Source: a virus
Lineage: Duplodnaviria; Caudoviricetes
Reading direction: 5' to 3' (one strand)
Length of the DNA stretch: 64,000 bases
Virus record (IMG/VR): IMGVR_UViG_3300035182_002389
Location: 64,001-128,000 of that record
Shown here: positions 1-64,000 of the stretch, piece after piece
How positions within the stretch are numbered: the stretch's first letter is position 1
How the letters are laid out: the number at the start of each line of letters is the position of its first letter
Translations under genes and position numbers: made by a program
The notes under the pieces: model-generated
What the model saw: only the letters and a program-made list of their open reading frames with translations
The model's database searches: none
What the model was told of the DNA's origin: nothing

Positions 1-92
1 CTCCACGTCCGAAAAGACCCGCGCCGTGAGCGATCTTCTCGTCGAGCTGCGCGCGAAAAGTCGCACGAAGCGTCCGTGATATTCTTGCCCGC

Positions 93-287
93 ATGAGCAT
101 GATCGAGAATGGCCGCAAAGTCCGAAACTACATCCTCAAAGCCTTCCCGCGCGCCGCGTTCGCGAGCTACGCCTCCCGCGGCGACTTCGTCATCGAGATC
201 CGCCTCCCCGGCGCCCTCCAAGACAAAGAAGCCATCGAGTTCGCGAAGGCCATCGGCACCGACCCACGACAGAGTTCGCTCTTCTAA
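93..287 (+). CDS. small hypothetical protein
   Basis: 64-aa ORF preceded by extended -10-like TGATATTCT ending 7 nt before the ATG. Confidence 0.55.
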   Translation: MSMIENGRKVRNYILKAFPRAAFASYASRGDFVIEIRLPGALQDKEAIEFAKAIGTDPRQSSLF

Positions 288-596
288 GAAGCCTCGCACT
301 TCTGACCTGAAGCCGCTGCCGGCGCCCGAGGATGACCCGAGCCTCACTCCACTGCCCCTGGAGGGGGCGGCGAAGGCGTGGGGCATTGCTGACTTCGAGC
401 AGGCGCTCGACGCGTCCTTTGCGGCGCTGAAGGCCATCCGTGCTGCGGCGAGCGGCACGTCGGGAGACATGGGCCCCGTCGGTATGAACGGCAGGGCGTT
501 GAACTACTCCTACTCCGAGATGGCGGAGTGGGGGATCCAGTACGCGGCGCTCATCGAGCAGGCGAAGGCCGCGCGGCGCGGCGCAAAAAAGGCCCC

Positions 597-806
597 ATGA
601 CGAGGGTCGACGCGGCGATCTGCGCGCTTATGACGACGGTGCTCGTCGTCGGCGCTCTCTACCTCGCGCATGGGGCGCACCCCTACGCGGCGGCCTTCGT
701 AGGCTTCATTGCTGGGCTGTTCGCGAACACGTTGTTTGACGGGCTGAGTGCATCAGGAGTCGCGACCTCGGGTCGCATGGAAGAGGGGCAACATGGCGAG
801 AAGTGA
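597..806 (+). CDS. small two-TM membrane protein
   Basis: MTRVDAAICALMTTVLVVGALYL...FVGFIAGLFANTLF; ATGA overlap with the upstream ORF stop. Confidence 0.6.
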   Translation: MTRVDAAICALMTTVLVVGALYLAHGAHPYAAAFVGFIAGLFANTLFDGLSASGVATSGRMEEGQHGEK

Positions 807-1464
807 GCTGACGGACATCACCTTCGTCCTCGACCGTTCGGGGTCGATGGGCACGATCAAGGCCGACACCATCGGCGGGTTCAACCAGTTCCTCGAAGAC
901 CAGAAGAAGGCGGCTGGCGAGGCGCTGATGACGCTGGTGCAGTTCGACGACCAGTACGAGGTGCACTACGCGGGCGTGCCGATCGCCGCGGTGAAATCGC
1001 TCAACAACGACACCTTCGTGCCGCGCGGGTGGACTGCTCTCTACGACGCCATCGGCAAGACCGTGGTCGCGACCGGCAAGCGCATCGCCTCGATGCCCGA
1101 GGCGCAGCGCCCCGGCAAGGTGCTCATCGTCATCATGACCGACGGCGGCGAGAACAAGAGCGTCGAGTTCGTGGGCGAAGCGGGCCGACTCGCCGTGAGC
1201 GAGCTGGTCAAGCACCAGATGGACAAGTACGCCTGGGCGTTCCTGTTCCTCGGCGCGAGCCTCGACGCCCCGAAGGTCGCCGAAGGGCTCGGCATGGGCT
1301 TCAACAACGCCGTCGCCTACACGGCGAGCGGCAAGGGCGTGCAGAGCGTCATGCGGGGCGTGAGCCGCGGCACGGCGAACCTGCGGAGCGCCACGGGGCC
1401 CGTCGACAACCAGAACTTCACGAGCGCCTACATGAACCCGGACGACCCGCCGGCGAAACCGTAG
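793..1464 (+). CDS. von Willebrand factor A (vWA) domain protein
   Basis: MIDAS motif DRSGS (ITFVLDRSGSM), then TALYDAIG and IVIMTDG; SD GAGGGG upstream. Confidence 0.9.
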   Translation: MARSELTDITFVLDRSGSMGTIKADTIGGFNQFLEDQKKAAGEALMTLVQFDDQYEVHYAGVPIAAVKSLNNDTFVPRGWTALYDAIGKTVVATGKRIASMPEAQRPGKVLIVIMTDGGENKSVEFVGEAGRLAVSELVKHQMDKYAWAFLFLGASLDAPKVAEGLGMGFNNAVAYTASGKGVQSVMRGVSRGTANLRSATGPVDNQNFTSAYMNPDDPPAKP

Positions 1465-1564
1465 CGATCGGCTTACCGCAAGTTGCTCCTTCCGACCATG
1501 ATCGATACCCTCATGCGAAACACGACGCCCGCTCCTTGGGCGCGCGAAACGAAGGGTGCCGATC

Positions 1565-2506
1565 ATGGCCGCGAAGAAGTCTGCGAAGAAGAAGACCGCC
1601 AAGAAGAAGGCGAAGAGCGCGAAGAAGCCGGCCGTGACGATGGCCGAGCGAGCGAAGGCCTCCAAGGCCCGCGCGCGCGCGAGGGCCCGCGGCAAGGCTT
1701 CGCGCAAGAGCAAGCGAGAGGCGGCGAGCCAAGATGCCGTGACGCTGAAGACGGTCGTGAACGCGCGCGGTGAGCGCGTCCCGGTCGATGCGAAGGGTTG
1801 GCCCGTCGGCACCTCGGCTTGGACGGCCCCTGCACACGCGACCAAGGGCACGGCGAAGAAGCACTGGATCAACTCGTACAAGCCGATCCGTGTGCCGCCG
1901 GCGAAGCGCGACGGCAACTTCTACTGGCTCACCGACAAGAACCAGATCGTCTACAACGCGACGGGCCTGCTCACCGAGACGCTCGCCTACGCGAAGCCCG
2001 AGGTCGCGAAACGCGTCATGCACCACGCAACCAAGGCCGCGAAGGCTTGGGCGAAGAAGTCCGCGGCGAAGATCGCGAAGCTCGCGAAGTCCGAGGGCAA
2101 GTCGACCATCGCGAAGGTGAAGCCCGCGAAGCGCACGGCGAAGAAGACCGCGAAGAAGACCGCCAAGAAGACCGCCCACCAAGGCCGCGTCCATCCGACC
2201 GCGGCAGTGAACGACAGGCCGCGCTACTGGATGCGCGTCGGCGGCAAGCTGAAGCCGAGCGGCGGCAAGGCGATGGGCATCTTCCCCCACGACAAGTGGG
2301 CCGTGACCTACCTGCTCGCGGGTGAAGACCCGAAGCGCGACGTGGGCGTGCTCTTCGTCAGCGCTCGCAAGAACACTGGCGCGAAGCGGGCGGCCAAAGC
2401 GAAGCTTGGCAAGACCCACAAGGGCTTCCGCATCCTCGCCGCGTTCTCGCCTGCTGTGTACGAGCGCAAGCGGGCCAAGGAGCGCGGGGTCATCATCCGC
2501 GACTGA
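1565..2506 (+). CDS. Lys/Ala-rich histone H1-like basic protein
   Basis: AAKKSAKKKTAKKK and AKRTAKKTAKKTAKKT repeats separated by globular segments. Confidence 0.75.
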   Translation: MAAKKSAKKKTAKKKAKSAKKPAVTMAERAKASKARARARARGKASRKSKREAASQDAVTLKTVVNARGERVPVDAKGWPVGTSAWTAPAHATKGTAKKHWINSYKPIRVPPAKRDGNFYWLTDKNQIVYNATGLLTETLAYAKPEVAKRVMHHATKAAKAWAKKSAAKIAKLAKSEGKSTIAKVKPAKRTAKKTAKKTAKKTAHQGRVHPTAAVNDRPRYWMRVGGKLKPSGGKAMGIFPHDKWAVTYLLAGEDPKRDVGVLFVSARKNTGAKRAAKAKLGKTHKGFRILAAFSPAVYERKRAKERGVIIRD

Positions 2507-2992
2507 CTAGCGACGCGCGCTCCGCCAGCGCCGCACGATGACAGGCACATGGGTGAGCCGGTCGTGCAGCGCGGCGTTGTAGCGGTGGATGCCGTCGTTC
2601 AGGTGCAGCAGCTTGTCCTTGCTGTTGGTCTGGTCGCCAGGGACGACATCGAGAGCGGGCAAGGGGATGCCCGCCTCGATGGCTTCGAGGGCCCTCTGTA
2701 GCCGCTCGGGCTTCCAGACCTTCTCGGGCGCGATCGCGCGAACGTCGGCCCACGTGAAGAACGCACGCTCGTAGAGGCCGTGGCTCACGATGGAGTCGCG
2801 GACAGCCTCCGGGTCGTTGATGTTGTTCAGACGGCGCTGGGCGTCCTGGGCGTCCAAGGCGAACGTGCGCGAGCCCTTCGGGGGCGGCGCGATGTCGGGG
2901 GTCGGGATCGGGGGCCTCGGACGGCGCATGCCAGCGATCCTACGCGATCGGTGCGCTTTTGCGGCCGAAACTGCATTATGAGGTACATGCAC
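2507..2992 (-). CDS. ParB/Srx-like domain protein
   Basis: C-terminal PLPALDV...LNDGIHRYNAA...VPVIV (DGxHR motif). Confidence 0.65.
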   Translation of the reverse strand: MHVPHNAVSAAKAHRSRRIAGMRRPRPPIPTPDIAPPPKGSRTFALDAQDAQRRLNNINDPEAVRDSIVSHGLYERAFFTWADVRAIAPEKVWKPERLQRALEAIEAGIPLPALDVVPGDQTNSKDKLLHLNDGIHRYNAALHDRLTHVPVIVRRWRSARR

Positions 2993-3016
2993 TTGACAGA
3001 TGATGTACGTTGTGAG
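2993..3016 (+). promoter_or_regulatory. early-type promoter motif, copy 1
   Basis: TTGACA-GATGATGTAC-GTTGTG; aligns with the copies at 3432 and 12095. Confidence 0.55.
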
Positions 3017-3116
3017 AGTCTCGGATTCGCAATGAGGCGTGGCCGGGATAGGTCCGGCGGGCCAAGGCGAGGCGAGATTCGGCGAGGCTCCCTTCGGGGA
3101 GAGGACAGGTCAGGCC

Positions 3117-3338
3117 ATGAGCAGGAAGTATTACAGCGTCGAGGTAAGCCTCAAGGTGGCCTTCTTCGTCGATGGTGAGGCGGACGATGTTGCCATTCGC
3201 GACACTGTCGTTCAGGAGCTTTCAGAGGAGATGCACGACGTCGACTTCATGAAGCTCTACGACTTCGAGCCGCCTCCGTGGAAAGAGATCACGCGCAGGG
3301 AGGCTCACGAGATCGGGCTCGCCCACGAAGAGCGCTAG
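3117..3338 (+). CDS. hypothetical protein
   Basis: MSRKYYSVEVSLKVAFF...; acidic, coding-like codon use. Confidence 0.65.
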   Translation: MSRKYYSVEVSLKVAFFVDGEADDVAIRDTVVQELSEEMHDVDFMKLYDFEPPPWKEITRREAHEIGLAHEER

Positions 3339-3376
3339 CTGAGGAGAGTCGAGGGTGAGGGCCGCTTCGGGCGGCA

Positions 3377-3391
3377 GGCTTGCGATAAGCC
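3377..3391. promoter_or_regulatory. dyad motif GGCTT-N5-AAGCC
   Basis: GGCTTGCGATAAGCC, intergenic. Confidence 0.7.
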
Positions 3392-3431
3392 GAAGACGAC
3401 GACGGCGCAAAACGCGCCGAAAACGAATCGT

Positions 3432-3455
3432 TGGACAGGTTATGTACTTTGTGTG
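3432..3455 (+). promoter_or_regulatory. early-type promoter motif, copy 2
   Basis: TGGACA-GGTTATGTAC-TTTGTG upstream of the helicase. Confidence 0.5.
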
Positions 3456-3518
3456 AAGCTCGCATCATTCTCGGCGTCGGCCCGCTGTGGACTCGACCCG
3501 AACCAGAGGAGCGACAAT

Positions 3519-5030
3519 ATGAGCGAGCAGATGTCCCTGACGGGGACAGATACAGGCGCGGCCGTGGACGCCGCGCGCACGTGGAGCCCGTACCAAAAGG
3601 CGGTGTTCCACTTCGTGCAGTTCGGAAAAGGGAACGCGGTCGTCCGCGCGGTGCCGGGGTCGGGCAAGACGACCACCATCGTCGAAGCGGCGAAGCTCGT
3701 TCCGCCCGGCAAGAAAGCCGCCTTCGTCGCCTTCAACGGCAAGATCGCCGAAGAGCTGAAGAAGCGTCTGCCTCGGGGCGTTCCGGCAATGACGACGCAC
3801 AGCTTCGGCCTTCGCGCGCTTCGCAACGTGAGGCCGCAGACGCAGGTGAAGCTCGACAAGGGCGACAAGATCGTCCGCAGCATCCTCGAAGGCTGGGACA
3901 ACAACCGGCGCATCGAAGACGTCGAGCAGGACCCGTACGCGTCCTACGACAACTTCCGCCTCGTGCGAAAGGCGGTGGGACTCGCGAAGGGGATGCTGCG
4001 TCACCGTTCGACCTTCCTCGACATGCTCGACGAGTTCGAGCTGGAGTCGAAGAATCTGACGGCCGACCAAATCTCGGAGGCCGTTCTTCGCACGATGCTC
4101 CAGAGCCGCGAAGACGAAGAGACGGCCGACTACGACGACATGATCTGGCTGCCGTGCATCAAGAAGGTGCCGGTCCCGAAGTTCGACTACATCTTCGTCG
4201 ACGAGACGCAGGACCTGAACGCGTCGAAGATCCACCTCGTGCTCAAGGCGGCCGAGGGCGGGAGGGTCATCGCGGTCGGCGACCCGCGCCAGTCGATCTA
4301 CAGCTTCGCCGGCGCCGACGTGAACACGATGGAGCGCGTGCAAGAGGCGCTGAACGCTGAAGTCTTGCCGCTCAGCGTGTCGTACCGCTGCGCAAAGAGC
4401 ATCGTGCGCGAGGCGCAGCGCATCGAGGCGACCATCGAGCACGCGGAGGGCGCCCCCGAGGGCCTCGTGCGCACGATCCGCATCGAGAAGATCGAGGGCG
4501 AGCTGCGCGGCGGCGATTTTGTCGTGAGCCGCTTGAACGCGCCCATCATCTCGCTCTGCTTCCGGCTCATCTCGCAAGGGCGCCCGGCGTACGTGCAAGG
4601 CCGCGAGATCGGCGCGAGCCTCAAGACCACGATCGACAAGAGCAAGGCCGAGACGGTCGAAGACCTCTTGAAGTTCATCGGCGAGTGGCACACCAAAGAG
4701 ATCCAGCGGCTCACGGCCAAGGGCGTCTCGACGGACTCGGTCGACGACCGCCGCGCGTGCATCGAGGCGCTCGCCGAGGAGAAGGCCGACATCTGGGAGG
4801 TCTACGAGGCCATCGACCGCGTGTTCGCGGACGCCGAGGACTCGGCGAAGATTCGCCTCTCCTCGGTCCATCGCGCGAAGGGGCTCGAAGCGAGCCGCGT
4901 CTTCGTTCTTCAGGACACCTTCTACCTCGAAGACACGATTGAGGAAGCGAACTTGGAGTACGTCGCCTTGACTCGCGCGAAGACCGAGCTGGTCTACGTG
5001 CAGGGCGTCAAAATCTACAAGGCGGGATGA
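3519..5030 (+). CDS. UvrD/Rep-like superfamily 1 helicase
   Basis: Walker A AVPGSGKTT, VDETQD, VGDPRQSIYSFAGA, LSVSYRC, SSVHRAKGLE, YVALTRAK. Confidence 0.93.
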   Translation: MSEQMSLTGTDTGAAVDAARTWSPYQKAVFHFVQFGKGNAVVRAVPGSGKTTTIVEAAKLVPPGKKAAFVAFNGKIAEELKKRLPRGVPAMTTHSFGLRALRNVRPQTQVKLDKGDKIVRSILEGWDNNRRIEDVEQDPYASYDNFRLVRKAVGLAKGMLRHRSTFLDMLDEFELESKNLTADQISEAVLRTMLQSREDEETADYDDMIWLPCIKKVPVPKFDYIFVDETQDLNASKIHLVLKAAEGGRVIAVGDPRQSIYSFAGADVNTMERVQEALNAEVLPLSVSYRCAKSIVREAQRIEATIEHAEGAPEGLVRTIRIEKIEGELRGGDFVVSRLNAPIISLCFRLISQGRPAYVQGREIGASLKTTIDKSKAETVEDLLKFIGEWHTKEIQRLTAKGVSTDSVDDRRACIEALAEEKADIWEVYEAIDRVFADAEDSAKIRLSSVHRAKGLEASRVFVLQDTFYLEDTIEEANLEYVALTRAKTELVYVQGVKIYKAG

Positions 5031-5033
5031 CCC

Positions 5034-5438
5034 GTGAAGCCGATTCTGATCCGCACGTTCGAGAACATCACGCTCCGGTACGACTCGCGGTGCATGAACT
5101 GTCGCGAGCGCATCCTTCGCCAGAATCGCGCTTGGCGCGGTCAAGGGCGAGGAAAGATGCTTTGCACGCCGTGCCACACTGAGATCATCGAACAGCTCTA
5201 TCCGAGCACGTGCTCGTGGGCGCTTACGATCGTACACGTGACCATGTCGCCGATGATGCTTACCAAACACCGCCTGGCCGCCGTTCGATGCGGCAAGGCG
5301 CGCGTGTTCCGGCAGGACGAATACGTTTGCGAGCGGGCGAAAGACCACACGGGGCCCCATTCCAAGCTTCTCGATGCGAACACGGTTGCCGACTGGCTCG
5401 ACGCTGAAGAGCAAGCCGTGTCGGCGGAGGTGCCGTGA
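5034..5438 (+). CDS. Cys-rich (zinc-finger-like) hypothetical protein
   Basis: CMNC, CTPC and C-x9-C-x5-H motifs. Confidence 0.6.
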   Translation: MKPILIRTFENITLRYDSRCMNCRERILRQNRAWRGQGRGKMLCTPCHTEIIEQLYPSTCSWALTIVHVTMSPMMLTKHRLAAVRCGKARVFRQDEYVCERAKDHTGPHSKLLDANTVADWLDAEEQAVSAEVP

Positions 5439-5905
5439 TGGGAACCTATCTCCACATCGCGTACGAGGCTTGGGACAAGTCGGAGAACGCGTGGCGCCAC
5501 CACTTCCACAACGAGCAGGACGGCTCGGCCGACAACCACCCGTTCTACACGGCGTTCAAGAACTACCCGCTCCACTTCTTCTTCCGCCTGCTCGCGGACG
5601 GCGAGCCGTACGACACGCCGTCGCTCCTGCCCGCCTACCCGGAAGAGGGTTTCACGTACAAGTGGCCGTACGCGGCCTCACCCGAGACCTGGAACGCGCT
5701 CGGCGGCGAATCCGACGGCGCGTACATCGCGACGCTCGGCGCTATCTTCGCGCGCATGAAGGTCCTCGACGCGCACGTCGGCGAAGAGGTCTGCAAGGTC
5801 ATGCGAGCCCCCGAGGTCGCCCTCTACCGCGAGCGCGTCCTCACCGTCTTCGCGGCCATGGTCCCGATGCCCTCCTACGGGCGTCTGCTTTGGAGGTTCT
5901 CGTGA
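5438..5905 (+). CDS. hypothetical protein
   Basis: MGTYLHIAYEAWDK...; start overlaps the upstream stop (TGATG). Confidence 0.65.
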   Translation: MGTYLHIAYEAWDKSENAWRHHFHNEQDGSADNHPFYTAFKNYPLHFFFRLLADGEPYDTPSLLPAYPEEGFTYKWPYAASPETWNALGGESDGAYIATLGAIFARMKVLDAHVGEEVCKVMRAPEVALYRERVLTVFAAMVPMPSYGRLLWRFS

Positions 5906-6330
5906 GCCGATCCCCCGATTGCCTCGGTTGTCGAGGCGTGGAACCTGACCTCTGCGGCGAGTGCATGGCGCACCGTTGGCGCGAGGAGGGGCGCGCGCGA
6001 GAGCGAGCCCAGGTGGGCGCTCTCTTCTGCCGAATGCTCGGCAAGGTGATGGACATGGAGGCCATCCGCCGGCTGCTCGACAGCGTGCCGAAGGGCGAGT
6101 GGAAGACGTGCTCCGAGGAGGGGCCGTTTCGCGGCACCAACCGCCAGACGCACTCGGTGTGCATCTACAAGGACGATTTCTCCGAGTCCGACGAAGAGCA
6201 CCAGTGCATCACGACGGGCGTCGGCGACGACGAGAAGAATGCCTACGCCGTCGCGAACTTCGTCGCCCAATCGCACACCATCCTCACCGACCTCTTGGCC
6301 CTCTACGACGGCAAACCAGAGGCGCCGTGA
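5902..6330 (+). CDS. hypothetical protein, paralog of 6327..6743
   Basis: GTGA coupling; CxxC..CxxC N-terminus; VPKGEW...EGP...AVANFVAQSH. Confidence 0.65.
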   Translation: MSRSPDCLGCRGVEPDLCGECMAHRWREEGRARERAQVGALFCRMLGKVMDMEAIRRLLDSVPKGEWKTCSEEGPFRGTNRQTHSVCIYKDDFSESDEEHQCITTGVGDDEKNAYAVANFVAQSHTILTDLLALYDGKPEAP

Positions 6331-6743
6331 CGGACTCCCCCTACTGGAAGGCCATGGCGAAGGGGCTTCACTGCGAGCCGAGCCCGGCCAAACCGTGCCC
6401 GCGGTGCGGAATGCCAACGCCTCGAAGCGTCTGCCTCGGGTGCGACAACAACGACCTGCGCCGCGAGCTGGACAAGGCCCGCGAGCTGCTGCGCCTCATC
6501 GACGCGTCCCAGATTCGCGCGATGCTCGCGAAGGTTCCCCAGGGCATCTGGGAGGCTGTGCAGGACGAAGGGCCGCCTCGGGGTCGTCGGATCGTGACGA
6601 CGAGCGTGTACGCGCGTCGGCACCAAGAGAAGCCCGAACAGGTCACCTTCGGCATCGGCACCGACCACAAGAAGGCGCGCGACATCGCCGATTTCATCGC
6701 GTACGCGCACATGACGCTCGTCACCCTCGGAGGCCGACTGTGA
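6327..6743 (+). CDS. hypothetical protein, paralog of 5902..6330
   Basis: GTGA coupling; CPRC..CLGC; VPQGIW...EGP...DIADFIAYAH. Confidence 0.65.
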   Translation: MTDSPYWKAMAKGLHCEPSPAKPCPRCGMPTPRSVCLGCDNNDLRRELDKARELLRLIDASQIRAMLAKVPQGIWEAVQDEGPPRGRRIVTTSVYARRHQEKPEQVTFGIGTDHKKARDIADFIAYAHMTLVTLGGRL

Positions 6744-7219
6744 GCCGCGGACCCAACACGCCCGGCAAGGTCGGCCGCCTTGCGCACGCGAAGTACCAAG
6801 GGGCTGCCGCGGAGAACGTCAGCCACGCCCAAGGGGCCTCGGCTTGGTCGGTCGGCGCCGAGCATCAGCGAGCCCTCGATCTTCACGACATCGATCGCTG
6901 TCTCGCTGAGCCTCGCTTGAGCCAGGGCGCGCACATGAAGCTGCGCGCGTGGAAGGAGTACCTCGCGAACGTTCCAACGCGAGCGCTCGCTGCCGGCAAC
7001 CGCGAGAACCTCGACCGCATGGTGAAGGTCGTCGAGATGTGGGCGGCCGGCGTCGAGGTCGTGAGCGATCTCGAAAAGAACCAGAAGCGCTGCGCGCTCG
7101 GCCGCATCCACAACGCCGAGGTGCGCCGCGCGAGCAACGCGGTGATGGACCGAGCGTTCGCGAAACCCGGCGAAGCTCCCCGTCCCCCGCGGCGCGCCAC
7201 CTCCGACAACGACGACTGA
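6740..7219 (+). CDS. hypothetical protein
   Basis: GTGA coupling; helical coding-like ORF. Confidence 0.55.
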   Translation: MSRGPNTPGKVGRLAHAKYQGAAAENVSHAQGASAWSVGAEHQRALDLHDIDRCLAEPRLSQGAHMKLRAWKEYLANVPTRALAAGNRENLDRMVKVVEMWAAGVEVVSDLEKNQKRCALGRIHNAEVRRASNAVMDRAFAKPGEAPRPPRRATSDNDD

Positions 7220-7227
7220 GGCCTTCG

Positions 7228-7527
7228 ATGAAGCCCTACGGCTACTACAACATGAATCTCATGTACGAGACGAGCTGCTCGCGCTGCCTTCAGCCGCTCG
7301 GGCGAGGCGCTCGCGTCTGGTACAGTAAATCGCTCGGCCAGGCGCTCTGCCCCGACTGCTTCGTCGTCGAATACCCGACCGACGAGGTGAAGATCCGACC
7401 GCAGGATCTGACGCCCGTCGAGATCCAGATCAGGGACGCTCCCTCGCGCTCGATGGCCCGGCGCCTCGCCGAACAAGCAGGTCTGCCGCCGCCTCGGTTC
7501 GAGAGCGCCCCAAAGAAAGAGGAGTGA
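7228..7527 (+). CDS. zinc-finger-like hypothetical protein
   Basis: CSRC...CPDC. Confidence 0.55.
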   Translation: MKPYGYYNMNLMYETSCSRCLQPLGRGARVWYSKSLGQALCPDCFVVEYPTDEVKIRPQDLTPVEIQIRDAPSRSMARRLAEQAGLPPPRFESAPKKEE

Positions 7528-7529
7528 GC

Positions 7530-7703
7530 ATGCTCGTGAAGGTCCAGTTCGTGATGGAGGTCGAGGTCGATCACCCCGGAGACGAAGAGGAGGCGTACGA
7601 CTACGTGAGCGACGAGCTGGAGCAGCGCGTCTGCACGGCAAAGGACCCCAGCGTCAACGTGATGCGCATCCACTCCTCACTGCTGCCGAAAGGGAAGGTC
7701 TGA
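7530..7703 (+). CDS. small acidic hypothetical protein (57 aa, below the ORF-track cutoff)
   Basis: SD GAGGAG; MLVKVQFVMEVEVDHPGDEEE...KGKV-stop, translated by hand. Confidence 0.6.
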   Translation: MLVKVQFVMEVEVDHPGDEEEAYDYVSDELEQRVCTAKDPSVNVMRIHSSLLPKGKV

Positions 7704-7706
7704 ATC

Positions 7707-8252
7707 ATGGCCGAAGGTCTCAACCGCGTGCTTCTCATCGGCAACCTCGGCGCGGACCCGGAGCTGCGCTACGGACAGGGCTCGGGCAACGCGTTCCTCA
7801 CGCTCCGCATCGCGACGTCGGAGAGCTACTTCGACAAGCGCAGCAACGAGCGGCGCGAGAAGACGGAGTGGCACGACGTGACGCTGTTCGGCAACGCGGC
7901 CGAACCGCTCAGCAAGTTTCTGCGTAAGGGGCGCCAGGTCTTCGTCGAGGGGCGCTTGGAGACCAGTAACTACGAGAAGGACGGGCAGAAGCACTATCGT
8001 ACGCGCGTCATCGCGTCGCGCGTGACGCTGCTCGGCTCCGCACCTTCGCGCGAGGATTCGCCCTCGCCTCGGCCCGACCCGAGCCGGCGCGCGCCGGTGA
8101 CCTCGCAGCGCCGCGAGCCGCCGGACCTCGGCGATTACGATCCGCACGGCGACTACGGCACGCGAGGCGCTCCCGCGCTGCCGAAGGGACCTGCGCGTGA
8201 CGACGATTTCCCGACGCCGTTCGACGGCGACGAAGACGACATCGCCTTCTAG
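7707..8252 (+). CDS. ssb: single-stranded DNA-binding protein
   Basis: LNRVLLIGNLGADPELRY...TEWHDV...GRQVFVEGRL; acidic C-terminal tail DDDIAF. Confidence 0.95.
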   Translation: MAEGLNRVLLIGNLGADPELRYGQGSGNAFLTLRIATSESYFDKRSNERREKTEWHDVTLFGNAAEPLSKFLRKGRQVFVEGRLETSNYEKDGQKHYRTRVIASRVTLLGSAPSREDSPSPRPDPSRRAPVTSQRREPPDLGDYDPHGDYGTRGAPALPKGPARDDDFPTPFDGDEDDIAF

Positions 8253-8259
8253 GAGCGCC

Positions 8260-9045
8260 ATGAGCACCCGTTCGCGTGAAGCCATCGCCATCGAGGGGCG
8301 CCTGACCGCCTATCAGACGCCCGCGCGCAGAGAGGCCATCGCAACCCTTCCCTCGGACGCGCGCAGCGGGTTCACGCTCCTCGATGGCGCCGTGCCCGTA
8401 TCCGCCGGCGAAACGGCGCTCGTGCTCAGTACGCGTGAGCTGGACGCGCTCGCGCCGTTCGAGCCGACCTCGACGCGCATGCGCAACTTCTACGCGTGGG
8501 CGAAGAGGGACTGTGCGACGAGCCGTGCGACGAGCCGTGCGCTGCACGCCGCGCGCACGAAGACGGGCGGCTTCTACGTCTGGTTCTGCTCGACCGACGA
8601 GGCGCTCGCGTTCCTGCGCCTCATCGAAGCCGCCGCTTGGAAGCAGCTCCTGCAAGCGATGACGGACGCCGACAAGACAGGCGTGCACGAGGCCGCGTTC
8701 TGGCTCCAGCGCGCCTCTCAGAACCCCGTGGCGTGGCTCCTTGCGGCAGAAGCGCTCGCGAACGCGGGCCTCGACAGGTACGCCGAGACGCTCTCGTCCC
8801 TCGCGCGTGCGCAGGCGCCCGAGGCGTGCGCGGTCATCGACATGCTGATGATCCACCGCGCCGAGGAGGCCGAAGTCGACCCTCGCTACGCTTCAGCGCC
8901 CGCCGACCGTGAAGCGGACATGCGTCGAGCGTTCGCGCGGCGCGAGGCGTGGCGCAAGCTTCACTGCGAGCCCGCGTGCGACGGCGTGTGGGGCACGGGC
9001 TGCAAGGGATGCCACGAGGCCATCCCGGAAGACTTCGAGGGTTGA
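8260..9045 (+). CDS. hypothetical protein
   Basis: SD AGGAG; 261-aa helical ORF with C-terminal Cys cluster. Confidence 0.6.
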   Translation: MSTRSREAIAIEGRLTAYQTPARREAIATLPSDARSGFTLLDGAVPVSAGETALVLSTRELDALAPFEPTSTRMRNFYAWAKRDCATSRATSRALHAARTKTGGFYVWFCSTDEALAFLRLIEAAAWKQLLQAMTDADKTGVHEAAFWLQRASQNPVAWLLAAEALANAGLDRYAETLSSLARAQAPEACAVIDMLMIHRAEEAEVDPRYASAPADREADMRRAFARREAWRKLHCEPACDGVWGTGCKGCHEAIPEDFEG

Positions 9046-9048
9046 ACG

Positions 9049-9303
9049 ATGGCTTGCGACAAGTCACCAGACCGCGCGCACGTCTCAGGGCGCGCGGAGA
9101 CCGACGAGGAGAAGCGAGCCATCCTCGGCCACATCTACGAGGCGTGGATCAAGGTGCCGACGGCGCGCCTCGGCCAAGTCATCGTCGCGAGGGTGCCCGG
9201 CGTGTACCCCAACGCCTCGCTCTTCTACATCGAGGACGAGAGGCTCGCGTCCGAGATCGAGGATGACGCGACGCTCACCGAGAAGCTGATCGGCGGCAGA
9301 TAG
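9049..9303 (+). CDS. hypothetical protein
   Basis: ...RLGQVI...LFYIEDERL; typical small phage protein composition. Confidence 0.65.
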   Translation: MACDKSPDRAHVSGRAETDEEKRAILGHIYEAWIKVPTARLGQVIVARVPGVYPNASLFYIEDERLASEIEDDATLTEKLIGGR

Positions 9304-9579
9304 ATGCCCGCCGTACTTCTCAAGTTCGAGGACATCGCCCCGCGGCACGTGGCGCTCTTGCGCGAGACGGCGCGCAGAGCCCACAAGCTCTACTACCCCG
9401 ACCGATGGGCGAGCCGAGATGCAGAAGACATTGCCGCGTGGAAGCTCCTGATGGATCGAGGGCTCATCGAGAAGAAGGAGGGGACCATCGCGACCGGCGA
9501 GACTCCTTGGCAGCCCGTCGAATACCTCGACGCTGCCGATGCCGGCCACAAGTTGCTCGAAGCCTACCGCCCGAGGTGA
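9304..9579 (+). CDS. hypothetical protein (possible winged-helix)
   Basis: abuts upstream stop; LMDRGLIEK motif. Confidence 0.6.
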   Translation: MPAVLLKFEDIAPRHVALLRETARRAHKLYYPDRWASRDAEDIAAWKLLMDRGLIEKKEGTIATGETPWQPVEYLDAADAGHKLLEAYRPR

Positions 9580-9582
9580 GCC

Positions 9583-9882
9583 ATGAAGACGACGCAGAAA
9601 CGCGGGATCACGGAGACGACCGTCACCTTTCGGATGTCGAGCGCGCTCAAAGAGGAGGTCGCCTCTTTCGCGCGCGAGCGTGGCGAGACGATGACGGCGT
9701 TCGTCTGCCGCGCCTTGCACGACGCGACCAGACCCGGCGTCCGCGCCGAGGTCATCGAAGAGAAACTCGCCGCCCGCATGAGCGAGCGCGAAGGAGAGCT
9801 TCGCGAGCAGCTCCTCGAAACCCAAGCCGACCTCGACGCCGCGAAACGTGTCATCGCGCGTCTGAAGGGGATCGGGCCATGA
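9583..9882 (+). CDS. ribbon-helix-helix/CopG-like DNA-binding protein with coiled coil
   Basis: TVTFRMSSALKEEVASFARERGETMTAFVCRAL fits the beta-alpha-alpha RHH pattern. Confidence 0.65.
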   Translation: MKTTQKRGITETTVTFRMSSALKEEVASFARERGETMTAFVCRALHDATRPGVRAEVIEEKLAARMSEREGELREQLLETQADLDAAKRVIARLKGIGP

Positions 9883-10295
9883 ACGGGCGTACGGGAATCT
9901 TCCAGCCTCGCCTCGGGGACTACGGTCGCTGCACGGCGCGCCATCGCGTCGGCGACAAGACCTTCCGCTGCTCGAACAAGGGCAGGCGCGTCGAGCGTTT
10001 CGTCGGCGGCGAAGACCAGTGGACGATCATCTGCCCCCTGCACGGGCTCACCAAGGAAGAGGAGCGCATGGGTAAGGAGAACTACGGCGAGGGCGAGGAT
10101 CGCGACGTCCCCGAAGAACCGTACCGCCAACAGCACGACATCTGGTGCGACGCGCGGCCGACCGACGTCCACTGCCAGTGGGTCGAGAACGTCGGCATGA
10201 CGGTCATCGACTGCGTGGCGGCTCGGAGGCGCGAGTTCCTGAGCGACCGCAACGCCCGTCCTCGCGCGCATGACGAAGGTGAGGGCGTGCCGTGA
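9879..10295 (+). CDS. Cys/His-rich hypothetical protein
   Basis: ATGA coupling; C..C..CxxH. Confidence 0.55.
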   Translation: MNGRTGIFQPRLGDYGRCTARHRVGDKTFRCSNKGRRVERFVGGEDQWTIICPLHGLTKEEERMGKENYGEGEDRDVPEEPYRQQHDIWCDARPTDVHCQWVENVGMTVIDCVAARRREFLSDRNARPRAHDEGEGVP

Positions 10296-10504
10296 GCGCG
10301 GACCTGTGCACCGTCTGCCGCCTTCGGCCGAAAGACGGGATGCTCTTCTGCGAACCGTGTCGCAGGAGCTACGACAAGGCCCTGATGAGCGACACCACCA
10401 TCTACGGCGCGATTCGATGGGCGGCGGAACGCGCTCGTCGCTTCGCGCGTGAGCAGGCGCGCGAAGGTCAGGTCCGCTACCTGCGCGGCAAGAGGCTCGC
10501 ATGA
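10292..10504 (+). CDS. small zinc-finger protein
   Basis: CTVC...CEPC; GTGA coupling. Confidence 0.6.
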   Translation: MSADLCTVCRLRPKDGMLFCEPCRRSYDKALMSDTTIYGAIRWAAERARRFAREQAREGQVRYLRGKRLA

Positions 10505-10713
10505 GCTTGCTCTACGATCTCACGAACTGCGAGCACCCCGACGATCGACGCGCGCAGGCGATGCTCACGAACGGGGTCATGCAGTGGTGCGCTTGCTGCG
10601 GCGCGTGCCGTCTTCTGCAAGGGCAGCATCCGGGACCGTGGCGGCGCCCCGATCTCGTGGAGGCTGCCATTCGCCGCGTCGTTGCGGCAGCGAAAGACGA
10701 GGATGCTTCATGA
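10501..10713 (+). CDS. small Cys-rich protein
   Basis: CEH...CACCGAC; ATGA coupling. Confidence 0.55.
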   Translation: MSLLYDLTNCEHPDDRRAQAMLTNGVMQWCACCGACRLLQGQHPGPWRRPDLVEAAIRRVVAAAKDEDAS

Positions 10714-10961
10714 AGGTCTACATGGTCGACGGGCCCTACAAGGTCTTCGTCACGTGCACGTGCATGAAGTGCAAGGCCGAGTACCCAGCCTCGACGCCCG
10801 AGGTCATGCGCGGCCCGGGGCTCGTCGAAGACATCGGCATCTACCGCACCCCGTGCCCGAAGTGTGGTGAGGCCGAACGTGTGATGACCGTCGGCACGCC
10901 GGAACCCTTCAAGGGCCCATCGCCGTGGGCCGGCAAGACCGGCATCGAAAGTTGGCACTGA
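10710..10961 (+). CDS. zinc-ribbon protein
   Basis: CMKC...CPKC; ATGA coupling. Confidence 0.6.
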   Translation: MKVYMVDGPYKVFVTCTCMKCKAEYPASTPEVMRGPGLVEDIGIYRTPCPKCGEAERVMTVGTPEPFKGPSPWAGKTGIESWH

Positions 10962-10962
10962 C

Positions 10963-11910
10963 ATGAGCGACCCTCGCGAACCGACCAAAGAAGACCGCAT
11001 CTACGCGGCACGCGTGACGGGTACCTACCACCACGAGTCCATCAAGAGCTGGATCGAGACGGGCGTTCAAACGGAGGGAACGCCGTCGGAGGATCAGGAA
11101 ACGACCTACGAGCTGGCCGACCGCTTCGCGCGGGTCCGTCTCGAAGGCCGCGCGGCGGGATTCCACGTCGGCTACGAGGACGCCCTGCACAACGTCGAGG
11201 GCGCCATCGCATCGAGCTACTGCTGGCCGGGCGACTGGCGCGAGCACGAGCTGGATCCTGTCCGGTGCGCGAAGGGCATCATCGAAGAAGCATGCAAGGA
11301 GATGCCGGACGCCGAGACGGCGACCGCATGGGTCTGGCGCTTCGAGATGAACGAGGAGCTGTTCGCGGCCGACGAGCGCGGGTTCCGACGCGGCGCCAAG
11401 GTGTGCGGCGCCGTTCTCGGCGACATGTTTCATGGAACGGAGCACGAGACGCTCTGCGAGCTTCCTCGCGAGCACACGGGGCTGCACGAGAAGACGGACG
11501 TCAACGCGCGCTCGACCGTCTCGTGGGGCTCGTGGGGCATCACGGAAGTCGCCCCGCAAGTGATCCCGGAAGTGATCCCGGAAGTCGTCTCGAAGAAGCG
11601 CGAGCCCTGCGATTGCGACCAAGGCTGGGTCCGTCGCTACCTCCCCGACCGCGAGGAGCGCTGTCGCAAATGCAATCCCCTACGCCACAGGGTCGACGAG
11701 TTCGGGCCCGACAGCAACGGGCGCTGCACGGCGTGCCTTTCGCGCGCTGCGTCCGAGCGCCGCATCCCGGACCGAAAGATCCCCTGCCCCGCGCACGGGC
11801 ACATGGGCGACGGGGCTCGGTGCCGCCAGTGCGAGACCCGGCCCGCTGTCGGCGAACCTCCCATCGGTCTCGACGGTCTCTGTGCAGAATGCTGGAAGAA
11901 GGGGCGATGA
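10963..11910 (+). CDS. multi-domain Cys-rich hypothetical protein
   Basis: 315 aa with several CxxC/CxH clusters and a PEVI tandem. Confidence 0.6.
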   Translation: MSDPREPTKEDRIYAARVTGTYHHESIKSWIETGVQTEGTPSEDQETTYELADRFARVRLEGRAAGFHVGYEDALHNVEGAIASSYCWPGDWREHELDPVRCAKGIIEEACKEMPDAETATAWVWRFEMNEELFAADERGFRRGAKVCGAVLGDMFHGTEHETLCELPREHTGLHEKTDVNARSTVSWGSWGITEVAPQVIPEVIPEVVSKKREPCDCDQGWVRRYLPDREERCRKCNPLRHRVDEFGPDSNGRCTACLSRAASERRIPDRKIPCPAHGHMGDGARCRQCETRPAVGEPPIGLDGLCAECWKKGR

Positions 11911-12098
11911 CCTTCTTTGGCAACTACGAGAAGAGCACATGCTGCTTCTGCAAGCGGAGCATCTCGAAGACGAACTGCTCGAAACACGGGGCCGCGTGCT
12001 GGCCGAAGTACGTCGTCGTGATGCTCGCCATCCACGGGGAAGGCTGGGCGCACGAGATTCTTCACGGGCGCAGCTACCCCGTCGAAGAAGTAGATTGA
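11907..12098 (+). CDS. small zinc-finger protein
   Basis: CCFC...HGAAC; ATGA coupling. Confidence 0.55.
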   Translation: MTFFGNYEKSTCCFCKRSISKTNCSKHGAACWPKYVVVMLAIHGEGWAHEILHGRSYPVEEVD

Positions 12099-12118
12099 CA
12101 GGTACATTACTTAGTGCG
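12095..12118 (+). promoter_or_regulatory. early-type promoter motif, copy 3
   Basis: TTGACA-GGTACATTAC-TTAGTG upstream of the ATPase. Confidence 0.5.
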
Positions 12119-12132
12119 ACTATCGGCCCAAG

Positions 12133-13083
12133 ATGATCGAGTCCATCACGGTCAAGAACCCGAAAGCGACGGCGGTCGGCTGGTTCGAGAAGGTGTTCCC
12201 GCAAGGGCTCACCATGAAGTTCTCCCCCGGGCTCAACGTGCTCTGGGGCGCGAACGGCTCGGGGAAAAGCACCATCCTTCGCCTGATCGCGAAGATGCTC
12301 CACTGCGAGCAGGGCTACGAGCCCGTCGTCACGAGCGAGTCGATGCGCTCGTTGACGCCCAGGTACGCAGACCGTTCCTCTTCGTCCAAGGAGGCGACGA
12401 GGAAGGAGAGGTTCGACGCCGTGCAGCTCGTGCACTCGGGCCTCGGCACCTGCCTGTTCGACCCCGACCACAAGGTCGGCCTCATCGGCGGCGCGTTCGA
12501 TGACGATTTCTTCTCGCAGGGGCTCATGAACACGATGTTCCGGGGCTCGTCGGGGCAGGGCACCATGCACCGCTTCGATCGGGTGCTCGTGCGCGCGATG
12601 TCCGGCAAGGCGCCCGAGGTCGTCTGGAAGGTGCGCAAGGAAGACGCGACGAAGCCTCTCAAGGCCGGGGCGTCGGACTACGACATCGAGCGCCACGAGC
12701 AGGCGAAATGGGTCCTCGACACGCTCGCGGGCGACCCCACCATCGCGGACGCGGAGCGCCCCACGTTCATGATGGACGAGCCCGACCGCAGCCTCGACAT
12801 CCTGCGCCAGAAGAGCATCTGGCACATGCTGCGATGCGCCTCGCAGCGCTCGCAGATCATCGTCGCCGCGCACTCGCTGTTCGCGCTCGGTCTCCCCGAG
12901 GCGACGTACCACAAGCTCGGGGCGCCGGGCGCTCCCGCGGACCTCTACTACGACCGCTCGCTCGCGCAGGTCGCGGAGCTGCCCACGTGGCCTTCGATGA
13001 AGATCGAGATGAGCGCGGGCCAGAAAAAGGCCATCGACGCGGCCGTCAAGGACCAAGAGAAAAACAAGGACCCGTTCGGATGA
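12133..13083 (+). CDS. ABC/AAA-type ATPase (AAA_21-like, no TM partner)
   Basis: Walker A GANGSGKS, signature-like SSGQG, Walker B MMDEPD, H-loop VAAHS. Confidence 0.85.
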   Translation: MIESITVKNPKATAVGWFEKVFPQGLTMKFSPGLNVLWGANGSGKSTILRLIAKMLHCEQGYEPVVTSESMRSLTPRYADRSSSSKEATRKERFDAVQLVHSGLGTCLFDPDHKVGLIGGAFDDDFFSQGLMNTMFRGSSGQGTMHRFDRVLVRAMSGKAPEVVWKVRKEDATKPLKAGASDYDIERHEQAKWVLDTLAGDPTIADAERPTFMMDEPDRSLDILRQKSIWHMLRCASQRSQIIVAAHSLFALGLPEATYHKLGAPGAPADLYYDRSLAQVAELPTWPSMKIEMSAGQKKAIDAAVKDQEKNKDPFG

Positions 13084-13271
13084 CCGTTCTGCACCTCGGC
13101 CCCGCTGTCCTGCCCGCGTGGACGTGGCCCGAAGAGGCCACCTACAACACCTGGCACATGGAGCTTCGCAACGACAAGCTCGACCTGCACCACGGCTTCT
13201 ACCTGCTGCTCGCCTACCTCTCGGGCGCGTACTACCCCACCGCCACCATCTCGGAGGGAAACGAGCCGTGA
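13080..13271 (+). CDS. small hypothetical protein
   Basis: ATGA coupling; MTVLHLGPAVLPAW. Confidence 0.5.
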   Translation: MTVLHLGPAVLPAWTWPEEATYNTWHMELRNDKLDLHHGFYLLLAYLSGAYYPTATISEGNEP

Positions 13272-13489
13272 GCGCCCTGAACTGCACTGGCCCGCGCGAC
13301 GGGCAGCCTTTCGCCGAGCGGTGCGGGCTGCCGGCAGCGTACCGCACGCCGAGCGGCGATCGGTGCGAGGCGTGCGCCGAGCGCGAGAAGGCTGCCATCC
13401 GTGACGGCGCGTGCATCCTCGCGATCCTGGCCGACAAGAAGGGCGTTTCACGTGAAACGTTGCTCGCGAAGTACGTGAGGATCCAATGA
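13268..13489 (+). CDS. small Cys-containing hypothetical protein
   Basis: GTGA coupling; CEAC. Confidence 0.5.
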   Translation: MSALNCTGPRDGQPFAERCGLPAAYRTPSGDRCEACAEREKAAIRDGACILAILADKKGVSRETLLAKYVRIQ

Positions 13490-13845
13490 GCGACGACGCA
13501 ATCATCGAACCGCCCGCGCCCGCGACCATCGAAAGTTCCGCGTCCACCGAGGAAGGCGTTTCCGAAGCCTTTGATGTGAGCAACGTCGTGCATCTCGTGC
13601 CTCGCGCGCACGAGGACAAGTGGCCCGAGGCGACCGAGTTCCTCAAGCAGCTCGTCGCGATGTCCGAGCGCGGAGAGCTTGCCCAGATCGGCATCGTCTT
13701 CGAGCGCGTCGACACGGTGTCGAGCTTTCGCGCCATCTTCCGGCCGGGGTCGAGGCCGGCCCGTCTCCTTGGCGAGCTGGAAGTCATGCGCACCGCCATC
13801 GCCATCCACCTCTGCCCGCGCCCCACGACCGAGGTCAAACCATGA
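13486..13845 (+). CDS. hypothetical protein
   Basis: ATGA coupling; coding-like 119 aa. Confidence 0.6.
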   Translation: MSDDAIIEPPAPATIESSASTEEGVSEAFDVSNVVHLVPRAHEDKWPEATEFLKQLVAMSERGELAQIGIVFERVDTVSSFRAIFRPGSRPARLLGELEVMRTAIAIHLCPRPTTEVKP

Positions 13846-13974
13846 CCGACAAGCACGAGCCCGCGCGCCTCGATTTCGACCGGATCCGCGAGCGAAGTCG
13901 CAACTCGAAACCATCTGCCCAACGAATAAATCGCCGTTATACGCAGGACCGATGAACTCGACGTATAACGCGAG

Positions 13975-14065
13975 CGCGAGACGGGACGAAAAGGACGGCC
14001 TTCGGCCGAGCACGGGCTTCGCCCGAGGACGCGCCTTCGGCGCGAGAACGGCCTGCGGCCGAGGC
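13975..14065 (+). repeat. dispersed repeat family C, copy 1 (tandem TTCG-loop mini-hairpins)
   Basis: GACGAAAAGGAC-GGCCttcGGCC-GAGCAC-GGGCttcGCCC-GAGGAC-GCGCCttcGGCGC-GAGAAC-GGCCtgcGGCC; recurs at 49568 and 61661. Confidence 0.85.
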
Positions 14066-14082
14066 GAAAAGGAACGACGAAC

Positions 14083-14466
14083 ATGACGTATGACGAGATT
14101 TCGCCGACCATGCGCCAGGCCCTCGCGACCTGGGAGGCGTTCCGGCGCCTCGGGTTCTCGGCCGCCGACATCTTCTCGATGATTGCGAAGACCCTCGCGC
14201 GCGAGGAGGACGGCCGCGTCGTCGAGGTCTTGGCCTTCTTCATCGCCCTCCGATCGCAGGGTCGAGAGTTCTCCATCACCATCGGCGAGATCGAGGACGC
14301 GGACGCGGCCGAAGCCGAGTGGGCCCGTGTCGCGAACGCTCTACCAGGCATGGACGAAGAAACGGTCCGCCGCATCTGGTTCGAGAGCGAAATCTGCGGC
14401 CGGCTCGTCGCGCTCGGTCAGTCGCTCGCGGCCAAGGGCTTTCACATCCCCATCCTCGGCAACTGA
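14083..14466 (+). CDS. hypothetical protein
   Basis: SD AAGGA; MTYDEISPTMRQALATWEAFRRLGF. Confidence 0.65.
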   Translation: MTYDEISPTMRQALATWEAFRRLGFSAADIFSMIAKTLAREEDGRVVEVLAFFIALRSQGREFSITIGEIEDADAAEAEWARVANALPGMDEETVRRIWFESEICGRLVALGQSLAAKGFHIPILGN

Positions 14467-14468
14467 AC

Positions 14469-14606
14469 ATGCTCGACGTCCAGAAGCTTCGCGAGGAGTT
14501 TGAGAAGGCCGCGGCGCTGCTCGCTTCGATGCCGCCGTGGTTTCAGACCATGAGAGCGAGGCGCCTCGCCTACCTCCAGTACATCGCGAACCAGAAGAAC
14601 CTGTAG
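14469..14606 (+). CDS. small hypothetical protein
   Basis: MLDVQKLREEF...; fills the gap between neighbours. Confidence 0.5.
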   Translation: MLDVQKLREEFEKAAALLASMPPWFQTMRARRLAYLQYIANQKNL

Positions 14607-14623
14607 GCCCGAGGAGCAAGACC

Positions 14624-14890
14624 ATGTGCGAGTGCATTCAGCGCGCGAACGAGATGTTCAAAGAGCACAACATTCGCATCGTCACGCCCATGACGATCGA
14701 CGACAAGCGCAGGCTTGGCCCGCTTGCGAAGGCGACCATCCTCACCGAGAGGCTCGACAAGAAGAAGCGCGGCAACCCGATGTCGCTGGTCGCGACCTTC
14801 TGCCCGTTCTGCGGCGTCAAGTACGACGCAGGCAAGGACGAAGACGTGGAGGTCATCGCCGAGTCAAAACCTCGCGCGAAAGTCGTCTGA
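14624..14890 (+). CDS. zinc-binding hypothetical protein
   Basis: SD GAGGAG; MCEC...FCPFCG. Confidence 0.65.
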   Translation: MCECIQRANEMFKEHNIRIVTPMTIDDKRRLGPLAKATILTERLDKKKRGNPMSLVATFCPFCGVKYDAGKDEDVEVIAESKPRAKVV

Positions 14891-14892
14891 TC

Positions 14893-15093
14893 ATGTCGAA
14901 GAACAAAATCGTCGCCGCGCTCGTGCACTTCATCAACTTCGGCATCAGCTCCGACAGCTACTACTCGTGCGGGGAGGGCAAAGAGCACCTCAAGACCGCC
15001 AAGGCCTTCTGGGACGATCAGCACCGGCTCTGCTTCACGATGAAGGGCAAGACCTACAAGTTCGCGTTCGAGTGCGTCGAGGAAGCGACGTGA
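14893..15093 (+). CDS. small hypothetical protein
   Basis: MSKNKIVAALVHF... Confidence 0.5.
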   Translation: MSKNKIVAALVHFINFGISSDSYYSCGEGKEHLKTAKAFWDDQHRLCFTMKGKTYKFAFECVEEAT

Positions 15094-15413
15094 AGGACCC
15101 CATGCCGAGAGACCTCGCCAAGCTCAAGCTCTTCACCGTTTCCGTTTCTCTGAACTTCGACATGGCCGTCTTCGCGGGCGACGAGAAGGAGGCTCGCAAG
15201 GTCGCGCAGCGGCACTGGTCGACCGACGCCGCAGGCCTCGCGGTCGAGCCCGATTTCATGCCCGTCGAGATGACCGAGCAACGCCACACGCGCGGCGACT
15301 GCGACCTCGACATGTTGCCGTGGGCCCCCGAGGGCACCATCTGCGAGAGCGGATGCGAGAACCCGCAGCGCACGCTCGACGAGTACCTGACCGAGCGCGG
15401 CCTCAAGGGATGA
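15090..15413 (+). CDS. hypothetical protein
   Basis: GTGA coupling; acidic. Confidence 0.55.
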   Translation: MKDPMPRDLAKLKLFTVSVSLNFDMAVFAGDEKEARKVAQRHWSTDAAGLAVEPDFMPVEMTEQRHTRGDCDLDMLPWAPEGTICESGCENPQRTLDEYLTERGLKG

Positions 15414-15417
15414 CGCC

Positions 15418-15843
15418 GTGTTCTTGCGCCACGTGAAATATCACTACGTCATCTACGGCGACGGGGACAGCAGCTACGGGCCCATCACGCCGAAGCGTCT
15501 GTCGCCGGGCGCCAAACGATTCTGGAACCGTTATGGGCTCGGGGATGCGGAAGAGGCCGTCGTCGCGTACGAGAACGGCAGGCTCGTCGGCTTTTTTCGC
15601 TTCTCGGTCGGTGAGAGGTTCCGTCTTCGCACCGATCCGATCGCCATCATGCGTCTGGTCGCGGGCGGCACGTGGGTCGACACTTCGGCGCGCCGGCGAG
15701 GGCTCGGCAAACGCATGTGGAAGTACGCCATCGAGCGTACGAAGCCTGCGGAGATCGACGTGTCCGTCGTCAGTCGAGGGGGAGGCGCGCTCATTCAGAG
15801 CCTCCAACGCGACTACCACACGCTTCGATGGGACACGTACTGA
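15418..15843 (+). CDS. GNAT-family acetyltransferase-like protein
   Basis: TWVDTSARRRGLGKRMW matches GNAT motif A (V..R.RG.G). Confidence 0.7.
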   Translation: MFLRHVKYHYVIYGDGDSSYGPITPKRLSPGAKRFWNRYGLGDAEEAVVAYENGRLVGFFRFSVGERFRLRTDPIAIMRLVAGGTWVDTSARRRGLGKRMWKYAIERTKPAEIDVSVVSRGGGALIQSLQRDYHTLRWDTY

Positions 15844-15873
15844 GCGGCAAGCGAAAGTGGTATCGTTTTCGCC

Positions 15874-16770
15874 ATGCTCCCGCACGGCACGATCTACCTC
15901 TCGGGCGCGAGGACCCGTACGCTCGACGCGCAGATGCGGTACGCGAACGACCACGCAAACACGTGGGACGAGGTGCCGCCCATCGGCATCTTGCTCACGC
16001 CGAAGACGGCCGACCGTGACGACGATCTGCGCCCCGGGATGCAGAACGTCTACCACTACGTCGGCATCGACAACGGTTGCTTCACGCCGAGCGGACGCGC
16101 GAGGTTCGCTCAGCTCGGAATGAGTGGCTACCTCGCGCTCGGACAGAGGGCCTTGTCGCTCTGGGGCGACCACGTGCTCTTCATCACGGCGCCCGACGTG
16201 CCGGGCGATTGGGCAGGCACCCTGCGTGCGAGCTTGCCTGTGCTCCCCGCCCTGCGAAGGGCGATGCCCCACTGCGCGGCCATCGTGCTTCAAGACGGCG
16301 CGACGCCCGCGAACATCCCGTGGGACGAGATCGATTGGGTCTTCATCGGGGGCTCGACCGCGTGGAAGGTGTCGGCCTTCGCGCACGCATGCTCAAAAGA
16401 GGCCCACCGTCGCAGAAAAGGCGTTCACATGGGGCGCGTGAACTCGCTCCAGCGCCTTCGGGTCGCAAGCGAGTTCGGGTGCACGTCGGCCGACGGGACC
16501 TACTTGCGCGAGGAGATGATCACGGGCGGCCTCGTCGGGCTCAAGAAGGCCTTGAACATCGCCGTCGACCTTCGAGACCCTCGCGATCGCGCGCGCGGGG
16601 CCAAGCTCATCAAGGAGGCGCTCGCCAAGTACGGGCCCGAGACCGTCGAGGGCCGGGCGATTCGCACGCCCATGCAGGCGTACGAGGCGCGCGCCATCGA
16701 GACGATCTTCACCTGGGCCCGCGACTCCTGGGCTCGGGCGGGCGGGCTACGGGCGCTGCACGGACGCTAG
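15874..16770 (+). CDS. TGT/DpdA-like (transglycosylase-type TIM-barrel) phage protein
   Basis: GIDNGCF, APDVPGD, LQDG, FIGGSTAWK, VHMGRVNS, SADGT motifs resemble phage tRNA-guanine-transglycosylase-like proteins; family recognised from memory. Confidence 0.55.
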   Translation: MLPHGTIYLSGARTRTLDAQMRYANDHANTWDEVPPIGILLTPKTADRDDDLRPGMQNVYHYVGIDNGCFTPSGRARFAQLGMSGYLALGQRALSLWGDHVLFITAPDVPGDWAGTLRASLPVLPALRRAMPHCAAIVLQDGATPANIPWDEIDWVFIGGSTAWKVSAFAHACSKEAHRRRKGVHMGRVNSLQRLRVASEFGCTSADGTYLREEMITGGLVGLKKALNIAVDLRDPRDRARGAKLIKEALAKYGPETVEGRAIRTPMQAYEARAIETIFTWARDSWARAGGLRALHGR

Positions 16771-17144
16771 ACGGGTGCTCGGCGTCGCCATGGCCACGCT
16801 TCCGGCCCGGGGAGCGTCTGGAGACTCCCAGAGGGCAGCTTGACCCTCCGGCCGAACGTCCACGCGGCAGGGTCCGAAAGTCCGTCCACGAAGCGCTGGA
16901 GGTCCCGCGGCACGCCATAGGAGTAGATCACGACCTCAGCCGGCACCGATCGCCGGCCGTCGAGGATGGCCTCGACGACCCGGTGGGCGCCGTCGAGCAC
17001 GTAGAAGCGGCCCGCGCCGATGGCCGCGAGCTGCACAGGCTCGCCCGCATGCTCGCTCACGAGGCCTCGGCGCACGTGAGCGAGCGTATGGACGATCTTC
17101 TCGTCGGTCTGGTAGAGCCGTCGAAGGCTGATCGAAGACGGCAC
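16767..17144 (-). CDS. ParB/Srx-like domain protein (start uncertain, GTG)
   Basis: RFYVLDGAHRVVEAI...VPAEV; no in-frame ATG; 5' end abuts repeat B. Confidence 0.6.
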   Translation of the reverse strand: MPSSISLRRLYQTDEKIVHTLAHVRRGLVSEHAGEPVQLAAIGAGRFYVLDGAHRVVEAILDGRRSVPAEVVIYSYGVPRDLQRFVDGLSDPAAWTFGRRVKLPSGSLQTLPGPEAWPWRRRAPV

Positions 17145-17158
17145 AGGCAACCTCTTCT

Positions 17159-17379
17159 TCCCCGTTCCCGTTCCCGTTCCCGTTCCCGTTCCCAGCGCGC
17201 CAAAGGCGCGCGTTCCCGTTCCCGTTCCCGTTCCCGTTCCCGTTCCCGTTCCCGTTCCCGTTCCCAGCGCACCAAAGGCGCGCGTTCCCGTTCCCGACTC
17301 CCGAGCGAGACGAGATCGGGCAGCGGGAACGCTCGCTTCGCGAGCTGGAACGGGAACGCTCGCTTTGCTCGCTGGAACG
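17159..17379. repeat. dispersed repeat family B, copy 1: (GTTCCC)n arms plus GAGATCGGG...GGGAAC hairpin core
   Basis: about 5, 9 and 2 GTTCCC units separated by GCGCGCC-AAA-GGCGCGC hairpins, then GAGACGAGATCGGG...GGGAACGCTCGCttcGCGAGC. Confidence 0.9.
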
Positions 17380-17386
17380 AGGACGA

Positions 17387-17926
17387 TCAGGCCGACTTGA
17401 CCGCGAGCGCGGGCACGTCGTCGGGCGTGAGCAGGACGACGGACTTGTCCGTCGTCGCCCGGATGGCGCTGAGCAGGTCTGCGCCCTTGAGCGCGCGCAC
17501 CGGCACGTTGGCGAGCGTCCCGCCCTGCTGGTAGCCGCCGAGGGTGTAGTCCGGGATGACGATCGTGTAGCCGTTCTGCGCGAGGAGCTTGAAGACGTCC
17601 GCGGCCGACTGGCCTGCCGGAATCGTCTGCCCAGCGGCCGGCGACAGCATCGAGATTTCGATGGCCGTCATCGTCGAGTTCGCGCCCTGCTTGTAGCCGA
17701 ACGCGCCGAAGCCGTAGCCCCCGCCGCTCATGAGCAGATCCGCGTCGGACTTCGCGAGCTTGACGGCCTGCACTTCGGGGAGCTTGTACTCGGGCGTCGC
17801 GGCCACGGGCGGCGGCAGCGCGGGCGCACCTCCCGCCGTCGGGGCGGCCGGCTTCTTCTTGTAGTAGTAGACGCCGACACCGATGGCGCCGGCACCGGCG
17901 AGGAGGAGGAGCGTAGAGGTCTTCAT
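17387..17926 (-). CDS. N-terminally membrane-anchored protein
   Basis: LLLLAGAGAIGVGVYYYKKK then Pro/Ala linker. Confidence 0.75.
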   Translation of the reverse strand: MKTSTLLLLAGAGAIGVGVYYYKKKPAAPTAGGAPALPPPVAATPEYKLPEVQAVKLAKSDADLLMSGGGYGFGAFGYKQGANSTMTAIEISMLSPAAGQTIPAGQSAADVFKLLAQNGYTIVIPDYTLGGYQQGGTLANVPVRALKGADLLSAIRATTDKSVVLLTPDDVPALAVKSA

Positions 17927-17953
17927 GGGTTCTCCGAGGGACAGGGACGTGAT

Positions 17954-18008
17954 GAGAAATCGGGAACGGGGACGGGAACGCTCGCTGCGCGAGCTGGAAA
18001 AGGGGACG
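17954..18008 (+). repeat. dispersed repeat family B, copy 2
   Basis: GAGAAATCGGGAACGGGGACGGGAACGCTCGCtgcGCGAGCTGGAA. Confidence 0.8.
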
Positions 18009-18010
18009 GA

Positions 18011-18961
18011 TTACGCCGACGCGGCGGCGTAGAGCTTGTCGAACTCGTCTTGGTTCCAGCCGACCAGAAGGTCGCCGTTCATGTCGATCACGGGGATGGC
18101 GGTCGTTGCGCCGTTGGTCGCGGTGCCGAGCTTCGTCCACATCGTGAGGTTGTTCTGCGAGCAGGTCGCGTCGCCGCACGCCACGTCCGCGAACGTGTAG
18201 GGGATGCCGGCCGCGTCCGCGTAGGCTCTGGCGGCCTTCGTATGCCCACACCACGTCGCGCCGTAGATGGTGATGGCCGGTTCGACCTTCGTCGCCGGCG
18301 CAGGTGGCGTCGAGCTTGCGGGAGGCGTGTCCGATCCGGTGGGAAAGAGCGGAGGCGGCGCATTGTCTGCGGGCGGGGCGTTGTCCGTCGGCCTCGGCGC
18401 GAAGAGTTCGAGGCCGGCTCGAAAGCGCGACGAGAAGGCGGGCTGCAACGCCTTCAGCGCGGCCGGGCGAAACGCGATGAGGGCAGCCGCAGACTTGAGC
18501 ACGGTCGGTTGCAACTGTGCCTGCATCGTGCGCATCGCGCTGAAGCCGACCGGGGCTTGCCACGGCGTGAACCCGGTCGCGGCGTTCTGAAGCGCGTCGA
18601 TGACCACGCGGTTCTGGAGCAGCGGGGCCGATCGGAAGCTCTGCGAAGACGCGGGGCGCACGAGCTGCATCGTGCTCATCTGGACTTGGTCGGGGGCCTG
18701 GGCAGGCACGGGCGGAGGCTGCGCAGGAGGAGACGGCGACGGCGACGGCGCCGGCAGCGTGGCGATGGTCGGGCCCACCCACGCGCATTTTCCGCTTGGG
18801 TCGCACGCGTACTGCTGCGAGACCCCGTCCGGGAGCGTTCGTACGTCGCCGTCCTTCGCCGTGGTCGCAGGCGCCGAGGGCGTCTTCGTCTTCTTGTAGA
18901 GGACGTACGCGACGCCAACACCGGCGGCGCCGAGGAGCAGATGGAGAGGCTTGATCGACAT
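18011..18961 (-). CDS. membrane-anchored protein with C-terminal glutaredoxin-like domain
   Basis: LLLGAAGVGVAYVLYKK; C-term ITIYGATWCGHTKAARAY...IPVIDMNG...VGW. Confidence 0.75.
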   Translation of the reverse strand: MSIKPLHLLLGAAGVGVAYVLYKKTKTPSAPATTAKDGDVRTLPDGVSQQYACDPSGKCAWVGPTIATLPAPSPSPSPPAQPPPVPAQAPDQVQMSTMQLVRPASSQSFRSAPLLQNRVVIDALQNAATGFTPWQAPVGFSAMRTMQAQLQPTVLKSAAALIAFRPAALKALQPAFSSRFRAGLELFAPRPTDNAPPADNAPPPLFPTGSDTPPASSTPPAPATKVEPAITIYGATWCGHTKAARAYADAAGIPYTFADVACGDATCSQNNLTMWTKLGTATNGATTAIPVIDMNGDLLVGWNQDEFDKLYAAASA

Positions 18962-18971
18962 GAGGGTCCTC

Positions 18972-18986
18972 GGCTTACCGCAAGCC
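18972..18986. promoter_or_regulatory. dyad motif
   Basis: GGCTTACCGCAAGCC, 10 nt upstream of the ATG at 18961. Confidence 0.75.
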
Positions 18987-18993
18987 TACACGT

Positions 18994-19416
18994 TCATCCG
19001 CGCGCGAGGTACTTCACGCATTCGGGGCCGATTCCGCTGGCGATGCTGGCCGGCACCGTGAGCCGCCTTCCACAGCGCCCGCAGCGGCCCTCGTGCCAGA
19101 CCTGGACCATCGGCGGCATCCGGCCCGCGGCGATGTATTTCCAGACCCACTCGAACGCCTTCGCGCTCGGGGCGCCTTCGCCGATCGTGCTCTTGTACGA
19201 GTGACGGTAGGCGCCGTCGGGAAAGACCGTGCCGAGGAACTGGAAGTCCGTCTCGTTCGACGAGCCCCGCAGCACGCCGACGAAGGTCGGCATCGTCGGG
19301 TTCTTTCGCCAGAGTCGGTAGGTGAAGCGCGTGCCCGTCTTTTCCGAGACGAGCGTGACCACCGCGCGACCCGCGAGCATGAAGTCGCGGATCTGTTTCG
19401 GGTCGTGCATCTGCAT
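18994..19416 (-). CDS. DUF6011-type phage protein (C-terminal Zn finger)
   Basis: AGRAVVTLVSEKTGTRFTYR...GRCGRCGRRLTVPASIASGIGPEC. Confidence 0.8.
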   Translation of the reverse strand: MQMHDPKQIRDFMLAGRAVVTLVSEKTGTRFTYRLWRKNPTMPTFVGVLRGSSNETDFQFLGTVFPDGAYRHSYKSTIGEGAPSAKAFEWVWKYIAAGRMPPMVQVWHEGRCGRCGRRLTVPASIASGIGPECVKYLARG

Positions 19417-19433
19417 GGGAGGATCCTTCGTGT

Positions 19434-20564
19434 TCAGACGAGCGTGCCGTCGGCGTAGACCCACGCCGTGCCATTCCACCAGATCGGTTTGCCGTTGGCT
19501 CCGAGGGAGGTGTCGAAGTACGGCAGGCCGATGTTCTGCCCCGCGGCGAGAGGCGGACGCTGCGCAGTCGGACCCGCGAACGAGATGCCGCCCGGCAGGT
19601 TCACGAGCGTGCCCGTGAAGCCCACGGTCGGCGGGGTCACCGGCGAAGAGGTGCCGATGATCCAGAGCTGCGTCGTGCCGTCGCCCGAGACGACGTTTGC
19701 GGGAGACTGGCCGGGATTCAGCAGCGAGAGGATGCCGATGGCGTTCGGCGCGATGGCGATGATCGGGGCCGTCGAACCTGGATCGATCACGGAGGCGTTG
19801 TACAGCGCGACGATGACGCCGGGCCCGCCTCCCGTGTTCGGGGCATCCATCAGCGCCCGGCTCCCGAGGTTGCTCAGCGCCGCGCCAAGCTGGAGCACGA
19901 GCGCAGGAGGTTCGGCGGGGTTCGGCGCGTCGAAGGCGAAGGTTGCGAGCGAGGAGGGGATTCCTCGCACGGTCATCGAACCGACGATGCTGCTCAGGTT
20001 GCGAAGCTGCACGCCTTCGGGCGCTTCGAGCCGGTTCATGTCGGGGTTGCTGAAGGCCACCGACCGAAGGGTCGCGAGCTTCATGTCGTAGACGCCGAGC
20101 GGAATCGAGAACGGTCCCGACGTGACGCAGTCGATCCAGACGTCGATGGGCGAGGCGCTGAGGGCGATGAGGTCCATGACCTCGCCCCAGGTGTGCGCGT
20201 AACGAACGTCGGTCGGCGGCGCGTCCGGCTTGAAGATGATGCTGACCGGGTTCTCGTCGATCGCAGGAGCGTCCACGATACTCGTGCGAATCCACCGACC
20301 GATGCCCGTCGCATCGTGCGAAGTGGCCTGCTTTGCGCACAGGGCGCCCATCGCATCGCGTGCTTGCGGACCGTTGCAGGTCGACAGGACGTTGACGCCC
20401 GTGACCGCCGGCGCCGGGACGTGGAAGCTCAACCTATAGTAGCGTTCGAGGCTCTCCACGTGCGCGAGGCAGCCATCTTCGAGGCCGCTCGTGTCCGTGT
20501 TCTGAAGATCGCACGTCGTCTCGACGCGCAGAAATCCCGGGAACGGATTGTAGCCTTCCGTCAT
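19434..20564 (-). CDS. tail fibre/spike-like virion protein
   Basis: shares about 100-aa N-terminus with 20631..22220; C-term GLPYFDTSLG..KPIWWNGTAWV resembles phage fibre tips. Confidence 0.6.
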   Translation of the reverse strand: MTEGYNPFPGFLRVETTCDLQNTDTSGLEDGCLAHVESLERYYRLSFHVPAPAVTGVNVLSTCNGPQARDAMGALCAKQATSHDATGIGRWIRTSIVDAPAIDENPVSIIFKPDAPPTDVRYAHTWGEVMDLIALSASPIDVWIDCVTSGPFSIPLGVYDMKLATLRSVAFSNPDMNRLEAPEGVQLRNLSSIVGSMTVRGIPSSLATFAFDAPNPAEPPALVLQLGAALSNLGSRALMDAPNTGGGPGVIVALYNASVIDPGSTAPIIAIAPNAIGILSLLNPGQSPANVVSGDGTTQLWIIGTSSPVTPPTVGFTGTLVNLPGGISFAGPTAQRPPLAAGQNIGLPYFDTSLGANGKPIWWNGTAWVYADGTLV

Positions 20565-20600
20565 GAAGACCATCGTCCTCGATCTACGCGGGCGAGACAA

Positions 20601-20615
20601 GGCTTACGCCAAGTC
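20601..20615. promoter_or_regulatory. dyad motif
   Basis: GGCTTACGCCAAGTC between fibre genes. Confidence 0.75.
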
Positions 20616-20630
20616 TCACCCGGCCCAGGT

Positions 20631-22220
20631 CTACTTCGACCAGACCTGCCAGTAGACCGTCTGCGCCGCGTCCGCCGCCCCGCCCTTGCTCGTGATCGTG
20701 AAACTGACGCCGGCATTCACGTTCGAGAGGTAGAGAAAGCCCGTCGGCGCGACGCCGTTCGACTGGTAGCTGTACGTGACCGGCGTGCTGCCGCTGATTG
20801 CGGGAAGAAGAACGGTGAGCGCGCCGGCGCCATCCAGGGGGCCCTCACCGCTCGCAAGCGGTACGAGCGCCTTGAGCGCGTCGATTGCGTTCTGCACCGA
20901 TCCGCCAGGGCCGGTGAACGTGGGGAAGAGCACGGGCTGACCGGCAAGGACCGTCGCCCCAGGCGCCGGCGCACCCGGCGAGTTCAGGGCGCGCAGCTCG
21001 ATGTTCTCGCTGTCGAGGATCGTGACCACCGCGTAGCTGCCGCCACCAATCCCGATGAAGTCGCCCACGTGCAGGCACTGCGTCGAGTCGAACTTCGGCG
21101 TGATGGTCGACCAGAAGGCGGGCTGCACGAACGGCGTGATGAGATTCGCTTTGACCAGCGTGGGGGTGTGGGCCGCGTCGTCGTACGAGGCCTGCACGGC
21201 CTGGCTCAGCGTCGCCGCGAACCCGAACGGGCCCTGCCACGCGGGCTGGTTCGGCACGCCGTAGAACCACGTCGAGTCGTAGATGAAGTAGAGCCCAGCA
21301 CCCGGAGGACCCTTGAACGTGTTGTCGTAGCTGGTCGGTCCGAACGCAGGACCTGTCGAGCTGAACGCGATGAAACCGATGCCCGCGCCCGGCGCCGGTC
21401 CGCACTCGACGATCGGGATCGGGAACGAGCCGATGTCGAATGCAAGGTCGTTGAAGGACGCGACGAGGACGCCGCCTTGCGGCAAGTAGAGGCCAGAACG
21501 CGCGGTCGTCGCGACATTCTGGAGCCGAGCGCCTCTTGAGAAGGTGAGCAGGTTCGCGTCGTCCTGGATGATGCAGGGGCCCGTGCGCGCGTCGAGCTGA
21601 ATGACCAGGCCGTCTGTCACCTCGTAGAGATTTCGGATGACTCCGCCGAGGGGCTGGCGGAGGATCAGGTTCGGCGAGACGCCGCTCGGGCCCGTCGGGA
21701 TGTTCGCGCCCGCGAGGGTGAGGCGACCTTGGCCGTCCATCGGCACGGTCCACGGCGCGGGGGTCGCGGGCGGCATGAGCGAGTCGTCGACCTCGACGAT
21801 CAAGGCTCCGTTCGCGAGCGCAACCTGCGCCGCGACCTCGACGTCGGTCGCGAAGACATTGCCCTCGCTCACGCCGTTCGGGCGGTAGATGATCGTGCCC
21901 GAGCCCGAGGGCGAAGCTGTCGAGTCGAGGATCGAGGTGCGCACCCACCGCCCGATGCCGGTCGGGCTGTGCGCGCTCTGCCCCGGCTGCACGCAGGGGG
22001 CTCCGAACGCGTCGAGCCCGTCGGGCCCGTTCCAGGTCGAGAGCACGTTGACGCCGTCGACCGCGGGCGCGGGGACCTTCGTGCTCAGGCGGTAAAACCG
22101 GCCCGTGTCGACCACATATGCGAGGCAGCCCTCTTCGAGCCCGTCGGTCGACGAGTTCTGAAGCTCGCACGTCGTGGGCGCGGTGAGAAAGCCCGGGAAC
22201 GGGTTGTAGCCTTCGGTCAT
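20631..22220 (-). CDS. tail fibre/spike-like virion protein
   Basis: MTEGYNPFPGFL N-terminal module; beta-rich body. Confidence 0.6.
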   Translation of the reverse strand: MTEGYNPFPGFLTAPTTCELQNSSTDGLEEGCLAYVVDTGRFYRLSTKVPAPAVDGVNVLSTWNGPDGLDAFGAPCVQPGQSAHSPTGIGRWVRTSILDSTASPSGSGTIIYRPNGVSEGNVFATDVEVAAQVALANGALIVEVDDSLMPPATPAPWTVPMDGQGRLTLAGANIPTGPSGVSPNLILRQPLGGVIRNLYEVTDGLVIQLDARTGPCIIQDDANLLTFSRGARLQNVATTARSGLYLPQGGVLVASFNDLAFDIGSFPIPIVECGPAPGAGIGFIAFSSTGPAFGPTSYDNTFKGPPGAGLYFIYDSTWFYGVPNQPAWQGPFGFAATLSQAVQASYDDAAHTPTLVKANLITPFVQPAFWSTITPKFDSTQCLHVGDFIGIGGGSYAVVTILDSENIELRALNSPGAPAPGATVLAGQPVLFPTFTGPGGSVQNAIDALKALVPLASGEGPLDGAGALTVLLPAISGSTPVTYSYQSNGVAPTGFLYLSNVNAGVSFTITSKGGAADAAQTVYWQVWSK

Positions 22221-22247
22221 GCGTCCGAGCGTACACGAGCGCGCTCA

Positions 22248-22262
22248 GACTTGCGACAAGTC
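22248..22262. promoter_or_regulatory. dyad motif
   Basis: GACTTGCGACAAGTC. Confidence 0.75.
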
Positions 22263-22270
22263 GGACGAGG

Positions 22271-23647
22271 TCAGCGGATGCGCGTCATCGAAGCCGCGGC
22301 AAAGCCGCTGTTCACGCCTCCGCCGAAACCGGCCGCGTTGGTTGCGAGGTCGAGATTCGCGATGGTGAAGTTGCGCACCGTCGTGAGCGCGGGAGGCGCA
22401 ACCGTCGTGTCGTAGGCCGCCCCAGAAGTCGCCCCGTTCAACTTGAAATCGTAGGTCGCGGTGTCCGCACCGCGAGCCTGCACGCCCCCAGTCCACGTTG
22501 AGGGGAGGCACTGAACGACCCCGCAGCGAACCTCGAAGACGTACGAGCCCGCGACCGCCGAGAGGCCCGCGATGGAGTTCGAGGGACCGTTGACGAAGAA
22601 GCTCGCGCCTCTATCGACTTGGACGGCCGCGTTGGACCAATCCATGAACAGGACCTCGGTCCCAAACACGAAACATCCCGGATGGCCGAGATTCACGGTG
22701 ACGCCTTGAAATAGCGTTCCTTGGCTGAAGATGGTGAAGCCTGGTTCCCCGAAGCCGGGAGCGATGAGGAACAGGCCTCCGCGCCACTGCCACGAAGCCG
22801 GACCCGACGCTCCGAAGGTGATGGCTCCAGCCCCCGTCGGGCTACAGCAGTTGTAGGTCAGAACATTGCCCGACATGTACGTGCCAAACACCGTCGAAGA
22901 GAACCGGCAACTGAACATGTAGAGGTGGGCGTCGTTGCCCACGAAACTGTCCACGATCGTCGACGAGCGGAAATCGCAGAACTGCGCGAACATGCCGTTC
23001 GGTGCGACGAAGATCACGGCTCCCTTCGCATGAAAGCGAACCGCTCCCGTGAACACCGTCATCGTGTAGACGGAGAACGCGTCCGCGCTCACCGGAGCCA
23101 CCTCCGTCGCGAGAATCGTGACCGTGGAAGGCAGAACGCGAAACGTCGGGCAAAGCCGGTAGTGGCCGGCCACCCCGTTCCACGCGGTGACGACCTTGCC
23201 GATCCAGGCGTAACAGTTCGCGGTCGAGTCGTAGAAGAGCGCGCTGCCGACGTAGGCGTCGAGGTTTGCGTTGACCGAGATTTCGAGCGCGAGCCCCGAA
23301 GCCTGCGAGCGCTGATGGTCGACCGTGAGCACGCCGCTCGCGACCGACGTCAGCGTTCCCTGAATGATGACCTGTCCGCCCGACTGGAGATACGGCTCGA
23401 AAGTCAGGTCTTCGGCGACCGTCGCATCGAGGAACGTGATGGTCACGACCGCCGAGACGATCGGCGAGACGCCGTAGCGCTTGATGAATGCTGCGAACGT
23501 CTTCAGTGGCGCGGTCGAGGAGAGGCCGGTGTTCGCGTCGCTGCCGGTCGCGTTGCTGATCCAGATGGACAGGGCGGAGGAGATCGTCGCCGTCGACGTC
23601 TGCTGGATGAACTGCGAGATGCTCCCGGGGCTGTTGACGACGTTCAT
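22271..23647 (-). CDS. beta-helix (pectin-lyase-like) fibre/spike protein
   Basis: IWISNATGSDANTG...APLKT motif; paralog of 23667..25013. Confidence 0.55.
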   Translation of the reverse strand: MNVVNSPGSISQFIQQTSTATISSALSIWISNATGSDANTGLSSTAPLKTFAAFIKRYGVSPIVSAVVTITFLDATVAEDLTFEPYLQSGGQVIIQGTLTSVASGVLTVDHQRSQASGLALEISVNANLDAYVGSALFYDSTANCYAWIGKVVTAWNGVAGHYRLCPTFRVLPSTVTILATEVAPVSADAFSVYTMTVFTGAVRFHAKGAVIFVAPNGMFAQFCDFRSSTIVDSFVGNDAHLYMFSCRFSSTVFGTYMSGNVLTYNCCSPTGAGAITFGASGPASWQWRGGLFLIAPGFGEPGFTIFSQGTLFQGVTVNLGHPGCFVFGTEVLFMDWSNAAVQVDRGASFFVNGPSNSIAGLSAVAGSYVFEVRCGVVQCLPSTWTGGVQARGADTATYDFKLNGATSGAAYDTTVAPPALTTVRNFTIANLDLATNAAGFGGGVNSGFAAASMTRIR

Positions 23648-23666
23648 GGGTTTCTTCCTCTACCGA

Positions 23667-25013
23667 TCAAACCAGAGCCGCGGAGCCGTTCAGTCGAGAC
23701 GTGCTGCCGCCAAACCCAGAGACACCTGCCGCGGCATCGAGATGAGCAAAGGTGTACGTCACCTCGGCGGCTTGGATCCCCGAGCCCGGAACGTAGGGAG
23801 ACCCTTGCGTCTGCAACGGCAGCCCGATTTTGAAATCGTACGATGCAGTAGCCTGCCCTCGCGCATACACGCTTACGGCCCACGACGCCCCGAGATGCTG
23901 GGCGACGCCGCTCTCTCCTCGAATGACGTAGCTGCCCAACGCGGTGCTTGTCCCCGAGAGCTTTGAGATGCTGAACAAGCCTCCGTTGTCGAAACGAAGG
24001 GCTTGAACGGGCCAGTCCTGAACCATGGCATCGCCGATGAAAACCTGAGCGCATTGAGCGTAAGAATCGATCTCTCCGCCCTGCACCGTGAAGCCCGTCA
24101 AAAGGGTCACGGGAGTGCGGAAGGTAAGGTTGTTGATCGCCCCACCGCCAAGCAGATAGTAGGTCTGACCGTTGGAGTCGACGGGCCCTAGACTTGCCGC
24201 CGTCACCAACGCGTTCGAGATGAAGGATCCAGATCCAGTGGCGTATGTGAACGCCCCAGAATAGCGGACGTTTGCGGCGCACCCATACTTCGAGCTGCTT
24301 GTGAAGAGGGCCGGCTGATTGGTCGCGCTGGAGAAATCGGCGTTGATGACCCACATCGCACTGACGCTCGACCAAGTCTCGTTGCCTTGCGCCTGGATGT
24401 TGAACGCCCCCGAGAACTTCGTGAACGATACGAGATTGTAGGTATTGCCGTTCGCGACCGTTGCGACCTCCGTCGGAAACGGTCCGACAGCGACGCCGCA
24501 CTGAACGAGGGGCGTGAGGCGAACCTTGTTCGATCCCGTGTCCTTGATCGGCCAAGCGACCGCGCCGGTTCCCGACCCACTGGTCATGACGATCATGTTG
24601 ATCCCGACGTAGGTTGCCCACGTCTTCGTCGAATCCGTGATTTCGAGCGACGTGTTCGTAGTCGCGTTCCTCTGCGTCGGAACCGCCGTCAGCGAGCCCG
24701 AAGCAACAGTCGTCTGAGTGCCTGCCAAGACCACGGTTCCGCTCGAACCGACGATGGGCGAAAAGAAAATGTCCTCCGTCACCGTCGCGTCCAAAAACGT
24801 GATGATCAGCGAGGCGTTGACGATCGGCGAGACACCGTAGCGCGACACAAACGCGGCGAAGGTTGCGAGCGGCGCCGCCGCCGAGGTCCCCGCGTTCGCG
24901 TCGTTGCCGGTCGCGGCGCTCACCCAGATGCTCAGCGGCGTCGAGATGACGCCGCTCAGGGACGGCGAGAAGAACTGGTTGACGGAGCCGGGGCTGTTGA
25001 TGATGTCGGTCAT
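23667..25013 (-). CDS. beta-helix (pectin-lyase-like) fibre/spike protein
   Basis: IWVSAATGNDANAG...APLAT motif; paralog of 22271..23647. Confidence 0.55.
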   Translation of the reverse strand: MTDIINSPGSVNQFFSPSLSGVISTPLSIWVSAATGNDANAGTSAAAPLATFAAFVSRYGVSPIVNASLIITFLDATVTEDIFFSPIVGSSGTVVLAGTQTTVASGSLTAVPTQRNATTNTSLEITDSTKTWATYVGINMIVMTSGSGTGAVAWPIKDTGSNKVRLTPLVQCGVAVGPFPTEVATVANGNTYNLVSFTKFSGAFNIQAQGNETWSSVSAMWVINADFSSATNQPALFTSSSKYGCAANVRYSGAFTYATGSGSFISNALVTAASLGPVDSNGQTYYLLGGGAINNLTFRTPVTLLTGFTVQGGEIDSYAQCAQVFIGDAMVQDWPVQALRFDNGGLFSISKLSGTSTALGSYVIRGESGVAQHLGASWAVSVYARGQATASYDFKIGLPLQTQGSPYVPGSGIQAAEVTYTFAHLDAAAGVSGFGGSTSRLNGSAALV

Positions 25014-25044
25014 GGGCGTTGCCTCTTCGAGTCCTTGTGGGTTC

Positions 25045-25059
25045 GACTTGCTGCAAGCC
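25045..25059. promoter_or_regulatory. dyad motif
   Basis: GACTTGCTGCAAGCC. Confidence 0.75.
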
Positions 25060-25064
25060 GCCGA

Positions 25065-27782
25065 TTACAGGAGCACCGGCGCTGCGATCTGAACGAGGAC
25101 CGTGCCATTGGTCCCGTCGGCCGCGGCGAGGAGGCCCACGCGCAGGATCCAGTCGCCCTTCACGTACGCGCTCACGTCGAGGGTGAGCTTGCCAGGCGAT
25201 TTCGCCATGAAGACCGGCTGACCTGCGTTGGCCGCGAGGGGTGCTGCGGCCCACACGGTCGCACCCGCGGTCGTCGTGATCTTGCCGCCCGTCTGGATGA
25301 CGACGGAGCCCGGGAAACCGCCCGAGACCGTCGAGAGGCCGAGCGCGTAGCCTGCGAGGGCGCCCTGGCCGCCGACTCCGTCATTGGCCGCGTCGGTGTT
25401 GAAGACCTTTGCCGTGCCCGCGACGTCCTTGTAGAAGACTGGCGAGCCAATGCCGACCATCGCTTCGCCGGCCACCTCGGTGACAACGGTCGTCGATGCT
25501 GCGGCGCCCGAGTGGGTGTGCAGAGCATCCGCGTTCGACGTCGAGCCGGCCGTGAGCGTGTCGAGGTTCGCGGCGGTGACCTGCCCCACGCCGGATACGT
25601 TGTGCACGTGCACGCCGGCAATCGCGAAATTGTCCGTCGCCGTTGCGCTGCCGCCCGGCAGGTCGATGTAGCCCGTCGCGGCGCAGCTCAGGACGATGCC
25701 CGCCTGCACGACGGTGTTCGACGAGAGCTTGACGGAGTTGGTGTTCGCCGCGCCGAGGACGACGTCGCCCTTGGTCGCGCCGTTGCCGGCGTTGAGCGTG
25801 ACGTTGCCGCCCGTCGTCGTGCCCGCACCGCCCGTGAGCGTGACGCCGCCGCCCGTCGTCGTGCCTGCACCGCCCGCGATGGACGTCAGGCCGCCGACCC
25901 CTGCTGCGCCCGAGCCGGCCGCGATGGTAAGCGCGCCGCCCGTCGTCGAGCCCGAGCCTGCCGTGAGGCCGACCGTGCCGCCGCTGCCTCCCGCGCTCGC
26001 GCCCGCCGTGAGCGTGAGGTTGCCTCCAACTGTTCCGCCGGCCGCCGCAGCCACCGCGGCGTTGCCGCCCGCGCCCGCCGCGGAGCTGCCTCCCGTGAGG
26101 CTCGCCGCGCCGCCCGCACCGCTTGCTGCGCCTGCCGCGCCGCCGTTGATGGAGACTGCGCCGCCCGTGCCCGAGGTCGTCGAGGTGCCACCGTTCAATG
26201 TGAGCGCGCCCGAGGCCGCGCTGTCGGCGCCGCCGGCCGAGATCGTCAGGCTGCCGCCCACCGTCGCGCCCGTAGAGGCCGCGACGCCGAACGAATAGGT
26301 GCCCGCGCCCTGCGTCTTGGTGAAGGTCGTCGTCTGGTTCGAGATCGAGAAAACGCCCGAGTTCAGCGCGGCGCCCGTGCCGTGGATCTTGACGAAGCCG
26401 TGCGTCGAAGTGCCGCCGCCGATGAAGATGCTGTCGGTCGTGTAGCTCGCCGTGATCTGCGTACCGATCGAGATGGTGCCGCTCGACGAGACGCCGGTGC
26501 CGCCGTCGATGTTGACCGAACCGCCGCCGGCAGTGTCCGCGATGCCGCCCGCGATCTGAATGGCGCCGCCGACGAAGGTCGCGCCCTTGCTGTTGCCACC
26601 GAGGACCAGGACCGCGCCGCCCGTACCGATGGTGTTCGCGTCGCCGCCGTAGACGTGCACGGCGCCGCCCGTGCTGCTGACGGTGCCCCAGCCTTGGCCA
26701 CCCGTCAGCTCCAATGCGCCACCGACGCCCGACGTCGCACCACCACCGCCGGCCCACACCGAAGTGATGGCACCGTTGCCGGTCGCGCCCGCGTCGCCTG
26801 CGTACAGCAGCAGCGTCCCGCCGCTACCGCTACCGAACCCAAAGCCCGATGAGAAGCTTGCTCCGCCGCCCACATCGTTCGCGCTGTTCGCCGATCCGGC
26901 CCAGATGTCGAGACCGCCGCCATCGCCAGCCGTCGAGCTGCGCACGTACAGCTCGTAGCTGCCGGCGCCGTTGGTCCGCTCGAACCGCGTCGCCTGATTG
27001 AAGATCGTCGTGATCCCCGAGTTCAGAGGCGCCGACGCGATACCGTGAAGGAGGATCGTGCCGTTGGCCGACGTCCCTCCACCGATATGGATGTTGTTGG
27101 TCGTGTACGTCGCGAGAGCCTGTGTACCGATCTTGACGTCGCCCGTCGCGATTGTTGCGACCGTGCCCTTGCCGCCGTCGATGAGGACGTTGCCGCCGGT
27201 GCCCGCGCCAGCGATGTTCGGACCGCCGTAGACATGCGCATCGCCTGCGGTCGACCCTGCGCTCGTACCGCTACCCCCGCGCAGCTCCGAGTTGCCGCCC
27301 GTGAGACCGCCGGTGCCGCCCGCCATGAAAAGCGCGCCACCGACGCCCTGACCCGCCGTACCACCCGCATACCCTCCGAAGATGGAAGCTCCGCCGCCCA
27401 ACGTGTCGTTGGAGGAAAAACCTGCCGAGATGTCCACCGCACCGCCCGTGACACCAGAGCCGCCGCGCAAAGACGCATCGCCGCCCGTGCCGAGCGTGGA
27501 AGCGCCTGCCGTGAGGCTTGCTGCGCCGCCTGTGCTCGCGGTCGAAGAGGCGCCGCCCGTCAGCGAAAGGCCTCCGCCGACCCCGGCCGTCGCGCCACCC
27601 GCGCCCGCTGTCACGCTGAGCGCGTAGCCGACCCCAGTGCCCGCGCCAAAGGGAGCGCTCGTCACCGCGAGCGCGCCGAACGCGTCGATACCGTTGTAGA
27701 CCGACAGCGATTGCGCGGTCTTCAGGCGCGAGTTGACGCCGGCTTGGCTCGTGATCGGGAGGGTCAAGATCGTCGCGGCCAT
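25065..27782 (-). CDS. 905-aa glycine-rich repeat virion fibre protein
   Basis: dozens of GGxxxLxxG repeats; globular C-terminal domain of about 130 aa. Confidence 0.7.
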   Translation of the reverse strand: MAATILTLPITSQAGVNSRLKTAQSLSVYNGIDAFGALAVTSAPFGAGTGVGYALSVTAGAGGATAGVGGGLSLTGGASSTASTGGAASLTAGASTLGTGGDASLRGGSGVTGGAVDISAGFSSNDTLGGGASIFGGYAGGTAGQGVGGALFMAGGTGGLTGGNSELRGGSGTSAGSTAGDAHVYGGPNIAGAGTGGNVLIDGGKGTVATIATGDVKIGTQALATYTTNNIHIGGGTSANGTILLHGIASAPLNSGITTIFNQATRFERTNGAGSYELYVRSSTAGDGGGLDIWAGSANSANDVGGGASFSSGFGFGSGSGGTLLLYAGDAGATGNGAITSVWAGGGGATSGVGGALELTGGQGWGTVSSTGGAVHVYGGDANTIGTGGAVLVLGGNSKGATFVGGAIQIAGGIADTAGGGSVNIDGGTGVSSSGTISIGTQITASYTTDSIFIGGGTSTHGFVKIHGTGAALNSGVFSISNQTTTFTKTQGAGTYSFGVAASTGATVGGSLTISAGGADSAASGALTLNGGTSTTSGTGGAVSINGGAAGAASGAGGAASLTGGSSAAGAGGNAAVAAAAGGTVGGNLTLTAGASAGGSGGTVGLTAGSGSTTGGALTIAAGSGAAGVGGLTSIAGGAGTTTGGGVTLTGGAGTTTGGNVTLNAGNGATKGDVVLGAANTNSVKLSSNTVVQAGIVLSCAATGYIDLPGGSATATDNFAIAGVHVHNVSGVGQVTAANLDTLTAGSTSNADALHTHSGAAASTTVVTEVAGEAMVGIGSPVFYKDVAGTAKVFNTDAANDGVGGQGALAGYALGLSTVSGGFPGSVVIQTGGKITTTAGATVWAAAPLAANAGQPVFMAKSPGKLTLDVSAYVKGDWILRVGLLAAADGTNGTVLVQIAAPVLL

Positions 27783-27867
27783 GCTCTCGGGCTCCTTGTC
27801 GGGCGGTGCTCCGCCATCGTAGCCGACTTACGACAAGCTCCATAGCTCCGCGTGGTACACTCGGGCC

Positions 27868-28116
27868 ATGGCCGCCCGTCGCTCCTCCCTCTCCTCGCTG
27901 CCGCAGTACAGCTCCATCGGCAGCTACACGATCCTCTACCTCGACAAGAAGGGCCACGCGCTCTGTGCGCGTTGCGCGAACAAGCCCGGCGCCGAGATCG
28001 TCCGCGAGAGCACGTACGACGAAGGGCCGGCCATCGAGTGCGACGGCTGCGGCAAGAAGATCAAGTCGTCGTACGGCGTCGCCGTCAGCGCCCGACCCGT
28101 GTCGAAGAAGCGCTGA
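27868..28116 (+). CDS. small Zn-binding phage protein
   Basis: GSYTILY...LCARC...EGPAIECDGCGKKIKSSYG; TACACT 6 nt before the ATG. Confidence 0.7.
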   Translation: MAARRSSLSSLPQYSSIGSYTILYLDKKGHALCARCANKPGAEIVRESTYDEGPAIECDGCGKKIKSSYGVAVSARPVSKKR

Positions 28117-28138
28117 GGCTCCGCGGGCTGACGGTCCG

Positions 28139-28567
28139 TCAGCCGCGTCGAACACGCGCGAGGGTGACGACCTTCGCCGAGAAGTTCTCGCGCGCGTCGT
28201 ACACATCGTCTTCGCTCGTTCGGATGCGCGAGTCGAGGGCGCGTTTTGGGCTGTGGGGGATGAGCCGCAGCGGGACGGTCTTGTAGATGGTCCTGCTCAA
28301 GCGCCGTTTCCATCGGCGAATGAGCCCGTCCGCATCGTGTTCGCCTTCCGCATCGTAGAGATGATCGCCGACGCGAACGACGACGTGCACAACGACGTAC
28401 CAAGCGTCGTCTTCGCGGTGCATGTACACCCCCCGCTCGTCGTCCGTTCGGATGATCAGGTCATAGAGCTGAGGGTCTTGCACGCCCATGCGCAGCATGG
28501 CTTGTTGAAGGCCGATCGCGTACGACCAGCACGCGCCCGTGGTCCAGCGTTTGTCTGAGCGCGCCAT
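28139..28567 (-). CDS. papain/transglutaminase-fold-like small protein
   Basis: TTGACWSYAIGL...HVVVRVGDHLYDAEG (C...H...D). Confidence 0.55.
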   Translation of the reverse strand: MARSDKRWTTGACWSYAIGLQQAMLRMGVQDPQLYDLIIRTDDERGVYMHREDDAWYVVVHVVVRVGDHLYDAEGEHDADGLIRRWKRRLSRTIYKTVPLRLIPHSPKRALDSRIRTSEDDVYDARENFSAKVVTLARVRRG

Positions 28568-28571
28568 CGGC

Positions 28572-29519
28572 TTACAGCAAGTGCCCCGCGGCGATGTCGG
28601 CGGCAATGGCAACTTCGACCTTCGCTAGCTCCTGCACGTTCGTGACGATGACGCCCAGCTCGCGGTTGCGCGTCATCGATCCGGTCGAGAAGTTCACCGA
28701 GCCGATGTACGCCGCGGAGCCGTCCGCGAGGACGACTTTTGCGTGGATGTAGGGGCCGAGGCCCGAGTGTCCCGAGGATGGTGCGCCGCTCACATACACC
28801 TTGCCGCCCGCGGCCTTCACCATCGCGACGGAAGGGTTCGCGGCCGGAAGGTTCCCGGGCGCGTTCGCGACGACGAGGCGCACCTGAACGCCCTTTGCCA
28901 CCGCAGCGATGAGCCCTCTTGCGACGTCGTGGTCGCTGAACTCTTCGCCCTCGACGTCGAGCGTGTGTTTCGCCGACGCGATGAGCGTCATGATCTTCAG
29001 CTTCGCGTTGTCAGGCGCGACGACGAGCGCGCCCGAGGCGACGATTGGCTTGCCTGCGAAGTCGGCTGCGAAGATGGCTTCAGCTTCTGCAACATCAGCC
29101 GGGATCGTGTCGATGACGAGGTACTCGCGGTTGTGCATCGGCCCGGAGATGGACGCGTTCATCGTCATGATCCACGCGACCTTGCCGTCGAGGAGGACGC
29201 ATTTCTCGTGCGTGTACGCGAAATGCGGCGAGGCCCAAGCAACCGACACCTTCGCGCTCGTGAGCGCGGCGAACGCGAGAGAGTTCGGGCTCTCGCCCGG
29301 CGTCGAGAACGCGAAGTGCTCATTGAGCACGACCTTCACGTCGAGCCCTCGCGCGTGCGCGGCGATGATCGCGCCCAGCACCTCGTGCGAGGTGAGCATG
29401 TACATCGTGACGTGGACGCTTTTGTTTGCCGCGTCGATGGCTGCGATCAGCTCCGCGCCGTTATGGCCGTTCGGCTCGACGAGAATCGAGACGCCGCCCG
29501 CAGCCAGATCGTCGACCAT
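28572..29519 (-). CDS. phospholipase D superfamily protein (two HKD motifs)
   Basis: HEKCVLLD and HAKVVLAD...GSVNFS...NRELG. Confidence 0.9.
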   Translation of the reverse strand: MVDDLAAGGVSILVEPNGHNGAELIAAIDAANKSVHVTMYMLTSHEVLGAIIAAHARGLDVKVVLNEHFAFSTPGESPNSLAFAALTSAKVSVAWASPHFAYTHEKCVLLDGKVAWIMTMNASISGPMHNREYLVIDTIPADVAEAEAIFAADFAGKPIVASGALVVAPDNAKLKIMTLIASAKHTLDVEGEEFSDHDVARGLIAAVAKGVQVRLVVANAPGNLPAANPSVAMVKAAGGKVYVSGAPSSGHSGLGPYIHAKVVLADGSAAYIGSVNFSTGSMTRNRELGVIVTNVQELAKVEVAIAADIAAGHLL

Positions 29520-29555
29520 GTGCGCGAGCCTAGCAGATGTCCGACAGACTTGGCG

Positions 29556-29879
29556 TCAGATGACCTTGCCGTCCGGGGAGTAGGCCTTGAGCACACGGTA
29601 GCCCTCGAAGAAGTCCGTCACGGCCCTCTTGTAGTTGTCGTACTCGGAGTGGCCGTAGGGCTCGCGCGTCTCGGAATCGAACCGCGTGATGCGCCAACCG
29701 CCGGGACGGCTCGGATCGGGCGACAGAAGCAGGATGGTGTTCTCGTAGTCGGGGTGCGCGGTGACGGCCATCATGGGCTGCGGCGGCAGCGCTGCGTAAT
29801 GCGCGGCGAGCCTGCGCGTCATGACGCCCACGGCTCGCGAGCGAAGCACGCGACGTCGCATTTCTTCCGAGATGGCCAT
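29556..29879 (-). CDS. hypothetical protein
   Basis: MAISEEMRRR...GWRITRFD...PYGHSEY. Confidence 0.6.
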   Translation of the reverse strand: MAISEEMRRRVLRSRAVGVMTRRLAAHYAALPPQPMMAVTAHPDYENTILLLSPDPSRPGGWRITRFDSETREPYGHSEYDNYKRAVTDFFEGYRVLKAYSPDGKVI

Positions 29880-30940
29880 CAGACAACCCTCACGCGATAC
29901 GTGCCCACGTTCGCGTCGGGCGAAGCGACCGCGAAGTCTGCGCTCCTGCCCTTCGGGTCGGCGGCGAGTCGGTCCAGCTCCGAAGCGTTGAAGAACACCG
30001 CCAAACCTTTGCGCTTTGCCGAGTCCACAACCGACGACGCCTGAATGGTGGGCCCGGAGATCGAGGGGAAGGTCGTGGTGATGTACTCGGCGGCGCCCGG
30101 GACAGGATCGTTCGGGCGGGTCTGCCAGATGTAGCCTTTGTCGATCGCGTCGGCGGCGATCTTTGCGCCGTACGCCGTCACGACGGTTTTGGTCGGATCC
30201 TTCGGGTCCTTCACGTACGCGGGCGGAAGAGGCTCGCTGGTCGCTCTCACGCGCACGTTGAAGAGCTTGCCGTTCGGCGATGCGATCCAACCGTCCGGGT
30301 CCTTCGTCGTCCCGAACGTCAGCATCTTCGGCGTCTTGTAGGCTGCGATGTCGTCGAGGTCGTAGCGCGCGAGGTAGACCGCGGCCTTGCCCTTGTCGAC
30401 CGTCGCCCGGATGGTCTTCGACCCGTTGTACCACGTCGGATCGTTGCGAGCGTCCGACACGTCCGAGTCTGCCATGATGTGAAATACGGCGCCGTCGCCC
30501 TCGTGATTGAGGATGTAGTTCTTGTACGCATCGCCGAAGAGGACGCGCTCCCCCTCCGCCGTGAGAACGAGCCCGTCGGGCCGCCACGGGTCGTACTCGT
30601 AGAGCTGCCCCATGCGAAACTGATCGGGCGCCGCTGCGGCGCTCTCTCGGGCCGGCGTGCCGGAAGGCTGCACCGGAAGACCGAACAGCCCAGGGAGGGC
30701 CGAGAGATCGGGCCACCCGGGCGTCGAGCCGTCCGCGAACGAAGCCCTCTCGCCTGCGGGAGCAACCACGGGCGCCGCGCTCGGAGCCTGACCTTGCAGC
30801 TCCAGAGGTGCCGGGGCCGAACCTGGCGGAGCCGACGCTCCGCTCTGCTTCGTGTAGAGCCAGTAGCCGCCGATCGCGACCGCGCCGAGGCCCACGGTCC
30901 ACAGGAACGCGCTCGACCCGCTGCCCTTGCCGTCCGACAT
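29879..30940 (-). CDS. N-terminally membrane-anchored protein
   Basis: FLWTVGLGAVAIGGYWLYTKQ then Pro/Ala linker; TACGAT 7 nt before the ATG. Confidence 0.75.
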   Translation of the reverse strand: MSDGKGSGSSAFLWTVGLGAVAIGGYWLYTKQSGASAPPGSAPAPLELQGQAPSAAPVVAPAGERASFADGSTPGWPDLSALPGLFGLPVQPSGTPARESAAAAPDQFRMGQLYEYDPWRPDGLVLTAEGERVLFGDAYKNYILNHEGDGAVFHIMADSDVSDARNDPTWYNGSKTIRATVDKGKAAVYLARYDLDDIAAYKTPKMLTFGTTKDPDGWIASPNGKLFNVRVRATSEPLPPAYVKDPKDPTKTVVTAYGAKIAADAIDKGYIWQTRPNDPVPGAAEYITTTFPSISGPTIQASSVVDSAKRKGLAVFFNASELDRLAADPKGRSADFAVASPDANVGTYRVRVV

Positions 30941-30959
30941 GAACGGCATCGTACCTTCT

Positions 30960-30974
30960 GACTTGCGGCAAGTC
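30960..30974. promoter_or_regulatory. dyad motif
   Basis: GACTTGCGGCAAGTC between divergent genes. Confidence 0.75.
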
Positions 30975-31014
30975 GACGCTCGTCATCGACGTCGAGGCCG
31001 CGTACTCTCTGCGA

Positions 31015-31665
31015 GTGGACCGCCGCACCGACAAACGACGCCTGCTCGAAGCTTCCCGCAGCGCCTGGCAAATCGGAAAGAAGGCCGACCGCTACGTGAG
31101 CCAGCAGCGACACCTCGACGCCGCCGATGCGCATTTCAACGCGCACCTCCTGGAGCGTCGATTTCTCGACCGATACGGCAAGGCTCCGCTCGGCGACCGC
31201 TACCCGTTCGACGAACACCTACGCCAGCGCGAGCGCCACTTCGACGCCGTCGCCGAGGTCGAAGCGTGGTGGAAGAAGCGCAACGATCTGACCGTGAGGC
31301 TAGGCGAGTACAGCATCGCGGCGCGTTACGAGCAAAAGACGAATCTGCCGTGGCGCGCCGTCGAATCGCTGCGCCTCGAAGGTCTGTTCGCGGCGCGCGC
31401 CATCAACCTGCGCCACGATCTCATCGATCACGAGGGCCGCTTCAGCCGCTCGACCGACCACTCGGACATCGAGCGCGTCCGCGAACGCCACGCGGAAGCT
31501 CTCGCGGCCTTCCGGCGCGACAAGACCGGGCGCTACATCCTCGACATGAAGGAGCTGGCCGCCGCGCACGCTGCGACCCCCAAGGACCGCTACGGGCGCG
31601 TGCTTGGTCCCCTGTCGAAGTACGAGCGGGCGCGGGCCGCGCAAGGCGGCCGGAGCATGAGCTGA
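31015..31665 (+). CDS. hypothetical protein
   Basis: 216-aa basic helical ORF. Confidence 0.55.
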   Translation: MDRRTDKRRLLEASRSAWQIGKKADRYVSQQRHLDAADAHFNAHLLERRFLDRYGKAPLGDRYPFDEHLRQRERHFDAVAEVEAWWKKRNDLTVRLGEYSIAARYEQKTNLPWRAVESLRLEGLFAARAINLRHDLIDHEGRFSRSTDHSDIERVRERHAEALAAFRRDKTGRYILDMKELAAAHAATPKDRYGRVLGPLSKYERARAAQGGRSMS

Positions 31666-31709
31666 CTCGAACGTGTTCAAAATCGTGCGCGAGGCTCGAC
31701 GACTGAGCT

Positions 31710-32027
31710 TCAACGCAACGACGACCGAGCCTCGGCGTAGTAGCGGTGCGCGAAGTCGTCGGCCATCGAAGCAAACTTCTCGACGTCCGAGCCCTCGATC
31801 TTGATCGGGTTGATGCCCGAGCCGAGGAGCCATTTCGTCCCGTGCTCGGGGAGCGTCGAGTAGTGGATCACGCTCGATGACGCGTCCATGTAGAAGTAGA
31901 GCTGCATCTGCCCGTCGGGCGACGTCGCGATAGAAGGCTTGCTCTTGGTCGCCTTCTTCGGGACCTTCCAGCCGCGCGCCTTCAGGGACAAGAGGATGTT
32001 GTTGATCGCGACGTCGATGGTCTGCAT
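31710..32027 (-). CDS. hypothetical protein
   Basis: 105-aa coding-like ORF. Confidence 0.6.
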   Translation of the reverse strand: MQTIDVAINNILLSLKARGWKVPKKATKSKPSIATSPDGQMQLYFYMDASSSVIHYSTLPEHGTKWLLGSGINPIKIEGSDVEKFASMADDFAHRYYAEARSSLR

Positions 32028-32033
32028 GGCGGC

Positions 32034-32363
32034 CTACTTCGAGCGGCGAAGGCTGCTCTTGTGCGACATCGGAATCGAGAGCGACAGCGGAGCGTCGCCT
32101 GCGCGAACATCGTACACGACAGTTCCCGGCGCGCCGACCTCGTCGTTCTTTCGCGACCAGCGAGCGAGCAACTGTCTCACCTTGCCGCGGACCTCTACGA
32201 CGTCGATGCGCGTTGTGTCGTCGCCGATGTTCGACGGCTCTTGGACGTGCACGTCGAACTCTCGGTAGAGACGGGCGAGATCCGAATAGCCCGTAGCGCC
32301 GGCGCCCAGATGACCGCGCGGAAAGTAGTAGAGCAGACCGTAGTTCGGAGCTTTGGGCGCCAT
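32034..32363 (-). CDS. hypothetical protein
   Basis: 109-aa coding-like ORF. Confidence 0.55.
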   Translation of the reverse strand: MAPKAPNYGLLYYFPRGHLGAGATGYSDLARLYREFDVHVQEPSNIGDDTTRIDVVEVRGKVRQLLARWSRKNDEVGAPGTVVYDVRAGDAPLSLSIPMSHKSSLRRSK

Positions 32364-32432
32364 GGGCGTCCGTCGTACGCGCTCAAGCGAGAAGCCTCAA
32401 CGCCGTCCACCAACCCCCACGGTTCTCTTCCA

Positions 32433-32972
32433 TCACGTCGCTGGAAGCGGCCGAAACCCGTACTTTCCGAGCGCGTAGAACATGAGCAACGCGCGGGCTG
32501 AGAGGAACGGAATCGCTGTCCCTTCGGTGCGCAAGTACGCCTGCGCCACCGTGATCGCGGGCAGCGCAAAGACCGTCTTCGTGCGCAGCGCAAAGGCGCC
32601 CGTGAGCGTCAGGTCGATCGCCCAATCAAGGTTTCCGCCCAGCTCCGAGGTCTGCCCCGTCGCCCGCGCGACTCGGCCGTCCGCTTCGTCCGCGGCGATG
32701 GAAGCCAATGCCCACCACGGCGAGCCGCCCGTGAGATAGGCGAGCCCGGCCACGTAGCCCGCGACGCTGATCGCGTTCGGCAGATTGAAGGGGCTCGGGG
32801 CAGGCTCGGCCGAGGATGCCGGCGGGCGCGCGGGACCGCCCACGCTCGATGTCACATCAGCGGTGGACGCGATGCCAGCGGTGGATGCGATGCCAACGCT
32901 CGACGTGGGGCCTCGCGGACGCAGCCAGTCGAATCCATAGCACGCAGAAAGGTCGGGTCTCACCGGCGCCAT
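32433..32972 (-). CDS. CDP-alcohol phosphatidyltransferase family protein
   Basis: NLPNAIS followed by the signature DEADGRVARATGQTSELGGNLDWAID (DxxDGxxAR-x8-GxxxDxxxD); TAGAAT 7 nt before the ATG. Confidence 0.85.
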   Translation of the reverse strand: MAPVRPDLSACYGFDWLRPRGPTSSVGIASTAGIASTADVTSSVGGPARPPASSAEPAPSPFNLPNAISVAGYVAGLAYLTGGSPWWALASIAADEADGRVARATGQTSELGGNLDWAIDLTLTGAFALRTKTVFALPAITVAQAYLRTEGTAIPFLSARALLMFYALGKYGFRPLPAT

Positions 32973-32998
32973 GGCATCCATTCTACCTGTGAAGATCC

Positions 32999-33544
32999 TC
33001 AGCGACCACGTCGGACTGACACGCTCTGCCACGAGCCCGCCATCGCGCGGCTCAACGGCATGCCGTGCAAGGATCCGCTCCACAAGCGCAACGGAGAGCG
33101 CTCGACGGACTCGATCGCCGAGAGGCGAAAGAGCGCGACGCTCCAGTGTCGATACCCCTCCGCACTGTCGTCGCAGATGACTGCGTCGACGCGGCGAGCG
33201 CGAAAGAACGGAGCGCCCTCGTACAAGTCGAGGTTCTCGTAGGTCGCGTGCTTCTCCCACTCCCACAGGGCCGCGCGCTCGCGCGTCGCGATGTGCTTCT
33301 GGAAGGCTCGAACCGAGGAGCGTTCGAGGTCGAGGATGTCGACGACGTTGCTGCTCGGTCGCAGCATGATCTTCCAGATCGTGCACGAGGGCTTCTGACC
33401 GTGGAACCTTGCGTACGCGTACGCGGCGATGGGGTTCGCCGTGAGCCAGAGGATGCCGTTGCCGTTGAGCGCGAGGCGGTCGTAGTCCTCGCACGTGCCG
33501 TGGTAGAGCGGTTGTCGCCAAACGCGGGAACGTGCGGAGGACAT
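32999..33544 (-). CDS. ADP-ribosyltransferase-fold-like protein
   Basis: LYHGT...GILWLTANPIAAYAYA... Confidence 0.5.
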   Translation of the reverse strand: MSSARSRVWRQPLYHGTCEDYDRLALNGNGILWLTANPIAAYAYARFHGQKPSCTIWKIMLRPSSNVVDILDLERSSVRAFQKHIATRERAALWEWEKHATYENLDLYEGAPFFRARRVDAVICDDSAEGYRHWSVALFRLSAIESVERSPLRLWSGSLHGMPLSRAMAGSWQSVSVRRGR

Positions 33545-33600
33545 GGTCGTTCAATCTGCGTTCGAGGCCGATGAGCAAGACAGGAAGAGAGCGAGAACGC

Positions 33601-33707
33601 TCGGGGGCTGCGCGCCCCCGAACCCCGCGCCACCTGCGGTGGGGCTCCTGTTGGGGCTCTGCCCCAAACCCCGCTGAGGGGCGCTCACAGCGCGCCCCTC
33701 AGACTCC
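33601..33707 (+). repeat. dispersed repeat family A, copy 1 (four-hairpin element)
   Basis: TCGGGGG-ctgcgcg-CCCCCGA; CCACC-tgc-GGTGG; TTGGGG-ctctg-CCCCAA; CTGAGGGGCGC...GCGCCCCTCAG-ACTCCC. Confidence 0.92.
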
Positions 33708-34718
33708 CTACTGCTGAAGCTCTTGCAGGCGCTGGTCGGCCATCTGCGCCAGCTCGCTGCACCCATTCGCGGCAGCCGCGTCGCGCGTCTGCTGGATGGC
33801 GCCCTGATTCTGAGAGTTCATCACTTGGTCGAGGACGTTGCGGTACGCGTCCGCGACGTAACCGTTCGTGCAGCCGACCTGGCCGAACGGCGTGTTGATG
33901 AGCGAGGCCTGCATGCGCTGCTTCGCGTACGTGGCCAGCTCGCTGCAACCGTTTGCTTGGGCGACGTTGAGCGTGTCCTGGAGCTGCGTCTGGTCGGTTG
34001 CCCGACTGACCTGATCGAGCACGCCGCGATACGCGGACGCCACGAGTCCGGCCGAACAGACGACCGGGCCGAAGGGCGTGTTGAACGCGAGCGACTGAAG
34101 CCGCTGCGTCGCTGCATCCGTGAGCGCGGGGCAGTTGTGCGACTGCGCGATGTCGATGATCTGCTGGAGCGCGTCCGCGTCCTGCGAATCGTGAATCCGG
34201 TCGAGGACGTGATCCTGGTCGTCGTACGTCTCGTTGTTCGAGCAGACGATTCGGCCCATCGGCGTCTCGATGGTGAACGCGAGCATTCGGTTGTCGATGG
34301 CCTGCGTCAGATCATCGCAGCCGAGCGATTGGGAGACGTTGCGCGCGTAGTTGAGGTCTTGCATGTTCGACGACGATCGCGCCCCGTCAAGCACGCTGCG
34401 GTAGGCGTTGAGCACGCTCCCGCTCTCACACGCGACCGGCCCAAAGGGCGTGTCGGTCGTCGCCACCGGCGTGGCCGGCGTCGGTTCGGCCGGCTTGGGC
34501 GTGTTGTGGATGACGTCGGGCTGCACGACGGGCGGGACATACGCGGGCGGCGCGGGCGGCGCAGGGAGGACGGGCGTGCCCGGGAGCTTCTGCGAGGGCA
34601 CGATGGGCGGAGCGGCTGCGGGCGCCGCCGCCTTCGACGATTTCGCGATGAGGACGACCGCTGCGATGGCCGCGATGCCGCCGCCGACGAACAGAATCTT
34701 CTTGGTGTTCGGGTCCAT
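33708..34718 (-). CDS. membrane-anchored protein with four 62-aa Cys-pair repeats
   Basis: ILFVGGGIAAIAAVVLIAK, Pro linker, 4 x TP(F/M)G..C...VLD...C..L. Confidence 0.8.
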   Translation of the reverse strand: MDPNTKKILFVGGGIAAIAAVVLIAKSSKAAAPAAAPPIVPSQKLPGTPVLPAPPAPPAYVPPVVQPDVIHNTPKPAEPTPATPVATTDTPFGPVACESGSVLNAYRSVLDGARSSSNMQDLNYARNVSQSLGCDDLTQAIDNRMLAFTIETPMGRIVCSNNETYDDQDHVLDRIHDSQDADALQQIIDIAQSHNCPALTDAATQRLQSLAFNTPFGPVVCSAGLVASAYRGVLDQVSRATDQTQLQDTLNVAQANGCSELATYAKQRMQASLINTPFGQVGCTNGYVADAYRNVLDQVMNSQNQGAIQQTRDAAAANGCSELAQMADQRLQELQQ

Positions 34719-34766
34719 GTTCTTCCTCACCGCTCTCTGATGTGCGGACAGCTTATCACAAGCCGG

Positions 34767-35390
34767 CTACCGACCAATGGACGCGTCGTAGTCCTTCTCT
34801 TCGCGCATCGGCGGCCTGTAGTGCACGTCGACCTTGATGCCGAACTTCGCGACCAGTGCTTCGACGGCCAACTGGTCGATGGACCGCGTGCGCCGATCGA
34901 TCTTCCCCCTGAGCTGACCGCCTTGCCCGAACCGGCCGAACATGAAATGCGGGTGATGTCTCGGCAGAAAATCCGGCACGATGTAACCGCGACAGAGAGA
35001 GCCGTCCTTCTCCCAGACGTACATGTGAATGTGGTCGGGATGGCTCATCGCCGTCGATGAGGAGTTCTTCGGGTACGGCCCGTGTGCGCGTCCTTGCGGC
35101 GGTCGAGGCGTCAACAAAGGCTTGCCGCCCACCTTCAACGCGCCGGCGCCGACGATGTACTGCCCGTCCTTGCGGCTCTCGACCATCATCTGATCGGTCG
35201 GTTTCGAGGATCGCATCTCCGCCGACGCGTACGGCTCGAACATGTTGATCTCGCCGAGCACCTTCACGCGCTCTTTGCCGCGGTAGGCGATGAAGGGGAA
35301 GCGTGCGCGCACGAGCGCCGCAAGCTCAGCGTCCCGCAGCTCCTTGAACCGAAGCTGCTCGGCCGCCGAGAGGTCGTCCCAATACTTCAT
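34767..35390 (-). CDS. hypothetical protein (H-x-x-H-x-H motif)
   Basis: MSHPDHIHMY; TAATCT 6 nt before the ATG. Confidence 0.6.
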   Translation of the reverse strand: MKYWDDLSAAEQLRFKELRDAELAALVRARFPFIAYRGKERVKVLGEINMFEPYASAEMRSSKPTDQMMVESRKDGQYIVGAGALKVGGKPLLTPRPPQGRAHGPYPKNSSSTAMSHPDHIHMYVWEKDGSLCRGYIVPDFLPRHHPHFMFGRFGQGGQLRGKIDRRTRSIDQLAVEALVAKFGIKVDVHYRPPMREEKDYDASIGR

Positions 35391-35436
35391 GGCGCAAGAT
35401 TACTCACAAAGCCGCGTCGCGTATACGTGCCGGCGG

Positions 35437-35451
35437 GGCTTGTGACAAGCC
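35437..35451. promoter_or_regulatory. dyad motif
   Basis: GGCTTGTGACAAGCC between divergent genes. Confidence 0.75.
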
Positions 35452-35491
35452 AGCCTTGGCATGCGTCAGGGCGCGTGCGAAGCTCTCCGCC

Positions 35492-35854
35492 ATGGCCAAG
35501 ACCTCGCTGCAACCGTGGGAGCGCAAGCTGAGCCCCGAAATCCGATCCCGCATCGAGGCGGGTCGCACCCGCGACCTGAAGGACAGGCTTCGTGCGACGT
35601 CGAACGTCATGGCCTCCACCGCCTACGCGTTCTTGGAGACCGCGAAGGAAGACCGAAAGCTCTTCGAGCTTCTCGCGAACCATTTCCACGGCGACCCCTA
35701 CTACATGAGCAAAGAGCGCGCGTGGCACGCGGCCAGCCACGTGATGCAGGCGCTGCGCGCCGAAGCCAAGAAGCTCATGAAACACGCCACGTACGCCAGC
35801 TCGATGGCGCGAGGGGCCGAGCGCAAGCTCTCGAAGCTCGGCGCGCGCCAGTAG
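35492..35854 (+). CDS. hypothetical basic protein
   Basis: MAKTSLQPWERK...; dyad motif upstream. Confidence 0.6.
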   Translation: MAKTSLQPWERKLSPEIRSRIEAGRTRDLKDRLRATSNVMASTAYAFLETAKEDRKLFELLANHFHGDPYYMSKERAWHAASHVMQALRAEAKKLMKHATYASSMARGAERKLSKLGARQ

Positions 35855-35885
35855 ACGTCGACGATCGCTCCCCCATTTCGCGCCC

Positions 35886-35900
35886 GACTTCCGACAAGCC
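35886..35900. promoter_or_regulatory. dyad motif
   Basis: GACTTCCGACAAGCC, 4 nt before TAGAAT. Confidence 0.75.
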
Positions 35901-35916
35901 GTGATAGAATCAGCGG

Positions 35917-36246
35917 ATGTCGAGCCTGTCGCCGCACACCTTCACCGATTCCGATCACCACGTCCTCGACCGCGCCTCGCGCGAGTGGTGGAAGCTCGGA
36001 TGGGACTGCCTCGATTTCACGCTCTCCCACATGCGATGGGTGCGCGGTCGAGAGGGCATCGAAGTGTGGTCGACCGCGCGCGGCATCGACGTCTTCCACG
36101 TGATCGACGGTTCGCGCACCACACTTCGACCTGGAGGGTTTCGCGCGGGCAAGGCCCACGAGATCCTCAAGGTGCTCGCGCCCGTCCTCCATGCGCCGAC
36201 CTCTTCCATCGCGCCGACTTCTTCGCGCCGCGGCTCGCTGCGCTGA
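35917..36246 (+). CDS. hypothetical protein
   Basis: dyad plus TAGAAT 6 nt before the ATG. Confidence 0.6.
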   Translation: MSSLSPHTFTDSDHHVLDRASREWWKLGWDCLDFTLSHMRWVRGREGIEVWSTARGIDVFHVIDGSRTTLRPGGFRAGKAHEILKVLAPVLHAPTSSIAPTSSRRGSLR

Positions 36247-36256
36247 CGCGGGCCTC

Positions 36257-36976
36257 TCACCCCTCGACGTTGCGGAGCACGGTGTTGACGACTCGCTTGC
36301 GGTCGCGCGGCGACCAGTAGGGCGAGTAGAGACGCCATGTCTCACTCTGCTTCAGCATCACGCTCAAGCCTTCGCTCTTGCCGAACAGCTTCACGAACCG
36401 CTCGTACGCGGGGAGGATGTTCGACAGCTCGTCGAGGATGTTGATCAGGTACGCGGACACCTCTTTGCGCTGCGCGTAGTGCGTGCGCGGATCGTGCTCG
36501 ACTCTCCCTCGGGCCGCAGCGAACGCAGCGTCCGCTCCAGGGCCTGCCGTGTACGTCGGTCGAATCCCAGGGTCCGAGGCGTGACCAAGCTCGTGGATGA
36601 GCGTCTTGTAGAACTGCGAGGCGATGAGATCGCTGCCCGCAGCGGAGCGGTGAAGCTCGCTTGCGGGCACGCTGCCGTTGAACAGCAGCACGACGACGGG
36701 TTTGCCGTCGGGGGCGTGGCCGTAGCCGCCCTCGTGGACGTAGGCGCGCTCGTTCATGCGCCTCGCCAAGAGGACGATGTAGACCGTCTTCGACCATCCT
36801 CGGGCGTCGAGGATCTCGTACGGCTTGCCGGCCAAGAGCGTCTGGTCGCCGAGCGCGCCCGAATGCCCCTTCGTCTTCTCTGCGACGACGTCCTGAAGCT
36901 CTTTCGCGAGCCGCCTCGCCGAAGGCTTGTGGACCGGCAGCGTGCGGGCAAACCGATCGGCGGAAGAGTTCATCAT
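36257..36976 (-). CDS. zincin-like metallopeptidase domain protein
   Basis: KTLIHELGHASD plus downstream HYAQRKEVSAY. Confidence 0.65.
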   Translation of the reverse strand: MMNSSADRFARTLPVHKPSARRLAKELQDVVAEKTKGHSGALGDQTLLAGKPYEILDARGWSKTVYIVLLARRMNERAYVHEGGYGHAPDGKPVVVLLFNGSVPASELHRSAAGSDLIASQFYKTLIHELGHASDPGIRPTYTAGPGADAAFAAARGRVEHDPRTHYAQRKEVSAYLINILDELSNILPAYERFVKLFGKSEGLSVMLKQSETWRLYSPYWSPRDRKRVVNTVLRNVEG

Positions 36977-37023
36977 CTCGGACTCAAGCCTATCAGAGCC
37001 AAATCGAATCGAGAGCGAGACGC

Positions 37024-37132
37024 TCGGGGGCTGCGCGCCCCCGAACCCTGCGCCACCTGCGGTGGGGCTACTGTTGGGGGCTCTGCCCCCAAACCCCCGC
37101 TGAGGGCGCTTTCAGCGCGCCCTCAGACTCCC
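37024..37132 (+). repeat. dispersed repeat family A, copy 2
   Basis: near-identical four-hairpin element; contains the stop codon of 37068..37709. Confidence 0.92.
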
Positions 37133-37709
37133 CGCCGACATACCCCCATTCGAGGATCGAGTCGCCGTTCGTGTAGAGCGTGCGCGCGGGGACGACCTTG
37201 CTCACGATGGCGTAGTGGCCGCGCATCGGGCCTTCGCCGTGTGAGGCGGCATACGCGCGGTCGAGCGCCACCCAATCGCCCGGGTTGATGGTCGCGCGCC
37301 GAACCTTCTCGGGCGGCGGCATGGCGCGCAGTTGCGCGAGCGAGGCCACGATCGAGTCGTAGAGAGCAGATTTGGAGTGCGCGCCGTAGACAGCCCTGCG
37401 CGACGGCGGGAGCTGTCCGCGACGAAGCAGAGACGCGCGGTCGGCCTCCATCTGACGGATCTGCGCATCGCGGTTCGCGGGCAGCTTGATCGTCGCGCGG
37501 TAGATGCGCACCGGGCGGTTCGGATGGCCCCGCATGCGGCGGACAATCCCCCACGTGACGAGGTCCGTGCCGTCGCCGACGCCGTAGTACCGAGGGCCAA
37601 GCGACGAGTAGACGTCCTCAGGGTAGACGCTGCCCGCCGTGAGGTCGTGCAGCGGTGCCGCCTCGCGGCCGGGCGCTCTGTGGTCGATCCGGTAGTCGTC
37701 GTTGCTCAT
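37068..37709 (-). CDS. ART-fold-like protein whose C-terminus runs into repeat A
   Basis: VRIYRAT...INPGDWVAL..YA..HG...EWGY; last 20 aa encoded by the repeat. Confidence 0.55.
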   Translation of the reverse strand: MSNDDYRIDHRAPGREAAPLHDLTAGSVYPEDVYSSLGPRYYGVGDGTDLVTWGIVRRMRGHPNRPVRIYRATIKLPANRDAQIRQMEADRASLLRRGQLPPSRRAVYGAHSKSALYDSIVASLAQLRAMPPPEKVRRATINPGDWVALDRAYAASHGEGPMRGHYAIVSKVVPARTLYTNGDSILEWGYVGGESEGALKAPSAGVWGQSPQQ

Positions 37710-37960
37710 GACGTCTTTCGACGAAGGATCGCGAGAAAGTAGCGCACGACATAGAGCCGCGCGCTCTCGGAGAACGTTGCGACCGAGCGGCCTTGCGGAC
37801 TTTTCGGTCGGAGCATGTCGATCTCGTTCAGGACGACGTCGATGGAGACGAGCTTGTGGCGCGCGATGGTCTCGATCGCCTCCCAGAACTCGGGCTCCAG
37901 CGACACGCTGGTGCGCTTGCCGCGAAGACTCACGTTGCGGACGTTGGCAGAGCGAGGCAT
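37706..37960 (-). CDS. ribbon-helix-helix domain protein (RHH_4-like)
   Basis: RNVSLRGKRTSVSLEPEFWEAIETIA...SESARLYVVRYF. Confidence 0.85.
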   Translation of the reverse strand: MPRSANVRNVSLRGKRTSVSLEPEFWEAIETIARHKLVSIDVVLNEIDMLRPKSPQGRSVATFSESARLYVVRYFLAILRRKTS

Positions 37961-38274
37961 CAGCGACCGATCGATCTGGCCCAGAGGTAGGTGCCCTTGG
38001 AGATGGTGTAGAAGGTGTCCCCCTTCCACGCTCGGTACTCGGACTTTTCGGCCTTCTTCTTGAGGTTGGCCTCGTAGATGCGCTGCTCGTCGCCATCCAT
38101 CCGATTGAACTTCACGCGGTCGAAGAAGTCGCGCCAGTTCGGCTTGACCTCCTCCACACGATCCGCGTACTGGCCGACCCACTCCAGCTCCGTCATCACG
38201 CCTTCGGGGAAGCGAAGCAGGCGCGCCGACGTGCCGATCGAAGAGAGTGAGGAGGAGGTCTTTCTCGAAGCCAT
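37960..38274 (-). CDS. hypothetical protein
   Basis: MASRKTSS...; coupled to the RHH start. Confidence 0.55.
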   Translation of the reverse strand: MASRKTSSSLSSIGTSARLLRFPEGVMTELEWVGQYADRVEEVKPNWRDFFDRVKFNRMDGDEQRIYEANLKKKAEKSEYRAWKGDTFYTISKGTYLWARSIGR

Positions 38275-38287
38275 GGAAACCTCTTGC

Positions 38288-38447
38288 GAGCGAAACGAGA
38301 GCGAGACGAGACGAGAGCGAGACGAGAGCGAGACGAGAGTGGGGGCTGCGCACCCCCACACCCCGCGCCACCTGCGGTGGGGCTACTGTTGGGGGCTCTG
38401 CCCCCAAACCCCCGCTGAGGGCGCTTTCAGCGCGCCCTCAGACTCCC
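38288..38447 (+). repeat. dispersed repeat family A, copy 3, with extended (GAGAC/GAGC) leader
   Basis: GAGAGCGAGACGAGACGAGAGCGAGACGAGAGCGAGACGAGA then the four-hairpin element 38339..38447. Confidence 0.92.
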
Positions 38448-38975
38448 GCCGTTGCGGGCCTTGAGCGTCGCGATCTTCGACACGAGCGTGTCGTAGCCGC
38501 GCGGCGTCGGGACGGCCTTCGGAGCGGTCGCCATCATCGGACCCGGCACGCTGCTGGAGGGCGCGGCGACGGGCGCGGGGGCCTGCATGAGCACCTTGAA
38601 CTCGTCGACGACGGCCTGGAGGTTCTGCACGGCCGTCATCAGGTCGGCGATGACCTTCGAGAAGTCGGGGTTGCTCTGCTTCAGGTCGGCGGCGGCCTGC
38701 ACGGAGGCCTGCAAGGCGTCGACGGCGCTGTTGACCGCGAGAACGCTCTCGTCGAACTTCGCCTGCGCGACGGCCTGCTTGTCGGCCGGGATGGCGGGCT
38801 TGATGCTGCCGAACACGACCTCGGCGATCGAGAGGATGGTGCTGATCGACTGGATCAGGCTCTCGGTCTGCGCGACCGGGTCCTTCTGGAAGTTCGACCA
38901 CCACGTCGAGCAACTGGTGAGCGAGAGCACGGGGACGATGAGCGCGATGGCGGTGAACTTGTAGAGCTTTCGCAT
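38427..38975 (-). CDS. putative lipoprotein, coiled-coil
   Basis: MRKLYKFTAIALIVPVLSLTSC lipobox-like; stop lies inside repeat A. Confidence 0.7.
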   Translation of the reverse strand: MRKLYKFTAIALIVPVLSLTSCSTWWSNFQKDPVAQTESLIQSISTILSIAEVVFGSIKPAIPADKQAVAQAKFDESVLAVNSAVDALQASVQAAADLKQSNPDFSKVIADLMTAVQNLQAVVDEFKVLMQAPAPVAAPSSSVPGPMMATAPKAVPTPRGYDTLVSKIATLKARNGGSLRAR

Positions 38976-39029
38976 GGTAGGGCAAGCCTATCCGCAAAGG
39001 CGGTGCGCATCTACGATCGCGCCGAAAAT

Positions 39030-39665
39030 CTACCTCGGCACGATCCAGAGCACGTCCGTGTACTTGACTCCGAGATCGGAGAGGACCGCAAGCCGGTGGA
39101 ACCCATCGAGGATAGCGCCCTGAACGTCCACCAGAACGGGCCAAGGCTTGCCGCCGCGCTTCAACTTGTCGGCGATGGCGTCGTATCGTTCGAGGTGGCT
39201 CATCTCGTCGGAGTCGCCGGAGTCATCAGCGCCTTCGCCGAACGCGTAGACGTTTCGAGAAGCTGGCGCAAAGAGCGCGATGGGCACGCCGCGCACGAGG
39301 TACACGCGACGCTTTGCGATCTCCTGGACGGCGCGCCATTGCACTGAACGTGCAAGTATCGCAGCGACCGATCTTGTCGCAGATGAGACCTCTCGCTTGG
39401 GCGAGTTTTGGATCCAACACAAACGAGGCCACTCCGAAGAAGCGGCGTACGCGGTCGCGCATTTGTTCGCGAGAGCGTGCGTTTTGCCCTCCCCCCGCAT
39501 GAAGGCGTACACGCCCGCATAGGCTCTCGACGGGCTCTGTGACATGCCTTCCACGCGCAGCCGACGGTACTCGGCCGAGAAATGTTCCAGCGTCACGTTC
39601 GACGCCCGGAAGAGCCCCGTCGACTTGACGAAGGCTCGGTACTCTTTGCGGATCTCGCTGAGCAT
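39030..39665 (-). CDS. protein with C-terminal ParB-like domain
   Basis: PVLVDVQGAILDGFHRLAVL; TAATCT 6 nt before the ATG. Confidence 0.6.
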   Translation of the reverse strand: MLSEIRKEYRAFVKSTGLFRASNVTLEHFSAEYRRLRVEGMSQSPSRAYAGVYAFMRGEGKTHALANKCATAYAASSEWPRLCWIQNSPKREVSSATRSVAAILARSVQWRAVQEIAKRRVYLVRGVPIALFAPASRNVYAFGEGADDSGDSDEMSHLERYDAIADKLKRGGKPWPVLVDVQGAILDGFHRLAVLSDLGVKYTDVLWIVPR

Positions 39666-39733
39666 GAGGTCAGATTATCCGCGAAGGCGGCGCACATCCA
39701 TGGCGCGACGAGCTTGTGGTAAGTTCGAGCCCC

Positions 39734-40222
39734 ATGAACTCTGTGGTCCTCAGTTCAGGCAACAGCTTCATCGTTCACGGGCGCGGGGCGTTCCGTGAAA
39801 GGCGCTTCCACTCGGGGAGCGAAGCGGCCCTCTACGCGGCCAAGAAATCCATGGCGGGCCATGGCCTCGTCCTGATCGACGTTGTCGAGGCGCCGCGCGG
39901 CGCCGTTCAAGGATCGCTCTGGAAGACCTTCGGGCGAGGCGCGCATCGCGCCTTGCAGACCCTCAAAATCTTCGTCGAGCACCGCCCGAACGAACACCTG
40001 TCGAGCTTCCAAGGCTCCGTCGATCCTGCGGTCACGGGCTATCGCATCTCCTCGCGCAAGCTCGGATCGGGCCACCGGACCATGGTCAAGGACCTCGGCC
40101 GGGCGTTCAAGGAGGCCATCTGGGGCAGCTTGCGGACCGGCGAGGCCGCCGTCATCTGGGAGGTCAGTCGCGACGGCAACAACCGCTCCCCGTACACCGT
40201 CTCGGCCGAGCAGGTCCAATAG
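39734..40222 (+). CDS. hypothetical protein
   Basis: 162-aa coding-like ORF downstream of a dyad-like site. Confidence 0.55.
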   Translation: MNSVVLSSGNSFIVHGRGAFRERRFHSGSEAALYAAKKSMAGHGLVLIDVVEAPRGAVQGSLWKTFGRGAHRALQTLKIFVEHRPNEHLSSFQGSVDPAVTGYRISSRKLGSGHRTMVKDLGRAFKEAIWGSLRTGEAAVIWEVSRDGNNRSPYTVSAEQVQ

Positions 40223-40231
40223 AGCTTCGCC

Positions 40232-40711
40232 TTACATTCGAGGCTCGCGGATCATGACGCCGGGAAGAAAATCCGGGGCCTTCTCCAGCTTGAAGCCGAA
40301 CCGCTCGTAGTAGGCCACGAGTCGAGCGCGCTGCTTGTGCTCTGGATAGAGCGCGATTCGATACCCTCGCTCGTCGGCGAAATCCGTGAGCGCCTGGACT
40401 GCGCGCGATCCGAGGCCTTGGCCGCGCATCTTCATCGGCACCTTGAGGTCGATGAGCATGACGATGGGCGGGCCAGCCTTGTACTCCACGAGCGCTGTCG
40501 CGAACTCGCCGCGAACACCGAGCGTTCGACGCACGGTTGCACTGAATCGAGCCAGCTCGTCGGCGCGTGCGCGAGAGGGTGAGCGGTGCACGGGAGTCAG
40601 CCTACCGGCAACGGTGATGCGCATCCACCCCCTCGCTCTCGCCCTCACAATCTGATGCCTCATCCGAGGCCGCTGCCGAGCCTGGGGCGGGCCCAGGCGG
40701 GGACGGGGCAT
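40232..40711 (-). CDS. GNAT-family acetyltransferase-like protein (start may be 40624)
   Basis: LKVPMKMRGQGLGSRAV...LVAYYERFGF. Confidence 0.8.
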   Translation of the reverse strand: MPRPRLGPPQARQRPRMRHQIVRARARGWMRITVAGRLTPVHRSPSRARADELARFSATVRRTLGVRGEFATALVEYKAGPPIVMLIDLKVPMKMRGQGLGSRAVQALTDFADERGYRIALYPEHKQRARLVAYYERFGFKLEKAPDFLPGVMIREPRM

Positions 40712-40754
40712 CAGATTCTACGATGAGCAGGTGGTTGCGGCGGCGCGCCTCAGC

Positions 40755-41015
40755 TCACGTGAAGGTCTTGAGGTACTTCAAACCGGCGATCTCATCGGGC
40801 TCGTACTTCTCAGCTCCGAAGAGATCGAGCGTCGCATCGCGATAGTCGTGGATAGCGCCAGATGCGATTTGCTTCGCGTCGGACGCTGTTGCTACGAGAC
40901 CGTCTCGCGAGGGGGCCACCTTCGCCACCATGTCGAGGCGCTGAGCCCGCGAAAGAACGCTGCCCCACAGGATGCCGCAGAGCTTTTTCTCAATGGTCAC
41001 AGCGCGTCGGGCCAT
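40755..41015 (-). CDS. hypothetical protein
   Basis: 86-aa coding-like ORF. Confidence 0.55.
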   Translation of the reverse strand: MARRAVTIEKKLCGILWGSVLSRAQRLDMVAKVAPSRDGLVATASDAKQIASGAIHDYRDATLDLFGAEKYEPDEIAGLKYLKTFT

Positions 41016-41126
41016 ACGAGCGAGGGTAGATCGTCAAAGCGGAAAGTTCAACGAAGCGGGCCGGGGCATCAGATTCTACGATGAGCAGGTGAGTGCGGTG
41101 GCGCAGCTCATGGCAGATTTCTCGCC

Positions 41127-41390
41127 ATGTCCAAAGACAAGGCCAAGGCGCAGCTCGTTGACGAACTGATGCACCGTTACAAGCACATGACCGACCTCGA
41201 AGCCTACGATCTCGTCGAGCGCTTCGAGCGCGTCATCAAGCCGAACCTGCCCGCCGCCGCGAACTTCATCCGGCTCGAAGACGCGGCCCTCGCGGCGAGC
41301 TTGGATCTGGGGCTCGGCACTTCCTACGGAACGAGCTACCGACACCGCGGAACGCCGACGAGTCTCAGCGTCCCTCACCGGCGCCGCTGA
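41127..41390 (+). CDS. hypothetical protein
   Basis: 87-aa ORF. Confidence 0.5.
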   Translation: MSKDKAKAQLVDELMHRYKHMTDLEAYDLVERFERVIKPNLPAAANFIRLEDAALAASLDLGLGTSYGTSYRHRGTPTSLSVPHRRR

Positions 41391-41395
41391 CGTTC

Positions 41396-41410
41396 GACTT
41401 GCGGCAAGCC
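41396..41410. promoter_or_regulatory. dyad motif
   Basis: GACTTGCGGCAAGCC. Confidence 0.75.
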
Positions 41411-41502
41411 GCATGCGACGATGCGGGCCATGGCTGCCAAACGCCGCACGAAGGAGTGCGGCGGCGCAGTTCCGCCTCACGCCTCGTGATACGATCGCGA
41501 AC

Positions 41503-41865
41503 ATGGTCACGATCCGCGCCGTGCGCGCCCCTACGGACTACATCTTCTTCCATGCGACTCGGCACAAGTCGCCCAGGAAAAGCGGCCCTGTCTACCTGAC
41601 GCCAGATCGCGCGAGAGCCTCAACGTACGGCCCGAACATGTTCGTTGGCGCGCTCACGAAAAGCGTCAACCTGCTTTTCGCAACCTCCGGCGACGAGATC
41701 GTAGACGCGGTCGGCGGCGATTCCTCCGAACAGGTCGTCGGCGAGGTTGTCGACCTACTGCGCGATCGTGGGGACGTCGACGGCTTCTGGATCAAGCGCC
41801 CGAACGATCTCGAAGAGATCCTTCTGCTCGACGCGAGTCTCCTGAAGTGGAGGGCCGCCCGTTGA
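41503..41865 (+). CDS. ART-fold-like small protein
   Basis: FFHAT...GPVYLTPDRARASTYG...; TACGAT 7 nt before the ATG. Confidence 0.5.
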   Translation: MVTIRAVRAPTDYIFFHATRHKSPRKSGPVYLTPDRARASTYGPNMFVGALTKSVNLLFATSGDEIVDAVGGDSSEQVVGEVVDLLRDRGDVDGFWIKRPNDLEEILLLDASLLKWRAAR

Positions 41866-42052
41866 GCGCGCAAACTCCCGACGCCCCCTTCGATTGGGAC
41901 TGCGCTGCCCGCGGACACGACATGTCCGGCGGCTGCGCGGCGTGCGGCGAAGACGCCTACGTGATTGTCGATGCCTTGCTCGCCGAAAACGCAGAGCTGC
42001 GCGCCAAGTTTGCCCGATACGAAACGCCCGAAGCATCGTAAGATTCGACATC

Positions 42053-42523
42053 ATGGCTGCCAAGCGCCGCGCGAAGTTCGGCAAAGAGGACATCGGAGCC
42101 ATCACCTACGTCAGCGCAGGGTCGCCCGCGGCGATGGAGTTCGGCCTGGTCGGCAACGTGCGGTGCACGGCGTGCGGCACGCGCATCTCACACGTCTACA
42201 TGACGGACGTCGGACCGCTCGGCGGCGATTGTCTCGCGACCATCACAGGGGACGAGACCACGCGCGCTGCCGTTCGCGGGCTCGTCACCAAACTGCGCAG
42301 TCTTCCTTGGATCGAGCTGTACAAGTTCGAGGTCGAGCAGACGGGGCCGCGCACCACATGCGTCCGCGCGTACTGGCAAGAGTCGGGACGCCTCTACGTC
42401 ATCTGGTGCGGGGCTCTTGTGCCCGACATCGCGGCGTCCATCATGCGCGACCGGATCGCCGCATGGGCCGAGGAGCGCGGCTTGATGGGACGCCCCGTCA
42501 GCATCGTCTCCGCGAAGCGGTGA
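42053..42523 (+). CDS. Zn-finger protein
   Basis: CTACGTRISHVY...GGDC; similar to the N-terminus of 43571..44101. Confidence 0.6.
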   Translation: MAAKRRAKFGKEDIGAITYVSAGSPAAMEFGLVGNVRCTACGTRISHVYMTDVGPLGGDCLATITGDETTRAAVRGLVTKLRSLPWIELYKFEVEQTGPRTTCVRAYWQESGRLYVIWCGALVPDIAASIMRDRIAAWAEERGLMGRPVSIVSAKR

Positions 42524-42527
42524 GCCG

Positions 42528-42809
42528 TCAGCGGAACACGCGGTTTCGGCAACTGCGGATGGTCTCCTCGTAGGACGTCGCCTTCGCGGGCATGTACGCG
42601 CCGATGGACCCGTCCCAGGTCTTGCCGACGAACACGGCGTGCCACGGTTTCGCGATGCCTGCGCGGTTGTAGAGGATGACGAACGTCCCCTTCGGGCCCT
42701 TCCAGGCCTCGTAGACCGCCCACTGTTTGTCGTCGTACGCGATGCCGTGCCGACGCATGTCGGCGAGCGTGACGGTCGCGGGCTCTGCGAAGTCGGCGAT
42801 GACGGACAT
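42528..42809 (-). CDS. hypothetical protein
   Basis: TAGGAT 6 nt before the ATG. Confidence 0.6.
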   Translation of the reverse strand: MSVIADFAEPATVTLADMRRHGIAYDDKQWAVYEAWKGPKGTFVILYNRAGIAKPWHAVFVGKTWDGSIGAYMPAKATSYEETIRSCRNRVFR

Positions 42810-42818
42810 GGGCCAATC

Positions 42819-43196
42819 CTATCGCCGAACAGAAGCGCGCGCGAGAAGCGCTTGCGCTTCGCGGATCTCGCTCGCCTTGTAGGCGTACAGCGGCTTGCTT
42901 GCGCCCATGTACTTGCGTCGCAACTTCGCCTCCGAATCGAAGTGCTCGATCGTGGGCTTCACGAGATCGAACCATCGGTCCTTGAGACTCGCGATCGTCT
43001 TGCGCCCTTCGACGTCGATGGCCTCGTTTGTCGCCGGGTCGAGGACGAACACGTGCGCGACGCTCGGCAACGAACGACTCCATCGCGAGCCTTCATCGAC
43101 CAGCGCGGCCAGCGGAAATCCTGTCCGACGATGAAGGGCAATCGCGAAGTACGCGCAGCCTTCGAGCATGTAGTAGTCAAGAACCGCGTTGCTCAT
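42819..43196 (-). CDS. papain/transglutaminase-fold-like small protein
   Basis: LEGCAYFAIAL...AHVFV...AIDVEG. Confidence 0.55.
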   Translation of the reverse strand: MSNAVLDYYMLEGCAYFAIALHRRTGFPLAALVDEGSRWSRSLPSVAHVFVLDPATNEAIDVEGRKTIASLKDRWFDLVKPTIEHFDSEAKLRRKYMGASKPLYAYKASEIREAQALLARASVRR

Positions 43197-43556
43197 TCAC
43201 CCCTCGCCGCGGCGACGCATGGACGCGTACCAGCGTGAGCCGTGCGCCGACCAATCACCACGCAGCTTGATCGAAGGGTCAATGCGCCGGGCCTCTCGAA
43301 AGAGGGCGGTCGCGACGCCGCGGCCCCGATAGGCGGGGTCGGCCTCGATGTGGGCGATGCCTCCTCCCGAGTACCACTGCAAGAGGCCGACGACCTTGCT
43401 CCCGCGCGTGATGCGTCCGAAGCCTTCGACGCCTTCGAGCGGCGTCTTCTCGGTGCCGGCCGAGCGATGCCCGGATACCGTCGCCGCGACGTGCGAATCG
43501 CTGCTCTCGTCGTACTCGTGCGAAAAGGCGACCTTCTTGCGAGCTTCCTTGGCCAT
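43197..43556 (-). CDS. GNAT-family acetyltransferase-like protein
   Basis: IAHIEADPAYRGRGVATALF. Confidence 0.8.
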   Translation of the reverse strand: MAKEARKKVAFSHEYDESSDSHVAATVSGHRSAGTEKTPLEGVEGFGRITRGSKVVGLLQWYSGGGIAHIEADPAYRGRGVATALFREARRIDPSIKLRGDWSAHGSRWYASMRRRGEG

Positions 43557-43570
43557 GATTCGAGGTTATC

Positions 43571-44101
43571 TCACCCGAGCGACGAACCGTAGATGGACGT
43601 GACGAGGCGATCCGGGCTCTCGACGTCCTCTTTACGGGCGCCTCGAACGCGAGCTTCGAGCGCGCTGGCCTGCGCGGCGGCCATCGGCAAGCCCGCAGCG
43701 ACGCGCCCCGCATCCGTCAGGCGAATCCCTCGATCGATGGTCAAGAGACCTTTCTTTTCGAGCGCTTTGGCCGCTGTTCAGCCCGCGCCGGCGGGGTTCT
43801 GCATGCTGAAGATCAGGTCGCGACGCTCGACGAGCGCAAGATCCTCGATGACCTTCTTCTGCGCGGGCGGCAGACAGCCCTCCTTTTCGCGAAGGGCACG
43901 GCGCGCGGCGGCAAGCTCGGCGCGGAACGCTGCGAGCCCCTCGCCGCCTTCGAGCGTCGCTGCGCAGTCCATACCGACGATCATCTTGCGACCGTCCGAG
44001 TGCTCGACGTAGACGGGGACGTCGATGCGCTGGCCGCACCGCTCGCAGAACGTGCGGAACTTCTTTGCGCCGAGCGCGTGCCAGCGGCCCTTGGAGGACA
44101 T
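43571..44101 (-). pseudogene. Zn-finger plus winged-helix protein interrupted by an in-frame TGA at 43778-43780
   Basis: frame continues 68 codons past the stop: NPAGAG*TAAKALEKKGLLTIDRGIRLTDAGR. Confidence 0.6.
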
Positions 44102-44116
44102 GGGCGCAATCCTAGC

Positions 44117-44131
44117 GGCTTGTCAGAAGTC
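44117..44131. promoter_or_regulatory. dyad motif
   Basis: GGCTTGTCAGAAGTC between divergent genes. Confidence 0.75.
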
Positions 44132-44176
44132 GGCGCGCTCTTTTTCGATCCAGGAGCGCGTGGCACGTTTGGCGTC

Positions 44177-44463
44177 ATGAATCGCTACAGCCGCCGAGGT
44201 GAGACGGACAAGGACGACATCATCGCGACCTCTCCTACGACGCTGCTCTTCGTCTCGCCGCCTACGAGGCGCTCTACGACCACCTCAAGCGCGATCCGGC
44301 CATGCTCGCGAAGGTGCCGAAGCGTCAGTAGGGCGTCCCCTGGGAGCCCGAGGACGGGCCGATGGAGCCCGGCGATCGGCTCATCTACGAGCTGAAGGTC
44401 GACCCGGCGTGGCTGCATCGGGCCGCATCGAAGATCGCGAAGGGTCTCGGCGGCGTTCTCTGA
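44177..44463 (+). pseudogene. degraded small gene (1-nt frameshift near 44224, in-frame TAG at 44329)
   Basis: MNRYSRRGETDKDDII / RDLSYDAALRLAAYEALYDHLKRDPAMLAKVPKRQ*GVPWEPEDG...GGVL*. Confidence 0.5.
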
Positions 44464-44479
44464 GCGCAGGCAGCGCGTG

Positions 44480-44494
44480 GACTTGTGCCAAGTC
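44480..44494. promoter_or_regulatory. dyad motif
   Basis: GACTTGTGCCAAGTC. Confidence 0.75.
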
Positions 44495-44514
44495 CTCGTG
44501 ATAATCTGCTCTCC

Positions 44515-44910
44515 ATGGCCTCCAAGCATTCGATGCGCGGTTCGCTGACCTCCCTCGATCCCGTCGAACCGGCGCCGGAGGTCACGATCGAGCTGCTGCC
44601 GCAGTACAGCCGCGCGTCGAACGGCAAGAAGACGCTCTCGCGCGTCGTCTCGTCCGTTCGGGTGCACTGGCTCGGCACCGGGCAGTGGCCGTCCAAGCCG
44701 CGCGTCCAGGTACTTCGCGAGCGAAGCGTCGCCGAGCTGACGAACGTCGGTGGGACCTTCGTCGGAGACGCAACCAAGACGGAGATCAAGGCGGAGATCC
44801 TCCTGCGCGTCGAGCGCGAGCTTCGCCGCCTCCACATCGTGCCGTCTCGCGTGCGCGTGAGCTGGGTGAAGGCCATCTCCTCCATGCCGTCGAGCCTCTC
44901 GATCGGGTGA
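44515..44910 (+). CDS. hypothetical protein
   Basis: dyad plus TAATCT 7 nt before the ATG. Confidence 0.6.
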   Translation: MASKHSMRGSLTSLDPVEPAPEVTIELLPQYSRASNGKKTLSRVVSSVRVHWLGTGQWPSKPRVQVLRERSVAELTNVGGTFVGDATKTEIKAEILLRVERELRRLHIVPSRVRVSWVKAISSMPSSLSIG

Positions 44911-45422
44911 TGGTCCACGCGCCGCGCTTCTCGTTCCGCGTCGACCCGAAGACGGGCGCTGTCCGCGGCCATCTTTCGAGCGTGCCGTCGATCAGCTCCA
45001 TCGGCTTCTACCCGGCGTCGTTCGGGCGAGACAGCTACGTGCGCGGCAAGGAGGCGCCCGAGTTCCTCCGCGTCGAGCTGGTGAAAGAAGGCGAGAAGGC
45101 GCCCGGGTTCGTCCTCGCACGCAAGCTCGACGCAAAGGACGTCAACAAGCACTGCCGGCAAGGGCTCGAAGAGCTGAGCCGCTCGCCGATCGTGTACCTC
45201 GTCTACGCTTCGGCCGTGCACCACCCGCATCGCGGCCAGGGGCTCGGCGCGCTACTCTACGCAACGGCGCTGGTCCTCGCGAGCGTGGAGGGCGCGCCCA
45301 TCGTTGCCGACGACTGCTTCGGTGGCATCACGAGCGAGCTTGCTTCACAGGTCTGGCGAAGCCGCGCGCTCGCCGAGGTCGCGCACGTGCGAGGCAACGT
45401 TGCCGTCTTGAAGCGTCAGTAG
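44910..45422 (+). CDS. GNAT-like protein (paralog family with 53382 and 56092)
   Basis: SAVHHPHRGQGLGALLYATAL...ADDC..G.TS..A.QVW.SR.L. Confidence 0.65.
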   Translation: MVHAPRFSFRVDPKTGAVRGHLSSVPSISSIGFYPASFGRDSYVRGKEAPEFLRVELVKEGEKAPGFVLARKLDAKDVNKHCRQGLEELSRSPIVYLVYASAVHHPHRGQGLGALLYATALVLASVEGAPIVADDCFGGITSELASQVWRSRALAEVAHVRGNVAVLKRQ

Positions 45423-45907
45423 GTGACGCCCGCGACCTCGGCCGCGTCGACGTGCGAGCCCACGCTGTCGTGCCAGGCGATCGTGACCGTCACGGGCTTT
45501 GCGTCCATCACCGTGAAATCGGGCGCGTCGATCGGGGAGCGGTAGGCCAGCACGCCCGAGGGGCTCACGTCGATCTTGTCGACGACGGCGCCAGAGGCTG
45601 CCGGGATGAACTTCACCCCTGCGCCGATGGGCAACTGGTTCGGCGTCGCGATGCCGCCACTGAGGACCACGGGCAGGGTCGTCTCGGCATACGGGCCCGA
45701 GCCCGGCGAGGTCCCCTTGAGCGGAGGGAAGGTCGGGGGCGCGTTCTTCACCGCGCTCACGTTCGAGCCGCCGGCGGGCGCCGTGTTCGCGGTCCCGCGG
45801 TTCTTCAGGAGCAGATAGCCGACCGCGACGACGCCAGCGGCTCCGAGCAGGAGCAGCGTCGTGTTCGATCCGGGCGAGGTCTTCGGGCTGAGCGAGTCGC
45901 CGGACAT
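45416..45907 (-). CDS. N-terminally membrane-anchored protein
   Basis: LLLLGAAGVVAVGYLLLKNR. Confidence 0.7.
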   Translation of the reverse strand: MSGDSLSPKTSPGSNTTLLLLGAAGVVAVGYLLLKNRGTANTAPAGGSNVSAVKNAPPTFPPLKGTSPGSGPYAETTLPVVLSGGIATPNQLPIGAGVKFIPAASGAVVDKIDVSPSGVLAYRSPIDAPDFTVMDAKPVTVTIAWHDSVGSHVDAAEVAGVTY

Positions 45908-45932
45908 CAGTTTGTCTTCCTTGCGACCCGCT

Positions 45933-46340
45933 TCAGGACGGCGTGTAGCCGAGCGCTGCCGCCAGATCGGCGATCTGCTTTGCGGCGGCCGTAAAACCGT
46001 TCGCGACGAGCTTGTTGTAGTACGACTCGTAGAGGAACTTGCCCGTCGATGCCGTCGCGGTCCCCGCCTTCTGCATGAGGACGGCCTTGTCGTAGTTGCC
46101 CTTCACCATGTCCCAATCGCTCGACAGATCGGCGATCGTCGTCGTCGATGGAGACGCTACGGGCGCGGCCGGCGTGGAAGGCGCGGCCGGCGTGGAAGGC
46201 GCGGCGGGCGCAGCAGGCGCAGCCGGTGTGGAAGGAGCAGCGGGCGCGATCAACGACTGCGCCGCGGTGCTCTTGCGAGTGAAGAGGTAGATCGCGGCGC
46301 CGGCAACGCCGACCCCCAACAGAAGGTGAATGGTCTTCAT
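45933..46340 (-). CDS. N-terminally membrane-anchored protein with Pro/Ala linker
   Basis: LLLGVGVAGAAIYLFTRK; PAAPSTPAAP repeats. Confidence 0.75.
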   Translation of the reverse strand: MKTIHLLLGVGVAGAAIYLFTRKSTAAQSLIAPAAPSTPAAPAAPAAPSTPAAPSTPAAPVASPSTTTIADLSSDWDMVKGNYDKAVLMQKAGTATASTGKFLYESYYNKLVANGFTAAAKQIADLAAALGYTPS

Positions 46341-46359
46341 TGGTCTGCGTTCGCCTTTC

Positions 46360-46617
46360 CTACAACCCGAGGGAGGTCTTCACGTGCTTCATTGCGGCGA
46401 GCGCGTCGTCGCGCTCTTCGCGCGGGCTCTCTTCGTCTTTCGCCGCTTCCTTGAGCCACCACCAGAAGGTCTGGAGCTGCTTTGCGTTCTTGAACGTCAC
46501 GTACGATCCGTTGCGATCGTACTCGTACTTCGCGTCCGACATGTCCACCGCGAGGGTGATGAAGTGCTTGATCGCCATCGGCGCAAAGCGGACCGTCGCC
46601 GGGAAGGTGAGGCTCAT
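46360..46617 (-). CDS. hypothetical protein
   Basis: 85-aa ORF with a dyad-like site and TACGTT upstream. Confidence 0.6.
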   Translation of the reverse strand: MSLTFPATVRFAPMAIKHFITLAVDMSDAKYEYDRNGSYVTFKNAKQLQTFWWWLKEAAKDEESPREERDDALAAMKHVKTSLGL

Positions 46618-46663
46618 GGTTCGCCCAACGTATCACAGCTTGTCGCGAGCCACTCTCAAACGC

Positions 46664-47236
46664 TCAGCCCTGTGCGGTGTTGGAGGCCCAGAGGACTTCC
46701 TGCGACGGACCGTAGACGACGAGGTTGCCGTCGTCCTGCATCGCGAGGAGCGCGCCGGGATGGCCGTCTGTCCCGGTTGCCCAAAGGGCGGCTCCCGCGT
46801 CGTTGTAGACGACCGCATTGCCGTCCTCTTGCATGATGAGGAACGACTTTCCGTCGCTCCGCGTGTCCGAACTCCACAGCGCCGCGCTGCCTGCGTAGAG
46901 CACGAGGTTGCCGTCCGACTGCATCGTCAGGTGGTAGGCCCCGTTGCAGGAGGCCATGGTGCTGCCGTTGTTCACCCTTTGCATCGCCGAGATGTGCGCG
47001 CCGCCGCCCGTGCAGTACGGGTTCGTCGGCACGCCCGGCACGGGACCGGCCGGCGCAGGGGCCGGCGCAGGGGCCGGCGCAGGGGCCGGCGCGGGAGCCG
47101 GCGCAGGGGCGCTGAGCACAATCCTCTTCGTGATCGAGGGCATGGCCACGAGCGCGGGCTTCTTGTTCTTCGAGTGCAGGTAGTACCCGACGACCGCGAG
47201 CGCCACGCCACCGCCGACGAGGTAGGAGGTCTTCAT
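46664..47236 (-). CDS. membrane-anchored bulb-type (mannose-binding B-lectin) domain protein
   Basis: three QxDxNxVxY motifs (QSDGNLVLY, QEDGNAVVY, QDDGNLVVY); TM plus (PA)n linker. Confidence 0.9.
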   Translation of the reverse strand: MKTSYLVGGGVALAVVGYYLHSKNKKPALVAMPSITKRIVLSAPAPAPAPAPAPAPAPAPAPAGPVPGVPTNPYCTGGGAHISAMQRVNNGSTMASCNGAYHLTMQSDGNLVLYAGSAALWSSDTRSDGKSFLIMQEDGNAVVYNDAGAALWATGTDGHPGALLAMQDDGNLVVYGPSQEVLWASNTAQG

Positions 47237-47268
47237 GGTCGCCATCGTACCACGGCGATCGCCCGCAT

Positions 47269-47283
47269 GACTTGTCGCAAGCC
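47269..47283. promoter_or_regulatory. dyad motif
   Basis: GACTTGTCGCAAGCC. Confidence 0.75.
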
Positions 47284-47335
47284 TGAGCGCGATTGAGCGT
47301 TTGACGTCATCCAAATCCGAATCCGAACCGCTGAA

Positions 47336-47459
47336 CGAGACGAGCGAGAGAGCGGGGGCTGCGCACCCCCACACCCCGCGCCACCTGCGGTGGGGCCACT
47401 GTTGGGGGCTCTGCCCCCAAACCCCCGCTGAGGGCGCTCTCGGCGCGCCCTCAGACTCC
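47336..47459 (+). repeat. dispersed repeat family A, copy 4
   Basis: GA-rich leader plus the four-hairpin element. Confidence 0.9.
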
Positions 47460-47481
47460 TGCCGTGATACCCTACCCTTCA

Positions 47482-48060
47482 ATGGCCAAGCGGGCGATCC
47501 TCCCCTACGTGCTCGGCGGAGCGGCGCTCCTCGGCGTCATCGTTCTTGCACGCCGAAGCAGCGCCCAGGCGCTCGCCCCAAGTCCGAGCGTGCGCACGTG
47601 GCCCGTGGTCCCCAACCGGGGCACCATCAGCGGGTTTGGGGCTCCGCGCCCTGCGGGAAAGTACCCCGCGCGCTACCACGCCGCCGTGGACGTCGGCGCG
47701 CAGGACGGGGACAAGGTCGTCGCGATCGACGACGGCGAAGTGCTCAAGCTCGTCACGGGCTACCAGATTGGCGCAGGCCTTCAAGCGGTCGCCATCCGTC
47801 ACCCCGACGCCGACTACATCTACGCCGAGATCCAGGTGACGGCGGTGCCCGGCCAGCGTGTCAAGGCGGGCGACGTCATCGGCGTCGTGCGCCAGAACGA
47901 CTCTGGTCCGGGGCACCAGATGCTTCACCTCGAAGCGTGGCAGACCGGGATGGTGCCGGACGCTTTCAAACCGTGGTACGTGGGCCAGGCCGCGCCGCCG
48001 GGCCTGCTCGACGTAGGCAAGATTCTCGCGCCCCTCGCGAACACGGGAGTGAAGCCGTGA
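47482..48060 (+). CDS. M23 family metallopeptidase with N-terminal TM
   Basis: YHAAVD (HxxxD), GQRVKAGDVIG, MLHLE. Confidence 0.88.
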   Translation: MAKRAILPYVLGGAALLGVIVLARRSSAQALAPSPSVRTWPVVPNRGTISGFGAPRPAGKYPARYHAAVDVGAQDGDKVVAIDDGEVLKLVTGYQIGAGLQAVAIRHPDADYIYAEIQVTAVPGQRVKAGDVIGVVRQNDSGPGHQMLHLEAWQTGMVPDAFKPWYVGQAAPPGLLDVGKILAPLANTGVKP

Positions 48061-48088
48061 CCTTCATCCGAGCTGTTGAGAAGATCGC

Positions 48089-48199
48089 TCGGGGGGTTGC
48101 GCACCCCCCGAACCCCCGCGCCACCTGCGGTGGGACTTTTGTTGGGGCTCTGCCCCAAACCCTGCTGAGGGGCGCTTCCAGCGCGCCCCTCAGACTCCC
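48089..48199 (+). repeat. dispersed repeat family A, copy 5
   Basis: four-hairpin element with compensatory variation. Confidence 0.9.
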
Positions 48200-48217
48200 T
48201 GCCGCGGGAGTGAAGCC

Positions 48218-48997
48218 GTGAGCCGCTCTCTTTCCGTCAAGGCCTCGCGCTGGTCAACCACGGAGATCGCCATGGCGGTCGGCGGAGGACTCCTTGCTGT
48301 CGCGGCTTTTGCGATCGCGAAGAAGACCTTCGAGCAACGCCCCCTCGCGGTCGGCAACTACTTCTTCCCGTTCCACGACGCCGAATACCTCAGCCCCGGG
48401 CAGAGTCTGGGTGGACAGGCCTTCGTCCCTCCCGGCGCGCGAGACAACGCCCGCCTCCTCGTCTACCTGCACGGCAACAACGACGGCGGCATGATGCACG
48501 GCGGGATGGGCGCGACCGACACGGCCTACGACCTTCGCAAGATCGTGCCTTCGGACACCATCGTCGCGGCGCCCAGCCAGACGCGAAACGCCTCGGGCGC
48601 GGGGCTCTGGGCGGGCTTCAACCTCGACGAGTTCGTTGCCGCGGTCGAGCGCGCGACAGGGGCCACGATCGACAAATCGCGCGTGATTCTCATGGGCCAC
48701 AGCGGCGCCGGATGCAGCTCGGTCGGCGGCCTCTTCGGCAAGCTCGGGGTCATCAAACCGCAGCTCGTCGCCGTCGTCGACGTCTGCGCGGGGCCCATGT
48801 ACGGAGAGGCATACGGCAGGCTCGCCGAACAAGTTCCCGTGCGCGTGTTCTACCAAACGCGCACGTGGTCGCGAGACTTCGCGGGCTTCCAAGCGGGCTT
48901 GAGGGGCCGCGCGACCTTCGAGGAGGTTCAGACCCCAGCCGGGCAGAGTCCCCACAGCGCCATCGTCCCCATCGTCGCGAAGATGGTGCTCACGTGA
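48218..48997 (+). CDS. membrane-anchored alpha/beta-hydrolase
   Basis: TM; LLVYLHGNN; nucleophile elbow GHSGAG; C-terminal His (PHSAI). Confidence 0.75.
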   Translation: MSRSLSVKASRWSTTEIAMAVGGGLLAVAAFAIAKKTFEQRPLAVGNYFFPFHDAEYLSPGQSLGGQAFVPPGARDNARLLVYLHGNNDGGMMHGGMGATDTAYDLRKIVPSDTIVAAPSQTRNASGAGLWAGFNLDEFVAAVERATGATIDKSRVILMGHSGAGCSSVGGLFGKLGVIKPQLVAVVDVCAGPMYGEAYGRLAEQVPVRVFYQTRTWSRDFAGFQAGLRGRATFEEVQTPAGQSPHSAIVPIVAKMVLT

Positions 48998-49005
48998 GTC
49001 TCCCC

Positions 49006-49158
49006 CTTCCCGTTCCCGTTCCCGTTCCCAGCGTGCCGAAGGCGCGCGTTCCCCCTTCCCGAATCCCGCGCCGAAGGCGCGTCTCGGTCCTGCGAGCCCC
49101 CACAAGACGAGATCGGGAACGCTCGCTGCGCGAGCTGGCAACGGGAACGGGGACGGAA
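49006..49158. repeat. dispersed repeat family B, copy 3
   Basis: (GTTCCC)n arm with GCC-GAA-GGC hairpins, then AGACGAGATCGGGAACGCTCGCtgcGCGAGC..GGGAACGGGGAC. Confidence 0.88.
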
Positions 49159-49160
49159 GC

Positions 49161-49511
49161 ATGAGAAAGCTCACCTTCTCGCACGACGACCCGTGGCCGG
49201 ACGGGCTCGTCGTGAAGTTCTACCTCGTGCCCTTTCCTTACCGCCGCAAGCCCGTCATCACCGTGCGCGAGGAGGCGGCAAGGCCGCAGCGCATCGCAGA
49301 CGTCCCCATGACTCTGCTCAACGCGTCACAGCGCGGCGTGACGGACACGGGGCTCGCCAAAGCCCACAAGGTGACCGCCCTTCCTCGCGCGTACGAGGAA
49401 GAGGACGGCCGCTACACCATTGCCGACGGCCACCACCGCGTCGTTGCCGCGTGGCTGCGCGGCGAAGATCAGGTCCGCATTCGCATCATCGGACTGCCTC
49501 GCAAGAAGTGA
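49161..49511 (+). CDS. ParB/Srx-like small protein
   Basis: GRYTIADGHHRVVAAWLRG. Confidence 0.7.
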   Translation: MRKLTFSHDDPWPDGLVVKFYLVPFPYRRKPVITVREEAARPQRIADVPMTLLNASQRGVTDTGLAKAHKVTALPRAYEEEDGRYTIADGHHRVVAAWLRGEDQVRIRIIGLPRKK

Positions 49512-49567
49512 GACGAGATCGGGAACAGGAACGCGCCTTCGGCGCTGGGAACGGGAACGGGAACGGG
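49511..49567 (+). repeat. dispersed repeat family B, copy 4
   Basis: GAGACGAGATCGGGAAC..GCGCCttcGGCGC-TGGGAACGGGAACGGGAACGGG. Confidence 0.88.
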
Positions 49568-49656
49568 CGAGACAAGACGAAAAGGACGGCCTGCGGCCGA
49601 GCACGGGCTTCGCCCGAGGACGCGCCTTCAGCGCGAGGACGGGCTTCGCCCGAGGG
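49568..49656 (+). repeat. dispersed repeat family C, copy 2 (fused to B copy 4)
   Basis: GACGAAAAGGAC-GGCCtgcGGCC-GAGCAC-GGGCttcGCCC-GAGGAC-GCGCCttcAGCGC-GAGGAC-GGGCttcGCCC. Confidence 0.88.
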
Positions 49657-49657
49657 T

Positions 49658-50230
49658 TCAATGATAGTCGTACTCGATGCCCTGTGCGCGCATCGCGCGA
49701 CGCAGGTCTTCGATGCCCATGCGACCGGCCGCGGCGAGATTCTTCTGGAGCCACGCGTAAAAGCGCTCGGCGTCCTTCTTCTTGACGGCGTAGTAGAGGG
49801 TGTCCTGGTAGAGACTCGTGCCGCCTTGCAGAAGCGAGCTTCGATCGAGCGGCCAGCTTGACCGGATCGAGAAGCGGTGCGGGGTCGCGTCGATCGAGAT
49901 GCGGTCGCCGTTGTCGAGCTTGTGGCTCAGGTGAATCGCGGTCGACATCGGCTCGACGTCGATCGCACGAAGCTCGCGCTCCTCGACGTGGAACCCGTAG
50001 CGGTGCGCGAGAGCTTGGGCGTACGAGCGAGCGTGCGCGTACGTCGGCGCTTGCAGCAGGATGTCGCCGAGACGGTCGAGCGCCGACCCCTTCTCCGACG
50101 ACGCGGTGAGCTGCAAGATCCGCTTGCCGCGCTTGCCTGCGAGGGCCGTGTCGGTGACGACCAGCGAGTTCGCATAGCGATGGACACGCAGCGTGCCCAC
50201 GTGTGCGGTACGACCGATTTCGATGGGCAT
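49658..50230 (-). CDS. hypothetical phage protein
   Basis: LRVHRYANSLVVTD...AGKRGKR; 190-aa coding-like ORF. Confidence 0.65.
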   Translation of the reverse strand: MPIEIGRTAHVGTLRVHRYANSLVVTDTALAGKRGKRILQLTASSEKGSALDRLGDILLQAPTYAHARSYAQALAHRYGFHVEERELRAIDVEPMSTAIHLSHKLDNGDRISIDATPHRFSIRSSWPLDRSSLLQGGTSLYQDTLYYAVKKKDAERFYAWLQKNLAAAGRMGIEDLRRAMRAQGIEYDYH

Positions 50231-50239
50231 GGGGTCCTG

Positions 50240-51535
50240 TTAGATCCTGACCGGCACGAGAGCCTTGTCGGAGGGAAGCAGTGCGAGGCGCATGCCGGGC
50301 ATCTTCCCGGTCGCGACCACGTCACCATTCACGAACGTGAGGGTCTGCCCGACAACGGGAACGGGCTGCCCTGCTGCCACGGCCGCACGAAGGTCCTGGA
50401 GCAGCGCGTCCGAGATGGCCAGCGATCGGCCGCCGTCGAGCGCCGAGGCGATCTTCCCCGCGTTGAGCTGCGGGGTCTGCTGGATCAGAGGCGCGCTGCC
50501 CGTGAAGGCCCGTCCGCGCACACCGGCCGTCGCCGCGACCGGCAGGACGTTCACGCCGATGTCATAGGGAGCGCTCGGATCGACGCCCTGCACGTCGTGG
50601 AGATCGAGGAGCACGTTCAGGCTCACCAGCGCGTCGATGAGCGCCTTCTTCTCGGCGTCGGACAGCTCCGAAGCAAGAACGGTCATCGACACGGGGGGAG
50701 GCGTGTCGAGAGGAATGGGCGTCATGCCGCCGCCCGGCCCGACTCCACCCGGCCCGACAGGCGGCCTCCCAAGCCCCGGCGGCGCGGACGGCACCGGAGG
50801 CGGCGGGGGAGGCGTCGGGTTGAACGCGGGGCCCGCGCCCTTGAGCACGCTTGCGGCCTCGTTCGGGCGCAGAAAGAGCAGATCGGTCGGATCCGTCGAC
50901 GTCGGCGTCGAGGAGGTCCTGATCGTTTTCCCGTCCGCGCTCACGAACACGTACAGGCCGGGGAACGCGGGAACACTCGGCGAAGGCTTCGGGCACTGGT
51001 CAGGAGGCGTGCCCATCAGGCAGGGCGACGACGTGCTCGTCGGAATCTCTGCGCGCGGCGTGTTCGCGCTCTGGATCCAGACGAGAATCGAGTCGCTCGC
51101 ATCGGGCGCCTGCATCGCGTACGTCCGCGCCAGCGGCTGATAGCCGGGAGGAGGGGCCATCCCCATTCCCGGGGAGTAGACGGCCTTGGAAATCTGCACG
51201 GGAAGCAGCGCAAGCGGGACGCTGTTCGGCGTCTCGATGGCCCCTCTCCGGTTCGTCGCGAACGCGTTGTAGTCGCTGCCGACACCGGGAGGAGGCGGCA
51301 GGACGGGCGCGATCGAGGTCGCCTTCGAGAGCGCCTTCCACATGCCGACCTTCTCGTCGGCCGTCAGCTCGCCCGTCGCGGTCGAGGGACCGAGATTCGC
51401 GCCGCCCGGAGCCAGCACGTTGCGCATGCCTTGGGCGCCCGCTCCGCCCGACGAGGGCTGGCCCGCGTACCACTTGTAGAGCAGCACGCCGCCGACGGCA
51501 GCACCACCGAGCATCAGGAGCGAGCTTGCCTTCAT
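50240..51535 (-). CDS. N-terminally membrane-anchored Pro-rich protein
   Basis: LLMLGGAAVGGVLLYKWY; Pro-rich body. Confidence 0.75.
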   Translation of the reverse strand: MKASSLLMLGGAAVGGVLLYKWYAGQPSSGGAGAQGMRNVLAPGGANLGPSTATGELTADEKVGMWKALSKATSIAPVLPPPPGVGSDYNAFATNRRGAIETPNSVPLALLPVQISKAVYSPGMGMAPPPGYQPLARTYAMQAPDASDSILVWIQSANTPRAEIPTSTSSPCLMGTPPDQCPKPSPSVPAFPGLYVFVSADGKTIRTSSTPTSTDPTDLLFLRPNEAASVLKGAGPAFNPTPPPPPPVPSAPPGLGRPPVGPGGVGPGGGMTPIPLDTPPPVSMTVLASELSDAEKKALIDALVSLNVLLDLHDVQGVDPSAPYDIGVNVLPVAATAGVRGRAFTGSAPLIQQTPQLNAGKIASALDGGRSLAISDALLQDLRAAVAAGQPVPVVGQTLTFVNGDVVATGKMPGMRLALLPSDKALVPVRI

Positions 51536-51559
51536 GGCGTCGAGCGTATTCTTCCGTTC

Positions 51560-51574
51560 GGCTTGCGACAAGTC
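51560..51574. promoter_or_regulatory. dyad motif
   Basis: GGCTTGCGACAAGTC between divergent genes. Confidence 0.75.
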
Positions 51575-51600
51575 GATAAGGCTCGTGATACGATCCCGGG

Positions 51601-52125
51601 ATGGCGAACACCGGGCTCATCGTCGGCGGCGTCGGCATCGCAGCGCTCGCTGCCTACGCGGCATTCGGCAAAGAGAAGCCGCGATTTGCCGACGAGCCGA
51701 TGCCGCGGCCGGGACCGCGATCTACGGGGCCGACCTCCATGCGCTTGGGCCCGTCCTCGATGCGCTCCAGCGTCGTCCAAGGCGCGCCGCGGCCTCAGCC
51801 GGCCCCCTCCGTCGAGACGCGCGAGCCGGCGTCGGGGAGGCCTACGACCCACAAGCGAGCGTTCCAGATCGGACCCTATCAGGTGTCGATTCAGGACGGC
51901 CCCTACCACTACGCTTCTCCGGGCGAAACCGTCGAGATCGGCATCTTCCTGCGAGGGTCGCTCATCAACCCGAAGCGCATCGGCCTGCACAAGTACGCGA
52001 AGTTCTGGGAGAAGGGCAACAACCCCGTGGGCGTCCACGTGCCCATCGCCGCCGCCAACCAGCTCCTTCGCGACATCGAGCGGCATGCCGGTTACAAGGC
52101 TCAGCCCCTGAAGAGGAAATCGTGA
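51601..52125 (+). CDS. N-terminally membrane-anchored protein
   Basis: LIVGGVGIAALAAYAAFGKEK; dyad plus TACGAT 6 nt before the ATG. Confidence 0.7.
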   Translation: MANTGLIVGGVGIAALAAYAAFGKEKPRFADEPMPRPGPRSTGPTSMRLGPSSMRSSVVQGAPRPQPAPSVETREPASGRPTTHKRAFQIGPYQVSIQDGPYHYASPGETVEIGIFLRGSLINPKRIGLHKYAKFWEKGNNPVGVHVPIAAANQLLRDIERHAGYKAQPLKRKS

Positions 52126-52754
52126 CGCCTTCCGCGCTCTCGCTGTGGCCGTGGAAGGGGCAAGAGCGATACTGGCCCTCCGTCGCGGGGTTTCATCTCG
52201 AAGCGCGCGGGTACGGCAAGTACGGCGACGCGAGCGCCGTCGAGTACCGCTACGAGGGGCGCGGCAAGCAGTTCGCGAACCTCGTCGTCACGTTCAGCGC
52301 GCACCGCCACGAAGCGACGGACGGCAAGGCGCCGATCGCGTGGAAGGCAGAATCCTACGGGCCGAAGATCGACGGCACCGTCGCGACGCTCGAAGAGATC
52401 CCGAGGAAGCTCGCCGCGCTCGCGCGATGGGCGCTTCAACGCAAGCACGCCGCGAACGCGTACTTCGCCAAAGCTCTGCCGAGCAGCACGCACTGGAACG
52501 TGAACCACGACGTCGAGTTCTTCGGCGCGACGTACAAGAACCCGCACAGCGACGCGTACATGTCCGTCACCTTCGACGATCCCGCGAGCTTGCTCCTCGG
52601 GCAAAGGGACACGGCCCACATCCGATTCGCGCGCGGCAGCGACTATCAGGGGGCGTACGGGACGAGCCAACACATCGTCACCTACGGCACCCTCGACGAG
52701 ATGCGTGGCGTGCTGAAGATCGCCGAGACGCACTGGAAGGCGTGGAACCGATGA
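52122..52754 (+). CDS. hypothetical protein
   Basis: GTGA coupling; aromatic-rich beta protein. Confidence 0.6.
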   Translation: MTPSALSLWPWKGQERYWPSVAGFHLEARGYGKYGDASAVEYRYEGRGKQFANLVVTFSAHRHEATDGKAPIAWKAESYGPKIDGTVATLEEIPRKLAALARWALQRKHAANAYFAKALPSSTHWNVNHDVEFFGATYKNPHSDAYMSVTFDDPASLLLGQRDTAHIRFARGSDYQGAYGTSQHIVTYGTLDEMRGVLKIAETHWKAWNR

Positions 52755-53377
52755 CCAACCACAAAGAAGCGCTCGCCAACCTCGAATCTCGCGAGGCGAA
52801 GGTCGCGTACGCGATCAAACACAAGCTGCGCGTGTCGGTCCGTCCCACCCGAGATCGGCACAGGTTCGTCTTTCGCATCGTCACGCCCGATCGCCAGGTG
52901 CTCGACACGTTCGACTGCTCTCGGGCGAACTACGCGCGCATCTCCCGAGCCGGCGCGGACATGGACAAAATCAGCAACGAGCCCGTTCGTCGGTGGCGGC
53001 TCTACGAGACCGCCTCGGGCAACTCTCCCGTGCGCGACTACCTCCTCACGCTCACCGAAGACGAGCAGAGCCGCGTCCGCGCGAAGATGCACATCATCAA
53101 GACCCAGGGCCTCTCGAAAGCCATTCGCATGGCCGCAGAAAAGAGCGACCTCTACGAGATCCATGCCGACGCGAGCAATCGAGCCCTGCGGCTCATCTTC
53201 GCTCCCGAAGGCAAGCGGGGCCACGTTCTGCTCGGCCTCAACGCTTTTGAGAAGCGGTCGCAGAAGACGCCGCGCAGTGCCATCGACACCGCTCTCGCCC
53301 GCCTCGCCGACTGGCGCGAACGACACGAGAAGAGGCGCAGGACAAGCTCGCTCGGGCGCGTCTCTGCCCGGCGGTAG
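52751..53377 (+). CDS. RelE/HigB (phage Gp49/DUF891-like) toxin domain with N-terminal extension
   Basis: WRLYETASGNSPVRDYL...LYEI...RLIF...LNAFEKRSQKTPRSAIDTALAR. Confidence 0.85.
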   Translation: MTNHKEALANLESREAKVAYAIKHKLRVSVRPTRDRHRFVFRIVTPDRQVLDTFDCSRANYARISRAGADMDKISNEPVRRWRLYETASGNSPVRDYLLTLTEDEQSRVRAKMHIIKTQGLSKAIRMAAEKSDLYEIHADASNRALRLIFAPEGKRGHVLLGLNAFEKRSQKTPRSAIDTALARLADWRERHEKRRRTSSLGRVSARR

Positions 53378-53381
53378 GTCC

Positions 53382-53906
53382 ATGACCATTCGCTTCACCG
53401 TCGACAAGAAGAGGAAGATCGTCCGCGCTGTCTTCGCCAAAGAGAGCGAGCCGCCGACGTATGCACTCGCCTTCTTCTACAAGATCCGCCGCGCCGATCC
53501 CTACCTCGGCATGGGCGTGCGACTGCTCGTGAAGGGAGAGAGGGGTCGCATGGGGGCTATGATCCTTTCTCTCACCACGCCTGCGCCCGGGGAAATGTCC
53601 ACCGCGTGTGAGAAGGACTACCGCGCGCTGAGGCCCGCGCTCTTTCAGGCGCGCACTCCCCTCTACCGCGTTCGGTCCTCGGACGTGCGCTCGCCCTACC
53701 AAGGCTCCGGTTTTGGCGTCCTCATGTACGCCGCGGCCATCGTTCTCGCCGACCTCCAGGGCACCGGCATCGCCGCCGACGAATGCTACATGGAAAAGGG
53801 CTACGAGGGCATCACGAGCGAAGCCGCACGCCGCGTCTGGGACTCGCGACGGCTCGCGAAGATCGCCAACGTGCGCGGCAGCGTCGCGTTCCTTCGACGC
53901 TCCTAG
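53382..53906 (+). CDS. GNAT-like protein (paralog family)
   Basis: SDVRSPYQGSGFGVLMYAAA...ADEC...TSEAARRVWDSRRL. Confidence 0.65.
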   Translation: MTIRFTVDKKRKIVRAVFAKESEPPTYALAFFYKIRRADPYLGMGVRLLVKGERGRMGAMILSLTTPAPGEMSTACEKDYRALRPALFQARTPLYRVRSSDVRSPYQGSGFGVLMYAAAIVLADLQGTGIAADECYMEKGYEGITSEAARRVWDSRRLAKIANVRGSVAFLRRS

Positions 53907-54268
53907 CGCCTCGGCCGCTTGAGATCGACGATTTCGAGCACCTTGATGCGATTCGGATCGAACATGATCCAGTTGTCGTCGAGGTGCACGCTGTCGTAGC
54001 CGAGCTGCGTGAGCTGATCGAGCAGGTATCGATCGTACTCTTTCCAGCCCGCGGTCTTCTGCGCCCGGAGCACGACCTTCATCAGATAGTTGAGACTGCC
54101 TGCGCCGCTCTCGCCGCGCAGGATCACGTCCTTGTCCTCGCTGAACCAGAAGATCCCGCCCATCGCGGAGAAGCTCCGCTGAAAGCGTCGAATGGGGTGC
54201 GAGCCGCCATGATAGGCGATAACCGTTCGCTCGGGCGCGAGGCTCGTTCCGAGGGAGGCCTTGCTCAT
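53903..54268 (-). CDS. ART-fold-like small protein
   Basis: VIAYHGG...GGIFWFSED...GYDSV. Confidence 0.55.
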   Translation of the reverse strand: MSKASLGTSLAPERTVIAYHGGSHPIRRFQRSFSAMGGIFWFSEDKDVILRGESGAGSLNYLMKVVLRAQKTAGWKEYDRYLLDQLTQLGYDSVHLDDNWIMFDPNRIKVLEIVDLKRPRR

Positions 54269-55350
54269 CGACCGGACCCCGGCAGAGGACGGCGCTTCCA
54301 ACCCTTCACGCGGGCGGCGTCTTCGGCGATCTCCTTCTGGATCGTCTCGATGCTGCGGTCGATCTTGCGCATCCGAGAGCCCCACTCGCCGTCGTAGCGC
54401 CGGTCCGAAGGTGTGATGACCTCCTTCTGGCCGCGGTAGTTCTCGATGGTCAGAGAGGGCTTCAGGCGCAGCTCGGCGCGGTTCTCTTGCATCCGCGCCT
54501 CGGTCGGCCGAAGGACCTTCGCGATGTACTCGATCGTGCCTTGCGGGCTCAGCTCAAAAGGCGGGCAGTGAAAACCGAAGCAGGGGCCCGTGTGCCACGA
54601 CATTCCCTGCGCGCCCTTGTAGCGCGTGCCGCTCACGCTCCACCCGTGGCGCATCATCATGCGCTCGTGGAGCTTCACGTTGCTGAAGCACGCGGGGCAA
54701 GTGCCGGTGTCTTCGAGCGAGCGCGCGCTCACGGGACGAAGGGCCGCAGCGACCGACTCTGCCCCAAGCTTCGTGATGGCTTCCGCAGCCTTTGCCTTCA
54801 ACCCGCTCTTGTACGCGAAGGTCCAGAACCTATCGGAGCCCGTTTCGGTGAGCGGCTCGACGCGGCCCGTGTAACTCAGCTTCGGCGTGAAGACGACGTC
54901 TCCCGATTCGGTGCGCACTCGATACCCGGGCATCCCGCGCCACACCTCGCGCAGCTCGACGCCGTGCCTGCCGCCCACGTACGGCCCGATACCTCGCGTC
55001 GCCATCTGCCCCGCGCCGAGCGCGATGGGAGGGCCCTTGCTGCTCCACGAGAGGAGGGTCTGCCGAAGGATCGTGACGAGGGTCGCGGCCTGCTCGCGCG
55101 TGCCGACCAGCGCGATGATCGGGTCCTTGCCGCCGAGGCCGACGAAATCCGCGGCAATGCCCGCGTGCGCGGCGACGGGTTTGAGGAACGCGCCCGCCTT
55201 CTCCCCGTCGAGCGACGCGGGCACGACCTCTTGCCCGATCGCCCAGCCGAGCAAGGGAAGCGCCTCGGCCAAGGCGGCGGGATCGAACCCGCCCTTGATC
55301 CCTTTGGCCGCTTTCGTGAGAAAAGCGAGCGCGTTCTTCGAGAGCGTCAT
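54265..55350 (-). CDS. hypothetical protein with Zn-binding module
   Basis: GTCPAC...RHGW...HTGPCFG. Confidence 0.65.
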   Translation of the reverse strand: MTLSKNALAFLTKAAKGIKGGFDPAALAEALPLLGWAIGQEVVPASLDGEKAGAFLKPVAAHAGIAADFVGLGGKDPIIALVGTREQAATLVTILRQTLLSWSSKGPPIALGAGQMATRGIGPYVGGRHGVELREVWRGMPGYRVRTESGDVVFTPKLSYTGRVEPLTETGSDRFWTFAYKSGLKAKAAEAITKLGAESVAAALRPVSARSLEDTGTCPACFSNVKLHERMMMRHGWSVSGTRYKGAQGMSWHTGPCFGFHCPPFELSPQGTIEYIAKVLRPTEARMQENRAELRLKPSLTIENYRGQKEVITPSDRRYDGEWGSRMRKIDRSIETIQKEIAEDAARVKGWKRRPLPGSGR

Positions 55351-55360
55351 GGCGGGTCTT

Positions 55361-56008
55361 TCAGAGGAAGGCGGCGACGGGGTAGCTGCCGAGATAGTCG
55401 CTCTGCACGGCGTCGTAGTCGATGTTGATCCCCGCCGCGATCGTTCGGTTGCCGGGGTAGAGCTGGAGCATCTGGTAGCCGCGCACGTCGACGTCGGGCG
55501 CGCGGCCGGCCGTCTTCCAGTAGCGCGAGACCGAGAGCGAGTGGTAGAGCTGGCTGCTCGTCAGCGGCACGCCGGGCTCGCAGTAGATGCCGAGGGCCGC
55601 GCCGAACATCCCGCCCGCGACTGCCCCCTTGTACCAGGCGTTCGCGTAGGCGATGCACGCCTCCGCCGTCCCTGCATTGGCCAAATCCAACCAGAGACAA
55701 CCTCCCGCGGGATAGCCCATCGAGATGGCGTACGAAGCTGCGGCTTGGCCGTCCGCGAACCCGATCGACTCGCTCCAGCCGCTCGTGCGCCCGAACTGCA
55801 CGAGCATCACGCCGAGCCCCGCTTGGGTGAGCGCGGCCAGCTCCGTTTTTCCGATCGCGAACGGCGACGACTGCCCCGCGAGCGGGACGTACCGCACGCC
55901 GAACTTCATGCCGGCCTTCACGAGCGTTGCGGCCTGGGCCGCGCTGAGCGCCTCGATCGTGTCGAACCCGAGCATGCCCACGGAGAGAGGCTTCAGGGAA
56001 AGGGTCAT
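55361..56008 (-). CDS. DUF1906/Rv2525c-like glycoside hydrolase (putative peptidoglycan hydrolase)
   Basis: GFDT...A..LVKAGMKFGVRYV...K.EL..L...GLGVMLV...DG..AA..A...GYP...LWLD. Confidence 0.8.
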   Translation of the reverse strand: MTLSLKPLSVGMLGFDTIEALSAAQAATLVKAGMKFGVRYVPLAGQSSPFAIGKTELAALTQAGLGVMLVQFGRTSGWSESIGFADGQAAASYAISMGYPAGGCLWLDLANAGTAEACIAYANAWYKGAVAGGMFGAALGIYCEPGVPLTSSQLYHSLSVSRYWKTAGRAPDVDVRGYQMLQLYPGNRTIAAGINIDYDAVQSDYLGSYPVAAFL

Positions 56009-56048
56009 CGTCGTTCCTCCTTCAATCCACCGCGGCCGATCGTACCAC

Positions 56049-56063
56049 GGCTTATCGCAAGCC
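56049..56063. promoter_or_regulatory. dyad motif
   Basis: GGCTTATCGCAAGCC between divergent genes. Confidence 0.75.
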
Positions 56064-56091
56064 GAGGCGATTCGTGCGACCATTGCGATCG

Positions 56092-56598
56092 ATGAACGCG
56101 TTTCGCTACACCCTCGACAAGACGAGGCGCATCGCGCGCGTACAGCTCTCGGGCGACGACCAGGCCGTCGCCCTCGCGTCGTTCGAGAAGTCGGAGGAGT
56201 TCCCGTTCGGCAAGATGTGCGTTCGGCTTCTTCGGCGCGGCAGCGCGATGTACGTCGGCGAGATGCAGCTCAACCCTCGTAGGCCTCACGTCCGCGACAT
56301 GGACCCTACCTGTCTCAACCACTACGAGCGGCTCCGGCCGGCCCTCTACCGCGCCAACGTCGCCCTCTACCGCGTGAGGTCTTCGGACATCTACCTCACC
56401 CATCTCTGGCGCCACGGCTACGGCGTGCTCATGTACGCGGCGGCGCTTCTGCTCGCCGACATGCAAGGGACCGGCATCGGATCGGATGAGTGCTTCTACG
56501 GCTCGACGAGTCGGCGCGCCGGGCGCGTCTGGGAATCGCGGCGCCTCGCTTCGATCGCCGACGTGATGGGCGACATCGCGTTTCTCAAGCGGCGCTGA
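56092..56598 (+). CDS. GNAT-like protein (close paralog of 53382..53906)
   Basis: RPALY...LYRVRSSD...GYGVLMYAAA..LADMQGTGI..DEC. Confidence 0.65.
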   Translation: MNAFRYTLDKTRRIARVQLSGDDQAVALASFEKSEEFPFGKMCVRLLRRGSAMYVGEMQLNPRRPHVRDMDPTCLNHYERLRPALYRANVALYRVRSSDIYLTHLWRHGYGVLMYAAALLLADMQGTGIGSDECFYGSTSRRAGRVWESRRLASIADVMGDIAFLKRR

Positions 56599-56616
56599 GG
56601 TGATACGGTGACCGCC

Positions 56617-56952
56617 ATGGGCAAGAGCCTCCAGAAGTACGCGTCGAGCTTGCGGCGCCCGCGGTTCGTGCACGACTGCAACCGCTGCATCTTCCTCGGA
56701 GGCTCCACGATCGAGGGCGGTCGGCCGGCCGACTTCTACTGGTGCCCCGATCGGCGCAACGAGACCATGAGCAGCATGATCGCGCGCTACGGCGACGACG
56801 GGCCCGAGTATCTCTCGTCCTCGCCGCCCGAGGCCTTCGCCGACCCGCTGTACCTGCTCCAGAAGCGGAAATGGTACAGGACTCTTCTGCGTCGCGCGCA
56901 TCGCGCGGGGCTCTACGCGAACAAGCACAACTACAACCTCTCGGAGCCTTGA
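56617..56952 (+). CDS. hypothetical phage protein
   Basis: PRFVHDCNRCIFLG...DFYWC...ARYGDDGPEYLS; TACGGT 7 nt before the ATG. Confidence 0.65.
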   Translation: MGKSLQKYASSLRRPRFVHDCNRCIFLGGSTIEGGRPADFYWCPDRRNETMSSMIARYGDDGPEYLSSSPPEAFADPLYLLQKRKWYRTLLRRAHRAGLYANKHNYNLSEP

Positions 56953-57494
56953 TGAGCGACCTCAAGCAAATCCAAGAGGCCATCTGGGGGGATCGCGAGA
57001 CCCTCTCACACCTCGAAGGCGCCTACCGAAACTTCTTTCAGACGCGCGACGTCGGCGTCTTGCGACCGTCCAAGACCCTCGTGTACGCGCTCGCGAAGAA
57101 GTACGGCGCCAGCTTCGACGTCGTCCAGGCCGCCATCGGCAAGCTCGTCGCCAACGTCCAGTACGAGATGATGGTCGACTACGTCGCGCGTCTGCCCCAC
57201 ATCCGAGGCCATCTTCGCGAACTCGCCCTTCTCACCTACTCGCCCGATGGCGCGCTCGGGTCGATGAAGAAGCTCACGCCCGAGGTCGAAGAGAGCCTCC
57301 GCTCTTTCTACGCGCCCCTTCGCTGGAAGAGCCCCATGGGCTTGGAGCTGCTCAGCGGCGCGGTCTCGAAGGAGAAGCGCAAGCTCCAAGGCCTTTCGAG
57401 CATGGGCCGAACCGCTCCTTCACCGTTCTCGGAGCCCGCGTCTCTCGGTCCCGTCACCTACCCCGCGCGCCGCAAACCTTCCAGCTCAAACTGA
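56952..57494 (+). CDS. hypothetical protein
   Basis: TGATG coupling; 180 aa. Confidence 0.6.
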   Translation: MSDLKQIQEAIWGDRETLSHLEGAYRNFFQTRDVGVLRPSKTLVYALAKKYGASFDVVQAAIGKLVANVQYEMMVDYVARLPHIRGHLRELALLTYSPDGALGSMKKLTPEVEESLRSFYAPLRWKSPMGLELLSGAVSKEKRKLQGLSSMGRTAPSPFSEPASLGPVTYPARRKPSSSN

Positions 57495-57505
57495 ATCGGA
57501 GTCAC

Positions 57506-57727
57506 ATGGACAAGCTCACTCTTCTCGGTCTTGGCCTCATGGGCGCAGGCGTCGCGACCAAGCTCATCGAGCCGCCCAAGATGGGACAGTCCGCAGAAGT
57601 CATGCGCGGATACGGCGCGCTCGAAATCGTTCTCATCGGCGGCGGCGCGTCGCTCGCCTTCTACGGCGCGTTCGTGAAGGGCAAGACGCCCATGCTCACG
57701 AGCGGACCGCCGTCGTCCTACCGCTGA
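57506..57727 (+). CDS. small two-TM membrane protein
   Basis: LTLLGLGLMGAGVA and IVLIGGGASLAFY. Confidence 0.65.
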   Translation: MDKLTLLGLGLMGAGVATKLIEPPKMGQSAEVMRGYGALEIVLIGGGASLAFYGAFVKGKTPMLTSGPPSSYR

Positions 57728-57731
57728 ACCG

Positions 57732-58076
57732 TCAGTAGTTGTCGATGTAGCGCTTCGCTTCGCGCAACGTCGCCAGGTACTTGCCGCCGCCCGAGTCGGG
57801 GTAGTGAACGCACCAGCCGTGCTTGTCGTGCTCGATCTCCCACCCCTTGTAGATGGTGATCTTCCCACGCTCAGGCACAAACGTGTAGCTCGGGAGCCGT
57901 GCTGTGAGAGACGCCTTTCGGGCGGCCTCCTCACGCTCCGCGGCTTCGCGCGCAGGGCGCTCTGCCTCCCAGCGGAGGTCGGCGAGTCGATCGGCCTCAT
58001 CGGCCGCGGCCAGCTCCGCGGGCGTGTAGCGTGCCGAAGAGACGGAGCGGCTCACAGGACGCTTTCGGATCGTCAT
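57732..58076 (-). CDS. hypothetical protein
   Basis: C-term IYKGWEI...W.V...YLATLREAKRYID. Confidence 0.6.
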   Translation of the reverse strand: MTIRKRPVSRSVSSARYTPAELAAADEADRLADLRWEAERPAREAAEREEAARKASLTARLPSYTFVPERGKITIYKGWEIEHDKHGWCVHYPDSGGGKYLATLREAKRYIDNY

Positions 58077-58080
58077 CGAG

Positions 58081-58440
58081 TCATCTCCCCGAGGAGTGAA
58101 CATTGAGCGTCACCATCACGACCTTCTCGCCGCCGTAGTCGTACGTGTCGACGCTCGGCGCATACTTCGCGACGGCCCCTCGCGCGTCCGTGTGGACCTT
58201 GCGCACGCCGGCGGCCCTCAGCGTTTTTGCGATCCAGTTGGCCGCGCGCAGCTCCAACTTCGCGTCGCCCGAGTCGACGCGGATGCCGCCCGCGTCGTAC
58301 CCTTCGACGTGCAGGGTCTCGGCCGAGAGTGCGACGAGGCGCACGCGGCTGCGAGGCTTCATGTAGCCGGCCTTCACCATCGCAGCGTCGAGCCTGCGTT
58401 GAAGTTCCATGCGGGCGAGGATGGTTTCGGCGCGACTCAT
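58081..58440 (-). CDS. hypothetical protein
   Basis: dyad-like site plus TACGCT 6 nt before the ATG. Confidence 0.6.
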   Translation of the reverse strand: MSRAETILARMELQRRLDAAMVKAGYMKPRSRVRLVALSAETLHVEGYDAGGIRVDSGDAKLELRAANWIAKTLRAAGVRKVHTDARGAVAKYAPSVDTYDYGGEKVVMVTLNVHSSGR

Positions 58441-58489
58441 CCTCGAAGCGTAGACGATCCCGATCCGCTTGTCGCAAGCCGCACAGCAC

Positions 58490-58611
58490 GGAGAACGAGA
58501 ATCGCTCGGGGGCTACGCGCCCCCGAACCCCGCGCCACCTGCGGCGGGGCTATTGTCGGGGCTCTGTCCCGAACCCCGCTGAGGACGCTCACGGCGCGCC
58601 CTCAGACTCCC
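58490..58611 (+). repeat. dispersed repeat family A, copy 6 (most diverged)
   Basis: TCGGGGG-ctacgcg-CCCCCGA...TCGGGG-ctctg-TCCCGA...CTGAGG...CCTCAG-ACTCCC. Confidence 0.88.
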
Positions 58612-58627
58612 GCCGTCATAACAACTC

Positions 58628-59197
58628 CTACGCGTGCGATGCGACAGCGTAAGCCGCGTCGAAGGTCGGCTGATCCCAGCCCACGTAGATCGCGCCGTTG
58701 AGGTCGATGACCGGGATCGCGGTCGCTCCGCTCGGGGGGTTGCCGAGCTTCTTGAACAGCTCGTACGACGTCGTCGGATCCGCGAGGTCGCCGAATGCGT
58801 ACGGCAGACCGCGGCCCTCGAAGTACGCCCTCGCGCGTTTGGTGCGCGGGCAGCTCGTCGTGCCGTAGATGGTCAGCGGGACGACGACCTGCGGAAGAAC
58901 GGGCGACGGAGGCGGAGGCGGAGCGGGCGCCTGAACGGGCACCGGCACGACCGCAGGGGTCAGAGAGCACGACGGCACCTTGTCGGTCGGGCCTCCCGAA
59001 GACGGCACGCCGTCCAAACCCGTGAAGGTCCAAGACCCGTCCGAGTGCACCTCGATCGAACCTCCGTCCGTGGTTGCGAGGGTCGCGACGACCCAAGGCA
59101 TCGGCGCCGGCTCGGCCCGAGGAACGAACCTTTCGTAGCTGTAGCCATACGCCCCGACGGACGCGTGGGTCTTTCCGCAAGAGGCGCAGGAGGGCAT
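58628..59197 (-). CDS. protein with C-terminal glutaredoxin-like domain
   Basis: LTIYGTTSCPRTKRARAY...IPVIDLNG..YVGW; paralogous domain to 18011..18961. Confidence 0.7.
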   Translation of the reverse strand: MPSCASCGKTHASVGAYGYSYERFVPRAEPAPMPWVVATLATTDGGSIEVHSDGSWTFTGLDGVPSSGGPTDKVPSCSLTPAVVPVPVQAPAPPPPPSPVLPQVVVPLTIYGTTSCPRTKRARAYFEGRGLPYAFGDLADPTTSYELFKKLGNPPSGATAIPVIDLNGAIYVGWDQPTFDAAYAVASHA

Positions 59198-59223
59198 GCG
59201 CGAGAGCATAGACGATCTTCGCA

Positions 59224-59238
59224 GACTTGTCGCAAGCC
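59224..59238. promoter_or_regulatory. dyad motif
   Basis: GACTTGTCGCAAGCC between divergent genes. Confidence 0.75.
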
Positions 59239-59293
59239 GTGTAGAAGGCGCCGCGAAGCATTCCTCGCGCCCGCGCCATGATAGGATCCGCCC

Positions 59294-59635
59294 ATGGCCG
59301 ACCCGACTGCCGATCCGACGCCCGCACCTGCCGACCCGACGCCCTCGCCCTCCGACCCTATTCCGGCCCCACTGCCCACGGTCGATCCGGCGAAGATCCT
59401 CCCCTTCGTCAACGCGCTGCGAGCGCTCGCGACGGGGCGCAAGGGCGTTATCGTGCTCGGGGCCATCGCCTTCTGCATCGTCGTCTACTTCAAGGACCCG
59501 ACCAAGCTCACGCAACTCCTCGCGTTCCTCGGCGTGCTGCTCCCTTCGTTCTTCGGCGCGCAGGCGTACGAAGACGGCAAGAAGCAAGAGGCGCTCGCCA
59601 CTGCGAAGCGGTTCGCCACACCGGGCCAAGGGTGA
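59294..59635 (+). CDS. two-TM membrane protein, holin-like
   Basis: GRKGVIVLGAIAFCIVVY and LLAFLGVLLPSFFG; TAGGAT 6 nt before the ATG. Confidence 0.55.
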   Translation: MADPTADPTPAPADPTPSPSDPIPAPLPTVDPAKILPFVNALRALATGRKGVIVLGAIAFCIVVYFKDPTKLTQLLAFLGVLLPSFFGAQAYEDGKKQEALATAKRFATPGQG

Positions 59636-59636
59636 G

Positions 59637-60104
59637 ATGGCTTCGCGCATGTCTGACGCCGACGCGGCTCGCGTCGTCGACGCCATCCGACGAGCCCCCT
59701 ACCGGGCCCGCATGGGAGGGTACTGCTACCCGTGGGCGATCGCGATTCGACGTGCTCTATTGCCCCAGGGCCGTCTTTGCATCGCCGTCAACGACCCCAT
59801 CTTCGTCGCGAGCCGAAACAAACGCCTCGTCGGACATGCCGCGGTTCGATTCAAAGACCGATGGTTCGACGGTGAAGGGGAGACGTCCCTCGGCGCTCTG
59901 AAGGATTGGGCCATGCTCGACGAGCATGACCCGGCCTACGCTCTCGCCGCGGGCGTCGACCTCACACGGTGGGCCTTGCTCGCGGACAAGGTCGGCGTCT
60001 ACGAGGTCACGGAGAAGGAGCTGATCGCGCTCGTTCCCAGCGCCCGAATCGACGCTGCTGACATCGAGAAGGCGATCAAGCGCGTCCGCCCTGAGATGCG
60101 CTGA
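59637..60104 (+). CDS. papain/transglutaminase-fold-like small protein
   Basis: MGGYCYPWAIAI...GHAAVRFKDRWFDGEG. Confidence 0.55.
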   Translation: MASRMSDADAARVVDAIRRAPYRARMGGYCYPWAIAIRRALLPQGRLCIAVNDPIFVASRNKRLVGHAAVRFKDRWFDGEGETSLGALKDWAMLDEHDPAYALAAGVDLTRWALLADKVGVYEVTEKELIALVPSARIDAADIEKAIKRVRPEMR

Positions 60105-60155
60105 AGAACGAGCGAAGATGATGTAGAGTCCCACCTCGGGGAAGGCTCGGGAGAC

Positions 60156-61124
60156 ATGGCCGAACATCTCATTTTCGACGGGCACAACCTTGCCGTGCGG
60201 TGCGCGCACGCCATCGAGGCGGCAGGGCTCACGAACGCGGACGGCGTGCCGACCGGCGAAGCGTTCGCCTTCCTCAAGGCCCTCGGCGGCTTCAAGACGC
60301 GCTTCCCACTCGCGAAGGTCACCGTCGTGTGGGACGGGTCGAGCCACAAGCGCAAGGCCGTCTTCGACGGGTACAAGGCCAGCCGCGGGATGCTCCGCAA
60401 GACCTTCCCCGTCGAGTACCTGAAGGGTCTTCTGCCCTTCCTTTCCGTTCGTCAGGCCATGAGCCCGACCGACGAGGCGGACGACGTCATCGGCGTCCTC
60501 GTGCGCGTTCGCTCCAGCGCAGAGCGAGATCGGGAACGCTCGCCTTCGGCGAGCTGGGAACGGGAACGGGAACGGGAAGAAGACCGCTTCACCATCGTCA
60601 CGACCGACTGCGATCTCCTTCAAACCGTCACGCCGAAGGTCCGCGTCCTCATGCCGCCAGCGGGCGCTGCAAAAGATCGCCGCGAGACCTTGTACGGCGA
60701 GATCGAGGTGCTTGCCGAGTACGGCGTGCCTGTCGGCCAGCTCCTCGACCTTCGCGCGCTCGCGGGAGACGTCTCCGACGAGATCCCCGGCGTGCCCGAG
60801 CTGGGGCCCAAGCGCGCCGCAAAACTCCTCACCTTCCACGGATCACTCGACGCCGTCTTCGAGGAGGCGCTGCGTGACAAGGCTCGCAAGCGCAAAGGCA
60901 TCCTCGCCTCGCCGATGACGGACCTTCAGCGCAAGAACCTGCGCGAGCACGAAGGAATCGTTCGACGCAATCTTGCGATCATGCGCCTCTCGGACGTCGA
61001 CGAGATCACGTACACCGAAGGCGCTTTCAAGGCTCTTCAAGCGGCCGTGCTTCTCCAGAAGCTCGACATCAAGGTCGACCCCATCCTCGACTTGTTCTTC
61101 CCGAAGCAGACCGCGTTCGCGTAG
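60156..61124 (+). CDS. stand-alone 5'-3' exonuclease/flap endonuclease (Pol I N-terminal type)
   Basis: IFDGHNL, VVWD, YKASR, EADDVIG, TTDCDLLQ, GDVSDEIPGVPELGPKRA (H3TH). Confidence 0.92.
   Translation: MAEHLIFDGHNLAVRCAHAIEAAGLTNADGVPTGEAFAFLKALGGFKTRFPLAKVTVVWDGSSHKRKAVFDGYKASRGMLRKTFPVEYLKGLLPFLSVRQAMSPTDEADDVIGVLVRVRSSAERDRERSPSASWEREREREEDRFTIVTTDCDLLQTVTPKVRVLMPPAGAAKDRRETLYGEIEVLAEYGVPVGQLLDLRALAGDVSDEIPGVPELGPKRAAKLLTFHGSLDAVFEEALRDKARKRKGILASPMTDLQRKNLREHEGIVRRNLAIMRLSDVDEITYTEGAFKALQAAVLLQKLDIKVDPILDLFFPKQTAFA
60522..60581 (+). repeat. dispersed repeat family B, copy 5, in-frame inside the exonuclease
   Basis: GAGCGAGATCGGGAACGCTCGCCttcGGCGAGCTGGGAACGGGAACGGGAACGGGAA = ERDRERSPSASWEREREREE. 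Confidence 0.88.
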
Positions 61125-61161
61125 CGGTGCTTCAGGGCGTACGCTTCCTTTCGAGGTAAGC

Positions 61162-61350
61162 ATGCCCAACAGTCGAACGCGCATTTGCTCACTCACGTGT
61201 CCCGAGCGCGTCGATTGCGAGGTGTGCGGCAAAAAGCTCTGCCACGCGCACGAGCCTCACCACGCAGATGGCTCCGTCGCAAGTTTTTCCGACGGCCACT
61301 ACCTTACGCCGACAGGCGTCGTCTGCGTCGCGCGTCACGCGCGAGGATGA
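61162..61350 (+). CDS. small Cys/His-rich protein
   Basis: CEVCGKKLCHAH; SD GAGGT. Confidence 0.45.
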   Translation: MPNSRTRICSLTCPERVDCEVCGKKLCHAHEPHHADGSVASFSDGHYLTPTGVVCVARHARG

Positions 61351-61351
61351 G

Positions 61352-61633
61352 TCAGTCGTCTTCATCGACGGAAATCCACCATCCCTCGGCGTGCTTGAAG
61401 CCCGCAGGGACGTGCCAGACGTAGAGCGGGTCGCCTTTGCGCGATCGCCCCGTCGTCAAAGAGGGGCGAACCGAGACGACGTAGTACGTGCGCGTCGGAT
61501 CTTTGCCGGCGACGCTCTTCGCGAGCGCTGCGAGCAGGCGCTCTTCGTTGCCTGCGCCAACCTCATGCGGACCGTCCACGATGGTCGAGTTCTTTACGCC
61601 GTGGACGACGACCGCGAGGGCTCTTTTCGACAT
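61352..61633 (-). CDS. hypothetical protein
   Basis: TAAAAT 6 nt before the ATG. Confidence 0.6.
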   Translation of the reverse strand: MSKRALAVVVHGVKNSTIVDGPHEVGAGNEERLLAALAKSVAGKDPTRTYYVVSVRPSLTTGRSRKGDPLYVWHVPAGFKHAEGWWISVDEDD

Positions 61634-61650
61634 GGGCGTATTTTACTTTG

Positions 61651-61756
61651 AGACGAGACAAGAGCGAGACTCAGACGAAAAGAACGACCTTCGGTCGAGC
61701 ACGGGCTTCGCCCGAGGACGCGCCTGCGGCACGAGGACGCGCCTTCGGCGCGAGGA
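61651..61756 (+). repeat. dispersed repeat family C, copy 3
   Basis: GA-rich leader, GACGAAAAGAAC-GACCttcGGTC-GAGCAC-GGGCttcGCCC-GAGGAC-GCGCCtgcGGCAC-GAGGAC-GCGCCttcGGCGC. Confidence 0.88.
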
Positions 61757-62485
61757 TTAGCTTAGCCAGTTCTGCACGGCCTGAAAGAGCCGAGGGGCCT
61801 TCCTCTGCATCGCGGAAGGGTCGAGCGCCCACCACGCGGCGGCATCCATCGCGCCCTCGAAGTTGCCCGCGAGCGCGTGGTAGGCCGTGATGGGCCGGTT
61901 CATCGACCCAAGGACTGCAATGACCTCTCGACCCGCCTCGGGGTTCAACGAGAAGGCGGCGTGGGCAGCTTCGTGCGCTGCGACCTTGCTGCCGCCGTGC
62001 ATCCGCGAGCCTGCGATCTCCGTCATCACGGGCAGGTGCGCGTTGATGACCGTCGCGCGGCCCGCGTGACACTCGCCAGAAGAGGTCGAAGAGCCCTCGA
62101 TGACGAGGAACTTGATGCGGATGCCGCGAAAGACGCGCCGCGCCACGATCATCGCTTCGCGTAGCAGCTCGCCGCCGCCGTCCATCGGGCGCCAGAGCCT
62201 CGCTTTTCCGAGCACTGGAGCCCACTTCTTCCAGCGCTCGACGTCGAGCGTCCACTTCGCGAGCGCGCGCGGCGGTCCGAGCACGGCGCCCACCGACCCG
62301 TTGCGACCTTGGTAGACGAGGTAGCCGTCCTTCAGGTCGTAGCCTGCGATGGCCGGCGCGAACGTGTCTTCGGTGTCGAAGGACTCCGCGTAGACCTTGC
62401 CGACGCCTTCGACGCGCACCCATCCCGCGGAGCCTTCCAGGCTCTTCTTCGCTCGCTTGCGAAGGGTGTCAGGGGTGAGCGGCAT
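61757..62485 (-). CDS. HExxH metallopeptidase-like protein
   Basis: VAAHEAAHAAF. Confidence 0.6.
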   Translation of the reverse strand: MPLTPDTLRKRAKKSLEGSAGWVRVEGVGKVYAESFDTEDTFAPAIAGYDLKDGYLVYQGRNGSVGAVLGPPRALAKWTLDVERWKKWAPVLGKARLWRPMDGGGELLREAMIVARRVFRGIRIKFLVIEGSSTSSGECHAGRATVINAHLPVMTEIAGSRMHGGSKVAAHEAAHAAFSLNPEAGREVIAVLGSMNRPITAYHALAGNFEGAMDAAAWWALDPSAMQRKAPRLFQAVQNWLS

Positions 62486-62524
62486 CTTCTGCTCATTCTG
62501 CGTACGTCAGGGCTCGCTGTCGAT

Positions 62525-62539
62525 GACTTTCAGTAAGCC
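62525..62539. promoter_or_regulatory. dyad motif
   Basis: GACTTTCAGTAAGCC. Confidence 0.7.
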
Positions 62540-62549
62540 AGCCGCCCGA

Positions 62550-62615
62550 AACAAGATCGGGAAACGCTCGCTGCGCTCGCTGGGAACGGGAACGGGAACG
62601 GGAACGGGAGCGGGC
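62550..62615 (+). repeat. dispersed repeat family B, copy 6
   Basis: AACAAGATCGGGAAACGCTCGCTGCGCTCGCTGGGAACGGGAACGGGAACGGGAACGGGAGCGGG. Confidence 0.85.
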
Positions 62616-62657
62616 AAGGCTTTGCCTCGCCCGCGTCGATCGGCGTAGACTCACGCC

Positions 62658-63758
62658 ATGCCGTACATCAAAGGCGCCTCCGAAGAGTCCGTCGCACAAA
62701 ATGTGGATTTTGCCCTTCGCGAAGGAAAAAGCCACGATCAGGCGATGGCCATCGCGCGCTCCTACGCGAACCGCGTGCTCAAGGCACGCCGCCACGTCTG
62801 GACCCAAGAGCGCGAGCGCATCTTCCAGGTCGGCGTTCGGATGGGCGTCGCGAAGTACCACGGCAAACGAGCGCGCCGCGACGCTCCGCCGAAGCATGTC
62901 CGCAAAGCTCGCGTCTTCGTTCGCCTCTCCTACCCCCTCGGCGACGGGACGCAGAAGCAGCAAGAGGCCGTCGCGCGAAAAGCCGACATGCGCATCTACG
63001 AAGCTGCCGGGGGCCGTCTCACGACCAAATCGGGCGGCGCGTATGGCCGCCTCGGGCATCGCTCGCACTCGTTCGAGTACGCGACCCCCGACAGCGCCCA
63101 GCGCGTGCTCCACGCCATCGAGAAGCTCAAGATCAAGGGCCTGAAGATCGGCATCGTCTCGATCGTATGGGACGAATCGGGCCGCGCGCAGTCGACCTCG
63201 CTGACCTCCTTGCCGGCCGCGAAGCCAGCCAAGAAGCCGGCCAAGAAGCCGGCGAAGGCCGCGAAGAAGCCGGCCAAGAAGAAGCCGGCGAAAGCCGCGA
63301 AGAAGAGGCCCGCGAAGGCCGCGAAGAAGCCTGCGAAGGCCGCGAAGAAGAAGCCCGCGAAGGCCGCGAAGAGGCCGGCGAAGGCTGCGAAGAAGCCGGT
63401 CAAGACCTCGACCAAGACCTCGACCAAGAGGACCTCCGCCAAGAAGGTCGTCCCGACCTTCGAGGTGTGGGGCTGGAAGGGCAACAAGGGTCACAAGCTC
63501 TCGACCCACACCCGCGAGACCAACGCCATCGAAGCGGCGAAAAAGATCAAGGGCTACGACAAGGTCCGAGTGCAAGTTCACATGGGGCGCGAAACCAAGA
63601 GCTTCACCGTGCAGGGGCCGCGCGGCGGCGTCGGCCGCGTCGGCGGCACGATGCCGAAGTCGCGCGGACCTGCGAAGAAGACGACCAAGAAGACGGCCAA
63701 GAAAGCGGCAAAGAAGTCTGCCAAGACCACGCGCCGGCAGAGCGTGCCGCCGTTCTGA
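62658..63758 (+). CDS. histone H1/AlgP-like Lys/Ala-rich protein with globular N-terminal domain
   Basis: KSHDQAMAIA N-terminal motif; many (P)AK(K/A)(P/A)AKK repeats; TAGACT 6 nt before the ATG. Confidence 0.8.
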   Translation: MPYIKGASEESVAQNVDFALREGKSHDQAMAIARSYANRVLKARRHVWTQERERIFQVGVRMGVAKYHGKRARRDAPPKHVRKARVFVRLSYPLGDGTQKQQEAVARKADMRIYEAAGGRLTTKSGGAYGRLGHRSHSFEYATPDSAQRVLHAIEKLKIKGLKIGIVSIVWDESGRAQSTSLTSLPAAKPAKKPAKKPAKAAKKPAKKKPAKAAKKRPAKAAKKPAKAAKKKPAKAAKRPAKAAKKPVKTSTKTSTKRTSAKKVVPTFEVWGWKGNKGHKLSTHTRETNAIEAAKKIKGYDKVRVQVHMGRETKSFTVQGPRGGVGRVGGTMPKSRGPAKKTTKKTAKKAAKKSAKTTRRQSVPPF

Positions 63759-63761
63759 GCT

Positions 63762-64000
63762 TCACCCTCCCGCGCCCACGCGAAGCGTGAGGAACAAGTG
63801 AGCGCCTTCGGCAAAACCGTAGGCGCTCACGAGTTTTGTGGTGCACGCAATCGTCACTCCATTTTCGTGGCGCAGCTCCCAATCCTCGCGCGGGCGCGAG
63901 GCATTCTGGCTCATGGAAAGCGCCTCTTCGATGAGGCTGTCGAGCGGCACGGCCTCGTGAAATCCAAGCGCAACTTCCTGCCCGTTCACGACGAAGGTGA
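63762..64000 (-). CDS. ubiquitin-like (beta-grasp, DUF2604-like) protein, 5' end outside the window
   Basis: TFVVNGQEV...EEAL..SQN...REDWELR...LFLTLRVGAGG-stop; C-terminal GG. Confidence 0.75.
   Translation of the reverse strand, partial: TFVVNGQEVALGFHEAVPLDSLIEEALSMSQNASRPREDWELRHENGVTIACTTKLVSAYGFAEGAHLFLTLRVGAGG

Follow-up and report, generated by a model that had tools for sequence, protein, structure and literature searches.

What is a repeat of about 110 bases doing at six places in a 64,000-nt window of an uncultured bacterial virus genome (record length, 202,518 bp)? An earlier note on this window had offered three options: a non-autonomous mobile element, a structured RNA, or a protein-binding DNA structure. 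Our analysis identifies the repeat as an undescribed REP/BoxC-like insertion element and not an RNA gene. The mobile-element option fits best of the three, given the absence of copies from corresponding sites in relatives, a flanking duplication, and copies lying in frame within genes. The note's interpretation is therefore partly supported: its mobile-element option fits best, its lead to an HUH enzyme is not supported, a structured RNA is unlikely, and it missed both the mirror tails of the hairpins and a core that recurs across phyla.

Copies in the virus genome

The element is a gene-less DNA insert with four GC-rich hairpins (H1–H4), present in 12 copies in the whole virus record, comprising seven of type A, four of variant B, and one truncated copy (Table 1). 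A profile search of the record recovered seven full copies (E values of 1e-31 to 1e-34) and five further divergent or partial copies, all of the latter outside the window. The six copies listed by the earlier note are all present on the + strand, each with the GA-rich leader and the four hairpins it had described. All seven type-A copies are on the + strand, at 59 to 123 kb of the genome, and all four type-B copies are on the opposite strand, in the first 12 kb; the copy at genome position 9311 is an exception to this regional orientation rule. A mosaic copy joins a B-type H1 to an A-type H2. The two ends of the element are unlike in the alignment, with the GA-rich leader at one and ACTCCC(Y)GCCG at the other.

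Table 1. Element copies and the duplicated flanks of copy 5 (window, numbering of the 64-kb stretch; genome, numbering of the whole record).
Feature	Positions	Numbering	Strand	Remarks
Copy 1, type A	33601..33708	window	+	GA-rich leader just 5', ~33583-33600
Copy 2, type A	37024..37133	window	+	
Copy 3, type A	38339..38448	window	+	(GAGACG/GAGAGC)n leader before, ~38291-38338
Copy 4, type A	47354..47460	window	+	flanked by divergent genes
Copy 5, type A	48089..48199	window	+	between M23 peptidase gene 47482-48060 and gene 48218-48997
Copy 6, type A, most diverged	58506..58611	window	+	flanked by two minus-strand genes
17-nt target duplication CGGGAGTGAAGCCGTGA, left copy	48044..48060	window	+	provides stop codon of M23 gene
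17-nt target duplication CGGGAGTGAAGCCGTGA, right copy	48205..48221	window	+	provides GGGAG ribosome-binding site and GTG start of next gene
Divergent/partial copy	20-78	genome		profile search
Divergent/partial copy	3694-3816	genome		profile search
Divergent/partial copy	3987-4107	genome		profile search
Divergent/partial copy	9311-9402	genome		profile search
Divergent/partial copy	11257-11371	genome		profile search

The earlier note had considered that the copies might prove to be assembly artefacts. They are not, because the record of a different JGI sample includes a 4.6-kb contig that is identical and carries two copies, and several sequencing runs, some possibly from the source sample, contain the same element stretch. 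No RNA run is listed among the runs containing it. The contigs of four sequencing runs consist only of short unitigs that end at or near the repeats, and they are uninformative on empty sites.

Hairpin fold and mirror tails

Folded as single-stranded DNA under a model of Watson-Crick and wobble pairs only (ViennaRNA), one copy forms exactly four hairpins (-39.2 kcal/mol; z = -5.47; 0 of 200 shuffles as good). RNAalifold returned the same four hairpins for 10 copies, with five pairs preserved despite changes on both sides, and pairing is also preserved via whole-stem swaps. The earlier claim that stem lengths co-vary is correct and even understated, as co-variation extends to the tail beyond the hairpin. 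H1, H3, and H4 each have a purine-rich 5' arm, a pyrimidine 3' arm, a 3-nt turn, and a pyrimidine tail that is the mirror image of the second arm; in all full copies, these three hairpins follow the block layout of class III/I PIT/ITxF motifs (R, reverse complement, mirror). Because the MAFFT alignment placed indels in G runs out of register with the stems, arms and tails were parsed by script. The two arms and the tail vary jointly: the arm/arm/tail variants of H1 are G4/C4/C3, G5/C5/C4 (five copies), G6/C6/C5 (two copies), and GGGAGGGG/CCCCTCCC/CCCTCCC (four copies), and those of H3 are mostly G4/C4/C4 or G5/C5/C5, with counts of such co-variation inflated by copies related by descent.

The arm/arm/mirror-tail layout makes an intrastrand triple helix possible for the single strand, which could adopt the pyrimidine motif on the C-rich strand and the purine motif on the G-rich strand. 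In the pure G/C runs of type-A H1 and H3, the tail could equally serve as an alternative Watson-Crick partner. H4 alone discriminates in favour of the parallel strand, since its tail, CTCCC, is oriented parallel to GAGGG and is unable to form Watson-Crick pairs with it. Perfect R-loop-Y-turn-Y' motifs of at least 5 nt occur 12 times on the + strand and 8 times on the - strand of the virus genome, nearly all within the element family, against about 1 expected per strand (maximum 3) in shuffled genomes. Under the ITxF thresholds, triplet stems measure 6-15 nt and loops 1-6 nt (PMC4666352); type-B H1, with 7-8 nt and a second loop of 3 nt, lies within them, and type-A H1 and H3 (4-6 nt) and H4 (triplet run of 5-6 nt, long first loop containing an inner stem) lie at or below them. 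The family adds comparative evidence of third-strand constraint, as stem, stem, and tail shift jointly in several separate changes. Motifs of the BoxC/PIT type were recognised in bacteria decades ago, and to our knowledge they have no assigned function and the triplex itself has no demonstrated importance in vivo.

Insertion sites and wider occurrence

The copies are recent DNA-level insertions. They lie where genes adjoin closely, at the 3' ends of genes, and, in frame, within genes, and they persist wherever the reading frame stays intact. When the sites were compared with those of relatives, as the earlier note had proposed, copies 1 and 2 were missing in close relatives, and the junctions at copies 4 and 5 were tight in distant ones. 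At the site of copy 1, the relative L153 (93-96% DNA identity) has an 87-aa gene in the element's place and not an empty site, so that either state may be the ancestral one. The minus-strand gene 37068-38096 runs about 22 codons into copy 2 and ends at an internal TAG; in a relative, the 91% identical protein P0183 ends 2 residues past ...EWGY and the next gene overlaps by 19 nt, therefore leaving no room for the copy. At the site of copy 4, a relative with 69% aa identity has only 45 nt between the M23 peptidase gene and its divergent neighbour. The genes flanking copy 5 overlap by 4 nt in every relative found (62-69% aa identity), and these relatives hold no copies elsewhere either. The viral contigs searched yielded no related loci, and the metagenomes searched yielded only relatives at 32-42% identity, without elements.

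The earlier note had seen no obvious target-site duplication, which is wrong for copy 5. Its flanks carry a perfect duplication (Table 1), longer than the longest chance match of 12 nt in 300 control pairs. The genome copy at 3694-3816 has a diverged 54-nt flanking duplication. Flanking duplications accompany only 2 of about 11-12 copies and differ in length, and they therefore point to no defined transposition chemistry. Three genes have a stop codon supplied by, or directly at, the element, and many copies directly follow stop codons. The minus-strand gene 33708-34730 has a stop codon that takes in the final base of the copy 1 tail, and the minus-strand gene 38427-38975 terminates at a TGA in the hairpin 4 loop of copy 3. 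Outside the window, a copy forms an in-frame insert of about 30 aa in an 800-aa protein and is missing in its homologues; another in-frame copy is found in the ORF at 3855-4319.

Nearly identical versions of the H3-H4 core (55-60 nt) are present in cyanobacteria, at 4-37 copies per genome, as well as in two Firmicutes MAGs and one Omnitrophota MAG. The H4 inner stem is fully swapped between taxa. In a cyanobacterial switch, the 3' arm and the tail both change from T to C, which on the G-rich strand reads as A*A-T to G*G-T, with a wobble pair. REP-like repeats are normally limited to one genus, against which a near-identical core across phyla is unusual; its presence in a giant virus and several phyla points to horizontal spread and a conserved recognition step. 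Cargo within the H4 loop is ruled out by Allocoleopsis, in which all of about 52 copies are closed hairpins, and a composite transposon is ruled out by three cyanobacteria in which paired modules, spaced 3.4-3.8 kb from each other, have nothing in common beyond the modules. Neither the element nor its surrounding 8 kb matched GenBank phages by blastn. Pattern scans of IMG/VR gave a sole match to the composite H3-H4 core (contig L080), judged to be chance, and two matches to a 20-nt H2 pattern, both chance hairpins. The H3 unit alone matched more than 104 viral contigs, which were set aside because about 40 matches were estimated at random and most of the contigs were ordinary tailed-phage fragments.

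Known element classes and competing explanations

We consider it probable that the family comprises small, gene-less insertion elements of the REP/BoxC/MITE kind, built as modular hairpin arrays. Their copying might be linked to replication or repair, or else be carried out in trans by a host enzyme, and it may make use of the single strand in its folded form. Selection would maintain the hairpin/triplex fold, and effects of the element on transcripts would be a by-product.

Among known systems, the intrastrand triplex motif BoxC/PIT of E. coli and other bacteria (Hoyne and Maher 2000, cited in Holder et al. 2015, PMC4666352) offers a close likeness. Single strands of BoxC/PIT/TM_ECO motifs fold into triplexes in vitro, the motifs are markers of intergenic loci that are unstable, and TM_ECO triplexes were not detected in vivo (PMC4666352). 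Our element shares with them short, GC-rich, multi-copy, and gene-less sequences, the purine, pyrimidine, and mirror blocks with a 3-nt second loop, either orientation relative to neighbours, loci that vary between close strains, and abundance in some cyanobacteria. Unlike TM_ECO, with its Y-R-R' order (class II/IV), the element has the order R-Y-Y' (class III; class I on the complement), joins three triplex-type units and a plain hairpin in one 110-nt composite, and has shorter triplet runs (4-8); the TM_ECO/BoxC pattern CCCTCNCCC-N3-6-GGGNGAGGG-N3-GGGNGAGGG had 0 matches on either strand of the 202-kb genome. TM_ECO motifs are reported to be always intergenic, with none on phages, plasmids, or transposons (PMC4666352), whereas our family occurs in a virus and inside genes, and its core is common to several phyla. 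Triplex-type motifs here behave as insertion elements in a virus, a setting in which the TM_ECO survey found none (PMC4666352).

The earlier comparison with REP/BIME was fair, because the hairpin modules combine as a mosaic. Like REP/BIME and REPIN, the copies are dispersed extragenic palindromes gained and lost between close relatives; unlike these, they have no GTAG-type flank or RAYT, and they show one target duplication, in-frame copies, and mirror tails. Rickettsia palindromic elements, which Ogata et al. are said to have described in 2000, are reportedly 100-150-bp selfish palindromes located both in frame in genes and between genes, AT-rich, confined to one genus, and not of the triplex type. 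Our element resembles them as palindromic selfish DNA that survives as in-frame gene inserts and between genes, but it is GC-rich, triplex-type, and multi-phylum, with no sequence relation. Correia elements, which are bacterial MITEs, are likewise small and non-autonomous, lie at gene ends, and can provide stops or starts; our element differs from them in having no terminal inverted repeats, fixed-length duplication, or related autonomous IS. Assignment to classical MITEs also fails on the unlike ends, the duplications of 17 and 54 nt, and the absence of shared cargo between the cyanobacterial module pairs.

A stronger reading of the arm/arm/tail co-variation, the cyanobacterial T-to-C switch included, which we hold only tentatively and as rather unlikely, is that it reflects selection for a real single-stranded DNA triplex in vivo, forming the core of a cross-phylum mobile module with large viruses as carriers. 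If true, this would be the first natural case of triplex DNA with a selected function in a mobile element.

Alternatively, the hairpin array could act in transcripts as a cis-acting RNA element, i.e., a terminator, 3'-end stabiliser, or intergenic processing site. Pairing kept through compensatory changes and the many copies after stop codons would suit such a role, as would cyanobacterium G003, where about 13 of 17 scorable copies lie just 3' of a same-strand ORF in the same orientation. However, the virus copies stand in either orientation to transcription (about 3 sense, 7-8 antisense, and one between divergent genes), some lie in frame inside coding genes, and orthologous junctions in relatives have overlapping genes without copies. 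No U-tract typical of intrinsic terminators was found after the hairpins, with the scan flagging only H2 of copy 5, and terminator-like sites were not enriched (14 vs 10.5 +/- 3.2). PIT elements of E. coli showed neither promoter nor terminator activity (PMC4666352). The Rfam search that the earlier note had called for gave 0 matches at the gathering score in the window and only noise for one copy at E up to 10 and for bacterial loci at E up to 1; neither IS605-orfB nor HEARO matched in any of the three. A structured RNA is thus unlikely in view of the mixed orientation, the in-frame copies, and the lack of an Rfam match.

The IS200/IS605 or RAYT lead of the earlier note amounts to REP/PATE-type hairpins moved as single-stranded DNA by a host-supplied HUH tyrosine transposase (IS200/IS605 TnpA or RAYT). 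The hairpins are intergenic and GC-rich, and the placement of A copies on one strand and B copies on the other recalls the strand bias of single-stranded DNA transposition. We nevertheless regard this mode of movement as improbable. The 94%-complete virus has no gene for an HUH transposase, TnpB, or reverse transcriptase, including no match to PF01797 (Y1) at E <= 1 or to PF07282 (TnpB), and therefore any mobilising HUH enzyme must act in trans. No conserved GTAG-like tetranucleotide adjoins the hairpins in the alignment, and an exact-pattern scan of 185,579 species found the element in no Myxococcota genome. IS200/IS605 chemistry inserts without target duplication, and the 17-nt duplication at copy 5 is not its product. 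RAYT-dependent REP/REPIN status is disfavoured by the missing PF01797 match and GTAG-type motif, and an IS200/IS605-derived PATE or TnpB omega-RNA end by the missing TnpA/TnpB, the copy 5 duplication, and the negative Rfam result.

A DNA signal of the virus itself, for example a site where pausing, priming, or recombination takes place on displaced single strands in replication or packaging, is very unlikely. In its favour are the uniform orientation per region, by which the G-rich strand would be the one that forks coming in from both ends displace, and the blocking of polymerases by triplex motifs in vitro (PMC4666352). However, the copies are dispensable, because relatives at 62-69% aa identity hold none and relatives at 91-97%, which occur in sediment and mat samples, lack individual ones, the copy at 9311 departs from the orientation rule, and placement within genes appears accidental. 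GC skew gave no replication origin that explains the orientation. The insertion elements also have a practical consequence, as they cause false gene extensions and assembly breaks in carrier genomes.

Copies inserted between and within genes

The copies of the four-hairpin element (H1-H4, without genes, about 110 nt) are recent DNA insertions that survive where reading frames are kept. All six copies listed in the earlier note were found in the window (genome 64,001-128,000), every one on the + strand. A profile made from them located a seventh full copy that precedes the window, at genome 58,888-58,998, and, within the initial 12 kb, five more that are divergent or incomplete. The genome is an IMG/VR record of 202,518 bp with 66% GC and an estimated completeness of 94%. 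Type A copies lie on the + strand in 7/7 cases and copies of variant B on the - strand in 4/4, a split that could stem from local amplification or replication-strand bias. On its left side the virus contig breaks off within a type-B copy, where the sequence passes into a poly-G tract (genome 1-95); this probably arose in sequencing or assembly, so the genome may not truly end here.

Comparison with relatives, proposed in the earlier note, revealed orthologous places without the element for copies 1, 2 and 5, and for copy 4 a gap of 45 nt in one relative; none of these related contigs contains any copy of the family. At the site of copy 2, the 91%-identical protein of a relative ends two residues past EWGY, with a 19-nt overlap with its next gene. 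Copy 5 lies between the two halves of a perfect duplication of 17 nt, at odds with the earlier remark that no target-site duplication was obvious. This duplication contains the stop/start overlap of the two genes, with the stop coming from its left copy and the ribosome site and start from its right copy. About 990 bp beside copy 1 (window 32030-33020) are missing from L153, a relative's contig at 93-96% identity, so this neighbourhood is an indel hot spot. The M23 peptidase gene (window 47482-48060; 66% amino-acid identity in the related contigs L156-L158, 62-69% over the relatives found) has a GH25 muramidase gene close by in the relatives L154 and L156, which suggests a lysis module, and L156-L158 carry PF05635 '23S rRNA intervening-sequence protein' genes close to the lysis genes.

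Elsewhere in the genome, aligned homologues of an 800-aa protein lack about 30 residues exactly where the copy at 9311-9402 sits. A small ORF likewise contains a copy in frame, and the copy next to that one comes after a diverged duplicate, 54 nt long, of the first 18 codons of this ORF. Four copies, genome 11257-11371 and three of those in the window, contain or directly adjoin the end of an upstream gene. About three copies read in the sense direction of transcription and seven or eight in the antisense direction, with one more between divergent genes; this mixed orientation, together with the coding insertions, speaks against an RNA gene and against a purpose-built regulator. The Rfam search put forward earlier gave no match, and a scan for terminator-like sites showed no enrichment.

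Element copies and other repeats, with their sites
Feature	Location	Strand	Observation
Copy 1	window 33601	+	place taken by 87-aa gene in other-sample contig (L153), flanks 93-96% identical
Copy 2	window 37024	+	upstream gene extends ~22 codons into element (...EWGY then VGGESEG...)
Copy 4	window 47354	+	sits in divergent gap; gap is 45 nt in one relative
Copy 5	window 48089	+	parts M23 peptidase gene from next gene; the two overlap by 4 nt in every relative found (62-69% aa identity)
Copy in 800-aa protein	genome 9311-9402		in-frame insert; GC3 0.89 and 0.94 on the two sides
Variant B, full (n=3)	first 12 kb of genome	-	profile search
Variant B, severed by contig end	genome 1-95 (L164:1-95)	-	profile search
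Copy without hairpin 4 (n=1)	first 12 kb of genome	+	profile search
Second repeat family	window 17157-17296, 48997-49060, 60522-60584, 62546-62619	both	
Third repeat family	window 13976-14064, 49567-49655, 61665-61753		

Hairpin anatomy and mirror tails

Folded as single-stranded DNA, one copy gives exactly the four hairpins described previously (-39.2 kcal/mol, z = -5.47); none of its shuffles folds equally well, and RNAalifold returned the same four from ten copies. Variant B retains H3 and H4, with H1 changed from GGGGG/CCCCC to GGGAGGGG/CCCCTCCC and H2 from CCACC/GGTGG to GCAACG/CGTTGC or GCAGCG/CGCTGC. Since one copy has H1 of type B but H2 of type A, the hairpin modules recombine as a mosaic.

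That description overlooked the mirror tails behind H1, H3 and H4, where a 3-nt turn (GAA, ACA, AAA or AGA) is followed by a pyrimidine tail mirroring the 3' arm (CCCCAA-A-CCCC; CCCTCAG-A-CTCCC; CCCCTCCC-aga-CCCTCCC). The co-variation reported for the stems holds and includes the tail, as arm, arm and tail vary jointly in H1 (G4/C4/C3; G5/C5/C4 in five copies; G6/C6/C5 in two; an interrupted B form in four) and in H3 (mostly G4/C4/C4 or G5/C5/C5, with few one-base departures). At the sequence level, constraint thus acts on three strands. A tail of pure G/C runs could equally be an alternative Watson-Crick partner. The H4 tail CTCCC, by contrast, matches GAGGG in parallel orientation only, the geometry that a pyrimidine-motif triplex would have or, on the complementary strand, one of the purine motif. 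Perfect R-loop-Y-turn-Y' motifs of at least 5 nt number 12 on the + and 8 on the - strand of the genome, compared to about one expected (maximum 3) in Markov-shuffled genomes, and nearly every real match belongs to the hairpin-element family.

A shared core in bacteria and the kinship with triplex motifs

An exact 25-base pattern over the H3 tail and H4, scanned in one genome per species (185,579 species), matched eight contigs from five genomes, namely two each of cyanobacteria and Firmicutes MAGs plus one Omnitrophota MAG, with about 0.02 matches expected by chance according to our own estimate. Virus and bacteria share TTGGGG.., the linker AAACCCC(C)GCTGAGGG and CCCTCAGACTCC, whereas the H4 inner stem is fully different in the bacterial matches, with pairing still intact. 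The Allocoleopsis order carries 4-37 copies in each of 5/5 genomes examined, and in one of them about 13/17 scorable copies lie directly past a same-strand stop codon. About 119 copies in this order have the letters C/C in the 3' arm/tail and 16 have T/T, against only 3 with mixed letters; shared descent could be another source of this joint change. Read on the G-rich strand, the C/C form has a G-T wobble in the stem and its leader still mirrors the purine arm, which would fit a purine-motif triplex. Both GGTTGC and its reverse complement GCAACC are present as H4 loops within a single genome (cyanobacterial contigs L012:544-600 and L008, Elainellaceae; genomes G010, G011), a flip/flop of the kind expected from hairpin inversion or template switching. 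The Omnitrophota contig L010 (6938 bp) bears one H3-H4 module and genes for a DnaG-type primase fusion, a tyrosine integrase and an HTH repressor; because its ends are identical over 141 bp, it is a circular 6.8-kb element.

The R-Y-mirror tail layout is that of the potential intrastrand triplex motif, the closest known kind, which Holder et al. 2015 (PMC4666352) report from cyanobacteria and, as BoxC/PIT/TM_ECO, from E. coli. PIT-type motifs are multi-copy and intergenic without strand bias, have neither promoter nor terminator activity, occupy loci that differ among strains, and are reported absent from phages, plasmids and transposons; their single strands give triplexes in vitro, and none was detected in vivo (PMC4666352). 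The TM_ECO pattern has 0 matches in the virus genome, and the element's domain order is that of the other isomer (class III/I, unlike class II/IV in TM_ECO), so the family is not TM_ECO. Taken together, the copies make up a genuine and so far undescribed family of small insertion elements of the REP/BoxC/PIT kind, distinguished by triplex-type co-variation, residence in a virus, presence inside genes and a cross-phylum core.

Possible mode of copying and other repeats

No gene for a Y1/HUH transposase, TnpB or reverse transcriptase was detected in the virus record (94% complete), and the HUH (TnpA/RAYT) gene that the earlier note had envisaged was not found on the rest of the contig. Flanking duplications are few and unequal in length. 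Because of both observations, we tentatively favour copying by a replication- or repair-linked process; alternatively, and with similarly low confidence, a host enzyme may work on the folded single strand.

Two further repeat families occur in the window. The second has a short GC hairpin surrounded by hexamer arrays, (GGGAAC)n / (CCCGTT)n. In the third, GC hairpins of 4-5 bp with TTCG/TGCG loops form arrays, and the GA-rich spacers between them (GAGCAC, GAGGAC, GAGAAC) are similar to the GA-rich leader of the four-hairpin element. Long AAG/GCC codon repeats, coding for Lys/Ala-rich stretches of histone-H1-like low complexity, lie in two + strand genes (window 1555-2167 and 63188-63725).

Follow-up and report, generated by a model that had tools for sequence, protein, structure and literature searches.

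The FEN gene and the insert within it

The window analysed here is a 64,000-nt stretch of viral DNA, bases 64001-128000 of a 202,518-bp virus record (65% G+C; 94% complete by the CheckV estimate) that was recovered from sediment and microbial-mat metagenomes. Positions are those of the window unless marked as genome. The locus under study is a gene for a 5'-3' exonuclease/flap endonuclease (FEN), which carries in frame one arm of a repeat, B, present elsewhere in the same virus. The following features were assigned at this locus:

60156..61124, + strand: FEN gene, 322 aa (Pfam, matches to Taq and M. smegmatis, AF2/Foldseek)
60509..60527, + strand: small inverted repeat TCGCTC / GAGCGA astride the left junction of the insert, 60509-60514 with 60522-60527 (read from sequence)
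60522..60578, + strand: inserted repeat B arm, 57 nt or 19 codons, about residues 122-141, AERDRERSPSASWERERERE (repeat matches, profile, gap in the homologue P0002, pLDDT ~50)
60538..60554, + strand: core hairpin of the inserted arm, with a 7-bp GC-rich stem and a 3-nt loop (read from sequence)
60556..60579, + strand: hexamer run (GGGAAC)x3 + GGGAAG, read as Glu-Arg repeats (sequence)

The FEN protein matched the Pfam families 5_3_exonuc_N (PF02739; E 3e-21, 76 bits against a cut-off of 34.3) and 5_3_exonuc (PF01367; E 5e-14, 53 bits against a cut-off of 40), as well as the Taq and M. smegmatis FEN sequences. By sequence and predicted structure, it was assigned to the Pol I-type 5'-3' exonucleases/FENs, with a predicted N-terminal resolvase-like (PIN-like) domain and an H3TH/SAM-fold domain. 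The earlier note on this DNA had described the reading frame and catalytic motifs as intact, which our alignment of 22 FEN sequences bore out: the metal-binding carboxylates E107, D110, D151, D153, D205, and D208 were all present and invariant, and D8 and D60 were nearly invariant. An AF2 model based on 22 sequences had a mean pLDDT of 84.2 and a pTM of 0.84, and Foldseek matched it to M. smegmatis FenA (6c33; TM 0.74) and also to ExoIX and T5 FEN. When the gene was compared with that of an insert-bearing strain (JGI contig L004), dN/dS was 0.077 outside the insert (23 synonymous and 6 non-synonymous changes) and ~0.31 over residues 117-142, the latter from small counts (4 synonymous and 4 non-synonymous). 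Taken together, the intact catalytic residues, low dN/dS, and normal predicted fold suggest that the FEN gene is still functional.

The 322-aa open reading frame reads ...EADDVIGVLVRVRSS-AERDRERSPSASWEREREREE-DRFTIVTTDCDLLQ..., and the peptide between ...EADDVIGVLVR and FTIVTTDCDLLQ is VRSSAERDRERSPSASWEREREREEDR. Repeat B had previously been placed in frame inside this gene at 60522-60581, as 20 codons; we confirmed the in-frame repeat and assigned it to 60522-60578, or 19 codons. This segment was 89% identical to the intergenic copy at 17171-17227 over 57 nt and 94% identical to the copy at 49006-49053 over 48 nt. An nhmmer profile built from 10 intergenic B copies, with the FEN copy left out, recovered the FEN copy at 45.6 bits (E = 8.1e-13), so the claimed match to intergenic B at the DNA level is significant. 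The 23-nt core pattern and the hexamer run each had 0 matches expected in shuffled sequences. Furthermore, an alignment of all arms showed that the match takes in the leader (GAGATCGGGAACG) and hairpin as well as CTGG and the (GGGAAC)n run, and thus extends beyond the microsatellite alone. The core stem was formed in the predicted fold of the minus-strand RNA and was absent from the minimum-energy fold of the plus strand (mRNA sense), and the solo FEN arm as a whole folded no better than shuffled sequence (z ~0).

In the AF2 model, pLDDT dropped to 48-53 only in the blocks covering residues 121-140, where the earlier note had suggested checking for a surface loop, and the rest of the FEN fold was predicted normally. 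These blocks lie between the helix that follows EADD (residues 108-120) and the TxDxD strand (residues 144-148). This position within the secondary structure points to an insert exposed on the protein surface, and the general topology of the fold would put the helix-to-strand connection at the N-terminal edge of the sheet, away from the active site.

Distribution of repeat B and a second coding copy

In each B arm, a conserved leader (about GAGACGAGATCGGGAACG) is followed by a GC hairpin, CTGG, and a (GGGAAC)n run. Paired in inverted order, two such arms form a composite of ~150 nt with the ends (GTTCCC)n ... (GGGAAC)n, and the FEN copy corresponds to a single arm. With nhmmer, 21 significant arms were detected at 13 sites in the 202-kb virus. 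Besides the FEN copy, the following were located in the window:

17164..17385, both orientations: largest B cluster, in which two (-) arms carrying long hexamer runs precede two (+) arms (profile)
17956..18011, + strand: B arm antisense between two minus-strand genes (profile)
49006..49154, both orientations: (-)/(+) composite of two B arms, flanked on both sides by + strand genes (profile)
49510..49564, + strand: B arm at the 3' end of a + strand gene; an 'A'-type hairpin array (49567-49655) comes directly after it (repeat matches, profile)
62551..62611, + strand: B arm in the spacer of a divergent gene pair, 46 nt upstream of the 366-aa gene (profile)

Other repeats were also noted in the window. 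Family A is made up of short GC hairpins with CTTCGG-like loops, 4-5 of them in each tandem array (61665-61753, 49567-49655, and 13976-14064), and a B arm and an A array abut at 49510-49655. A further dispersed repeat of ~110-118 nt (families D2/D3) occurs in 5-6 copies, up to 96% identical, between 33597 and 58624. The largest direct-repeat family (D1) consists of the long Lys/Ala/Pro-rich (KKPAKAAKK) repeats, of histone H1 type, in the proteins encoded at 62658-63758 and 1555-2167.

Pairing of the B stem was conserved across copies. In the alignment, 86.7% of cells were paired, compared with 20-53% when the partner was slid, and pairing was kept through T-A to G-C double changes; the covariation score was reached by 1 of 500 shuffles. 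As the copies are related to one another, this is moderate evidence only, and the stem was broken in several of them. The composite folded as a long palindrome, with z-scores of -4.7 as RNA and -5.9 as DNA.

B arms were located in sense orientation upstream of genes, downstream of genes, and antisense between co-directional genes, with no consistent orientation to their neighbours. The B hairpin is followed by CUGGGAAC, and by GUUCCC repeats on the other strand; the intergenic copies have no U-tract of the kind expected at an intrinsic terminator. A terminator scan of 60000-62800 returned no site at any B copy, a sigma-70 promoter scan was likewise empty at B, and no Rfam family, introns included, matched the insert region or B. 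The earlier note had concluded that B is mobile rather than a terminator. The first half of this statement is supported, in that presence and absence among relatives and the dispersed copies suggest that B is mobile. The second half was too strong: despite the lack of a U-tract and of a steady orientation, intergenic B copies could still serve as RNA hairpins.

We also searched for genes that might be associated with movement of the repeat. No Y1/RAYT (PF01797), DDE_Tnp_1 (PF01609), HNH, GIY-YIG, or PF05635 gene was found in the 202-kb virus record, with a positive control for each. A search for the exact leader-hairpin-hexamer pattern found no match in IMG/VR or among 185,579 species genomes, and so gave no independent sign that B has moved outside this lineage. 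A (GGGAAC)4 run was tried as a marker of the element and rejected. Such runs are frequent across many phyla and viral contigs, much of them coding for Gly-Asn repeats, and therefore do not mark B.

The flanks of each B site were tested for a coding GC3 signature, by which coding sites were called. Only 2 of the 13 sites had this signature in one frame on both flanks: the FEN copy and a copy in a second enzyme gene. The latter is a genome ORF at 54173-55180 (L006:1674-2681; 335 aa), outside the window, which encodes a calcineurin-like metallophosphoesterase (PF00149) and spans a (-)/(+) pair of B arms. Its insert is a 156-nt in-frame B composite encoding 52 aa (PFASAP...GTGTGNG), and all aligned homologues, at 260-291 aa, are without those 52 residues. 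In the AF2 model of this protein, most of the fold had pLDDT above 90, whereas residues 112-152 fell below 50 and had no secondary structure. Low confidence was thus limited to the inserts in both the FEN and the metallophosphoesterase model, and block means of pLDDT in the cores were mostly ~90 or higher. In the predicted models, therefore, the metallophosphoesterase insert, like that in FEN, lies where the fold tolerates extra residues.

In FEN the hexamers encode Glu-Arg, whereas in the metallophosphoesterase they encode Gly-Thr. Because the frames differ between the two genes, it is the DNA and not a peptide that is the repeated unit, and there is no conserved B peptide. Both coding inserts are multiples of three, which has a chance probability of ~1 in 9 (n = 2). 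Only 1 stop codon was present in 78 frame readings of B (13 sites, six frames), and none in the FEN or metallophosphoesterase copies. Given this single stop, any B insertion with a length divisible by three would be read through.

Length alleles and the origin of the insert

The nearest homologue of the FEN protein among 5.8 billion proteins was a 303-aa ENA sequence (P0002), which was identical at 285 of 303 residues in aligned columns (94%). The alignment contained one single gap, of exactly 19 residues, at the insert; the indel of about 20 aa anticipated earlier is thus present, and the closest homologue has no loop of equivalent length. A 324-aa homologue (P0148) and a partial sequence (P0027, from L004) carried the insert plus two residues. 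In the DNA of L004, one extra GGGAAC unit is located 5' of the hairpin (+6 nt, +2 aa), and one substitution breaks one stem pair. Three FEN length alleles were therefore represented in independent assemblies: a 303-aa form without the insert, the 322-aa form, and a 324-aa form with one more hexamer.

The earlier note had judged the loop to be longer than the linker of Pol I-type nucleases. Consistent with this, both Taq Pol I (as 3 + 16 columns) and M. smegmatis Pol I (as a single run) aligned with a 19-residue gap at the loop. A homologue with 41% identity (P0003) was also without the insert loop, as were most of the ~20 more distant FENs shown, and one distant FEN (P0012) had its own unrelated insertion of ~10 residues at this position. 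As P0003, most distant FENs, and the Taq and M. smegmatis Pol I enzymes do not have the loop, insertion in this lineage is the parsimonious polarity.

No target-site duplication was obvious by eye around either coding copy. Of the 18 substitutions relative to the 303-aa homologue, 6 fall within 5 residues of the gap. The inverted repeat astride the left junction in the window is replaced in L004 by a different inverted repeat at the same place; the window repeat could be left over from the palindrome at the centre of the composite element. From the clustered substitutions and these inverted repeats, the element may begin near 60509. If so, 57 nt may represent the net length difference rather than the exact borders.

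The 303-aa homologue is encoded on a 4,686-nt contig (ENA assembly ERZ1426824), whose gene order was the same as in the window. Judged by gene coordinates only, the spacers of this contig corresponding to the A array (61633-61757) and to the B arm (62485-62658) were ~115 and ~67 nt shorter, which suggests that repeats A and B come and go between relatives that are ~90% identical. The A site at 61665-61753 was apparently missing there (spacer of 8 nt vs 123 nt). Another difference between these close relatives is a small-gene indel at 61125-61351. This 227-nt stretch, from the FEN stop to a 93-aa gene, was missing from the contig of the 303-aa homologue, where the gap was 13 nt. It contains a Cys/His-rich 62-aa ORF (61163-61351, + strand; GC3 ~0.7 by hand count), and in the contig with the 324-aa allele one gene caller placed a 58-aa minus-strand ORF in this region.

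Further relatives of the locus were sought in several data sets. A metagenome scan for the FEN locus returned nothing beyond L004, the insert-bearing strain, and one distant FEN. No relative was found in a related-locus search of viral contigs, shorter FEN fragments were sought without success, and no hexamer pair was present in the 10-kb locus of the 41%-identical relative. Among contigs of four runs aligned to the FEN locus, with partial coverage in X4-X6, no reported joint skipped the insert. A contig of 271 nt from run X5 covers 60394-60658, its alignment containing 6 gap letters; it may represent the L004-type allele and is left out of the evidence here.

On the basis of these results, we consider that the FEN insert is one arm of a selfish, non-autonomous palindromic repeat that was copied into a tolerant surface loop of the enzyme and is carried as a translated, disordered passenger (probability of roughly 0.75). 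B would be a gene-less, non-autonomous palindromic repeat of the virus, one arm of which was copied into the FEN loop between the helix after EADD and the TxDxD strand. Because B is nearly free of stops and 57 nt is a multiple of three, reading would continue through the copy and add 19 residues that are charged and probably disordered. FEN would tolerate these, and slippage of the hexamers could change their number without breaking the frame. Copying may have occurred by an enzyme acting in trans, unrecognised in the virus or encoded by the host, or by hairpin-mediated recombination or repair. A stronger version, in which B is an active mobile element that is copied by a viral or host enzyme not recognised as a transposase and repeatedly makes disordered loops in viral enzymes, is a tentative proposal to which we give rather less than even odds.

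The outgroups also bear on the direction of the event between the two closest alleles, and point to insertion rather than loss in the relative. In the alternative scenario, the B-derived loop predates the divergence of the three alleles and was removed from the 303-aa relative by a precise excision or deletion of 57 nt, so that the polymorphism would not reflect a recent insertion. Hexamer runs and hairpins are prone to deletion, the shorter spacers in the contig of that relative differ by about the length of an element and may reflect general element loss there, and substitutions cluster at the junction. However, a deletion would have had to be precise, removing exactly 19 codons and restoring the normal loop length, and an insertion is needed in any case given the absence of the loop from P0003, the two Pol I enzymes, and most aligned FENs. 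We therefore regard loss as unlikely.

Slightly less likely again is that the insert has been kept for a function, either as an mRNA hairpin (a processing site, a ribosome pause, or an internal regulatory site) or as a charged binding loop. The insert has been retained in at least two diverged strains in a gene that is otherwise constrained, its hairpin stem is perfect in the window, and the hairpins covary across copies. Nevertheless, L004 has a broken stem pair, the 94%-identical relative manages without the insert, and no promoter- or terminator-like site was predicted at it. A role for the peptide is likewise at odds with the different frames of the two coding copies, the pLDDT of ~50 over the insert, and a dN/dS of ~0.3 in the insert region compared with 0.08 outside it, although the counts in the former are small.

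That the insert is not translated at all, through ribosome skipping or removal from the RNA, is improbable. Both coding inserts are stop-free multiples of three, and the strain variant differs by exactly one hexamer, which is required by read-through and would not be by bypass or splicing; in addition, no Rfam family, including those of introns, was found in the region. Finally, while metagenome assemblers can mis-join at short repeats and many genomes commonly carry (GGGAAC)n runs by themselves, an assembly artefact or a chance likeness of a Glu-Arg-rich loop to B is hardly credible, as the same insert recurred in contigs of several runs and studies, one of which showed no difference over 1.5 kb, and in both a JGI contig and an ENA assembly with strain-specific substitutions, the match takes in the non-repetitive leader and hairpin besides the hexamers, and the frame is preserved.

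Comparison with known repeat systems

Several bacterial repeat systems share features with B. Bacterial MITEs and intragenic ERIC / RU elements (PMC10969869; Delihas 2007, PMC2759123) resemble it in their small size and in the inverted arms of the composite. Unlike MITEs, B has no parent IS or transposase in the virus, and it often occurs as a single arm, or half element, as in the FEN copy. REP / BIME elements mobilised by RAYT (Y1) (PMC3733652) are similar to B in having GC-rich hairpins of 15-20 nt with conserved flanks, often as inverted intergenic pairs, whereas the virus has no Y1/RAYT gene and B also lies inside genes. No GTAG or CGTC tag was seen at the foot of the B hairpin on reading the copies.

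A candidate link to cassettes with PF05635, a four-helix-bundle 23S rRNA intervening-sequence protein, was also considered. In a metagenome-assembled genome of an uncultured deltaproteobacterium (L027:790-2110), inverted (GTTCCC)5 and (GGGAAC)5 runs delimit a cassette of ~1.3 kb, which contains a PF05635 ORF (E 2e-22) 29 nt from one run and an apparent transposase fragment. The polarity of its arms is the same as in the viral composite. A similar gene lies 13 nt from a hexamer run in L083, and these two were the only loci with a PF05635 ORF nearby among 202 (GGGAAC)4 loci. By contrast, the virus has no PF05635 gene, and no profile match to the B leader and hairpin at the (GGGAAC)4 loci was better than E 0.015. 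The link is weak, resting on a common microsatellite, and we did not count it as support.

The closest parallel in behaviour is with the Rickettsia palindromic elements (RPEs; Ogata et al. 2000 Science 290:347; 2002 Genome Res 12:808), as they are summarised in PMC10969869; no sequence relationship is claimed. Like B, RPEs are short, gene-less palindromic repeats dispersed in one genome, a fraction of which lie in frame inside unrelated enzyme genes, at fold-compatible places that leave the host genes intact, with no cognate transposase known. B likewise is a dispersed, multi-copy, gene-less palindrome that was found in frame in intact genes and was absent from their orthologues. This parallel had been drawn in the earlier note, and it is strengthened by the metallophosphoesterase insertion, the three FEN alleles, and the failure to find a cognate transposase. 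There are also differences. RPEs reside in a bacterial host and B in a virus of bacteria, and coding sites make up 2 of 13 for B compared with nearly half in 3 of 10 RPE families. According to the same summary, each RPE encodes a conserved peptide (PMC10969869), whereas the coding copies of B are read in different frames and share no element-encoded peptide. In addition, unlike RPEs, B arms end in a hexamer microsatellite of variable number.

There is no settled account of how small palindromic repeats such as RPEs come to lie in coding sequence or how proteins accommodate them, and RPE-type behaviour is seen here in a compact viral genome. Filled, empty, and length-variant FEN alleles coexist in nature, and a second enzyme carries a full palindrome. 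Because these alleles coexist, the tolerance of the fold is directly testable in a flap assay with and without the 19 residues. The results also carry a warning for annotation, as the hairpin repeats of this virus also occur outside spacers, and loop insertions in its proteins may be repeat-derived rather than functional domains.

A non-exhaustive full-text literature search returned no paper on in-frame palindromic-repeat insertions in phage. In-frame palindromic insertion as such is known from Rickettsia; what differs here is the viral host, the lack of a conserved peptide or frame, and the microsatellite-ended arms. The description that fits the FEN insert best is a coding insertion of RPE/MITE-like type, carried by a virus.
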